Positions 1-39,122 are shown, counted from the first letter of the stretch. The stretch is DNA of 39,122 nucleotides from an uncultured Candidatus Saccharibacteria bacterium (GCA_964357805.1 CAYHMS010000001.1:17176-56297); one strand, 5' to 3'. Notes: a model not told the origin generated them from the letters alone. Numbers and translations are program-made.

Positions 1-103
1 AAAACACTTTTTTTTATACCCCCCCCCCCACCCCCCCTTTTTTTTTTTTTTTTTCGGGGGGGGGGGGGGGGGGCCCCCCACCCCCCCCCCCGCCCCCCCC
101 CCC
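1..103. repeat. Homopolymer block (runs of T, C and G up to about 19 nt) at the contig edge; probable sequencing/assembly artefact
   Basis: Successive long mononucleotide runs with no coding potential, ending where the murA frame begins. Confidence 0.8.
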
Positions 104-106
104 GCG

Positions 107-634
107 CCGATTGAGTTCCTTGAAGTCGAACTACTCATTCTCGAGAAGATGGGGCTCAACTTCAGATTGTCGGAGACCAGATTGTCGGAAAACGGCATCA
201 CGAAGCTCGTTGACATCAGCATTGAGCCATCGGAGCTCGTTGCCGTCCCCGAAAAAATTCACCCACGCCCCTATCCGGGACTCAACATTGATAACCTCCC
301 TTTCTTCGCGGTCATCGCGACCCAAGCGAAAGGGACAACCCTCATTCACGACTGGGTGTATGAGAAGCGTGCGATTTATTACACCGAGCTCGACCGTCTC
401 GGCGCGAACACGAGCCTCTTGGACCCGCATCGCATCAACATAACGGGCCCGACGCATCTCCGGGCCGCAGAAGTCATCTGCCCGCCCGCGCTCCGCCCCG
501 CGACCATCATCCTCGTTGGAATGCTCGCGGCCAATGGCCGTTCCATGCTCCGCAATGTCTACAGCATCAATCGCGGCTACGAAGATATCGTCCACCGCCT
601 CCAACTCCTCGGCGCATCCATCGAGGCGACATGA
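107..634 (+). CDS. murA: UDP-N-acetylglucosamine 1-carboxyvinyltransferase, C-terminal part (5' end lies off the contig)
   Basis: Frame is open back to the homopolymer block. Translation has PYPGLNIDNLPFF, GTTLIHDWVYEKR, LRPATIILVGMLAANG and INRGYEDIVHRLQLLGA, collinear with the MurA C-terminal half. Confidence 0.85.
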   Translation, partial: PIEFLEVELLILEKMGLNFRLSETRLSENGITKLVDISIEPSELVAVPEKIHPRPYPGLNIDNLPFFAVIATQAKGTTLIHDWVYEKRAIYYTELDRLGANTSLLDPHRINITGPTHLRAAEVICPPALRPATIILVGMLAANGRSMLRNVYSINRGYEDIVHRLQLLGASIEAT

Positions 635-915
635 AGTCCATCCGCGAGATTCTGCCCGAGTTTGAAAAAAAGAGGGCGGCGGCGCCGAAAGGGAGAAAAC
701 GCCAGACCGAGCGCGGGGAGCTGATGCGATTCTTCCAGCGGCACTTAAATTATTCCCGCAAACGGGACGGCCTCGCGCCGCTCACGATGGCGCATCTCGG
801 CACCATTCTTGAAAAAATACCAACGCAAGATTTGTATTATTTAAAAAGCGTCTGTAGTCAGGCGAAAAACTTCGGCAAAAAATTTTGGTGGGAACTGGAC
901 CCGACCAAACACTAA
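631..915 (+). CDS. Hypothetical small basic protein
   Basis: 94-aa ORF whose ATG overlaps the murA stop (ATGA); no recognisable motif. Confidence 0.5.
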   Translation: MKSIREILPEFEKKRAAAPKGRKRQTERGELMRFFQRHLNYSRKRDGLAPLTMAHLGTILEKIPTQDLYYLKSVCSQAKNFGKKFWWELDPTKH

Positions 916-928
916 TCGCGCTAATTTT

Positions 929-937
929 TGATATAGT
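929..937 (+). promoter_or_regulatory. Extended -10 box TGaTATAGT, 7 nt upstream of ATG 945 (leaderless-type promoter)
   Basis: Read directly from the sequence; belongs to the recurrent TANNNT-N6/7-ATG pattern. Confidence 0.5.
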
Positions 938-944
938 TCGCCAC

Positions 945-2297
945 ATGAGAGAGATAGTCCAAGATGGGGCGAAAGTGCTGCGCGAGACGGCGAAGCCGGT
1001 GCCGGAAAAATTGTTCGGCTCGGCAGAACTCGCGCAGCTCGTTGCCGATATGACGGAGGCGCTCGATAGAGAACCCGAGGGCGTCGCGCTCGCTGCACCG
1101 CAGGTGGGAGTCTTGTATCGTCTCTTTATCGTGCGCAAGGACCGCACGCTTCCGGTAAATGCTCAAGGTTCGACCTTAACCCAGAATTCTCAAGGTCAAA
1201 CCTTGGCGGCGGAGGTTGAGGTGTACATCAATCCAGAAATTATAAAAACGTCACGGCGGAAAACAAAGGCGGACGAAGGGTGCCTCTCGGTCCGCGGAGT
1301 GTACGGCACGACGAAGCGGCACGAGCGCGTCTCCATCCGCGCCCGCCATCCGGACGGCTCGCGATTCACGCGCGGCGCGGGCGGCCTTCTCGCGCAAATA
1401 TTCGAGCACGAAATTGACCATTTGAACGGCATTCTCTTTACTGACCATGCGGAACATCTTATCCACCTATCGCACAAATCAGGGCATTCCTTCGCCTACT
1501 TCGGCACGCCAAAGGTGGCGAGCGATACACTCGCTGTTCTTATTGAGCGCGGATTCATCCCCACGCTCGTCGTGACCTCGCCCGACGCGCCGAAGGGCCG
1601 AGGGCTCGCGCTCGCGCAATCGGAGACGAAAGCGCTCGCGCTCGCACACAACCTACCGGTCATGACTCCAGAAAAACTTGATGCAGAGATTATCACCGCC
1701 ATTAGTGCGCTCGGATGCGAATACGCCGTCTGTGTCGCGTACGGAAAAATATTTCCCGAAGAACTTATCAATGCCTTTCCGAAAGGCGTACTGAACGTGC
1801 ATTACTCGCTCCTACCAAAGTATCGCGGCGCAACGCCAGTCGAAACTGCCCTTCTCGCGGGAGAACAGGAGACCGGTGTGACTATCCAGAAGATGGCGCG
1901 CGAGCTCGACGCGGGCGACATCCTTGCGCAAGAAACGGTGCCTATCGCACCGGATGAAACAGCGCGCGAATTGCGCCCGCGACTCATTGCTCTGGGCGCG
2001 CATCTGCTCGCCGACACGCTTCCCGCGTATCTCGCGAGCGCTGTCGTACCAGTTCCGCAGGATGCGGCGCGCGCTTCGCGCGCGCATAAACTCTCCAAAG
2101 AAGACGGGCTTGTGTCGCTCGACACGTCTGCCGAAGATAACTGGAATAAATATCGCGCCTATGCTGATTCTATCGGCACGTATTTTTTCGACAATGAAAA
2201 ACGTATGAAAATAACCAAGGCGTCATTCAAAGACGGGAAATTCGTCATTGAGCGCGTCATTCCCGAAGGAAAGCGCGAAACAGCGTACGTCGCTTAA
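945..2297 (+). CDS. def-fmt: Peptide deformylase fused in frame to methionyl-tRNA formyltransferase
   Basis: One uninterrupted ORF. The N-terminal part has GVALAAPQVG, EGCLSVRG and HEIDHLNG (PDF motifs 1-3). The C-terminal part has FGTPKVA, VVTSPDAPKGRG and NVHYSLLPKYRGATPV (Fmt). Start set at ATG 945 (MREIVQDG). Confidence 0.85.
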   Translation: MREIVQDGAKVLRETAKPVPEKLFGSAELAQLVADMTEALDREPEGVALAAPQVGVLYRLFIVRKDRTLPVNAQGSTLTQNSQGQTLAAEVEVYINPEIIKTSRRKTKADEGCLSVRGVYGTTKRHERVSIRARHPDGSRFTRGAGGLLAQIFEHEIDHLNGILFTDHAEHLIHLSHKSGHSFAYFGTPKVASDTLAVLIERGFIPTLVVTSPDAPKGRGLALAQSETKALALAHNLPVMTPEKLDAEIITAISALGCEYAVCVAYGKIFPEELINAFPKGVLNVHYSLLPKYRGATPVETALLAGEQETGVTIQKMARELDAGDILAQETVPIAPDETARELRPRLIALGAHLLADTLPAYLASAVVPVPQDAARASRAHKLSKEDGLVSLDTSAEDNWNKYRAYADSIGTYFFDNEKRMKITKASFKDGKFVIERVIPEGKRETAYVA

Positions 2298-2656
2298 CGC
2301 CCAAAGCGGAGCATCCGTTTCAGCGCGGCTCCGCCGCGCCTCCAGAGCCGCCGCGTGCGGCCGCGCGAACGTCGTATCTCGGCCTCAAGCTCGCTCCGCA
2401 CTCTGTCTGCCGCGCTCTCGGGTGAGGGCTTCACCGCTTCGGCGTGGAAGACGTTGCCGTTAATCGTAAGCCGCGCGACGAGCCGACAGGGCTCCGATGA
2501 GCGCCCTTCGGGTGGCGCCTCCTCTATCTCTATCTCAAGCAACGCTCTATCGCCTTCTTCGCCAAGAAGACGAAGTGGCGCCGTGAGCTTCTCTTCAATA
2601 AGCGCCTCGGTCTCCGGACTAAGCCGATACTTCGTTGCCTTGATGGTGATGTTCAT
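2294..2656 (-). CDS. hpf: Ribosome hibernation promoting factor / RaiA family
   Basis: MNITIKATKYRLSPETEALIEEKL N-terminus and overall length are typical of HPF/YfiA; basic C-terminal tail. Confidence 0.75.
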   Translation of the reverse strand: MNITIKATKYRLSPETEALIEEKLTAPLRLLGEEGDRALLEIEIEEAPPEGRSSEPCRLVARLTINGNVFHAEAVKPSPESAADRVRSELEAEIRRSRGRTRRLWRRGGAALKRMLRFGR

Positions 2657-2668
2657 GAATGAGAAGAA

Positions 2669-2908
2669 TTACTGTTTTGAATAATGCTCGCGCAGATACG
2701 CGTCTATATCTGCCGACTCATACATCTCTACGCCGCGGGAAGCATCGACGAGATACGGCACCTGTCGCTTTCCACCTCGCGCAACGAGCTCGGAGGCCAC
2801 CGTATCGTCCGCGATATTCTTCTCTTCAAATAATATTCCAAGCTCTTCTCCCGTATCGAGTACCTTGTGACAAAATGGGCATCCAGTTTCTATGTAGAGG
2901 ATTAACAT
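2669..2908 (-). CDS. Glutaredoxin-like protein
   Basis: 79 aa with a CPFC active site and a QVPYL motif. Confidence 0.8.
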   Translation of the reverse strand: MLILYIETGCPFCHKVLDTGEELGILFEEKNIADDTVASELVARGGKRQVPYLVDASRGVEMYESADIDAYLREHYSKQ

Positions 2909-2914
2909 GCGCCT

Positions 2915-2920
2915 AGTATA
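2915..2920 (-). promoter_or_regulatory. -10 box TATACT, 6 nt upstream of ATG 2908
   Basis: Read directly from the sequence. Confidence 0.45.
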
Positions 2921-2935
2921 CTACGCGCTTTGGTA

Positions 2936-3916
2936 TTAGTCGTTATCTTTTTCTTCTCCAATTTGCTCCGCTTCTTCTTTATCGGCGTCTTTTAATTTAT
3001 TTTCAAACTCGTGTTGTTGTATTTCTTTTTCGTCATCAAGGTCTTCTTCTTCATCTTTAGCGTCCTTGAGATTTTCTAACTGTTTTTCTGCTTCTTTTAG
3101 GGCTTTCTTGGCTTCTTTTGCCAAGCGTTTAGCGTTTTCGTAATTGCCTGCGTCAAATGCGGCTTTAGCTTGCGAGAGCAAGGCGTCAAACTCCTTAAAT
3201 GCTCCGTCTGGTATCGTAAGATTGTCCTCTTTTGCCTCTTTCAAAATATCCGCCCTTTCTTCTTCGGCGTCTTTTATTTTTTCTGCGGCTTCCTCTTTAA
3301 ATCCCAGTGCTTCGTCAAAATGTTCTTTTTCTTCCTCAATGTCTTCGTCATCGTTGTCTTCATGTTGTTCCAAAAGTTCTTTTTGAGCTTTAAGGTCGGC
3401 GATTTCTTTTGACAATACTTCAACTTGGGCGGTATTACCAGCTAAACGAGCTTCTTTGAGCTTGGCTTTTAGTTCGTCAATTTTAGCGTCTAATGTGTCC
3501 ACCTCTGATTTGAAGGTGCTTTTAAGTTCTTCTCGTGCGGGGTCAAAATCATCGGAAAGGTCTCTGGCAAGATTGCTTGTGTCTTTGCCTTCCTGCTTTT
3601 GGCTTGCAAGAATAGCTGTTGCCCGTGAAAGATTATCGCCGAGACGCTCCTCGGCAATGCTAATACCCCTTGCATTAACGCCCTTGTCTTCAAGAACAAG
3701 TTTTATTTCTGCTATCCGTTCTTTAGCAAAAGTAATTTCTAATCTTGCCTTGCTTTCAGGGTTAAAGGTGAAAAATCGCTGGAGGGTCTCACCCAATTTA
3801 TCAAGAAAATAAAAAGGGCTTTCAGGCGTAAGTCCCGCACTGGGCAACGCTCCATTTTGAGCAAAAACTAAAAATGGAACAAAGAGTAACGAAATAAAAG
3901 CTATTTTAATTTTCAT
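2936..3916 (-). CDS. Secreted K/E-rich coiled-coil protein (DUF5667-like)
   Basis: Signal peptide MKIKIAFISLLFVPFLVFA, then a PESPFYFLDKLGE motif and a long charged coiled-coil region. Confidence 0.7.
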   Translation of the reverse strand: MKIKIAFISLLFVPFLVFAQNGALPSAGLTPESPFYFLDKLGETLQRFFTFNPESKARLEITFAKERIAEIKLVLEDKGVNARGISIAEERLGDNLSRATAILASQKQEGKDTSNLARDLSDDFDPAREELKSTFKSEVDTLDAKIDELKAKLKEARLAGNTAQVEVLSKEIADLKAQKELLEQHEDNDDEDIEEEKEHFDEALGFKEEAAEKIKDAEEERADILKEAKEDNLTIPDGAFKEFDALLSQAKAAFDAGNYENAKRLAKEAKKALKEAEKQLENLKDAKDEEEDLDDEKEIQQHEFENKLKDADKEEAEQIGEEKDND

Positions 3917-3953
3917 TGTAATTTTGCTATTTATCTACCCAAGCAATGCTTTG

Positions 3954-3962
3954 ATTATAGCA
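3954..3962 (-). promoter_or_regulatory. Extended -10 box TGcTATAAT, about 37 nt upstream of ATG 3916
   Basis: Read directly from the sequence. Confidence 0.4.
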
Positions 3963-4096
3963 CAATCTCTTGTGGTGAAATAGCTACTCCACCTCGGAGC
4001 TTCAATAACCGGAGTCGGCAATTCTGGGGCTGGCTGTGGAGTGCTTTCTTCCGGGGGCATATCTAGATTCTACCGCACAGGCGAGCCATGCTTCGG

Positions 4097-4126
4097 GCGA
4101 ATGGCTCAACGGGTTGAGCCATTCGC
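4097..4126. other. Perfect 14-bp-arm inverted repeat GCGAATGGCTCAAC-gg-GTTGAGCCATTCGC
   Basis: Read directly from the sequence. Lies 9 nt downstream of the stop of the minus-strand ORF 4135-4329; no U-tract follows. Confidence 0.6.
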
Positions 4127-4134
4127 TTGGGTGG

Positions 4135-4329
4135 CTATTTCGGAGTATAGAAGACGCCTTGTACGAATTCAAATATCTTCTGCTTGTTCTCGGTCTTCTG
4201 CTCCGTTTGTTTATCCCGAGCGCAGTCGAGGGGCTGAGCGATAAATCCGGCGTTCGCTTTTCCTCGCGCGATGTACATTCCGATAGCGATGCCGGCGAGG
4301 GCGACGATGATTAGGATGATGTAATTCAT
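4135..4329 (-). CDS. Small membrane-anchored protein, possibly truncated
   Basis: N-terminal TM helix (IILIIVALAGIAIGMYI). A TACAAT box sits exactly 6 nt upstream of the ATG. Confidence 0.5.
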   Translation of the reverse strand: MNYIILIIVALAGIAIGMYIARGKANAGFIAQPLDCARDKQTEQKTENKQKIFEFVQGVFYTPK

Positions 4330-4335
4330 CGAGAT

Positions 4336-4341
4336 ATTGTA
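4336..4341 (-). promoter_or_regulatory. -10 box TACAAT, 6 nt upstream of ATG 4329
   Basis: Read directly from the sequence. Confidence 0.45.
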
Positions 4342-4447
4342 CTACATCAAATTCCTGTCCAATCTTTTGTTAATCAATTCTTGGGCAATGGCAGTCCTTG
4401 CTCATTGTGCGGGATAACCTATCTCGACTGTTCCAGGAGGCTCATAT

Positions 4448-5293
4448 TTATAGAAAATATGCTTCGTAAAATATCTTTCCGAGTGCATACAGGATGACAG
4501 TGAGGATAAAGCCCCACATTACGATGAAAAAAATAGTTTCTCCAGTTTTTGATCTTTGTTTACTTGGCTCATTGGTGTTCTTGGGGCGTTTAGGTAATGA
4601 TGTTATATAGGAAATTGCTAACCCGAAAAGCAGGATTACAACAAGGGCAATTGGGATTTTCGCAATCCAGCCGTCGACTGTTTGACGAGAAATCGTATGG
4701 CGCTCTGCATTCGTTTCGATTTTAGGGACACGGTGGATAGAAGTGATTCCATATATTTTGTAATCGAAATTAATTTCGTCTGGATGATAACTTAACGATT
4801 GTGTCTCGCGAAACCCTTCTCTTGTTGTCAGAATGTCTATGTCGAAGACCTCGTTTGGGTTAATGAGTACGGGTGTAAACAAAAGATGGTTATTGTCTTT
4901 CTTTTCGAGTAGTCCCTGTTGAATTGATGGGGTATCCTTCAGAGGCTGTGTTTGTGTGAGGCTGTAGTTTACTATCCGAGTATCATTGGGAAATGAAACG
5001 TCTAAACTCTCGATAAAGTCGCCTTTTTGAATTGGGACACCCCCTGAATTTTTCAGTCTGATTTTTGTAGAAACTAAGTTTGGGACCTGCTGGTCATTGT
5101 ATGTAAATCTCAAAGCACCACTCTTTGACAAGGCTGGGCTGGCAGTTAATTCAACGTTTTGACTCACAGATACATCCAAAGCTCTTTTTTGCTGCCCAAG
5201 TGGATAGAGCCAGCTTGCTAAAGCAATCGTGCTGGTAATTAGTAAACCTCCTACCACCACCCTACCATTCGCAGTTTGAAGAAATTCTCTCAT
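4448..5293 (-). CDS. Membrane protein of unknown function (one N-terminal TM, beta-rich middle domain, two C-terminal TMs)
   Basis: 281-aa ORF in the low-GC island; hydrophobic segments at aa 12-30, about 205-225 and about 250-275; no catalytic motif recognised. Confidence 0.7.
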   Translation of the reverse strand: MREFLQTANGRVVVGGLLITSTIALASWLYPLGQQKRALDVSVSQNVELTASPALSKSGALRFTYNDQQVPNLVSTKIRLKNSGGVPIQKGDFIESLDVSFPNDTRIVNYSLTQTQPLKDTPSIQQGLLEKKDNNHLLFTPVLINPNEVFDIDILTTREGFRETQSLSYHPDEINFDYKIYGITSIHRVPKIETNAERHTISRQTVDGWIAKIPIALVVILLFGLAISYITSLPKRPKNTNEPSKQRSKTGETIFFIVMWGFILTVILYALGKIFYEAYFL

Positions 5294-5394
5294 GATGGTT
5301 GAAGCTTGTGCGCTTTCCCCTTGGGGATTTCGATTTTTTTATGCATTAAACAGTTCTCACAGAGTATATAAACTTCATACATCAGCTCGTTCAT
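5290..5394 (-). CDS. Candidate 34-aa smORF (MNELMYEVYILCENCLMHKKIEIPKGKAHKLQPS) translationally coupled to the membrane protein
   Basis: Not in the supplied ORF track. Its stop overlaps the downstream ATG (ATGA), and it fills the gap between DUF2188 and the membrane protein. Contains a single CxxC. Confidence 0.3.
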   Translation of the reverse strand: MNELMYEVYILCENCLMHKKIEIPKGKAHKLQPS

Positions 5395-5412
5395 ACAGAC
5401 ATTTTTATTTTT

Positions 5413-5661
5413 TTAATGTTCGTTATCTTTAGGAGGATTGGTGTCATTACCAGGCTCAATTGTGTCTTTGCTACGAATCTTCCCGTCCAAACCTTTCGTA
5501 ATCAATTCACCGCCACCCTGATTAGTAAGCATTTCTCGCGCGGCCTCCTCAGCTTCTTTTTGAGTACGATGCACGCTTGATGCCTTTTCAGCGTCATTGC
5601 GCTTATTTATCCACTCATCGTCTCTTTTGAAGACCATTCTGTCGCGTCCTTTGCCACTCAT
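5413..5661 (-). CDS. DUF2188-like small protein
   Basis: W..KR...KASSVH.TQKEAEEAAREMLTNQGGGELITKGLDGKIRSKDT pattern with a DP/PP-type tail, as remembered for DUF2188. Confidence 0.7.
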   Translation of the reverse strand: MSGKGRDRMVFKRDDEWINKRNDAEKASSVHRTQKEAEEAAREMLTNQGGGELITKGLDGKIRSKDTIEPGNDTNPPKDNEH

Positions 5662-5668
5662 GCGATTA

Positions 5669-5677
5669 ACTCTACCA
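5669..5677 (-). promoter_or_regulatory. Extended -10 box TGgTAGAGT, 7 nt upstream of ATG 5661
   Basis: Read directly from the sequence. Confidence 0.5.
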
Positions 5678-5734
5678 TGGAAAATGTTTTATTGCAAGCG
5701 TTCTTCTGAGCACTCGTGTGATTCCCAATGAAGA

Positions 5735-5743
5735 TGCTAAAAT
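5735..5743 (+). promoter_or_regulatory. Extended -10 box TGcTAAAAT, 6 nt upstream of ATG 5750
   Basis: Read directly from the sequence. Confidence 0.5.
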
Positions 5744-5749
5744 GTTCCT

Positions 5750-7324
5750 ATGTCTTTAGTCTCTATTCCAGAAGCATCGAAATGGGCGACAGAATATCTC
5801 AATAAAGAGGTGTCACCTACAAACATCTCCTACCTTGTTCAATACGGTAGAGTTAAAAAACTCGGCGAAAACGGCTCTACTCTCGTCGATTTGGGTGATT
5901 TGAAAAAGTACTACGAATCTTACAATGGGAAGCGTGAGATAAGTTGGAAAAAAAATCTAGGTGGCGATCTAAATTGGACACTCTCATTTGATAATCTGCG
6001 CGAAAAAGACACCACAAAGCATGTTCATAGACTCCACCCATATAAGGGGAAATACATTCCGCAGCTCGTTGAATACTTTTTGGATACGCATACAGATGAT
6101 TTCAAGAAAGAAATCTACTTTAGGCAGGGTGATATTGTCCTTGATCCATTTCTTGGCTCTGGGACGACAATTATTCAATCACTTGAGATGGGTATTCACT
6201 CTGTGGGCATAGATGTTTCAGAGTTTAATTGCATGATCTCTAGCTGTAAGGCAACTCACTATGACAATGAATATTTGCAGAGGGCGATTAAAAAACTAAT
6301 CGCCTCACTTGATTCTTTTGAACATGACAACAGAATCTATGAGTTCGAAAACGAGCTTTTGGCGGAGCTTGCAAAATTTAATGGGACGTATTTCTTTGGT
6401 TCTGACTTTAAGTACAGCGTCAATCAGAAATCTATTGACGAGAGTAAATTTTCTATAGAAAAGGAACAGGAGTTTTTGCCGACTTATCAGAAGTTGCTCA
6501 AAAAATATTCGATAAAATTAAAACAGAATAAATCAGATTCTTTCCTTGACCTTTGGTTTATGGATAATGTTCGTCGCGAAATTGACCATGTTTTTCAAAC
6601 AATAAGACAAGAAAGGGATGTTAAAACGCGGAAAATGCTTGCGCTCATTTTGAGCAGGACGATTAGATCGTGTCGTGCGACTACGCACAGCGACCTAGCA
6701 ACCCTTAAAGAACCTCAGCTCACAACTTATTATTGCTACAAGCACAAAAAAATATGTAAGCCGCTTTTCTCTATAACGAGCATGCTTAATCGTTATGCCC
6801 TTGATACTTTGAGCAGAATCAAAGAATTTGGCGAGCTACGGAAACCCGTTCACTACTCTGTCTTAACTGGCGATTCAAGAACGGTGAATATTTTTGAACA
6901 GGTAGAAAAAAAGAATCCGGAATTTTCACAAACTCTAAAGAAGCAAAAAATAGCTGGCATATTCTGCTCTCCCCCATACGTCGGTCAAATTGATTATCAC
7001 GAACAGCATGCTTATGCGTATGACCTTCTTGGATTTAAACGCAAAGATGACTTAGAAATAGGACCTCTTTATAAGGGACAAGGGATGGAAGCTCGTCGGT
7101 CATACGCACAAGGTATCGCAGATGTACTGAACAACTGCAAAAAGTATCTAAACGATGACCCTGATATTTTCCTTGTTGCTAACGATAAATTCAATCTCTA
7201 CCCAGAAATTGCCGAGAAGTCGGGTATGAAAATCGTGAATCAATTTAAACGTCCTGTATTAAATCGCACAGAGAGAGACAGGAATCCGTATTCCGAGATT
7301 ATTTTTCACTTTAAGGTAAAATAG
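5750..7324 (+). CDS. Site-specific DNA methyltransferase (amino-MTase; SPPY motif suggests N4-cytosine or N6-adenine)
   Basis: AdoMet motif I VLDPFLGSGTT near aa 140 and motif IV FCSPPYVGQIDY near aa 405, about 255 aa apart (alpha-like order). HTH-like N-terminus. Confidence 0.85.
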   Translation: MSLVSIPEASKWATEYLNKEVSPTNISYLVQYGRVKKLGENGSTLVDLGDLKKYYESYNGKREISWKKNLGGDLNWTLSFDNLREKDTTKHVHRLHPYKGKYIPQLVEYFLDTHTDDFKKEIYFRQGDIVLDPFLGSGTTIIQSLEMGIHSVGIDVSEFNCMISSCKATHYDNEYLQRAIKKLIASLDSFEHDNRIYEFENELLAELAKFNGTYFFGSDFKYSVNQKSIDESKFSIEKEQEFLPTYQKLLKKYSIKLKQNKSDSFLDLWFMDNVRREIDHVFQTIRQERDVKTRKMLALILSRTIRSCRATTHSDLATLKEPQLTTYYCYKHKKICKPLFSITSMLNRYALDTLSRIKEFGELRKPVHYSVLTGDSRTVNIFEQVEKKNPEFSQTLKKQKIAGIFCSPPYVGQIDYHEQHAYAYDLLGFKRKDDLEIGPLYKGQGMEARRSYAQGIADVLNNCKKYLNDDPDIFLVANDKFNLYPEIAEKSGMKIVNQFKRPVLNRTERDRNPYSEIIFHFKVK

Positions 7325-7328
7325 AGGT

Positions 7329-8108
7329 ATGGCACTATCCGAACAACAAATCAGAAGCGTCGAGGATGTTCTGAAGGCAAGTCTAAGAAATAAATTCCAG
7401 AACTATAATCCGGAGCCAGCTTCGATGCCTTTCCATACCAGATTGCTTGGAAAAGATCGCCTTGCTTTGTATTCTTTTATCCACTCGCTCAATACGAATT
7501 TCGGCACCAGTATTTTTGAGCCGGTTGGTCTTGCCCTAGCACAAAAGAATTTTAAAATGGCCGTTGCGCAAGCTACAGCAGGAAATCAAATCAGTACTGC
7601 CGCACAAGCTGAAATCCAAAAAATTATCGATGTCCTCATTACGGCGACAAGCACCCCGAATAAAAAAGAGGAAATTGAGAGAATACGAAAAGTTTGTCAA
7701 ACAGGTGAGATGATCAAAGTAAAACCGACAAAGGTTGATTTAATGTTTGAATCAATAGACGGTGCGTATTTTTTGTTTGATATCAAAACAGCAAAGCCAA
7801 ACGCGGGCGGTTTTAAGGAATTTAAACGCACACTACTTGAATGGGTTGCTGTTGTTTTAGCAAATAAACCCAATGCAGAGATAAATACCTTTATAGCAAT
7901 TCCGTATAATCCTTACGAACCGGAGCCTTACACTCGTTGGACAATGCGTGGGATGCTCGATTTAGAAAATGAGCTTAAAGTAGCAGATGAATTTTGGGAT
8001 TTCCTCGGTGGTAAAAATACCTACAAAGATTTACTTGATTGCTTTGAAAGAGTCGGTATTGAACTCCGAGATGAAATCGATACCTACTTTAAGCGTTTTA
8101 AAAAATAA
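7329..8108 (+). CDS. Type II restriction endonuclease, TdeIII-like (family assignment from memory only)
   Basis: Begins 4 nt after the methyltransferase stop. 259 aa with MPFHTRLLGKDRLALYSFIHSLNTNFGTSIFEP and a PD-(D/E)XK-like E..D(x)nFDIKTAKPN motif. Confidence 0.65.
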   Translation: MALSEQQIRSVEDVLKASLRNKFQNYNPEPASMPFHTRLLGKDRLALYSFIHSLNTNFGTSIFEPVGLALAQKNFKMAVAQATAGNQISTAAQAEIQKIIDVLITATSTPNKKEEIERIRKVCQTGEMIKVKPTKVDLMFESIDGAYFLFDIKTAKPNAGGFKEFKRTLLEWVAVVLANKPNAEINTFIAIPYNPYEPEPYTRWTMRGMLDLENELKVADEFWDFLGGKNTYKDLLDCFERVGIELRDEIDTYFKRFKK

Positions 8109-8477
8109 CCCAACCCGAGCCCTGCCGCTCCATGCATTCACCCCCCCGCTGTGCCCGTCCGTAGCCTTGCTGTGCTCATCCGAAGTCTTTGACGAAGGAG
8201 AGGCGAAGGAGGGAATCCGCCGGAAGGCAAAAGAGAAATGTGCGGACAGGGCTCGGATGCGAGTGTGCGGAGCATCCGAGGACCTTGAGCGTTTTGTACT
8301 CAAAAAGCGAAAAGGTGTACAGCTCCTGTAAGGAGCGAGGCCGCCGTCCGCGGCGGCGAGCGACATTGTTTCGTTAGGAGCGAAGCGAGTTAGGAAACAA
8401 GAAGTGCCGCGAAGCGGCCCCGCGAGTCAGCGAGGCGCGAGAGGGTCAGTGTGCGAAATAGGTTCGAGCGAAATCAT

Positions 8478-8690
8478 ACAGACGAAGGCATGGATGTCCA
8501 CAATATTTCCGTACTTGTTCTCGCTTTTCCCTTTTCATTTGAGGGCAAGCTCGTCCAATATATTGGTCGTCTTCTTCATGGTCCGGGTCCGAAGCGCGTT
8601 ATTGACTATCGCGATCGAAATGTCGCCTTCCTTGAGCGACAATACAAGCAACGTCAGCAGTATTACAATAAGTTGAAATCCGGGACTTGA
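8478..8690 (+). pseudogene. C-terminal remnant of a DEAD/DEAH (SF2, Res-subunit-like) helicase
   Basis: DEGMDVHNISVLVLAFPFSFEGKLVQYIGRLLHGPGPKRVIDYRDRNVAFLERQYKQR resembles SF2 motif V-VI and the C-terminal tail. No upstream helicase core is present. Confidence 0.6.
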
Positions 8691-8692
8691 TA

Positions 8693-8701
8693 TGCTACGC
8701 T
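8693..8701 (+). promoter_or_regulatory. Extended -10 box TGcTACGCT, 6 nt upstream of ATG 8708
   Basis: Read directly from the sequence. Confidence 0.4.
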
Positions 8702-8707
8702 ATTCAC

Positions 8708-8917
8708 ATGACCAATACAGTTATCATACAACGGCTAGCGGTACTTGAGCGGGAAGTTCAAGCTATTAAATCGCGTATGCAGCGGGGCTCCGTTTCGTCT
8801 GCAAAAGACACCAAAAAGTTTCGTCATGGTCTCCAAGTCGCACTCCGCGAAATCGAGGAAGGTAAAGAAATAGGGCCTTTTGACAGCGTCGATAAATTCA
8901 TGGTCGGCCTCAAGTAA
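8708..8917 (+). CDS. Putative antitoxin of a RelE/ParE-type TA pair
   Basis: 69-aa ORF ending 2 nt before the toxin ATG; coiled N-terminus and a GLQVALREIEEGK..GPFDSVDKFM tail typical of small antitoxins. Confidence 0.6.
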   Translation: MTNTVIIQRLAVLEREVQAIKSRMQRGSVSSAKDTKKFRHGLQVALREIEEGKEIGPFDSVDKFMVGLK

Positions 8918-8919
8918 CG

Positions 8920-9165
8920 ATGCAATACTCTCGTACCCCGCAATTCGAGCGGGCTTTCAAGAAGTTCCCGAAGCAGATAAAAACGGCGTTCGAGAAGCAA
9001 CTTCGTTTTCTGCTCTCCAACATTAGACACCCATCGCTCCGTGCGAAGAAGTATGACGAGACACAAGGCATCTGGCAGGCGCGAGTGACTGATAATGTTC
9101 GGTTTTACTTTCAGATTATGAGTGACAGATACCGCATTCTCGACATTGAAAAGCATAGGGACTAG
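8920..9165 (+). CDS. Type II toxin, RelE/ParE superfamily
   Basis: 81 aa with F.RAFKK.PKQIK, HPSLRAKKYDE..GIWQARVT.N.RFYF and I.DIEKH, the RelE/ParE fold pattern. Confidence 0.75.
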   Translation: MQYSRTPQFERAFKKFPKQIKTAFEKQLRFLLSNIRHPSLRAKKYDETQGIWQARVTDNVRFYFQIMSDRYRILDIEKHRD

Positions 9166-9236
9166 CTCCCTTATCGTATCCGCATTCCCCCGCCAAAAAA
9201 TCCTCTCTCCAAAAAATGAGTTCGTATCTAATTTCT

Positions 9237-9311
9237 TGGCTCCGGAGACAGGATTCGAACCTGTAACCACCTCGTTAACAGCGAGATGCTCTACCGTTGA
9301 GCTACTCCGGA
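9237..9311 (-). tRNA. tRNA-Asn (anticodon GTT) with encoded CCA
   Basis: Folded by hand as a cloverleaf: acceptor TCCGGAG/CTCCGGA, D arm GCTC/GAGC, anticodon stem TCTCG/CGAGG with loop CTGTTAA, T arm ACAGG-TTCGAAT-CCTGT, discriminator G, CCA. Confidence 0.95.
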
Positions 9312-9332
9312 ATGTGTGCAGCGAACTTTTGC

Positions 9333-9338
9333 ATTCTA
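9333..9338 (-). promoter_or_regulatory. -10 box TAGAAT, about 21 nt upstream of the tRNA-Asn 5' end
   Basis: Read directly from the sequence. Confidence 0.35.
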
Positions 9339-9399
9339 TCCTAAACGTCTCGTGTCGCAAAGCGGCGTGGGGTGGCCGGTATTCCAGAAAATAATATAC

Positions 9400-9408
9400 T
9401 GTTACAAT
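9400..9408 (+). promoter_or_regulatory. Extended -10 box TGtTACAAT, 7 nt upstream of ATG 9416
   Basis: Read directly from the sequence. Confidence 0.5.
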
Positions 9409-9415
9409 AGCGGTA

Positions 9416-10438
9416 ATGAATCGCGTTTCCAAGATATGTGGTTTTATCGTGTTATTCGCAGTCATTCTGGGAGGCACTGTCTTCTCGTTCCCCTCCATCC
9501 TTGAGCTCAAAATCCAGTATGAACGGAAACAATCCATTTCTGCGATGTACGAGCAGTTCCCCATCACGGTCGACCCTAAAAATAAGACCATCGCCGAAAA
9601 TGCTCAAGTGAATGCTTTCCTCGAGAACCCCGATTCTCCCTTCCAAGCGGCGGCCGGAAATGTAGGGAACATTTTTGGGACTATATTTGAATGGATTGCC
9701 GTTGCCGTCTCTGGCTCTCCCTGGTACCAAAACGTTGCTGCCGTAGCCGCACTACATAATCGTCTTGTCGCTATCACGCCCGGTATGAGAAAAGAACAGG
9801 TAGCAACTGCATTCGCGAGCGCGCTCGCCTGGAATACGAAACAAAAAAAGGAATTCACAACGGCGGCACGTGGAGAATCACTCCCGCTCCTTGAAGGCTC
9901 GTTCTCACCCGGTATCTATCTCCTCGCGGAGGATACGACGCCGCGAGAAGCACAAGCTCTCGTGAATGAGCTCTTTACGGAGGACATTCTCTCTCATTAC
10001 GGCCCGGAGACAGCCAACGTGGTGCCGCTTGAACAAGCACTTACCATAGCCTCACTCATTGAGCGCGAGGCGGGAGGACCCGACGATATGCGTCTCATAT
10101 CCGGCATTATTTGGAACCGACTTTTCATCAATATGAGACTCCAGATAGATGCGACACTCCAATACGCAAAAGCGAATGGTGTCGCAGGTGTTGGCTGGTG
10201 GCCGAAGCCGGTACCCGCAGACCGGTTCCGCAAGTCGCCTTATAACACGTACCTGTACTCCGGCTTGCCGCCAACCCCCATAGCGAATCCGTCGGTCGCT
10301 TCAGTACTCGCCGCCCTTAATCCGAGAAACACGTCATGCCTCTTCTATTTTCATGATGCGGCAAAGCAATTCCATTGTACCGACACGTACGCCGAGCATG
10401 TTGCGCTCCTCAAGAAATATTTCGGTAGGGGGAAATAG
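9416..10438 (+). CDS. mltG: Endolytic murein transglycosylase (YceG/MltG family)
   Basis: N-terminal TM, then LIEREAGGPDDMRLISGIIWNRL, LQIDATLQY and PYNTYLYSGLPPTPIANP motifs. Confidence 0.9.
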   Translation: MNRVSKICGFIVLFAVILGGTVFSFPSILELKIQYERKQSISAMYEQFPITVDPKNKTIAENAQVNAFLENPDSPFQAAAGNVGNIFGTIFEWIAVAVSGSPWYQNVAAVAALHNRLVAITPGMRKEQVATAFASALAWNTKQKKEFTTAARGESLPLLEGSFSPGIYLLAEDTTPREAQALVNELFTEDILSHYGPETANVVPLEQALTIASLIEREAGGPDDMRLISGIIWNRLFINMRLQIDATLQYAKANGVAGVGWWPKPVPADRFRKSPYNTYLYSGLPPTPIANPSVASVLAALNPRNTSCLFYFHDAAKQFHCTDTYAEHVALLKKYFGRGK

Positions 10439-10441
10439 CGC

Positions 10442-10469
10442 TTGCATATTAGGGAGACGCGCATATACT
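10442..10469 (+). promoter_or_regulatory. Sigma-70-type promoter: TTGCAT, 16-nt spacer, TATACT
   Basis: Read directly from the sequence, immediately upstream of the riboswitch. Confidence 0.5.
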
Positions 10470-10475
10470 ACTTCC

Positions 10476-10637
10476 TACGGTTGATTGCCAGCTAGAAATA
10501 ACTGGTTCCGCCTGTTTTCAGAAAACAGGCGGAAAGGAAGTTAGGTGAAATCCCTGCACTGTGCCGCAACGGTAATGTCCTGAGGTAATCCGAAGGAACG
10601 AGTCCGAGCATCAACAGCCGCGTTATTCCCGAGCAGG
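10476..10637 (+). promoter_or_regulatory. Cobalamin (B12) riboswitch
   Basis: Conserved core AGGAAGTTAGGTGAAATCCCTGCACTGTGCCGCAACGGTAA. A perfect variable hairpin CCGCCTGTTTT-c-AGAAAACAGGCGG. A B12-box-like GAGTCCGAGC...CAGCCG segment. Downstream genes are cobalamin-linked families. Confidence 0.75.
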
Positions 10638-10640
10638 AAC

Positions 10641-11039
10641 ATGAGACAAACTATTTTAATTGGTGCTACCGTCGCAGTTGTTATTGCGACAATTTTTGTA
10701 TACATACCGCGTGCGCATGAAGCGCCGCAAACAGCTTTAGTATCTTCAGCGGCACAAGCAACGTTTGCAGTCGGCGATAAAACATATTCCATCAACGTAG
10801 CGTCCGGCGAGACGGTCATAGGCGCGATGCGCGCACTCGCATCGGCGGGTACGCTCTCATTTACCGGCCGCGAGTATCCCGGGCTCGGTTTTTTCATTGA
10901 CTCTATCAACGGGAAGAAGAATGCCGATGGCAGGTACTGGATTCTCTACGTGAACGATGTTTCCGCATCGGTCGGCGCATCGGCGACGACGATACGTGCG
11001 GACGATGTCCTGGAATGGAAATATGAAAAAGGTTATTAA
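10641..11039 (+). CDS. DUF4430-like (transcobalamin beta-domain-like) exported protein
   Basis: N-terminal TM/signal, then FIDSINGKKNADGRYWILYVNDVSASVGASATTIRADDVLEWKY, the typical DUF4430 C-terminal pattern. Confidence 0.8.
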   Translation: MRQTILIGATVAVVIATIFVYIPRAHEAPQTALVSSAAQATFAVGDKTYSINVASGETVIGAMRALASAGTLSFTGREYPGLGFFIDSINGKKNADGRYWILYVNDVSASVGASATTIRADDVLEWKYEKGY

Positions 11040-12564
11040 TTTTTTCAGTGCGCTTATAATCGGACTCGCTCCTTTCTCTGCGTACGCCGCCCCGATTGCC
11101 GTCGACGTGCCGAATGCCTGTACCGTCACCGATACCGATGGCGTTCAGTATATATTTCCACAAAGCGATTCCCCTTCTTCCTATTTGGGTATATGTGCGC
11201 TTGAGGCGGCACAGGAGGCGGGGCTCGTCGCCTTTACGCTCACGAACGACCCGAGCTTCGGTCTCTATATCCAAAGCGTGAACGATATTGAACCGGGGGC
11301 GACCGAGTATTGGGCAATCTGGGACAACGGGGTCATGGCGGCGTGCGGTATCGGTTGTATCCCTCTCTCGCAGGACGATACACTCTCCTTCATTCTCACG
11401 GATTGGATGACGAATGTTGAGGGCGCTACAATCGTGTTGTACGTACATTCTCTTATATCGCCGCCCCCTCCCCCGCCCCCGAACGGCGGAGGAGGGGGCG
11501 GCGGCATCCCGAATTCGCAGCTGAATGTTGCCAATGCGCTTGCGTATCTCGCGAGCAAACAGCACGAGGACGGTTCGTTCGGCTCGCCGCTTCTCTCCGA
11601 TTGGGTGGCGCTCGCATTTGCGGCGGCTGACCCGGGGGATGCAAAAGTGAAGCTTCGCGAGTATGCGCGTACGGCGACTCCGACACTTTCAAGCGTGACC
11701 GATTATGAGCGGCACGCGATGGCGCTTGAAGCGCTCGGCATCAATCCGTACTCCGGCACCTTGGTCGATTACATCGCGCCCATCGTTCGGGCATTTGACG
11801 GAACGCAGGTCGGCGATGCCTCGCTCGACAACGACGATATCTTTGCGCTCTTCCCGCTCCTCTCTGCCGGCTACAGCGCGAACGACCCCATCATTCAAAA
11901 GACAACGGCGTTCATCCTCTCGCGCCAAGGTCAGAACGGCTCGTGGGATAAGAGTGTTGATATGACCGCCGCCGCCATCCAAGCGCTCGTGCCGGTGCGC
12001 ATGCTTCCGGATGTATCTCTGGCGCTCATACGAGCCGAGGGGTATCTGCGCAAAGAACAGCCAGATGAGGCTGTCCCCGGCAACAGCTTCTCGACGAGTT
12101 GGGTACGGCAGGCGATAAGCGCGCTTAGTTGGACGCCGAGCGGCTGGACACCGAACTCGTTCACGGAAGGGGACCATCTCGCCGAGCTACAGCAGTCTGA
12201 CGGCGGCATCGAGCTTGAATCGTCCGGCACGCAGACCCGCGTGTGGGCGACCGCGTACGCGATTCCCGCCGCGCTCGGGAAGTCCTGGCCAATGCTTCTG
12301 CAATCATTCGCAAAGCAAAATGTGGCATTCACCCCTACGCTTGTCGCGACCAGTACAATGTCTGTCGCAACCTCGACCATACTCGCTGTGCCGGCTACAA
12401 CCAGTAGACCCGCGATTATTCAACCGAAAAGGAAACTTTCACTCGAACTCCCTTTCCCGACGCTTGTTGATACGCAAACGGCTGCCGTGGCGAATGCGTC
12501 AGTCGGCGACGTCTTCAGTCGTATATGGAATTCTATTGCCTCGTTCTTCAGTAATTTGCTGTAG
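11023..12564 (+). CDS. Secreted protein: DUF4430-like domain, P7-N-G7 linker, prenyltransferase/squalene-cyclase-like alpha/alpha-toroid repeats
   Basis: Signal peptide MKKVINFFSALIIGLAPFSAYA. YWAIWDNGVMAACGIG..LSQDDTLSF in the first domain. Repeats YLASKQHEDGSFG, ILSRQGQNGSWD and LQQSDGGIE. S/T-rich C-terminus with a hydrophobic tail. Confidence 0.75.
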   Translation: MKKVINFFSALIIGLAPFSAYAAPIAVDVPNACTVTDTDGVQYIFPQSDSPSSYLGICALEAAQEAGLVAFTLTNDPSFGLYIQSVNDIEPGATEYWAIWDNGVMAACGIGCIPLSQDDTLSFILTDWMTNVEGATIVLYVHSLISPPPPPPPNGGGGGGGIPNSQLNVANALAYLASKQHEDGSFGSPLLSDWVALAFAAADPGDAKVKLREYARTATPTLSSVTDYERHAMALEALGINPYSGTLVDYIAPIVRAFDGTQVGDASLDNDDIFALFPLLSAGYSANDPIIQKTTAFILSRQGQNGSWDKSVDMTAAAIQALVPVRMLPDVSLALIRAEGYLRKEQPDEAVPGNSFSTSWVRQAISALSWTPSGWTPNSFTEGDHLAELQQSDGGIELESSGTQTRVWATAYAIPAALGKSWPMLLQSFAKQNVAFTPTLVATSTMSVATSTILAVPATTSRPAIIQPKRKLSLELPFPTLVDTQTAAVANASVGDVFSRIWNSIASFFSNLL

Positions 12565-12583
12565 TATAATCGGCATAACCCGT

Positions 12584-13129
12584 ATGAATCTCTCCTTCAC
12601 CACTGGCTGGCTTAAGTTTGTCATTGGTTGGAGCGCGGTGTTTCTTTTTCGTCTCATTCCATTCCGTCCGCCGAATGTCGAGCCTATGCTTGCGACCATA
12701 ATGCCGTTCTCCAAACGCTACGGTCCCATTGGGAGTTTCTTCTTCGGATTCTTCGGCATCGTTCTCTTCGACGCGGTGACGAGCGGTTGGGGAATATGGA
12801 CACTCATAACCGCGTTCAGCTACGGCGCACTCGGCCCCGCCGCACATTTCTTCTTCAAGAAGCGCGAAGCGTCGGTCACAAATTTCCTTCGCTTCGGCAT
12901 CGTCGGCACCATTATGTACGATGCCGCGACCGGCCTCACCATCGGACCCCTTTTTGCCGGTCAGCCATTTATGGTCGCACTCCTGGGTCAAATCCCATTT
13001 ACCCTTCTCCATCTCGCCGGCACGGTCGTCTTTGCCGTATGTTTGAGCCCGGTTCTGTATCGATGGGTGGTGCAAAACGAGGCGTTTGAAATCTCCTTTT
13101 TAAAATTTAAACTTTCAAACGTAAATTGA
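12584..13129 (+). CDS. Polytopic membrane protein, candidate cobalamin transporter component (ECF S-component / DUF6580-like)
   Basis: About 6 TM segments and an RLIPFRPPNVEPMLATIMPF N-terminal motif; last gene of the riboswitch operon. Confidence 0.6.
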   Translation: MNLSFTTGWLKFVIGWSAVFLFRLIPFRPPNVEPMLATIMPFSKRYGPIGSFFFGFFGIVLFDAVTSGWGIWTLITAFSYGALGPAAHFFFKKREASVTNFLRFGIVGTIMYDAATGLTIGPLFAGQPFMVALLGQIPFTLLHLAGTVVFAVCLSPVLYRWVVQNEAFEISFLKFKLSNVN

Positions 13130-13223
13130 TTATGACCCTCCTATATCGGTGCTCATATACATAATCATCATAGCGCCGGGCTATCGGATGTGGGAACGGC
13201 GACCGCGGCATTCGAAGTCCCGC

Positions 13224-13250
13224 AATAAAAAGCCCCGCCGGAGCGGGGCT
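13224..13250 (-). terminator. Intrinsic terminator AGCCCCGC-tccg-GCGGGGCT followed by TTTTATT
   Basis: 8-bp GC stem plus U-tract downstream of the 13266-13640 minus-strand gene. May also stop the plus-strand operon, though with a weaker tail. Confidence 0.65.
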
Positions 13251-13265
13251 TTCGTACTGCCTGTT

Positions 13266-13640
13266 TCAGACCCTGGTATAGCCCTTAATAATGATGGGAA
13301 GACAGAATTCCATCGCCAAGTTGAAGTCCTCCATGAGAACCGAGTCGCTCAAGCTGTCTTCGCTTTCGTCCTGGAGCACAAGAGCCCCGATGTTTTGTAC
13401 TCCTGTATGCGATAGAGCAATAATATGTATTTGCGGTCGTTTGTACTGGTACGTGATCTCGGCCATGCAGGTTCCACCTGCGGCACGGGCTTCCATTACT
13501 TGGACGCGGCCGCGTGCATCCCTCTTGACCACCTCGCGGTGGAGAGGTTCGAGTCCGGCGCCATAAATGGTCGCAACGCTCATTGAAACGAACGCAATGA
13601 TTGACAGTATGCTCTTGAATCTGGAACTGAATTTGAACAT
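13266..13640 (-). CDS. Hypothetical secreted protein
   Basis: 124-aa ORF with a signal-like N-terminus; GGGAGG Shine-Dalgarno 6 nt upstream of the ATG. Confidence 0.6.
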   Translation of the reverse strand: MFKFSSRFKSILSIIAFVSMSVATIYGAGLEPLHREVVKRDARGRVQVMEARAAGGTCMAEITYQYKRPQIHIIALSHTGVQNIGALVLQDESEDSLSDSVLMEDFNLAMEFCLPIIIKGYTRV

Positions 13641-13744
13641 TTTTTACCTCCCTTCATATCGTTGAACGGCAGTGCATTACAGTATCCCGCCCGTACTCTA
13701 CCAAATGACCAACAATTAGTAAATTTGATGTATTGAGGCATCTA

Positions 13745-13753
13745 TGGTATCAT
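13745..13753 (+). promoter_or_regulatory. Extended -10 box TGgTATCAT, 7 nt upstream of ATG 13761
   Basis: Read directly from the sequence. Confidence 0.5.
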
Positions 13754-13760
13754 TACGGCA

Positions 13761-13991
13761 ATGAAGAAATACGGCGAAGAATTGAAGATAAGCGAGGTGC
13801 GGGTGTCTCTCGTTGATTTTTTAAAATCCTACAATAAAAATATTCCCCAGAGTTTTCCGAGAGCTTCCGCGGCCCTGTTAAAGAAATTCAGAGAGACCCA
13901 TCCGCTCTTTTTTAAACACGGCGACCTCTGGTCGCTCGACGAGCACCGAAAAAAGATTATTGACTGGCTCCCTCCCCGCAACGATGCTTAG
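13761..13991 (+). CDS. Hypothetical small protein
   Basis: 76-aa ORF with the leaderless-type promoter signature; no motif recognised. Confidence 0.55.
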   Translation: MKKYGEELKISEVRVSLVDFLKSYNKNIPQSFPRASAALLKKFRETHPLFFKHGDLWSLDEHRKKIIDWLPPRNDA

Positions 13992-14670
13992 GGATGAGTT
14001 CATAATCGCGCGGGAAAAGGTACTGGGCGATTTTGAATATACCGTACGCCATAAAGGGCGCCGCGAGTACATCAATTGAATAGTGAATATGCGCAAGAAG
14101 GACGGCGATTCCGAAAACAAACGACATTAACAAGAACACGAGACGCGTGAGCGGCTTCTCCCAGAAAATGAGTGCTATAAGAAATGGAAGTGCGGTATGG
14201 CCTGAAAAGAAGAAACCCGTTTGTAAATTGAGATAGACATAAATGCTATTGAAGAATCCGATACCCGGGTCTAAATTACCGGGATAAATGCCTACGTGTG
14301 TAAGAGAGATGAACAGTGCCCGTATGGCGATAGCGAGCGCCACCGCCTTAAGAGAAAAAAGGATGTAGCGCGGCCTTAAGAACACGACAAACAAGGTTCC
14401 GAAAATAATACTGAACAACGCGCCTTCAATGATGATGAAATTCAAGTCAACGACGGGCAGGTTGTCCAAAAGAAGGTCTCCAACGTAGACGGAGGTCGGG
14501 CGCGCCGAATACACGAGTTCATAGAGGTTGGCGAAATGCTCGGCTACATACGCGCCGCCGAGCATAACGAGAGCGCCGAGAAGCGAATACCGGTGCTCCG
14601 GGGCGAATACGTCCTTCAGCGTAAAAGAATCTTGCTGTTGCATTTCCGTAGAGTATATGCTACTCTGCAT
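13957..14670 (-). CDS. PAP2_C / sphingomyelin-synthase-like membrane phosphatase-related protein
   Basis: Multi-TM protein with FFFSGHTALPF and LLAHIHYSIDVLAAP motifs. Confidence 0.7.
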   Translation of the reverse strand: MQSSIYSTEMQQQDSFTLKDVFAPEHRYSLLGALVMLGGAYVAEHFANLYELVYSARPTSVYVGDLLLDNLPVVDLNFIIIEGALFSIIFGTLFVVFLRPRYILFSLKAVALAIAIRALFISLTHVGIYPGNLDPGIGFFNSIYVYLNLQTGFFFSGHTALPFLIALIFWEKPLTRLVFLLMSFVFGIAVLLAHIHYSIDVLAAPFMAYGIFKIAQYLFPRDYELIPKHRCGEGASQ

Positions 14671-14765
14671 GCATCAACCAGCGCCGGTCCAGAGAAGTGG
14701 GATCGAGCTTCTATTTTCGGCTACTGATTTGATACACATTAGTCACACAAATATCTATCTGCAGT

Positions 14766-14975
14766 ATGCAAAATGGTACCGTAATCAAGAAGAACGATAA
14801 GGGCTTCGGCTTCATCAAAGTCGACGGAGCGCCGGAAGGTTCAAAAGACCTTTTCTTCCATTCCAACGAGCTCCAGAACATTTCGTTCGATGAGCTCCAG
14901 GAGGGAGACAAGGTTTCGTTCACCGTCGGTGACAGCCCGAAAGGGCCGAACGCCCTCGGCGTCAGCAAGGTCTAA
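14766..14975 (+). CDS. csp: Cold-shock domain protein (CspA family)
   Basis: GTVIKKNDKGFGFIK (RNP1-like) and DLFFHSNEL (RNP2-like); 69 aa. Confidence 0.9.
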   Translation: MQNGTVIKKNDKGFGFIKVDGAPEGSKDLFFHSNELQNISFDELQEGDKVSFTVGDSPKGPNALGVSKV

Positions 14976-14993
14976 TAAAATAGATTGAGCAAC

Positions 14994-15028
14994 AAAAAGC
15001 GTCCGCCACTGGCGGACGCTTTTTGTTT
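14994..15028. terminator. Bidirectional intrinsic terminator AAAAA-GCGTCCGCC-act-GGCGGACGC-TTTTTGTTT
   Basis: 9-bp perfect stem flanked by an A-run and a T-run, shared by the convergent csp and 15027-15680 genes. Confidence 0.85.
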
Positions 15029-15680
15029 ATGTTCGCGGGTCGGACTTACGCCACTCGATGAGACGGCCAGCTTTGAGCTCCATCGGGTCGGCTTTGCGGA
15101 TGTATCGCCAGTTCCCTTTCGGTACGAGATTGTAGTGCGGTAAGGAGCTCAACGCGTCCGCAATCTCCCACAAATCTTTTTCTGTAGTGAGCCAGTCAGT
15201 GCCGAATCGTGTGAGATTAAGGGGTTTGCTATAGCATTCAAGTGTCTTCTCCCGCGTCTCATTTATGAACCACTCGTGGAAATACGAGAGCGCGAGCTCG
15301 CGCGGCGTACGGTAAATCGGGTCGCGGAACCGAAGCGCTGCATGATTCGTCTTGCTGATGGCGCCGTAGTATCCGCCCCGCTTGTAGAGCGCGACGACGT
15401 GGTCCACGTCTCCCTTCCCGAGCCGTGCCGAGACATTCATGAGCAGTGGCGGTTCGCCGTGGAGCCAAAGCGCGGCGGCGGCGAGAAACGCTCCCTCAAT
15501 ACAGTGTGCTTTCTTCTCACGGAGCGCGCGGCGCGGCGACATATGGGTATCGCCTTTCTTCTCCCAATTGAACGCAAACGCATCGAGGAAATCCTGAATC
15601 TTAATCGGCGTGGTGAGGCACGCGAGTTTTTTGTATTCCCGTGACGTGAGCCCGGAGTGCGCACGCGTGAGACGCCTCAT
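15027..15680 (-). CDS. Hypothetical protein, possibly a transglutaminase-like cysteine peptidase fold
   Basis: 217-aa ORF. AHCIEGAFLAAAALW followed by DHVVALY suggests a Cys/His pair; the fold assignment is weak. Confidence 0.55.
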   Translation of the reverse strand: MRRLTRAHSGLTSREYKKLACLTTPIKIQDFLDAFAFNWEKKGDTHMSPRRALREKKAHCIEGAFLAAAALWLHGEPPLLMNVSARLGKGDVDHVVALYKRGGYYGAISKTNHAALRFRDPIYRTPRELALSYFHEWFINETREKTLECYSKPLNLTRFGTDWLTTEKDLWEIADALSSLPHYNLVPKGNWRYIRKADPMELKAGRLIEWRKSDPRT

Positions 15681-15692
15681 TCGTTAATGATA

Positions 15693-16253
15693 TCACTTGA
15701 GGGCGAGACCGTTCTTCCCGACGACCAATTTCGCGAGTTCCGTTTGTGTTTTCGGTATGTTTTTTATATCAATATGTCCCACGACACGAATGGTGACTCC
15801 CTCGCAAATGCCGAGTACCTCCGCCGCATTTTTCATTCCTTTATCGGTCGTCGCGTAGTCCGCTTTCGTATCAAAGAGCACGTCAATGCGGTCGGTATAG
15901 CGCGCATTCATCGCATCGGCGATAACGCGGTACCCGATGCGGTGCGCGACGACATCGTAGCCGCACGTTTCCCCCGACGAGATATTCGACCCGTCAAGTT
16001 CAATAATGGTGCCGAACGGAAATGTATCGGCAAGGTTTCGGGAGCGCGCCGCGACCACTTCCGGATTGGAGTACGCGCCGGAGGCGGTAACAAAAGGGTC
16101 GCTGTCGGTCTGTTCCGGTACGGCGTTGTACGCGGTAAGCGTCACCGCGTACGCCTGCTGCGGTGGCGCTTTGGGCGCCATCGCGTGGGCTGGTAGCGCC
16201 TGAGCGCCGCCAGAAAAAAGTAAAAACCCCATAAGGGCTGTAAGTGATACCAT
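15693..16253 (-). CDS. 3D-domain (MltA/RlpA-like double-psi beta-barrel) secreted protein
   Basis: Signal peptide, then VTLTAYNAVPEQTDSDPFVTASG, FGTIIEL and ADAMNARYTDRIDVLF. Confidence 0.8.
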   Translation of the reverse strand: MVSLTALMGFLLFSGGAQALPAHAMAPKAPPQQAYAVTLTAYNAVPEQTDSDPFVTASGAYSNPEVVAARSRNLADTFPFGTIIELDGSNISSGETCGYDVVAHRIGYRVIADAMNARYTDRIDVLFDTKADYATTDKGMKNAAEVLGICEGVTIRVVGHIDIKNIPKTQTELAKLVVGKNGLALK

Positions 16254-16280
16254 TGGATTGGTTACCGAAATAGCCAGTAG

Positions 16281-16826
16281 CTACCTCGTTGTTTCAATGT
16301 TAGCATATTGACTTTTGTTTGTCAATATGCGGAATGTGATATAGGCAACGATGATGCCGATAAGCGCCCCACCGACGATATCCGACGGATAATGGACGCC
16401 GGCGATTATGCGGCTTATCGTCATAAGTATCACTGCTATAAAAAAGGCAATACCCCATTTTTTGTTATAGAGATAGACCGCGGTCGCCATTGCGAAGAAG
16501 AACGCCGCGTGCCCCGACGGGAACGACCACTCGCTACTTGCAAGCAACTGGTGGACGGGGAGATCGGTGAACGGGCGTGGGCGGTGATAGAAAAAGCGGA
16601 TGAGTTCGGTAACGCCAACACGCGCGACGATGCTGGAAATTATAGTTACCAAAAATATTTGCAACTTCTCACGATTTTGATATTGAGAAAAGAACAAGAA
16701 AGCGAGGAAGAAAACGAGCAGAATATACGCCAGATACGAAGCAAAAAATACAATGACACTATCAAGAAAAGGCGACTGCCCTGCGAGGTTGTTGAGGAGG
16801 AGGAAGAGCTGTGTGTCCAGTGCCAT
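16281..16826 (-). CDS. PAP2 family phosphatase (undecaprenyl-diphosphatase-like)
   Basis: Motifs YHRPRP, SFPSGHAAF and SRIIAGVHYPSDIVGG. Start set at MALDTQ, 1 nt after the VIT stop. Confidence 0.8.
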   Translation of the reverse strand: MALDTQLFLLLNNLAGQSPFLDSVIVFFASYLAYILLVFFLAFLFFSQYQNREKLQIFLVTIISSIVARVGVTELIRFFYHRPRPFTDLPVHQLLASSEWSFPSGHAAFFFAMATAVYLYNKKWGIAFFIAVILMTISRIIAGVHYPSDIVGGALIGIIVAYITFRILTNKSQYANIETTR

Positions 16827-16827
16827 A

Positions 16828-17322
16828 TTAGACAGCCGGCATGAATGCGCCGATGGCGACGCCCATGGCAATCGCGGCTCCGCCGAGAAATGCCATCCGG
16901 GCGCCGCGCCACAGCATCGGGAGACGCGAGAAGCGAGCACCCACCATACCGACGATGAATAGCGAGAGGACGGACAGGCAGATGGATACAATGAGCGCAG
17001 TGCCCGAAGTGAATATGATGTAGGGGACGAGAGGAATGAGGGATGCAAGTACGCAGGAAATGAACATCAAAACTGCCGCTATCACCGAAGAACGGTCATT
17101 GACATTGGACTTGCTTATATATTCCTCGGCCGATTCTTCTGAGAGAAAGTCGCCCATCGCCATTGAGAATGCTTCAACGAGCGCGTAGATAATGCCGGTA
17201 AGAACGATTGTAGAACGCGGCACTCCCGCAACACTGATACCGGCGAGAAAGCCGACCGTAGAGACGAGACTGTCATTAATGCCGAAAATAATAGTGCGCA
17301 AATAGAGCGCGGAGGTTTTCAT
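16828..17322 (-). CDS. VIT1/CCC1 family iron/manganese transporter
   Basis: IFGINDSLVSTVGFLAGISVAG and VEAFSMAMGDFLSEESAEEY motifs; C-terminal TM bundle. Confidence 0.85.
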   Translation of the reverse strand: MKTSALYLRTIIFGINDSLVSTVGFLAGISVAGVPRSTIVLTGIIYALVEAFSMAMGDFLSEESAEEYISKSNVNDRSSVIAAVLMFISCVLASLIPLVPYIIFTSGTALIVSICLSVLSLFIVGMVGARFSRLPMLWRGARMAFLGGAAIAMGVAIGAFMPAV

Positions 17323-17328
17323 AGAAAA

Positions 17329-17337
17329 ATGATACCA
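17329..17337 (-). promoter_or_regulatory. Extended -10 box TGgTATCAT, 6 nt upstream of ATG 17322
   Basis: Read directly from the sequence; overlaps the divergent plus-strand -10 box. Confidence 0.5.
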
Positions 17338-17338
17338 T
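17330..17338 (+). promoter_or_regulatory. Extended -10 box TGaTACCAT, 7 nt upstream of ATG 17346
   Basis: Read directly from the sequence. Confidence 0.5.
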
Positions 17339-17345
17339 GAACGCG

Positions 17346-18047
17346 ATGCAAGAATTGAAGCCGAATGCAGACAAGCAATTGACTATTAGACTAGCGGGTG
17401 GGACATACGCGCGGCTGCCGATTAAGACCCACGTTGTCACCAAGGACGACACGATGAGCGACATCGTGAAGCGGTATGCGAAACCGCATCTGGTAGACGG
17501 CGACCTCCTTTTCATAAGCGAGCGCATTGTGGCGATAAGCCAAGGCAGAGCGTTCCCGATAACCGATATCAAGCCGTCGCTGCTTGCAAAATTGCTTGTA
17601 ACATTCGTCCACAAATCCCCTTACGGTATCGGGCTCGGGAGCCCGTGGACGATGGAGCTCGCTATCAGAGAAGCGGGAGCGGCAAGGATACTCTTGGGAG
17701 CGCTCGTGGCCGCTATGACGAAACCCTTCGGCATCAAAGGCCTGTTCTATACCATCGTCGGGAAAGGTATAAACGCCATCGACGGCCCGTGCGACTATAC
17801 ACTCCCGCCGTACAATACGTATGCAAAGTTAGGACCGGCCGAGCCGGAAAAAGTGGCGCGAAACTTGAGTGCGGAACTGCATTATGACATCGTTATCATT
17901 GATGCGAATGACCTCGGCGTTGCCGTTCTTGGAAAATCCAGCACAGATATTTCGGATGCTTTCTGCAAAGAGGTGTTCAAAGATAATCCGCTCGGGCAAT
18001 CCGCCGAACAAACTCCTTTGTGTATTGTCAGAAAAGTCGTCACGTGA
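17346..18047 (+). CDS. CofE-like (F420-0:gamma-glutamyl ligase fold) protein
   Basis: DGDLLFISERIVAISQGRAF and ID.NDLG motifs with the usual length. Start moved to ATG 17346 on promoter geometry (the track start is 17337). Confidence 0.7.
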   Translation: MQELKPNADKQLTIRLAGGTYARLPIKTHVVTKDDTMSDIVKRYAKPHLVDGDLLFISERIVAISQGRAFPITDIKPSLLAKLLVTFVHKSPYGIGLGSPWTMELAIREAGAARILLGALVAAMTKPFGIKGLFYTIVGKGINAIDGPCDYTLPPYNTYAKLGPAEPEKVARNLSAELHYDIVIIDANDLGVAVLGKSSTDISDAFCKEVFKDNPLGQSAEQTPLCIVRKVVT

Positions 18048-18078
18048 GCGATATGCGAAAGAGTTTCGCCTTTGGGAA

Positions 18079-18087
18079 TGTTAGAAT
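18079..18087 (+). promoter_or_regulatory. Extended -10 box TGtTAGAAT, 7 nt upstream of ATG 18095
   Basis: Read directly from the sequence. Confidence 0.5.
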
Positions 18088-18094
18088 GAACGGC

Positions 18095-19069
18095 ATGGAG
18101 GAGCAAATTCTACGATTCTCCGAACAGTTCGCGTGGAAACCGGAACTTGTTCGCGCCGAACGATTGCCGGAGAACGTTGTGCATTTCATCGTTTGCGGCA
18201 TGGGCGGTTCGCACTTGGGCGCCCGTCTATTGCTTCGGCATAATCCGGCGCTTAACCTTTTGATTCATAGCGACTACGGAGTGCCGCGAGAGTCCCCCGA
18301 GCGTCTGCGCACGGCACTCATCATTGCAAGCTCGTATTCGGGAGAAACGGAAGAAACGTTGGACGCGGCACGAGAAGCGGTGAAGGATGGGCTCGCCGTT
18401 GCAGTCGTAACGACTGGCGGAGCACTTGCGCGCTTCGCCGAAGAACACGAATTACCGCTCATTCTCATACCGAAGAAAAAAGTCGAGCCGCGGATGGCTG
18501 TGGGCGCGTTCATGCTCGCGTTCGCGCGGTTCATGCGCAACACAGACCTTGAAACTGACATTCGCAAAATCGGTTCGGGCGTAGAGGTGAGGAAAGGACA
18601 GGTGGACGGTGAAGCACTCGCAAAACGACTTGTCGGTTCCATTCCCCTCATATATGCATCTACCTTTAATGCACCACTTGCCTATGTCTGGAAAATAGCG
18701 TTTAACGAGACGAGCAAGGTTCCGTCATTTTATAATTTCTTTCCCGAAGTGTGTCACAACGAGCTCTCGGGCTTCGACAGCGTCGAACAGGCACGGATGC
18801 TTTCTTCCCATCTTCATGTGCTCATGCTACAGGATAGCGATGATAATCCACGCATCAGTAAAAGAATGCATTTGATGCAGGGACTCCTTGAAGCGCGCGG
18901 GGTTGCGGTCTCTACGGTTAAACTTGTTGGCGCGAACGGTCTTGAAAAAGCTCTGAACGGTGTCCTCATGGGGGTTTGGACGGCGCTTGCACTCGCGAAA
19001 CAATACCAGGCGCCGGATGCGACAACGCCGCTCATCGCGGAATTCAAGCGTAACATGCTGGAGTCATGA
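18095..19069 (+). CDS. Bifunctional phosphoglucose/phosphomannose isomerase (SIS domain)
   Basis: CGMGGSHLGARLL, SSYSGETEETL and WKIAFNETSKVP..FPEVCHNELSGF motifs. Confidence 0.8.
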   Translation: MEEQILRFSEQFAWKPELVRAERLPENVVHFIVCGMGGSHLGARLLLRHNPALNLLIHSDYGVPRESPERLRTALIIASSYSGETEETLDAAREAVKDGLAVAVVTTGGALARFAEEHELPLILIPKKKVEPRMAVGAFMLAFARFMRNTDLETDIRKIGSGVEVRKGQVDGEALAKRLVGSIPLIYASTFNAPLAYVWKIAFNETSKVPSFYNFFPEVCHNELSGFDSVEQARMLSSHLHVLMLQDSDDNPRISKRMHLMQGLLEARGVAVSTVKLVGANGLEKALNGVLMGVWTALALAKQYQAPDATTPLIAEFKRNMLES

Positions 19070-19878
19070 TTATCATCGCGGACATAGGTGCGACTCATAT
19101 GCGCATTGCGGCGAGTGATGCGTCCGACTCTTTTGAAGAGGCCATAGTGCTTAATACTCCTGCTGAAGGTGATGCAGGGGTCGCGGCGTTTAGAGACGCG
19201 GCGCTTCGCGCCGTGCATGGTCGTTCTATCACTCAAGGCGTGATTGGTATCGCCGGACTCCTTTCCGCGAACCGTCAGATATTGCTGCGGTCTCCGCACT
19301 TGCGAGGGTGGGAAGGAAAAAATGTAGCGGACGCGTTTGGCCAGGCACTTGGCGTTCCTGTCCGTTTCGAAAATGATGTGGCGCTTGGCGCACTTGGCGA
19401 AGCGCGGTTTGGCGCCGGGAGGGGTATTTCAATTGTCGCCTATATTGCGGTGGGTACGGGTGTAAACGGCGCACGCGTCGTCGATGGTCGCATCGACCGG
19501 ACTGCATTTGGTTTTGAAATCGGACATCAGCTCCTTGGTCTCGATGCAAACGCGCCCGAATGGGAAGCACTGGTCTCCGGTTCGGGGCTCGAGGCGAGAT
19601 ACGGTACCCCTCCGCGCGATATCACCGACCCTGCGATATTGAACGAGTGCGCTGATAACATTGCACGAGGACTGTATAACACCATTCTGCTCTGGTCTCC
19701 CGAACGTGTCGTGCTTGGAGGGTCTCTCTCCATTGGGGTAAACGCCATTCCGCTTGAACGCGTGACAACCACTCTTCGCTCTATCAACAAAGAGCTTCCC
19801 GAATTGCCCGACATCCGCCTCGCCGCTCTTGGCGACCATTCTGGTCTGTACGGTGCTCTCGCTCTCAATCTCGCATGA
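19066..19878 (+). CDS. ROK family sugar kinase (glucokinase-like)
   Basis: IIADIGATHMRIA N-terminus and ENDVALGALGEARFGAGRG; its ATG overlaps the upstream stop. Confidence 0.75.
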   Translation: MIIIADIGATHMRIAASDASDSFEEAIVLNTPAEGDAGVAAFRDAALRAVHGRSITQGVIGIAGLLSANRQILLRSPHLRGWEGKNVADAFGQALGVPVRFENDVALGALGEARFGAGRGISIVAYIAVGTGVNGARVVDGRIDRTAFGFEIGHQLLGLDANAPEWEALVSGSGLEARYGTPPRDITDPAILNECADNIARGLYNTILLWSPERVVLGGSLSIGVNAIPLERVTTTLRSINKELPELPDIRLAALGDHSGLYGALALNLA

Positions 19879-21550
19879 GTCGGACAAGTCGAATTGTTTC
19901 AAAAGAATGGCGGCCGCGGAGCGCGTGGAAGACGGGTGAGAGGCGCTCGCTTCCAGAGGTTGCGAGCGCCTCGTGAATCTCGTCAATGATATTGAGTGGA
20001 ATGAGATGAGCGAAGTCGGCGCGCGCGAGCTTCCCTATTTCTGCGAGCTCTTCCAGATGCTTCACGATGGTTGAGGCGACGAGCCCGCGCGCTTTGACTG
20101 CCTCTTTCAAACTTTTTGAATCTCGCACGGTCTGCAGTGTTTCTGCTAATCTTCCCGGCAATCTCACAACTTTTTGTTTCGGATTTCGTGCTTCGGATTT
20201 CGTGCTTGCATCAAACCACGCTCCTCCCATCGCTTTTACAAATTTCTTCTGCATCGTTGTCGTCTCTGCTTCCGGCATTGTCACGAATGTATCCCGCGCC
20301 GCGTCAGACGCGGCGCGGAGGTCTTCATCTTTTTCTAAAATCTCCGGATGTACTTCAAGTGCACGTTTATTGAGGCCGGTGAGATACACGCCGCTCAATC
20401 TGCGTACGCGTGAGAGCGCGACATATCCCTGCCCGTATTCAAACGCTTTTGATAAATCCATAATGGCCGCGTCCATACTCATCCCCTGGCTCTTGTGCAC
20501 CGTCATCGCATAGGCGAGCCGAAGCGGTATCTGCGAGATGCTCGCACGCACTTTTCCCTGTTCCTCAAGTTGCCACTCCATCGGCTCGGTCGTAATTCGT
20601 AGGCCATTTTTAGTTTTAATAATCGGCATACCGTCAGCCGCCCAGCCGGCGACGATGCCGAGCGTCCCATTGACGAACCGCCCTTGCCTGCCTGCGGAGG
20701 CAGGCGGCGAGTTCTTGGTAAACATTACCGCCGCACCCTCTTTCAGTTCCAGGACTTCTGGCGAGAGACATCCGCGCATAAGCCCCTCCACGAGCGAATC
20801 CTTCCCTTTCGAACTCATCTTGAATTTCTTTGACGCGCCCGGGAGTTTTGCGAGTTCGGTAGCATTGATGCGGTCGACGTCCGCGTTATGCGAAAAGAGT
20901 TTTGGCGCGTCCGCGGGAAGTTCTGTCGGCTCAATGTGACGCCTCATCAACTCCTCGTAGTGCAGCGTCTCGACATTTCCCGAACGTATCGCGGAAAGCA
21001 CGCCGAGAAATGCGGTATCGTCCTGTCGATACTGTTCGGTCAGGTAGCAAGTGAGCAGATTTAAGTCGCGCCAAACTTTTGACGCGTATGCGAACTCTAC
21101 TTCACGTCTTCGCGACACAGGCGGCAATTGAAAAAAATCGCCCACGAGAATAACCGTAAGCCCGCCGAAGGGCGCATCAACGCGGCGCACTTCACGGCAA
21201 ATCACATCCGCCATTTCAAACGTCGTCGCCGAGAGCATTGATATCTCCTCAATAATAAGCACCTTCGCTTTCATAAGGCGCTTCGCGATATGTTCCTTGC
21301 TCGCGATACGGTCCACATCGACGCGAGAGAGCGACTCATTAATGCCGATGCCGCTCCAGGAGTGCAGTGTCATACCCGCGACGTGTGTTGCGGCGATGCC
21401 GGTCGCCGCAGTCACTGAGGGTTCGATGCCTGACGCGCGCAACCACGCGATGAACTCGTTTATCGTATGCGTCTTCCCACTCCCGGGCTCGCCGGTCAGA
21501 TATACGTTCGCCCCCGTCTTCAGTATCGTGAGCGCCTCTCCTTGTGTCAT
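19865..21550 (-). CDS. Pif1/RecD-like SF1 helicase with a C-terminal helix-turn-helix extension
   Basis: GEPGSGKTH (Walker A), LIIEEISM, VGDFFQLPPV and TVHKSQGMSMD motifs. Confidence 0.85.
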   Translation of the reverse strand: MTQGEALTILKTGANVYLTGEPGSGKTHTINEFIAWLRASGIEPSVTAATGIAATHVAGMTLHSWSGIGINESLSRVDVDRIASKEHIAKRLMKAKVLIIEEISMLSATTFEMADVICREVRRVDAPFGGLTVILVGDFFQLPPVSRRREVEFAYASKVWRDLNLLTCYLTEQYRQDDTAFLGVLSAIRSGNVETLHYEELMRRHIEPTELPADAPKLFSHNADVDRINATELAKLPGASKKFKMSSKGKDSLVEGLMRGCLSPEVLELKEGAAVMFTKNSPPASAGRQGRFVNGTLGIVAGWAADGMPIIKTKNGLRITTEPMEWQLEEQGKVRASISQIPLRLAYAMTVHKSQGMSMDAAIMDLSKAFEYGQGYVALSRVRRLSGVYLTGLNKRALEVHPEILEKDEDLRAASDAARDTFVTMPEAETTTMQKKFVKAMGGAWFDASTKSEARNPKQKVVRLPGRLAETLQTVRDSKSLKEAVKARGLVASTIVKHLEELAEIGKLARADFAHLIPLNIIDEIHEALATSGSERLSPVFHALRGRHSFETIRLVRLMRD

Positions 21551-21556
21551 TCAGAC

Positions 21557-21562
21557 ACTATA
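21557..21562 (-). promoter_or_regulatory. -10 box TATAGT, 6 nt upstream of ATG 21550
   Basis: Read directly from the sequence. Confidence 0.4.
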
Positions 21563-21569
21563 CGTGATG

Positions 21570-21836
21570 TTAGCCGCGATGTAACCAATTCCAAATTTTC
21601 GCGAAAGCATAACCGAGAACATAACCAACGACTGTGGCAATGACAATAACCGTGACGGCCGCGGAAAAGTCAAACGCTTTGATGACTACCGGCGCACTGA
21701 CCATATGCGCCCATAAACTGAAGTTGACGAGCGCCTGCGCCCAGCCGAGCGCGACGAGGATAGCCCAGACGAGATGCAAGCCGCCTACAAGCGTACCGAA
21801 TGCGAGACCGGTCTTCCTTGGATTAAGGTGATTCAT
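21570..21836 (-). CDS. Small membrane protein (3 TM), unknown function
   Basis: 88-aa hydrophobic ORF lying between nuclease P1 and the helicase. Confidence 0.6.
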   Translation of the reverse strand: MNHLNPRKTGLAFGTLVGGLHLVWAILVALGWAQALVNFSLWAHMVSAPVVIKAFDFSAAVTVIVIATVVGYVLGYAFAKIWNWLHRG

Positions 21837-21843
21837 ACCAACA

Positions 21844-21849
21844 ATGTTA
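21844..21849 (-). promoter_or_regulatory. -10 box TAACAT, 7 nt upstream of ATG 21836
   Basis: Read directly from the sequence. Confidence 0.35.
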
Positions 21850-21874
21850 TTCGACTAATGCTTGTATGATACTC

Positions 21875-21895
21875 CCGCCCCGCTCTGCGGGGCGG
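21875..21895 (-). terminator. GC-rich hairpin CCGCCCCGC-aga-GCGGGGCGG with no U-tract
   Basis: 9-bp stem downstream of nuclease P1 and of 37-bp element copy A. Confidence 0.4.
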
Positions 21896-21918
21896 CGCCA
21901 GGTGCATAACTAGTCACC

Positions 21919-21955
21919 ATCCAAAACAAGGGACGACCGTCTCTTATTGTGGATA
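21919..21955 (-). repeat. 37-bp element, copy A (plus strand ATCCAAAACAAGGGACGACCGTCTCTTATTGTGGATA)
   Basis: 30-31 of 37 identical to copies B and C. Lies 6 nt beyond the stop codon of nuclease P1. Confidence 0.85.
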
Positions 21956-21961
21956 GTCGTT

Positions 21962-22804
21962 TCAGATTAGGTACGCGTCTTGGCCATAGCCGGCGACGCC
22001 GAGGTACTCTGCTTCGCCCTTTAATATCGCTTCGTACGGTTGACAGGCAAAACAGCTCGCGGGGCCGCGCGGGCACTCATACGCGCGCCGTTCGCGAGCG
22101 TCTTTCACACGCCGCGCGAGCGCGAGAACCTTCTCTCTCGCTTGGGCCGCATCCGGCAGAGCCATCTCGGTTGGAGCATCATTCTTCTCGAGATACCAAT
22201 ACGCCGCGCCGCTCACGCGGCGCTTCTGGAGTTCGTTTAGCAATAGGAGATATATCGGCAACTGAAGCGAGTCCTCGCCTTCCTCATTCTTCCCCGTCTT
22301 GAAATCAATAACGCGAATGCTGTCATCTGTCTCAACATACTCCAGCCAATCAATGAGCCCGCAGAGAATAATATTGTCCTCTTCAGAAAGATAGAAATTC
22401 GGGGGCATGTTGTTCTCGGATTCTTTGAGACGAATTGTTTTCTTCGCAATCGGTCCGGGATTCTGCATTACCCGCTCAATCATGGCGCGGCCGCGCGCTT
22501 TCGCGGCCGCCTCTTCCTCGCCACTTGTAAATCCGCCTTTCTTGCCGGACGCATTCGCCGCCCACTCCTTCTCAAAATCGGCGAGCAGGTCGCAGCGCAG
22601 GCGCTCCTCGACCGGTAGTGTCCCCAACGCTTCAAGCGTCGCATGCACTGCGCTCCCGAGCGAGAGCGCAGGATTCACAATCGTTATTTTCCGTCCGGTG
22701 TCCGGATTCTTATACACATTGTGCAAGTAATAGAGGCGCGGGCACTTCAAGAAGTCCCCAATTGACGAATGCGACACCCACACCGCATTGTATTTATCCG
22801 CCAT
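21962..22804 (-). CDS. PD-(D/E)XK nuclease, Cas4/AddB-like, with a four-Cys cluster (called P1 here)
   Basis: SHSSIGDFLKCP, GSAVHATLE and VIDFKTGK (D..K core) motifs, plus C-terminal CPRGPASCFAC cysteines. Start set at MADKYN. Confidence 0.8.
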   Translation of the reverse strand: MADKYNAVWVSHSSIGDFLKCPRLYYLHNVYKNPDTGRKITIVNPALSLGSAVHATLEALGTLPVEERLRCDLLADFEKEWAANASGKKGGFTSGEEEAAAKARGRAMIERVMQNPGPIAKKTIRLKESENNMPPNFYLSEEDNIILCGLIDWLEYVETDDSIRVIDFKTGKNEEGEDSLQLPIYLLLLNELQKRRVSGAAYWYLEKNDAPTEMALPDAAQAREKVLALARRVKDARERRAYECPRGPASCFACQPYEAILKGEAEYLGVAGYGQDAYLI

Positions 22805-22810
22805 GCTCCT

Positions 22811-22816
22811 ATCATA
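22811..22816 (-). promoter_or_regulatory. -10 box TATGAT, 6 nt upstream of ATG 22804
   Basis: Read directly from the sequence. Confidence 0.4.
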
Positions 22817-22852
22817 TCGCACGAACTCATAGAACCGCAGATATCACCCACT

Positions 22853-22967
22853 ATCCACGATTTATGCCGACCGGTACATAGTGTGGATACTATCCAAAAT
22901 AGAGGACGACCGCATCATATTGTGGATGGTATCCAAGACTTGTCGCTATAGCGACAAGTTGTGGATA
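22853..22967 (-). repeat. Three abutting 37-bp elements (22853-22889, 22892-22928, 22931-22967) in exact 39-bp phase
   Basis: Each unit starts ATCCA(A/C) and ends GTGTGGAT or TTGTGGAT. The middle unit is copy B. The third unit carries the 22-bp perfect palindrome ACTTGTCGCTATAGCGACAAGT (22938-22959). Confidence 0.85.
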
Positions 22968-23102
22968 GCGCCACACAACAGCCGCCCCAGCGTGGCGTAC
23001 CTACGGGCTATATTCCTACAAGGTCGAACCTTGTAATAAGTAAAACTTTATATTTTCTATCTTTCACTTCCACTTCCCGAAAGGTGACGCCTTGTGGATT
23101 TA

Positions 23103-24872
23103 CTACTTGATCTCCCATATTTTTTTGTAAGCCTCTTCTCCTATTTCTTTAGCGCGATGAAGTATTATTTTATTACTCCATATTGGAGCGTATCGTTCAT
23201 ATTTCTTTATGAAATCTCGCACATATGAAAGATTTTGTATCTCATTTTCAAGTTCGCCCTTTAATTTCTTAAGTTTTTTCTCTGGACTTAAATTACCTAA
23301 GCTTGAGTTTGTTCTAAAACTGATTGCAAGTAAATTACCAATATTATCAACGACTTCCAACACTTTTGGATTAGAAATTTCAACATCTGGCTTTTGAGGA
23401 TAAAAGTGCTCAATATTGTGATTCTTTCTTGAAACCTTCTGATCTGGATTAAATATATGGACTCTTTGTCCAGGATGTAAACCGAAGTTATTTATCCGAT
23501 CAAAAATATAAGAAATAAGAGGGATGTATTCCGAAGAATAATTAATATCAATGAAGCGAGATTCGAACTCTTTTTCTGTGGCAAGTCTTTTTTTCAATTC
23601 CCTAACGAGTTCATTTGTTGTATCTTCAAAGTTTTTAGATGCCTCATACTTTTTACAAAAATCAGCATAAAGTTTTTCCACTTCATTACCAATTCTTGTG
23701 CAAACTGCACTATTTATAAAATGATACTTTTCTAGAACTTCAAAGAATCCGATTAGTTTTTTCGACTTATTCTGATCAGTACCTCCTCCATTCTTTATAA
23801 AACAACGTATCGCAGCATAAATTAATGGGTAGATCTGCGAGATTTTGAATAGTCTCAATCCCTCAAGGCTTAAATGGATTTTTTCATATTTATTTTGATC
23901 TCTGGCGATCACACTACAGCCGAGGGACTCGAAGTAGTTCTTTATTGCACTTTCATCCCCTGTTCGAATAGTACTGTAATAACGAGAGAACTCATCCAAT
24001 TCTTTTACCAATTCCTCTGCTCCAATATCTGTTCCATATTTTCTAATTTTCTTATAAAGATCAGATTTTGCGACATATCCATTTCTGGCGACATAGAAAT
24101 ATTTAAACATTCTTAGAACCGTACCATCTGAATTCTCAATAATTTGTGGCCAAATTTCTTCAAGACCATCGACACCGGCTGCAAAAAGATAGTTCTTAAG
24201 TAAATCAGAGGCCTCAAGATCAACTCCACGCGCATTTGTTCTTTCAAAAATACTAAACGCTTCTACTTCATCCTGAATATCAATACGAACGGCGTAGGTT
24301 TCATAAATAGCTTCTAAAAAACTACTCAATTTTTGATGATCAAAATCTTCAATTTCTTTGTAAAAATAGTCATAGATTGGCTTTATTCTTCTAACCTGCA
24401 GTTTCACATGTTTGTTTCCGATTTTAAGAGGAAATTCTCCATTCCATTCATATTTTGAAATCTCCTCAAATACATCTTTGATTGATTCTGACGCGATTAA
24501 CCTTGGTCCGAGAGATTCGGCTGTAGCTGGATTCTCGAACATTATTTTTTGTTGAATCATTTCTGCAACGCGTCTCGTTGCTTTCTTCTTTTTCGCTAAA
24601 TTTCTGCAAGCAATAAGTAATAGGAGCAAAGTCGTCAGTCTTTGTTGACCATCAACTATTTTTATTTTTTTATTGCGTTCTTCAGAAATGTCAAAAATTA
24701 GAGTGCCTAAAAAAAGATTGCCGGTTTCGGATTCAATATAACCCTTCAAATCTTCAAAGAAATCTAGAGCTTCGGTTTTACCCCATGTATATTCTCGTTG
24801 ATATTTTGGTACGGCAAATTGAATAGAGGAATTCAGAATATCCGCAATCTTTGCTGGGTTTGGGTTTATCAT
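23103..24872 (-). CDS. DUF262 + DUF1524 protein (GmrSD-like type IV restriction enzyme family)
   Basis: N-terminal FAVPKYQREYTW and IVDGQQRLTT (ParB-like NTPase) motifs. C-terminal NIEHFYPQ...GNLLAIS...NSSLGN (His-Me finger). Low GC. Confidence 0.85.
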   Translation of the reverse strand: MINPNPAKIADILNSSIQFAVPKYQREYTWGKTEALDFFEDLKGYIESETGNLFLGTLIFDISEERNKKIKIVDGQQRLTTLLLLLIACRNLAKKKKATRRVAEMIQQKIMFENPATAESLGPRLIASESIKDVFEEISKYEWNGEFPLKIGNKHVKLQVRRIKPIYDYFYKEIEDFDHQKLSSFLEAIYETYAVRIDIQDEVEAFSIFERTNARGVDLEASDLLKNYLFAAGVDGLEEIWPQIIENSDGTVLRMFKYFYVARNGYVAKSDLYKKIRKYGTDIGAEELVKELDEFSRYYSTIRTGDESAIKNYFESLGCSVIARDQNKYEKIHLSLEGLRLFKISQIYPLIYAAIRCFIKNGGGTDQNKSKKLIGFFEVLEKYHFINSAVCTRIGNEVEKLYADFCKKYEASKNFEDTTNELVRELKKRLATEKEFESRFIDINYSSEYIPLISYIFDRINNFGLHPGQRVHIFNPDQKVSRKNHNIEHFYPQKPDVEISNPKVLEVVDNIGNLLAISFRTNSSLGNLSPEKKLKKLKGELENEIQNLSYVRDFIKKYERYAPIWSNKIILHRAKEIGEEAYKKIWEIK

Positions 24873-25021
24873 AAGCAGTTTTGCTTGTCCCCACCATTAG
24901 ATCATGTGGCGATCTGAGGCACAAGCCCTTATGCGCTGTGATCCACAGAAACAAGTTGTGTATAAAAAAGGATCTGGGATAATTTTTTATAATTACTACT
25001 CTGAGCCATGAACCAAACATT

Positions 25022-25288
25022 ATGACTGAAATAAAGATTTATACTGCGACTATTGAAGTCGTTTTTGAAGCTTACGAAAAGGAGAATCCTCGTTTAATTG
25101 CCAAACACATGGCTGAATATTTCAACTTTATGAGAGGAGCTAACTTGTACTCTTCTGGTGAACTCATCTCAGAACTCGGCTCGGTTAGACTTGTCCGGAG
25201 CGGCGGAGGGAGAACCATTTCCAAAGTATTAGGAGGAGGGAGATGGCAGAGAAGACTTGGCCGGCGAGGCGCGCGGCATCGTCTCTAG
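25022..25288 (+). CDS. Doubtful small ORF divergent from the GmrSD-like gene
   Basis: The first 55 or so codons look protein-like. The Gly/Arg-rich tail overlaps the 3' end of the convergent membrane-protein gene. Confidence 0.3.
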   Translation: MTEIKIYTATIEVVFEAYEKENPRLIAKHMAEYFNFMRGANLYSSGELISELGSVRLVRSGGGRTISKVLGGGRWQRRLGRRGARHRL

Positions 25289-25598
25289 AGAATGGAAGAA
25301 GCGAGGTGTCAACTACAGGTGTCATTGCGATAAAAATAATTGCGAGTGGTATAGCCCATACTACGAGCTTTAGCCATGATTTAAATATTTCTCGTGAGAC
25401 GAACGCAAGGATAATGACGATTGGTAGTAAGAAAAGAGAAAAATTATATAGTGGGTTTGTAAAATATGGATAGATTTGATGAACCCAAGTCGCGTAGCAG
25501 TATCCATTCGAATAAATACACCAATAACTGATCGGTGCGAAACTAAATCCTAGTAGAGTGAACAGCGCCGGAATAAATTGGATAATTTTTGTTTTCAT
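25185..25598 (-). CDS. Membrane protein (4 TM), unknown function
   Basis: 137-aa hydrophobic ORF starting 6 nt after the stop of the large hydrolase gene. Confidence 0.6.
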   Translation of the reverse strand: MKTKIIQFIPALFTLLGFSFAPISYWCIYSNGYCYATWVHQIYPYFTNPLYNFSLFLLPIVIILAFVSREIFKSWLKLVVWAIPLAIIFIAMTPVVDTSLLPFSRDDAARLAGQVFSAISLLLILWKWFSLRRSGQV

Positions 25599-25604
25599 TT
25601 TGAA

Positions 25605-28600
25605 TTAAAAGAATTTCTTCAGCGCGAACCAGAATCCATAGAGACCATTATAGACTGCTCTGCCCATCCTTGCGAAGAGCGGCTGTTGAGAAGCGGCGTT
25701 ATATACCGATGCGGTTTGCGAGAAATTAGGCATCGTGTTCGCGACGGTCGCAGGCGGTTGCAGACGCTTAGGAACGCTCTGTGTCGCTACCGGAGGCCGC
25801 AACGGGGGAGTGACCGCGATAGGAATCATTGTCGCGGGAGTATTTGTGACGGCTGGTTCAGTGATAGTCGTTTGCGCATCTACTGTGGTTACGACTGGCG
25901 CCGGAATAGCGGCGAGAGTTGACGCTCTACTGCCCCTTCTGCTGCCGCCGCTTCTGGGGCTCGCCTGTGCCGGCAATGCCGACTCCGGAGTTGGCTCGGA
26001 TTCTGAAGCAGGCGCCGGCCCTTCGACAGGCTCAGGGTCTTCGAGCGGCTCATAATTCACGGTCTCTCCGACCGTTGGAATGAGCGTGATTATATCCGTA
26101 CCATCGCCGTTTACGTCAACCGTGAGCGCTGAAGCGGTATCTATGCCGTCTGAAATAGTGAGACCAACCAGAGTGTTCGCCGTTGTTGGGACACTCGCAA
26201 TAGTACTAGAAGCGGTGATAACGCCGCCCGAGGATTCTTGTATATCGAGCGAGAAGGTCCCGCTTTCTTGCCCATGGAGCGTAAGTTCATACTGGCTGCC
26301 TTGAGGAACGGTAATATATTTCACCTCGCCGAACTCGCCGTAAACGGAGTCGGGAATGTCTTGGGTGATGGAGTTGTCCTCGGCGAGACCGGTAACATTC
26401 CCCGAAGCGTCAGTGAGTTGGAGCGTGAGCGGTGAGTGGAGGAAGAAGGTGAGTTTTTTATTTTCAGTATTTGGCGACGGCTGGCTTGTAGAAATATAAA
26501 TCGGGAGTGTGCTTGTACTGTTTTTAATAATGTTTTTTATAAAGTCCCGAAGCGACGAAATTTCCAGAATATTCTTATGGCTATATTTGATTGGAGCACC
26601 TGGTACATTATTAATCTTGGCTAAATCAACCCAATACCTTTTTACGCTCGTGCTGGATGCCATCATGAGAGCACTCGGGACGGGGACAACACCGTCGCCG
26701 TCTTCGGTAAAGAGTGGGCGATACGCGCGCATCGGCTCAAGGGCTGTGAGCGCGTTCACGGGCGGAGGCGTGTAGAAGTCAATCCCCGCGACGGTGTCGG
26801 CTCCCCAACCGGCAATCTGGCTCACTTCAATACCCTCTGGCGGCGCCCAGACATCGAGCGCGGTGTGCTGACTGTTGGCATAGTCCACAAGATTTGAATT
26901 AAGAGAGGAAGCAAGCAGGAAGTTATCAAGCTCTGTTGTGTTGTTTATGGCGGCGCCGTAGGCGCCGATTTCTTTGGCGTAGGCGTCGCCCGCGAAGGAC
27001 CCGACGGGGTGGGCCGAATCGCTTGCCGTGCTCTCCAGATAATCTTCTGACGGGAGCAGGTGATACGCCATCGGCGAATTCTGGGCAAGTTCGCGCGCGA
27101 CTGCGCTGTGCAGAATGGGGATACCCCATTTAGAAATACCCTGGTCAAGACCGTAGAGGAGAGCGCCGATGGCAACAGGCGCGCCGCTCTGCGGCGCGCC
27201 GACCATGATTATTTTATCCACTAACAACTTGGCGGTTGAACCGCCAAGTTTGTTCAGGAGCGCTTTAGCGATGAGACCGCCGTTGCTGTGCGCGACGATG
27301 GTCACCTTCTTCGTTTTTGAGCTCCCCGCGAGTGCGCGAAGCGTCTGCTCGATGTAGGGTGTGCTCGTCGCCTCTGTATAAAATATCTTGCCGTCTCGTT
27401 CGCTACCTTTGTTCAGCAAGTCACTAAAAGAAAGTCGCCAGTCATACGCGACCGGCTTCCAGTCATTGATGGTGCCGTTGGTCTCGAGCCCATTCATCTC
27501 ATCAATCAGTGATTTGTATATATTGTTGCCTTTAACCGAGTCAATAATGTCGTCCGTCTTCGCATAAATATCACTGCACACGCCCTTGCCTGTTGAATCA
27601 AGAAATAGCCTTTTCACTTTATCGTCGCCTGCGCCGCGCAAGATTTTAATAAGCGATTCGCCAACAGGGTCCCAAAGCTTCTCTTCAGCCGTCTTCCCGC
27701 ATCCGAGCCCTTCATATAATCGACTTCCCTCGATGCCGGGCAGGAAGAGGACGTTCGAGGCGCACGCTCCGGGAACTGCACAAGGGTCGGGCGGAGGAGG
27801 TTTCGGAACAGGCACGGTCAAACTTGTACCAGCAGTATTCCCCGCTTCGTCATAGACGGTGATACGAACACGAAATGATACTGCTCGCGCTATTTGTCCA
27901 GGGTCATCAGACTCGGATAACTTGATGGGTACATTTGTAAATGTACCGTCAGTCGAAGAAGCAAGCGCATCGTCGATGGGTCGCGGATTATACGCAATCA
28001 TGTCTCCGGTCAGGCGGGCATACCACGAAATCGAGTTCCCGTTTGCATCGAATAGGCCTTCAAAAAGACCCGATACTTTTAATGCGCTTCCCGTTCCGCT
28101 AGCAGACCCGCTCAAATACATATAATCGCCAGCGCGTGGCGAAGTAGTAGAGGTAGAAAAGGTTATGTTTGAGAGCGAGATTGTTGGTAGAGCGTTGTCG
28201 ACCAGAATACTCGTAGTCGCCATCGCGGTATTGCCGATCGCGTTCGTCGCGGTAATCGGAATTTCATAGAGACCATCTGGAGTGTCAGTGCTGACCGATA
28301 AAGGACCGAAGTTGTAGAAATAGGCCTGATAATACTGTGCGCCATATCCCGCCCATTGACCACTTGTCGTAGCAGACTGGGAAAGTCCGAACTGTGCAAG
28401 ATTAGCAGAGACCTTTGGCGGGGTGCCGAAATTGCTATGCACAAACACTTGGAGCGTCGGGGTATTACCGACTCGAACCGCTGTCTGTAATGAAGGATAT
28501 TGTGTGACCAACATTCCGATAAGACGTGGGCCATAAATGAATGGGTCGGGAACACTCGCATGTCCAACGAGCGGCATTCCCATAATTAGCAACATCATTA

Positions 28601-28652
28601 CTACATTGAACGTGCGAGCGCGCATTGTTTTCAACATAGCATTGACGCACAT
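25605..28652 (-). CDS. Large secreted protein: Ig-like N-terminal repeats, alpha/beta-hydrolase (PGAP1/LCAT-like lipase) domain, P/T-rich stalk, C-terminal hydrophobic tail
   Basis: Signal peptide MLKTMRARTFNVVMMLLIMGMPLVGHA, LFLPGIEGSRLYEG, and the nucleophile elbow VTIVAHSNGGLIAKALL. The track ORF runs on to 28967 by overlapping the divergent gene, so it was trimmed to ATG 28652 (28637 is an alternative). Confidence 0.8.
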   Translation of the reverse strand: MCVNAMLKTMRARTFNVVMMLLIMGMPLVGHASVPDPFIYGPRLIGMLVTQYPSLQTAVRVGNTPTLQVFVHSNFGTPPKVSANLAQFGLSQSATTSGQWAGYGAQYYQAYFYNFGPLSVSTDTPDGLYEIPITATNAIGNTAMATTSILVDNALPTISLSNITFSTSTTSPRAGDYMYLSGSASGTGSALKVSGLFEGLFDANGNSISWYARLTGDMIAYNPRPIDDALASSTDGTFTNVPIKLSESDDPGQIARAVSFRVRITVYDEAGNTAGTSLTVPVPKPPPPDPCAVPGACASNVLFLPGIEGSRLYEGLGCGKTAEEKLWDPVGESLIKILRGAGDDKVKRLFLDSTGKGVCSDIYAKTDDIIDSVKGNNIYKSLIDEMNGLETNGTINDWKPVAYDWRLSFSDLLNKGSERDGKIFYTEATSTPYIEQTLRALAGSSKTKKVTIVAHSNGGLIAKALLNKLGGSTAKLLVDKIIMVGAPQSGAPVAIGALLYGLDQGISKWGIPILHSAVARELAQNSPMAYHLLPSEDYLESTASDSAHPVGSFAGDAYAKEIGAYGAAINNTTELDNFLLASSLNSNLVDYANSQHTALDVWAPPEGIEVSQIAGWGADTVAGIDFYTPPPVNALTALEPMRAYRPLFTEDGDGVVPVPSALMMASSTSVKRYWVDLAKINNVPGAPIKYSHKNILEISSLRDFIKNIIKNSTSTLPIYISTSQPSPNTENKKLTFFLHSPLTLQLTDASGNVTGLAEDNSITQDIPDSVYGEFGEVKYITVPQGSQYELTLHGQESGTFSLDIQESSGGVITASSTIASVPTTANTLVGLTISDGIDTASALTVDVNGDGTDIITLIPTVGETVNYEPLEDPEPVEGPAPASESEPTPESALPAQASPRSGGSRRGSRASTLAAIPAPVVTTVDAQTTITEPAVTNTPATMIPIAVTPPLRPPVATQSVPKRLQPPATVANTMPNFSQTASVYNAASQQPLFARMGRAVYNGLYGFWFALKKFF

Positions 28653-28658
28653 TGAAAA

Positions 28659-28664
28659 GGTATA
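28659..28664 (-). promoter_or_regulatory. -10-like box TATACC, 6 nt upstream of ATG 28652
   Basis: Read directly from the sequence; overlaps the plus-strand TATACT. Confidence 0.35.
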
Positions 28665-28666
28665 CT
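28661..28666 (+). promoter_or_regulatory. -10 box TATACT, 7 nt upstream of ATG 28674
   Basis: Read directly from the sequence. Confidence 0.45.
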
Positions 28667-28673
28667 GTACACA

Positions 28674-30365
28674 ATGAATGTTGATGATTTGAAAACCGCG
28701 CTTGCGGGCGCGATGCACGGAGAGGTGAGCGATGATGCGGAGACGCTCGCGAAGATGAGTCGCGATACATCGCTTTTTACGCGGACGCCGGAGCTGGTGG
28801 TGTATCCCGTAGATGCGGAGGATGTAAGTGCGGTAGTGAGAGAGATTGCCCGCGCCCGCTCCGCGGGCGCGGAGGTCTCGCTCGCGGCGCGTGCCGCCGG
28901 AACCGATATGTCGGGCGGCCCGCTCACCACCAGCGTCGTCGTGGATTTCATGAAGCACATGAATCACATCGGAGAGGTGGCAGTGAGCAGGAGGCAGGAG
29001 GCAGGAGGATATGCAATAACCGAGCCGGGGGTGTTCTATAGGGATTTTGAGAAGGCGACGATGGGAAAGGGCCTCATACTTCCCTCGTATCCCGCCAGCC
29101 GCGAAATTTGTGCGATGGGCGGCATCGTGTCCAATAATTCCGGCGGCGAGCGCACGCTCAAATACGGTAAAACGGAAAAATATGTGGAGGAACTTGACGT
29201 CGTGCTCTCTGACGGCTCGTTAGCGACGTTCAAGTCGCTAACTCCGAGCGAAGTCGAGGAGCGGAAAAAACTAAATACGCTCGAAGGGAAAATCTATCGC
29301 GAGATGGACGCGCTTCTCACCGAGCATGCCGGCCTCATTGAAGGGCACCGGCCGAAAGTCTCAAAAAATTCAGCCGGCTACGCGCTCTGGAGTATTATCG
29401 ACCATGAGACTGGCACCTTCAACCTTGCGAAGCTCGTCTGCGGCTCTCAAGGAACGCTCGCGCTCTGGACAAAAGCGAAACTTGGGCTTGTAAAACCGAA
29501 AGAACACCGCGCGATGCTCGTCGCCTTTCTCTATGACGTGAACATTCTCCCCGAGCTCGTGAAGCGCGTGCTGCTCCAAAGACCAGAATCATTTGAGAGC
29601 TACGACGACCACACCTTCACGCTTGCGGTGAAATTCCTCTCCCAGATGCTCTCACAAATGGGGCTCATTAAAGCCGCTCGGCTCGGCATTGATTTTATCC
29701 CTGAAGCGGCGATGGTCGCCACCGGCGGCGTGCCCAAGATGATTCTGATGGCGGAGTTCGCCGAGGACACGATTGAAGCCGCCGACGCTAAAGCTCTGGC
29801 GGCCAAGGAGGCTCTTACGGATTTGCACGTGCAGACCAAAATAGAAAAAAATGAAAAGGAGTCGGAGAAGTATTGGATTGTCCGGCGCGAGAGCTTCAAT
29901 CTCCTGCGTAAGAATTTGCACGGCCTCGTTTCTTCACCGTTTATTGACGACTTCGTCGTGCCGCCTTCCTGTTATCCGGAATTCCTGCCGAAATTGAACG
30001 CTCTTCTGGACGAATATAAGTCCAATATGATTTACACAGTCGCAGGCCACATCGGTGACGGTAATATCCACATTATTCCGCTCATGGACCTCACTAAAGA
30101 AGAAAATCGGCAGGTCATTCTTGACCTCGCGCCGAAGGTCTACGAACTCGTTATCAAGGAAGGCGGTACCACGACCGGCGAGCACAACGATGGCATCATC
30201 CGCACGCCGTATCTGCCGATGCTCTTCGGCGCGGAGATGGTCGCGCTCTTTGAGAAGACGAAAAAGATTTTTGACTCGCTTAATATCTTCAACCCCGGCA
30301 AAAAAGTCGGCGGGACCTTCGCCGACATCAAGCGCGACCTCATCAGGCCTGCGGAAAAAACTTAA
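28674..30365 (+). CDS. FAD-linked oxidase (GlcD / D-lactate dehydrogenase-like)
   Basis: PCMH-type FAD-binding N-terminus with AARAAGTDMSGGPL and GGIVSNNSGGERTLKYG, plus an FAD-oxidase C-terminal domain. Confidence 0.85.
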   Translation: MNVDDLKTALAGAMHGEVSDDAETLAKMSRDTSLFTRTPELVVYPVDAEDVSAVVREIARARSAGAEVSLAARAAGTDMSGGPLTTSVVVDFMKHMNHIGEVAVSRRQEAGGYAITEPGVFYRDFEKATMGKGLILPSYPASREICAMGGIVSNNSGGERTLKYGKTEKYVEELDVVLSDGSLATFKSLTPSEVEERKKLNTLEGKIYREMDALLTEHAGLIEGHRPKVSKNSAGYALWSIIDHETGTFNLAKLVCGSQGTLALWTKAKLGLVKPKEHRAMLVAFLYDVNILPELVKRVLLQRPESFESYDDHTFTLAVKFLSQMLSQMGLIKAARLGIDFIPEAAMVATGGVPKMILMAEFAEDTIEAADAKALAAKEALTDLHVQTKIEKNEKESEKYWIVRRESFNLLRKNLHGLVSSPFIDDFVVPPSCYPEFLPKLNALLDEYKSNMIYTVAGHIGDGNIHIIPLMDLTKEENRQVILDLAPKVYELVIKEGGTTTGEHNDGIIRTPYLPMLFGAEMVALFEKTKKIFDSLNIFNPGKKVGGTFADIKRDLIRPAEKT

Positions 30366-30367
30366 CC

Positions 30368-30376
30368 TGCTATACT
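30368..30376 (+). promoter_or_regulatory. Extended -10 box TGcTATACT, 6 nt upstream of ATG 30383
   Basis: Read directly from the sequence. Confidence 0.5.
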
Positions 30377-30382
30377 GGAGAT

Positions 30383-30475
30383 ATGAAACGCGCACTGGCT
30401 GTCATTATCGTCGTCTTGCTTGCGCTCGGCATGATCGGTACCCTCCTGCCCGGTTTTGTCTCGAGCGGTTTTTAG
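30383..30475 (+). CDS. Candidate 30-aa membrane peptide MKRALAVIIVVLLALGMIGTLLPGFVSSGF
   Basis: Not in the supplied track because it is too short. It has a perfect leaderless promoter geometry and a single TM helix. Confidence 0.5.
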   Translation: MKRALAVIIVVLLALGMIGTLLPGFVSSGF

Positions 30476-30572
30476 TTGTCCCCACCCATTGCGCTCTCCG
30501 GGCATTTCTGGCATACTTTCTCCAACTCGCAGAGTATTAGTTTCGGCGAGGTTAATTAGTTACATCCAATAC

Positions 30573-30944
30573 ATGGACACAGCAGCATCAGGTTCGGTTC
30601 AGGGGAACAAGCTTTACGTAGGCGGCATTCCCTATCGCTCGACGGAAGACGATATGAAAAAAGCCTTTAGCGAGGCTGGCACAGTCGTATCTGCGAGCAT
30701 CATTAGCGACCGTATGACGGGTCGCTCACGCGGCTTCGGCTTCGTCGAGATGGCCACCGAGGCGGAAGCTCAGGCGGCTATCGACCGTTGGGATGGCAAG
30801 GAGATGGACGGGCGCACGCTCTCGGTCTCTTTCGCCCGCCCGCAGGGTGACCGTCCTCCGCGCCGCGAAGGCGGTTTCGGAGGCGGTGACCGCGGCGGCT
30901 ACGGCGGTGGCAACGGCGGCGGTTACGGTCGCGGCGGATATTAA
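30573..30944 (+). CDS. RRM-domain RNA-binding protein with a Gly/Arg-rich tail
   Basis: RNP2 KLYVGGI and RNP1 RGFGFVEM motifs; C-terminal GGFGGGDRGGYGGGNGGGYGRGGY. Confidence 0.85.
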   Translation: MDTAASGSVQGNKLYVGGIPYRSTEDDMKKAFSEAGTVVSASIISDRMTGRSRGFGFVEMATEAEAQAAIDRWDGKEMDGRTLSVSFARPQGDRPPRREGGFGGGDRGGYGGGNGGGYGRGGY

Positions 30945-30960
30945 TTCTTCGCCGGAATAC

Positions 30961-30992
30961 AACAACGCCCGCGCTCCCGCGCGGGCGTTGTT
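30961..30992 (+). terminator. 14-bp perfect hairpin AACAACGCCCGCGC-tccc-GCGCGGGCGTTGTT with no clear U-tract
   Basis: Starts 17 nt after the RRM gene stop, directly before the next promoter box. Confidence 0.5.
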
Positions 30993-30997
30993 GTTGG

Positions 30998-31006
30998 TGG
31001 TATAGT
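30998..31006 (+). promoter_or_regulatory. Extended -10 box TGgTATAGT, 7 nt upstream of ATG 31014
   Basis: Read directly from the sequence. Confidence 0.5.
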
Positions 31007-31013
31007 TTCTCTC

Positions 31014-31292
31014 ATGACCGACCAACCGCTCCAACCGTTCTCGCCGCCTGCCGCCCTGCTTTCGTATCTGCCGAATGGATTCTCGATGGGCGTCGCTCTG
31101 ACCTGGGTACTCTACGCGGTCTTCGCCTTCTGGGCGATTTACACAGTCGTCGCAATGTATCACTGGCTCAAGTATTCCCACGCGTCGTGGCTCGCCTTCC
31201 CCGCAATGGCGGCGCATCTCGTCATATCGTTCGCGCTCATATCCTATACGCTCTCCGGTAATGCATTCTTCCTCACCGCCTATTTGCCATGA
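31014..31292 (+). CDS. Small membrane protein (2-3 TM), unknown function
   Basis: 92-aa hydrophobic ORF with the leaderless promoter signature. Confidence 0.6.
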   Translation: MTDQPLQPFSPPAALLSYLPNGFSMGVALTWVLYAVFAFWAIYTVVAMYHWLKYSHASWLAFPAMAAHLVISFALISYTLSGNAFFLTAYLP

Positions 31293-31299
31293 ACACCGT

Positions 31300-31839
31300 A
31301 TGAAAGAATTCGAACTTGAGCCGGGCGAACATGTCGTGAAGGAGGTGCGCAAGCACTGGCTGCTTTTCATCGGCGAGCTTTTGCCATACGCAATAATTGT
31401 CATCATCCCTTTCGCTCTCCCAAAGCTCCTCCCACTCGCTCCGCCTCTTGCGCCATACGTAACATACTTTGACTATCACACGACATTTGGGCGCGTCGTG
31501 CTTGGCGTCTGGTTGCTCATTACATGGACCGGCGCATGGGGAGCTTTCACCAAATATTTCCTCAACGCGTGGATTCTCACAAGCCAACGCATCGTTACCA
31601 TAAAACAACGCGGATTCTTTAAGCGCGAGGTATCCAGTTTGCTTCTGCCGCGCGTGCAAGACGTCACGACCAATGTTACCGGAATTCTGTTCTCACTGCT
31701 CGGCATCGGCGATATAAAGGTTCAGAGCGCAGGCGCTGATGTGGAATTCACGATGCGCGGTATCCCTCATCCCGAAGTGATGCGCGATCTCATCATTAAA
31801 TACATTCCTGAAGAGAAATCCGAAAACACCGGGGTATAA
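31300..31839 (+). CDS. Bacterial PH domain (bPH_2 / YdbS-YdbT-like) membrane protein
   Basis: LEPGEHVVKEVRKHW, two TM helices, then RIVTIKQRGFFKREVSSLLLPRVQDV...IGDIKVQSAG. Confidence 0.75.
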   Translation: MKEFELEPGEHVVKEVRKHWLLFIGELLPYAIIVIIPFALPKLLPLAPPLAPYVTYFDYHTTFGRVVLGVWLLITWTGAWGAFTKYFLNAWILTSQRIVTIKQRGFFKREVSSLLLPRVQDVTTNVTGILFSLLGIGDIKVQSAGADVEFTMRGIPHPEVMRDLIIKYIPEEKSENTGV

Positions 31840-31843
31840 AATA

Positions 31844-31852
31844 TGATAAAAT
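31844..31852 (+). promoter_or_regulatory. Extended -10 box TGaTAAAAT, 6 nt upstream of ATG 31859
   Basis: Read directly from the sequence. Confidence 0.5.
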
Positions 31853-31858
31853 CGGGAA

Positions 31859-33094
31859 ATGCCTGAGCCGCTTTCGACCGACCCCTATAAGGGCGTCCGC
31901 GACTTCTATCCCGCTGATTGGGCATTGATGGAGGCGATGTTCGCGCGCATCCGCGAAGTGCTTACTCGCTGGGGTTATGAGGAATACAACGCCTCTCCAC
32001 TCGAGCGCGCCGAGCTCTACGAAGCGAAGACTTCTGAAGAAATTGTGAACGAGCAGACCTACACCTTCATGGATCGCGGCGACCGCAAGGTGACGCTCCG
32101 CCCCGAGATGACGCCGACTCTCGCGCGAATGGTTGCGGGTAAACGTCGCGAGCTCGTCTTCCCGCTTCGCTGGTTCTCCATCGGCAACCGCTTCCGCTAC
32201 GAACGACCGCAGAAAGGCCGTCTGCGTGAGTTCTACCAAGTGGATATCGACCTCGTCGGGCTTCCCGAAGGCGAAGCGGATATAGAAATTATCCGAATTG
32301 CGTCGGAAATACTCAAAGCATTCGGCGCAAAAGAAAGCGATTTCGTCATCCGCGTCAATTCACGTTCTCTCTTAAACACCGCGTGCACAGCGGCGGGACT
32401 CAAGGGTGATGATATTCGGCAGTACCTGCGCCTTCTGGACAAGAAATCAAAAATGACGCCCGAGGCTTTCGCGGCGGCGCGAAATACCATTTCAGCAACA
32501 GACCCCCTTTCTCTTATTGAACCGAAAGCGATAGAAACGTTTGTTGCGACGCTTAAAGCGCACGGCGTCGGGAACGCCGTTTTTGACCCCGGTGTCACGC
32601 GCGGCTTTGACTACTACACCGGCATGGTGTTTGAGGTTTTTGACACGAATCCGGCGAATCCGCGCGCGATGTTTGGAGGCGGACGGTACGATGGCTTGAT
32701 GGCGCTCTTCGGCGGCGAACAAATTCCCGCCGTTGGCTTCGCGCTCGGCGAAGTTACCCTCGGTAATTTTCTAGAAACGCATACCCTCGTGCCGACTCCA
32801 AGCGCGCAGGCGCCGCAACTCTATATCGGCACACCGAATAAGGGCGACATTCCCGCCGCGCAGGCGTTCGCCGACACCTTGCGCAAGGCGGGCGGGCGCA
32901 TTTTCGTCAATCTCACCGACCGAGCGCTTGGCGAGCAGATTAAGGACGCGGTAAAGCGCGGCATCCCGCTCTTTATCGCGTACGGCGCAGACGAGGTTGC
33001 GAATAACACCGTTCGTATGAAGGTTCTTGCGACCGGTGAAGAAATGGGTCTTCCGGTATCCGAGCTTCCGATGCGTCTTCGCTCTGGAACCTAA
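31859..33094 (+). CDS. hisS: Histidine--tRNA ligase
   Basis: KGVRDFYP, LRPEMTPTLARMVA, RWFSIGNRFRYERPQKGRLREFYQ and GGGRYDGL motifs, plus a C-terminal anticodon-binding domain. Confidence 0.9.
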   Translation: MPEPLSTDPYKGVRDFYPADWALMEAMFARIREVLTRWGYEEYNASPLERAELYEAKTSEEIVNEQTYTFMDRGDRKVTLRPEMTPTLARMVAGKRRELVFPLRWFSIGNRFRYERPQKGRLREFYQVDIDLVGLPEGEADIEIIRIASEILKAFGAKESDFVIRVNSRSLLNTACTAAGLKGDDIRQYLRLLDKKSKMTPEAFAAARNTISATDPLSLIEPKAIETFVATLKAHGVGNAVFDPGVTRGFDYYTGMVFEVFDTNPANPRAMFGGGRYDGLMALFGGEQIPAVGFALGEVTLGNFLETHTLVPTPSAQAPQLYIGTPNKGDIPAAQAFADTLRKAGGRIFVNLTDRALGEQIKDAVKRGIPLFIAYGADEVANNTVRMKVLATGEEMGLPVSELPMRLRSGT

Positions 33095-33098
33095 CGTT

Positions 33099-33689
33099 AT
33101 GCGTGCCATCACCTTCGACATTGAATCCATCTCCGATTCCTTCGTGCGCGGTCACATCGATGTGAACGAACAGGAACTTACCGTCGTCGCCATTCACGAT
33201 TCACTCACGGGCGAATATTCTTCGTACTTCAAAGAAGAGCTTTCGAAACTTTGGCCTATCCTCGAACATGCTGACCTTCTCATCGGTTTCAATTCTGACG
33301 CATTCGATATTCCGCTTCTGAATCGCTATTACCCGGGCGACCTTTCCCATTTGCGCTCGCTTGATCTCTTGAGTGAAGTGCAGAAGGCGCTCGGCCGGCG
33401 CATCCGGCTCCAAGCGCTCGCCGAAGCGACTCTCGGCAGGGGGAAATTAGGCGATGGCATGAAAGCCGGCGAATGGTGGAAGGAAGGTAAAAAGGACAAG
33501 GTAACTGAATATTGCATTGAGGACGTCCGCCTCACGCGCGAGCTCTACGACTACGCGCTCGCGCACGGCATACTCAAATATAAGGACCTAATCGATATTC
33601 GCGATATCAAGCTCGATACCTCGCTCTGGCTCGCTCCTGCGAGCGGGACGCACGTCATCCCCGCGATGACCCACGCACTTCCTTTATGA
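33099..33689 (+). CDS. DEDD-type 3'-5' exonuclease (RNase H-like fold)
   Basis: ITFDIES (Exo I), GFNSDAFDIPLL (Exo II) and YCIEDVRLT (Exo III). Confidence 0.7.
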   Translation: MRAITFDIESISDSFVRGHIDVNEQELTVVAIHDSLTGEYSSYFKEELSKLWPILEHADLLIGFNSDAFDIPLLNRYYPGDLSHLRSLDLLSEVQKALGRRIRLQALAEATLGRGKLGDGMKAGEWWKEGKKDKVTEYCIEDVRLTRELYDYALAHGILKYKDLIDIRDIKLDTSLWLAPASGTHVIPAMTHALPL

Positions 33690-34360
33690 AATCTTCTCTC
33701 GCTGTTCCTCTCGCGATTGTCATCGGTGGGGTCATCGTCGCGGGGGCGATATATTTATCGGTAGCAAAGTCCGTATTGGTCGGCTCCGATGCCGACAATC
33801 CTTCCCTCGTGCGGCCAGTGAATACCTCCGACCACATACTCGGCAATCCGGCCGCGAGAGTGATGATAGTTGAGTATTCGGACTTCGATTGCGAATTTTG
33901 CAAGGACTATCACGAGACGCTGCACCAAATCATCGCGAACGTCGGCACCAATGGCGACGTTGCGTGGGTCTTCCGCGAGTTTCCGCTCCTTGAAATCCAT
34001 CCAAATGCACTTGCTCACGCGCGCGCTGCCGAATGTGTCGCGCAGGTCGCGGGCAATGACGCATTCTGGAAATTTTCTGATTCCCTCTTTCAGAATCAAC
34101 CGGTTAACTCCGCACGTTACGGAGAACTCGCAAAGGCCGCAGGCATTCCAAATGACAACGCTTTCGCAACCTGTTATGCAAACGCTTCTGCAACACTTGA
34201 TGCGCGCATTCTCGCAGACCGCCAGAATGCGCTCGATATGGGCGCGCTTGGCACACCGTATGCAATCCTCCTCACCACCGGCAAACCTCCCGTCCTGATG
34301 AAAGGCGCGTATCCCTACGACGTCGTGAAGCAGCTCATCGACGAAGCACTGGCGCGTTAG
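33686..34360 (+). CDS. DsbA-family thiol:disulfide oxidoreductase
   Basis: N-terminal TM anchor and a thioredoxin fold with YSDFDCEFCKDYH (CxxC). Confidence 0.85.
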   Translation: MKSSLAVPLAIVIGGVIVAGAIYLSVAKSVLVGSDADNPSLVRPVNTSDHILGNPAARVMIVEYSDFDCEFCKDYHETLHQIIANVGTNGDVAWVFREFPLLEIHPNALAHARAAECVAQVAGNDAFWKFSDSLFQNQPVNSARYGELAKAAGIPNDNAFATCYANASATLDARILADRQNALDMGALGTPYAILLTTGKPPVLMKGAYPYDVVKQLIDEALAR

Positions 34361-35202
34361 TCGTCCACCAACTCCAGACGATACATATCAAAAGAATTAT
34401 CGCCCTCAAACATATCAGACGGGTTCGGGAGGTACACACGTCGGCGCGCAATCTCATCGGTCGCATCGTTGATGAGACGATGAAAGACCGCAAAGTCCTC
34501 TTTGCAATTGCGAAAGTCAATTTCATATCGCCGCATTTGCGAGCTCCCGTCGGCATTCTTCGTCTTCTTGCATTCGTATACGATGAAGCGCCGCACCGGC
34601 TTCTCGAACATCTCCCGCACCGTGTAGTAGTTGAAGATGGCCTGAATGATGAAAAGTGATTTCGCGGCGCCTCCCTTGCTAAATGCCGCGACGAACTTAT
34701 GGTCTACGATATCTACCGCACCTTTTTCAATCTTTGATTCAACTACTAAATCTGAAATCGCTTTGATGGGGAGCGGGAGTCCTTCTACTTCTACGATGCC
34801 CTTCACCTCGACGCCAAGCACGGTATGCTTCGGCGGCCGCGCGAGATAATAGCCGATAGCGCGCAGATATTCCTGTTCCATTGCTTTTCTTTTTTCCCTC
34901 TTCGCTTTGCGCGTTGTGGCTTTGCCGAAATTAATTTCAAAATCCCCGACGTCGCGCATATATTCAAGACCTTTCTGTATCGCAATATCCTTGGGCGCAC
35001 CGCTGTAAAAGTGTTCTAGCGCCCGATGCCCCGCGCTCCCAACCACTGCCGCCGGCGTCGTGGGCGTATCATATATCTCTTCCACATAGCGCTTGTACCA
35101 CGCCAGTGGATTCCTCAAAAACGCCATCAAGCTCGAATGACTCCAGTGCTTAATCGGCAGCTTTTTTTTCTTTTCTGCACCTGCTTTTTTCTCCCGCTTC
35201 AT
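34357..35202 (-). CDS. PD-(D/E)XK nuclease (RecB/Cas4-like, no Cys cluster; called P2 here)
   Basis: WSHSSLMAFLRNPLAWY, GSAGHRALEHF and DIVDHKF motifs. Start set at MKREKK with TATACT 6 nt upstream. Confidence 0.75.
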   Translation of the reverse strand: MKREKKAGAEKKKKLPIKHWSHSSLMAFLRNPLAWYKRYVEEIYDTPTTPAAVVGSAGHRALEHFYSGAPKDIAIQKGLEYMRDVGDFEINFGKATTRKAKREKRKAMEQEYLRAIGYYLARPPKHTVLGVEVKGIVEVEGLPLPIKAISDLVVESKIEKGAVDIVDHKFVAAFSKGGAAKSLFIIQAIFNYYTVREMFEKPVRRFIVYECKKTKNADGSSQMRRYEIDFRNCKEDFAVFHRLINDATDEIARRRVYLPNPSDMFEGDNSFDMYRLELVDD

Positions 35203-35208
35203 GGTCGC

Positions 35209-35214
35209 AGTATA
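35209..35214 (-). promoter_or_regulatory. -10 box TATACT, 6 nt upstream of ATG 35202
   Basis: Read directly from the sequence. Confidence 0.45.
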
Positions 35215-35241
35215 TCTGAATCGTGCAGTAATTTCGCTCCT

Positions 35242-35278
35242 ATCCAAGATAAGAGACGACCGCACCTTATTGTGGATA
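35242..35278 (-). repeat. 37-bp element, copy C (plus strand ATCCAAGATAAGAGACGACCGCACCTTATTGTGGATA)
   Basis: 31 of 37 identical to copy A and 30 of 37 to copy B. Its proximal end is 27 nt upstream of the P2 -10 box. Confidence 0.85.
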
Positions 35279-35376
35279 CCTTGCTAATTTATGGGGATGG
35301 TGTATAAATAGCGGCAGGTTGCAGTACACGGTGGATTCCCCGCCAGTCATTCACGTTCACAAAATGGAGGCATGGC

Positions 35377-35697
35377 ATGAGTAACACACTGATTGGCTTT
35401 TTGCTGATGGGTAGCGCCATCGTCATCATGGGAGCTTTGTTTGGCTTCCAGGCCGTAAAATTCAAACCGAAGGGTGTGATACGCTTTCCGGACTCGTCGT
35501 TCGTGTGGGTGTTCATCTACTACGTCGGAACCCTGATGTCTGACCATGGAAACGATTTGGAGCATTGCCTCGCATTCGCCTTCTTGGTCATAATGATCGG
35601 TCCTGTGTTAACGCTCATTTTTTCGCTTTTTTGGCTCGCCGTCTTCGCAGGACTCGAGAGATTTGCCGACTGGTACAGTGGAGTGACTCACAACTGA
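35377..35697 (+). CDS. Small membrane protein (3 TM), unknown function
   Basis: 106-aa hydrophobic ORF with a GGAGG Shine-Dalgarno 6 nt upstream. Confidence 0.6.
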   Translation: MSNTLIGFLLMGSAIVIMGALFGFQAVKFKPKGVIRFPDSSFVWVFIYYVGTLMSDHGNDLEHCLAFAFLVIMIGPVLTLIFSLFWLAVFAGLERFADWYSGVTHN

Positions 35698-35710
35698 CCA
35701 GCATTAGCAA

Positions 35711-35748
35711 AACGCGCAGGAGAAATCCCTGCGCGTTGTTGTTTTTAT
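35711..35748 (+). terminator. Intrinsic terminator AACGCGCAGG-(7-nt loop)-CCTGCGCGTT followed by GTTGTTTTT
   Basis: 10-bp stem plus a T-rich tail, starting 14 nt after the stop. Confidence 0.7.
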
Positions 35749-35759
35749 GTACGAAACAA

Positions 35760-36998
35760 TTAGTACGACTTCAGGTGGCGGGCGCGGTCGTGGGTGCGAA
35801 TCTTTTCGAGTGCCTTCGCTTCAATCTGGCGAATGCGTTCGCGGGTGACACCGAATTCCCTACCCACTTCTTCAAGCGTGTGATAGATGCCGTCCATAAG
35901 GCCGTGGCGCATCTCAAGAATCTTGCGCTCCTTTGGCGAGAGGTCGGCAAGAATTGCGCGCACCTGCTCCGCGAGAATGCGCTCCGAGGATTCCTGCACG
36001 GGCGAAGGAATCTTGTCGTCAGGAATGAAGTCGCCGAGCGTTGACTTCTCGTCGTCGTCCGAACCGACCGGGTTCTCAAGAGAGAGCGTATCCTGATTAA
36101 TCTTTTCTATTTGATAAATCTTTTCCGGCTCCACGCCCATTTCTACCGCAATTTCTTCCGCCTGCGGGTCTCGACCGAGGGCTTGGGACAGGCGTCGGGA
36201 AACCTGCTTATATTTCGCAATCGTTTCTACCATGTGCACGGGAATGCGAATCGTGCGCGACTGGTCCGCGAGTGCACGCGTGATGGCCTGGCGTATCCAC
36301 CACGTTGCGTAGGTTGAAAACTTATATCCCTTCTTCCAATCAAACTTGTCCACCGCGCGAAAGAGACCGAGATTCCCTTCTTGGATGAGGTCAAGAAGCG
36401 TGAGGTCGGGCGACCGGCCGACGTACTTCTTGGCGATAGAGACGACGAGGCGCAGATTGCTCCGCGCGAGGATGTTGCGCGCTTCGGCATCGCTCTTCTC
36501 GATGCGCTTCGCGAGCTCGCGCTCCTCGGCGGCGGTGAGAAGGGGGTACTGCCCTATTTCGCGGAGATAAATCTGAATGGAGTCATAGCCGGTAGAATGG
36601 CGGTCTTTGATATTGCGCGTCGCGAGATACTGGTCGGCAGCATCCTCGAGCATACCGCCTTCAAGTACGTCAACGCCTGCGACAGAAAAACGCTCATAGA
36701 GCGACTCAAGAAAACTGACGTCGTCTTCGATATGCGGAAACGATTTGAGTATCTCGCTATACGTGACGTAGCCGCGCTCCTTGCCCTTCTCAATAAGCGT
36801 CTCCGCTGAAAGTGCCTTCTGCGAGTTCGCTTTCGCCCGCGCGCCTCGAGAAGCGGTGCGCACGACCTGCTTTTTAGATGGTGTACGACTGGCTTTCTTT
36901 TTGATAGGGGCGCGTTTAATTCTCTTCTTAGAAGGTTTCTTTTTTTCTTGCCTCGAGCGAAGTCGAGAGGTCTTTTTTTTAATAGATTTTTTTGCCAT
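35760..36998 (-). CDS. rpoD: RNA polymerase sigma-70 factor RpoD
   Basis: Regions 1.2-4.2 present ([76 protein letters not shown]). Start set at MAKKSIKKK. Confidence 0.9.
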
Positions 36999-38706
36999 CA
37001 AATAAAGCAAGGCGTGCGGAGAGTTCCGCACATATCGCTTGAGTACTACGCACCGCGGCCGCATCCCCTGCGGCTTCGGCTTTTCGTAAGTTGGTCACTG
37101 CCTCCTGATACGCCTCGCGGATAACCGCTTCTTCAAAGGCGTGGAGAAGTTCGTCCGCCGCATCTTCTTTGGGCTCCTCACCGAACATCTGTTCTGCAGA
37201 GAACAGAGCCGGTTCCGGGAGACCTTCAAGCGGTGGCAATTGAACTTCGGTAATTCGACAATACTCTGTTTTAATGTGCTCGGCAAGCGGGGTATCCGGA
37301 TAGGCGTGGATAGCGGCAAGGAGCAGTTGCGAACGTATTTCTGCCGCCGAACGGGAGGGCGGCGGAGCCGCCCTCTGTTCAATAGAACCGCTGACGGTCT
37401 CCGGATGTTTCGGCGCATGCTTGACTGATTCTCGGACGGCTTCGCCGGAGAGCCCGAGAGCTCGCGCGGCAGTTTGTATGAAATATTCGCGTTCCATCGG
37501 ACTCGGCATCGCGGCGATTAGGGGGAGCACGACACTCTCTGCGACGCGTAGGAGTCGATGCGGGTCGCGCTCTTTCTCAGCGAGTTCTGCAAGAAAAAAT
37601 TCAACGATGGGCTTTGCGGCGACAATGCGCTTTGCAAACTCTTTTGGGTCTTCGTTGATGAGGTCGGCAGGGTCCTTGCTCTTTGGGAGCCGAGCCGCCT
37701 TTACTCGCAGGCCCTGCCGAAGGGCTAACTCTGCTGATCGTGCCGTCGCCTTAAGCCCCGCCGTATCGGCATCTAAGACGAGCATCAAATTCTCGCTGTA
37801 TCGTTTCATCAGGCTGAGATGTTTCTCGGTAAGTGCGGTGCCCGAGAGCGCCACGGTATTCTCAAATCCTGCTTGATGCGCGAGGATGACATCGAGCTGC
37901 CCCTCGACGAGCATCGTAAATTTGCGCACCCGTATCGCCTCCTTCGCGAGGTCCATACCGAAGAGAATCTCTGATTTATGATAGAGCTCGGTCTCCGGGC
38001 TATTCAAATACTTCGCCGTCTGAACTCCGTCTTTCTGGTCTCCGACCTCCAGAGTACGGCCCGTGAAGCCGATGACGCGACCAGCCACATCGCGTATCGG
38101 GAACATAAGCCGATTGCGGAAGCGGTCATAATAGGTGCCCGGCTTCCCATCCGCTTCTTTGATGAGCCCTGCGGCGAGCATTTCCGGCACTGTGAACCCC
38201 TCGGCCGTGAGCGCCTCCAAGAGCGCGCGCCACGCCTCCGGCGCGTAGCCGATGCGCCATGCAGAAATAGTTTCTTTTGTAAATCCGCGTTTTTTTGCAT
38301 ACGCTTCAGCCGGACTCCCTTTTAGATTGCCCGCATACCACTCGCACGCGCGGCTCATCAGCGCGCGCAGTTTTTCTTTTTTTGAAACATCTTCTTTATT
38401 TCCACCGCCGGAATATTCGATCGTGACGCCCGCCTTCTCGGCGAGTATTTTGAGCGCACCCTTGAAATCAACACCTTCAATTTTCTCTATAAAAGAAAAC
38501 CCATCACCTCCTAATCCGCATCCAAAACAATGCCACGTCCCGCGCTCGAGCGACACGTGGAACGAGCCGGTCTTCTCCTTATGAAAAGGACAAAGTCCAA
38601 CCATAGAACGTCCTGCCCGGCGCAACTTCACATACGGGCTCACGATATCCTGTATGTTCAATCTCTCTTTAATCTCTGCGACGGTGTCCTTCGCCATATT
38701 GCCCAT
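36979..38706 (-). CDS. dnaG: DNA primase
   Basis: Zinc finger [21 protein letters not shown], a TOPRIM domain ([19 protein letters not shown]) and a C-terminal helical domain. ATG 38697 is an alternative start. Confidence 0.9.
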
Positions 38707-38729
38707 ATCCTACCGCGCTTCTATCGAGC

Positions 38730-38758
38730 TTGACAGAGACACATAGCAATGTTATCCT
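38730..38758 (+). promoter_or_regulatory. Sigma-70-type promoter: TTGACA, 17-nt spacer, TATCCT
   Basis: Read directly from the sequence in the dnaG/SemiSWEET divergent region. Confidence 0.4.
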
Positions 38759-38787
38759 GTCCCCAGGTCAACATATGGGAGTTCGCA

Positions 38788-39078
38788 ATGAAAATTGATC
38801 AGAAGTACGTCAACGCAGTAGGGTTGCTGGGCGTGGTTATGGCCTGCCTTATGTTCGGGTCATATGTCGACCAGATCATGCTCAACTGGGCTGGCAAGAC
38901 CGGATCGCTCTGGTTGGGACCAACAACGGTTCTGAACTGTGCCGCATGGGTGTTTTACGGGCTTTGCAAGACAGACCGCGACTGGAAAATCGCGGCCCCA
39001 AACATTCTAGGGGTCGTTCTTGGCTTCGTTGTGGGAGGAACTGCTTTCCTCTGCAAGTCAAGCTGTTCTGTACGTTAG
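38788..39078 (+). CDS. SemiSWEET-like (PQ-loop / MtN3) 3-TM transporter
   Basis: 96 aa with 3 TMs. YVDQIMLNW sits where the PQ motif would be, and WVFYGL..D...AAPNILG matches the family pattern. GGGAG Shine-Dalgarno 6 nt upstream. Confidence 0.5.
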   Translation: MKIDQKYVNAVGLLGVVMACLMFGSYVDQIMLNWAGKTGSLWLGPTTVLNCAAWVFYGLCKTDRDWKIAAPNILGVVLGFVVGGTAFLCKSSCSVR

Positions 39079-39122
39079 TATCGGGTTGTTGACACTTTTA
39101 GTGTCAGCGAATGCTCATTGAA

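What the first reader, a model, noticed from the sequence alone, without database searches (positions are those of the whole stretch)
21919..35278. Five same-orientation copies of a 37-bp element (ATCCAA-N23-TTGTGGAT), all beside DNA-processing genes
Copies A (21919-21955), B (22892-22928) and C (35242-35278) are 30-31 of 37 identical. Invariant positions are ATCCAA, the central ACGACCG, and TATTGTGGAT. Two further copies, 22853-22889 (26/37 to B) and 22931-22967 (conserved ends, palindromic core), have exactly the same 37-nt frame. The ends are inverted repeats of each other, and TGTGGATA matches 8 of 9 positions of the DnaA box TGTGGATAA. The placement is non-random. Three copies lie upstream of Cas4-like nuclease P1. 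One lies 6 nt after the P1 stop, ahead of the small-TM/Pif1-helicase genes. One lies 27 nt upstream of the -10 box of the second PD-(D/E)XK nuclease, P2. No coding frame explains the conservation. Three hypotheses fit: an operator of an undescribed DNA-repair or replication-stress regulon (possibly DnaA acting as a regulator); protein-binding iterons; or recombination sites bracketing P1.
Basis: partly seen in the sequence, partly recalled or inferred. Interest (0 to 1): 0.75.

Follow-up and report, generated by a model that had tools for sequence, protein, structure and literature searches.

The report
Palindromic operators of mini-PaaX regulators
The five repeats are real: they are 36-38-bp palindromic DNA sites that, in this group of tiny groundwater bacteria (Patescibacteria), always flank the gene of a small PaaX/Cas2-like DNA-binding protein and also precede DNA-recombination and other genes, so they are most likely binding sites of an undescribed family of gene regulators, not DnaA boxes.

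Summary
All five copies are at the stated coordinates, in intergenic DNA, and far above chance. The unit is a ~38-bp quasi-palindrome: TATCCA(C/A)AA, variable but self-complementary inner arms, a CG-AC-CG (or CTATAG) centre, and TT(G/T)TGGATA.

Scans of public genomes and metagenomes found it almost only in Patescibacteria. It lies upstream of orthologues of P1, P2 and the small-TM/Pif1 operon. It also lies upstream of dprA, recG, dnaE, rnhB, a truncated lexA and some housekeeping genes.

Its commonest neighbour is a ~195-aa protein with a hydrophobic N-terminal helix, a winged helix and a Cas2-like PaaX_M domain. Databases often name it "Cas2". That gene is bracketed by two sites: 31 of 34 upstream, 31 of 31 downstream, and 3 of 3 in genes chosen without regard to the motif.

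Distant homologues and a second paralogue in one genome carry the same palindrome-gene-palindrome layout with different outer blocks. E. coli PaaX binds TGATTC-N27-GAATCA, which is the same geometry.

Best reading: operators of a Patescibacteria-specific mini-PaaX regulator family. The DnaA, iteron and RNA readings are not supported. The regulator gene is not in this window. Direction of regulation, signal and membrane topology are unknown.

The parts
21919..21955 (.). Copy A. Site of the GACG-centre type, 6 nt after the P1 stop and upstream of the small-TM/Pif1 unit.
   Evidence: It is the best hairpin among the CGACCG-type copies (-18.7 kcal/mol on the gene-sense strand, z -4.3). A site lies directly upstream of the small-TM homologue in L024.
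22853..22889 (.). Copy D. P1-proximal site of the ACCGGTCGG-centre type.
   Evidence: The orthologous site upstream of the P1 orthologue in L009 differs at 2 of 36 positions. The same centre type flanks one regulator clade.
22892..22928 (.). Copy B. Middle site of the tandem triplet, with chimeric arms (TGCG on one side, CGTC on the other).
   Evidence: Its hairpin is weak (-8.1 kcal/mol, z -0.7). The same chimeric type occurs in L040 and L014.
22931..22967 (.). Copy E. Distal site of the CTATAG-centre variant, with a 22-bp perfect inner palindrome.
   Evidence: The variant recurs in L024:6242, L037:6535, L040:5087 and L158:9941/10600. CTATAG centres were counted 14 times.
35242..35278 (.). 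Copy C. Site 27 nt upstream of the P2 -10 box, in the divergent region between P2 and a 106-aa ORF.
   Evidence: P2 orthologues carry a site 4-28 nt upstream of their -10 box. In relatives the regulator gene sits between rpoD and P2.
21962..22804 (-). P1, a PD-(D/E)XK (Cas4-like) nuclease and presumed target gene.
   Evidence: Pfam PDDEXK_1 at E 6.8e-26. Weak Cas4 matches. A TATGAT box at 22811-22816 lies 6 nt before the ATG.
19865..21836 (-). Small-TM gene (21570-21836) and Pif1-type helicase gene (19865-21550), downstream of copy A.
   Evidence: Pfam PIF1 at E 7.6e-34. Pif1 also has its own promoter-like GTTACA-17-TATAGT ending 6 nt before its ATG.
34357..35202 (-). P2, a second PD-(D/E)XK nuclease and presumed target gene.
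   Evidence: Pfam PDDEXK_1 at E 2.5e-16. It is called as a 281-aa gene on the source contig. A TATACT box at 35209-35214 lies 6 nt before the ATG.

Best explanation
The elements are double-stranded DNA operators for a Patescibacteria-specific 'mini-PaaX' regulator. This is a ~195-aa protein with a hydrophobic N-terminal helix, a winged helix-turn-helix and a Cas2-like PaaX_M domain, which is the dimerisation module in PaaX.

Inferred mechanism:
- A homodimer lies along the ~38-bp palindrome.
- Its two winged helices read the outer blocks (TATCCACAA and its inverted copy), which are 26 bp apart.
- The Cas2-like core sits over the conserved CG-NN-CG centre.

The protein autoregulates through a site that ends 21-26 nt before its own start codon, and a second site follows its stop codon. 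Through further sites it controls a small regulon.

In this lineage the regulon includes P1, the small-TM/Pif1 unit and P2, which are the genes in this window. It also includes dprA, recG, dnaE, rnhB and a truncated lexA, together with some housekeeping genes.

Three different centre types stand in tandem before P1. This suggests input from several paralogous regulators.

Shown here: the sites, their conservation, their pairing with the regulator gene, and the fold of the protein. Inferred: actual binding, repression rather than activation, and the signal.
For: 1. Specificity.
- An 18-base pattern scanned over 596 Gb of genomes gave 40 loci. Twenty-six carry a Patescibacteria-group label; one more (L022, labelled only 'bacterium') and three from one MAG labelled Bdellovibrionales carry or accompany the regulator gene.
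- The other ten are single hits, most of them inside long ORFs. About 17 chance hits were expected.

2. Cognate gene.
- The commonest neighbour of the sites is the PaaX_M protein: 26 of 163 neighbour proteins.
- Of the full-length regulator genes in the loci, 31 of 34 have a site within 60 nt upstream and 31 of 31 have one within 60 nt after the stop.
- Three regulators picked only for contig length all show both sites.

3. Co-variation of protein and site.
- Homologues from Niyogibacteria, Moranbacteria and other Patescibacteria are flanked by 32-38-bp palindromes. Their outer blocks differ, and the centre is CG-NN-CG in most copies (CTATCG in one L165 copy).
- One 693-kb contig has two paralogues with different recognition helices (FNYQAKSALGRL and NMYRRITQSISRL). 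Each is bracketed by its own palindrome type, ATCCACAA... or GTATCAAT....
- Within the ATCCACAA group, the centre type tracks the regulator clade. It is shared by the upstream and downstream copy of each gene.

4. Protein fold.
- Pfam PF20803 matches at E 1e-18 to 1e-20.
- In the AlphaFold2 model the Cas2-like domain is confident (pLDDT above 90; whole model 75.5).
- The best PDB matches are PaaX 8A39, Rv0674 and 3L09, followed by MarR/PadR winged-helix factors and Cas2.

5. Geometry.
- E. coli PaaX is reported to bind TGATTC-N27-GAATCA and to repress its own promoter (PMC9493321).
- The site here is TATCCA-N26-TGGATA.

6. Promoter context.
- In several lineages the upstream palindrome contains or abuts the -10 box of the regulator gene: TGCTATAAT in L165, TGGTAAAAT in L163, TATAAT in the second L158 paralogue.
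- In some P2 orthologues the site ends 4 nt before the -10 box.
- Most genes here look leaderless. The sites upstream of P1 and P2 are therefore not transcribed with those genes.
Against: - No regulator gene lies in the 39-kb window (tblastn). It is also missing at two places where relatives carry it.
- Binding has not been shown.
- The distance from site to -10 box ranges from 4 nt to about 100 nt. One simple repression geometry does not fit all targets.
- Some sites lie between convergent genes (L026, L035, L162, L164), where no promoter is expected.
- The inner arms covary more than a plain operator requires: 82.6% of cells paired against 68.3% in shuffles, 0 of 500 shuffles as high.
- The protein has a conserved, strongly hydrophobic 19-residue segment (median Kyte-Doolittle hydropathy score 2.23) with equal flanking charge. 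If the C-terminal part faces outward, the protein cannot be a transcription factor.
- The neighbour genes are functionally mixed.
Confidence: 0.7

Rival explanations
1. Hairpin or cruciform element. The palindrome acts as a stem-loop in RNA or single-stranded DNA, for example as a terminator, an mRNA 3'-end stabiliser or an extruded cruciform. Any protein recognises the structure rather than the duplex.
For: - The inner arms covary strongly.
- Many copies are perfect 16-17-bp inverted repeats with different inner sequences (L024, L032, L034, L164).
- Copies A and E fold well (z -4.3 and -7).
- Sites occur right after stop codons and between convergent genes.
Against: - Copies B, C and D fold little better than shuffled sequence (z -0.7 to -3.6).
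- Conserved sites upstream of the regulator gene pair at only about 11 of 17 positions, yet keep their sequence.
- The excess of G.T over A.C mismatches is weak (144 against 94), so no strand is clearly the folded one.
- No T-run follows the sites.
- The leaderless promoters lie downstream of the sites upstream of P1 and P2.
- No Rfam family matches.
- The inner arms fall into discrete classes that track regulator clades. Protein readout or templated repair of quasi-palindromes would explain this.
Confidence: 0.08
2. Recombination or mobility sites. The palindrome-gene-palindrome unit is a cassette, and the Cas2-like domain is an active nuclease that cuts at the palindrome centres. Single sites such as copy C would be scars or landing sites.
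For: - The regulator gene is always bracketed by two like sites about 650 bp apart.
- The family keeps the Cas2 hallmark residues (FDI Asp, QxSVW) that PaaX itself lacks.
- The regulator is absent from the window at a syntenic place where one site remains.
- Copies B and C have chimeric arms.
Against: - No transposase or recombinase is linked to the sites.
- The position of the regulator gene is syntenic among relatives with 70-80% protein identity.
- The chimeric site types are themselves conserved across genomes (L014, L040).
- Sites stand at defined distances from promoters.
Confidence: 0.06
3. Membrane-anchored DNA receptor or tether. The hydrophobic N-terminal helix anchors the protein in the membrane. 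The sites would then be chromosome-membrane tethering sites or, if the DNA-binding part faces outward, DNA-uptake signals.
For: - The hydrophobic 19-residue segment is conserved across the family.
- Sites are enriched near genome-maintenance genes such as dprA, recG and dnaE. From my own knowledge, this resembles the bias reported for the Neisseria DNA uptake sequence (DUS).
Against: - The density is low, roughly one cluster per 10 kb or less.
- Sites are strictly intergenic and sit next to promoters.
- In several lineages the site overlaps the -10 box of the protein's own gene.
- The homologue PaaX is a cytoplasmic repressor.
Confidence: 0.05
4. DnaA boxes. Paired inverted DnaA boxes let DnaA regulate replication-stress genes.
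For: TATCCACA matches 8 of the 9 positions of TTATCCACA. DnaA is known to regulate genes in other bacteria (established knowledge).
Against: - The position of the first T of the box is C (87), G (65), A (27) or T (6) on the left, and is T in 13 of about 200 on the right.
- About half of the half-sites read ATCCAA rather than ATCCAC.
- DnaA does not explain the fixed N26 frame or the conserved CGACCG centre.
- Related lineages replace the outer block with GCACAC, TACCACA, GTATCAA or TATACG in step with the neighbouring regulator. DnaA boxes, by contrast, are near-universal.
- No dnaA or dnaN gene lies nearby.
Confidence: 0.03
5. Binding site of the truncated LexA-like protein, that is, a non-canonical SOS box.
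For: A 128-aa LexA-like gene lies divergently next to a site in L040, L098 and L130. The target set looks SOS-like.
Against: - Adjacency to a site was seen only in three loci with identical local coordinates.
- The protein lacks the nucleophile serine and most of the S24 domain.
- The sites are more than twice the length of any known LexA box.
- The mini-PaaX gene is linked to the sites far more tightly.
Confidence: 0.02

Closest known systems
PaaX repressor and its operators (phenylacetate catabolon of E. coli and Pseudomonas)
   Same: - The protein combines a winged helix with a Cas2-like central domain (Pfam PF20803, TIGR02277, Foldseek 8A39).
- The operator consists of two inverted 6-bp half-sites far apart: TGATTC-N27-GAATCA against TATCCA-N26-TGGATA.
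- A site lies at the regulator's own promoter.
   Different: - The protein has about 195 aa, against 316 for PaaX.
- It lacks the C-terminal acyl-CoA-sensing domain.
- It has a TM-like N-terminal helix.
- It keeps the Cas2 FDI and QxSVW motifs that PaaX lacks.
- No paa genes are nearby.
- The centre of the site is conserved and the inner arms are symmetric.
- The gene is bracketed by two sites.
- It is restricted to Patescibacteria and occurs as several paralogues per genome.
LexA/SOS and other DNA-damage regulons (PafBC, DdrO)
   Same: A palindromic site lies before the regulator's own gene and before recombination and replication genes (dprA, recG, dnaE, nucleases, a helicase).
   Different: - The protein fold is unrelated.
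- The site is more than twice as long.
- No RecA-dependent cleavage domain is present.
- The targets include housekeeping genes.
- A link to DNA damage has not been shown.
DnaA boxes
   Same: The 8-mer TATCCACA is shared.
   Different: The first T is avoided. The spacing, the inverted orientation and the centre are fixed. No origin context is present.
CRISPR repeats with Cas2 and Cas4
   Same: The repeats are 36-37 bp and partly palindromic. A Cas2-like protein is linked to them, and P1 is Cas4-like.
   Different: - The copies abut, with gaps of 2-3 bp and no spacers.
- No cas1 gene was seen.
- Copies are dispersed at promoters.
- The Cas2-like domain is fused to a winged helix.
REP/BIME extragenic palindromes
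   Same: They are intergenic imperfect palindromes of about 35-40 bp, sometimes in tandem and sometimes at the 3' ends of genes.
   Different: Copy number is low. The sites are tightly linked to one regulator gene. No REP-associated tyrosine transposase (RAYT) was seen. The outer blocks co-vary with the protein.

Membership tests
PaaX-type operator and regulator | Two inverted hexamer half-sites separated by about 27 bp | tested here: met
   TATCCA-N26-TGGATA in all five copies, against TGATTC-N27-GAATCA as reported in PMC9493321.
PaaX-type operator and regulator | The cognate protein has an N-terminal winged helix and a central Cas2-like (PaaX_M) domain | tested here: met
   PF20803 at E 1e-18 to 1e-20. 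TIGR02277 gives a partial match well below its cutoff. The best Foldseek match is 8A39, PaaX.
PaaX-type operator and regulator | A C-terminal effector (phenylacetyl-CoA) domain and linkage to paa genes | tested here: not met
   The protein ends after the Cas2-like domain at about 195 aa. No paa genes occur in any locus. TIGR02277 scores 34.6 bits against a cutoff of 264.
PaaX-type operator and regulator | The protein binds the site and represses transcription | not testable with these tools
   Only positional evidence is available: 31 of 34 regulator genes have a site upstream, and the site overlaps the -10 box in several lineages.
DnaA-box cluster or DnaA-regulated promoter | The 9-mer TTATCCACA, including the first T | tested here: not met
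   The first position is T in 6 of about 200 half-sites on the left and 13 of about 200 on the right. Position 7 is A as often as C.
DnaA-box cluster or DnaA-regulated promoter | The box sequence stays constant across bacteria while the neighbouring genes change | tested here: not met
   The outer blocks differ between lineages and between paralogues in one genome.
LexA SOS box | A 14-16-bp palindrome bound by a self-cleaving LexA encoded nearby | tested here: not met
   The site spans 38 bp. The only LexA-like gene seen is truncated and lacks the nucleophile serine.
CRISPR array | Repeats separated by unique spacers of about 25-40 bp | tested here: not met
   The tandem copies are 39 bp apart start to start, which leaves gaps of 2 bp.
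Structured RNA (Rfam) | A match to a curated covariance model | tested here: not met
   Only a tRNA passed the gathering threshold in the window.
Iterons | Direct repeats next to a replication-initiator gene or an origin | tested here: not met
   The repeats are palindromes. No rep or dnaA gene occurs in the window.
REP/BIME elements | High copy number per genome and an associated REP-associated tyrosine transposase (RAYT) | tested here: inconclusive
   There are five copies in 39 kb, and two per 20 kb around regulator genes. No complete genome could be scanned. No Y1 transposase lies next to any site.

The most novel reading that the evidence does not exclude
The mini-PaaX proteins may not be plain repressors. 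They could be Cas2-derived, membrane-anchored, sequence-specific DNA-handling proteins. Their intact Cas2 acidic motif could cut or synapse the 36-38-bp palindromes that bracket their own genes. The units would then be self-marked cassettes, or uptake or tethering signals. That would be a CRISPR-independent job for a Cas2 fold acting on repeat-sized palindromes.
Probability: 0.1. Interest if true: 0.85.

Novelty: new variant of a known kind. Interest (0 to 1): 0.6.

Why it matters
Very little is known about transcriptional control in Patescibacteria (CPR), and few of them have been grown in culture.

This finding gives a concrete protein-site pair that can be tested:
- The regulator family is large: 1,597 clusters at 50% identity with E at or below 1e-10.
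- Each member is marked by its own pair of operators, so specificity can be read from sequence alone.
- In one lineage the sites connect to dprA, recG, dnaE, nucleases and a helicase. These genes process incoming or damaged DNA, and the local LexA appears non-cleavable.

The result also corrects a common annotation error. These proteins are often labelled 'CRISPR-associated endonuclease Cas2', which inflates counts of CRISPR components in CPR genomes.

Tried and rejected
- Rfam and tRNA scans of the window found only tRNA-Asn.
- RNA hairpin reading: folding is heterogeneous and the strand bias is weak. It is kept only as a minor rival.
- DnaA reading: rejected on flank-base statistics and on lineage-specific outer blocks.
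- Regulator gene in the window: tblastn found none.
- Extending the window: the source contigs, from Hainich groundwater sample H41, are at most 8.6 kb and end at the window edge.
- Literature: searches found no description of the motif or the family. The 2017 paper on the Patescibacteria SOS network is not in the held library, so I could not check it.
- Defence-system models (PADLOC): only weak Cas4 and Cas2 matches and a GmrSD/HEC-06 match.
- Consensus promoter scan: no -35/-10 pair for P1 or P2.
- TATACT-N6-ATG as a regulon signature: rejected, because most genes of the window have a -10 box 6-7 nt before the ATG.
- A pure 'DNA-repair regulon': rejected after annotating more neighbours.

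Full report
**1. The observation**

The five 37-mers are at the stated coordinates and have the stated identities. The frame ATCCA-N26-TGGAT occurs five times without mismatch. Allowing one mismatch gives 8 matches, against 0.89 expected from shuffles.

The window is a chromosomal piece of a Patescibacteria (CPR) genome. It carries a def-fmt fusion, hisS, rpoD, dnaG and a DUF5667 protein. The source is Hainich groundwater.

All five copies are intergenic:
- D, B and E stand in tandem (39-bp period) before the PD-(D/E)XK nuclease P1.
- A lies 6 nt after the P1 stop, ahead of the small-TM/Pif1 genes.
- C lies before the second PD-(D/E)XK nuclease, P2.

Most genes in the window have a -10-like hexamer 6-7 nt before the ATG and no Shine-Dalgarno sequence, so transcripts appear leaderless. 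By that geometry, D ends 36 nt upstream of the P1 -10 box and C ends 27 nt upstream of the P2 -10 box.

**2. Anatomy**

Related copies show that the unit is a ~38-bp quasi-palindrome: (C/G)TATCCA(C/A)AA, then inner arms, then CG-AC-CG, then inner arms, then TT(G/T)TGGATA(G/C).
- The metagenome scan pattern allowed AC, GT, GC or AT at the centre. The loci held 185 AC/GT centres, 7 GC and 4 AT.
- A second conserved variant has a CTATAG centre. Copy E belongs to it.
- The inner arms differ between sites but stay complementary. In 85 sites that differ from each other at four or more positions, 82.6% of cells pair, against 68.3 +/- 0.8% in shuffles (0 of 500 as high) and 30-40% when the partner is slid.

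**3. Distribution**

An 18-base pattern scanned over 596 Gb of species-representative genomes gave 40 loci.
- Twenty-six carry a Patescibacteria-group label (Kaiserbacteria, Paceibacterota and others).
- One more, L022, is labelled only 'bacterium' and carries the regulator gene. Three come from one MAG labelled Bdellovibrionales, and one of those three also carries it.
- The remaining ten are single hits, most of them inside long ORFs. About 17 chance matches were expected.

Only 22 of 229 sites lie deep inside any long stop-free frame, against 63.5% of bases.

Orthologues of P1 (L009, L040), P2 (L011, L034 and others) and the small-TM/Pif1 unit (L024) carry sites at matching places.

**4. 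The linked gene**

The commonest neighbour of the sites is a ~195-aa protein: 26 of 163 neighbour proteins.
- It matches Pfam PaaX_M, the Cas2-like central domain of PaaX, at E 1e-18 to 1e-20.
- PGAP often names it 'CRISPR-associated endonuclease Cas2', and JGI names it 'PaaX'.
- Of the full-length genes in the loci, 31 of 34 have a site within 60 nt upstream, mostly ending 21-26 nt before the ATG. All 31 with room have one within 60 nt after the stop.
- This gives a peak of site-to-site distances at 619-670 bp.

Those loci were chosen by the motif, so I also took three regulators chosen only for contig length. All three have both sites.

**5. Co-variation of protein and site**

Distant homologues (36-55% identity to the CAZIBB01 (L002) query) were fetched from Moranbacteria, Niyogibacteria and other Patescibacteria. 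They too have long palindromes immediately upstream of the gene, and three of the four also immediately downstream. The outer blocks are different and the centre is usually CG-NN-CG:
- ACTACCATATTCCTGACGGCCGTCAGGAATATGGTAGT
- GCACTC-N9-CGGCCG-N9-GAGTGC
- GCACAC-N9-CGGTCG-N9-GTGTGC
- TATACGTATACTACGATCGTAGCATACGTATA

One 693-kb contig holds two paralogues with different recognition helices. One is bracketed by ATCCACAA-type sites and the other by GTATCAATTTTTGTCCTATAGGATATAATTTGATAC-type sites.

Within the ATCCACAA group, the centre type follows the regulator clade and is shared by the two copies flanking each gene. The types are TGCGGTCGCA, GACGGTCGTC, ACCGGTCGGC and GC-TATA-GC.

The window holds three of these types. 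E, B and D before P1 are all different, which suggests several paralogous inputs. These discrete classes also explain much of the arm covariation without invoking a hairpin.

**6. The protein**

The AlphaFold2 model has a mean pLDDT of 75.5, and above 90 in the Cas2-like part. It shows:
- a long N-terminal helix of low confidence;
- a recognition helix with a beta-hairpin wing;
- a linker helix;
- a beta-alpha-beta-beta-alpha-beta domain.

The best Foldseek matches are PaaX of E. coli W (8A39), Rv0674 and a Jannaschia PaaX-like protein. Next come MarR/PadR/ArsR winged-helix factors and Cas2 proteins.

A review reports that E. coli PaaX binds TGATTC-N27-GAATCA and represses its own promoter by steric hindrance (PMC9493321). 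This is the same wide inverted-repeat geometry as TATCCA-N26-TGGATA.

The family differs from PaaX in four ways:
- It has no C-terminal effector domain.
- It keeps the Cas2 FDI and QxSVW motifs that PaaX lacks.
- It has a conserved hydrophobic 19-residue segment (median Kyte-Doolittle hydropathy score 2.23) with equal charge on both flanks, so its membrane topology is open.
- It is large: 1,597 clusters at 50% identity with E at or below 1e-10.

**7. Targets**

Apart from the regulator gene itself, the neighbours include:
- DNA-related: P2-type nucleases, recG, dprA, dnaE, rnhB, P1, the Pif1 units and a truncated LexA-like gene;
- others: prolyl-, seryl-, alanyl- and tyrosyl/tryptophanyl-tRNA synthetases, malic enzyme, an amidase, GrpE, murG, PrsW, pyrF, gap, ribosomal protein S1 and several unknowns.

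About 8 of roughly 25 neighbour families act on DNA. That is an enrichment, not an exclusive theme. Several of them (P2, recG, dnaE, rnhB) are also the direct chromosomal neighbours of regulator genes.

The distance from site to -10 box ranges from 4 nt (some P2 orthologues) to about 100 nt. At the regulator's own gene the site contains or abuts the -10 box in several lineages. Repression is therefore the more likely mode there. The mode at distal sites is open.

**8. Rivals**

- DnaA. The first T of the box is avoided (T in 3-6% of half-sites). The frame and centre are fixed. The outer block changes with the neighbouring regulator. Rejected.
- RNA or DNA hairpin. A and E fold well, but B, C and D do not. 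Conserved sites upstream of the regulator gene are poor palindromes. Strand bias is weak, and Rfam finds nothing. Some sites at 3' ends may still act as structures. Minor rival.
- Cassette or nuclease. This fits the bracketing, the retained Cas2 residues and the missing regulator at a syntenic site in the window. However, no recombinase is linked and synteny is stable.
- Membrane receptor or tether. This is allowed by the hydrophobic helix but disfavoured by the promoter overlap.
- LexA-like protein. The gene lies next to a site in only three loci with identical local coordinates, and the protein is truncated.

**9. Verdict**

The finding is real and is not ordinary. The elements are best explained as operators of a Patescibacteria-specific mini-PaaX regulator family, in which each gene is bracketed by its own operator pair.

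The kind is known: a PaaX-type regulator with a wide palindromic operator. The variant appears undescribed in the literature I could search.

Limits:
- No binding data exist.
- The regulator gene is not in this window.
- The regulon census rests on fragments rather than complete genomes.
- One possibly relevant paper could not be read.

Noticed in passing
window, upstream of most genes (for example 28661, 30371, 21557, 35209, 22811): Most genes have a -10-like hexamer (TATACT, TAAAAT or TATAGT) 6-7 nt before the ATG and no Shine-Dalgarno sequence. Leaderless transcripts seem to be the rule in this lineage.
   Followed up: partly
L040:3109-3495 (-), also L098 and L130: A 128-aa LexA-like protein has the LexA DNA-binding domain but a truncated S24 domain. 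It reads GNNL where LexA has the nucleophile motif GDSM, so it is probably non-cleavable. It lies divergently from a site and from the 164-aa/P1 operon.
   Followed up: partly
window 35279-35759 and 30365-30572: The regulator gene is missing from two places where relatives carry it. One is between rpoD and P2 (L158, L162). The other is next to the RRM-protein gene (L013, L006, L147). A 106-aa membrane-like ORF (35377-35697) sits in the first gap.
   Followed up: partly
window 30573-30950 (+): The real gene here is an RRM-type, glycine-rich RNA-binding protein on the + strand. The longer 226-aa ORF on the - strand (30726-31406) is probably spurious.
   Followed up: no
The palindromic centres would create GGCC or GATC. 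Two sites in one locus have identical arms but a flipped centre.
   Followed up: no
mini-PaaX alignment A1, residues 112-157 of P0001: The family keeps the Cas2 hallmark motifs (WDGxWR, FDIxE with an invariant Asp, QxSVW). E. coli PaaX (LLSEG) and Rv0674 lack them. A catalytic role cannot be excluded.
   Followed up: partly
mini-PaaX residues ~20-40: A hydrophobic 19-residue segment is conserved (median Kyte-Doolittle hydropathy score 2.23), with net flank charges of +3.2 and +3.0. The top hits of the PDB profile search were Kv-channel TM helices. The protein may be membrane-anchored, with undecided topology.
   Followed up: partly
L002:5156-6499, L023, L038 (MAG CAZIBB01, labelled Bdellovibrionales): Five sites in alternating centre orientation lie within 1.3 kb around a regulator gene, and two more lie on other contigs. 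The bin is probably mislabelled, or these are Patescibacteria contigs.
   Followed up: no
window 23103-24872 (-), 5750-8108 (+), 885-2297 (+): A GmrSD/HEC-06-type type IV restriction enzyme lies immediately upstream of the three tandem sites. The window also holds a DNA methylase plus TdeIII restriction enzyme pair and a def-fmt fusion gene.
   Followed up: no
window 23091-23100 and 30065-30072; L040:3541-3549: Lone half-sites occur outside full palindromes: TTGTGGATT and TATCCACA in the window, and a perfect TTATCCACA in L040. Their meaning is unknown.
   Followed up: no
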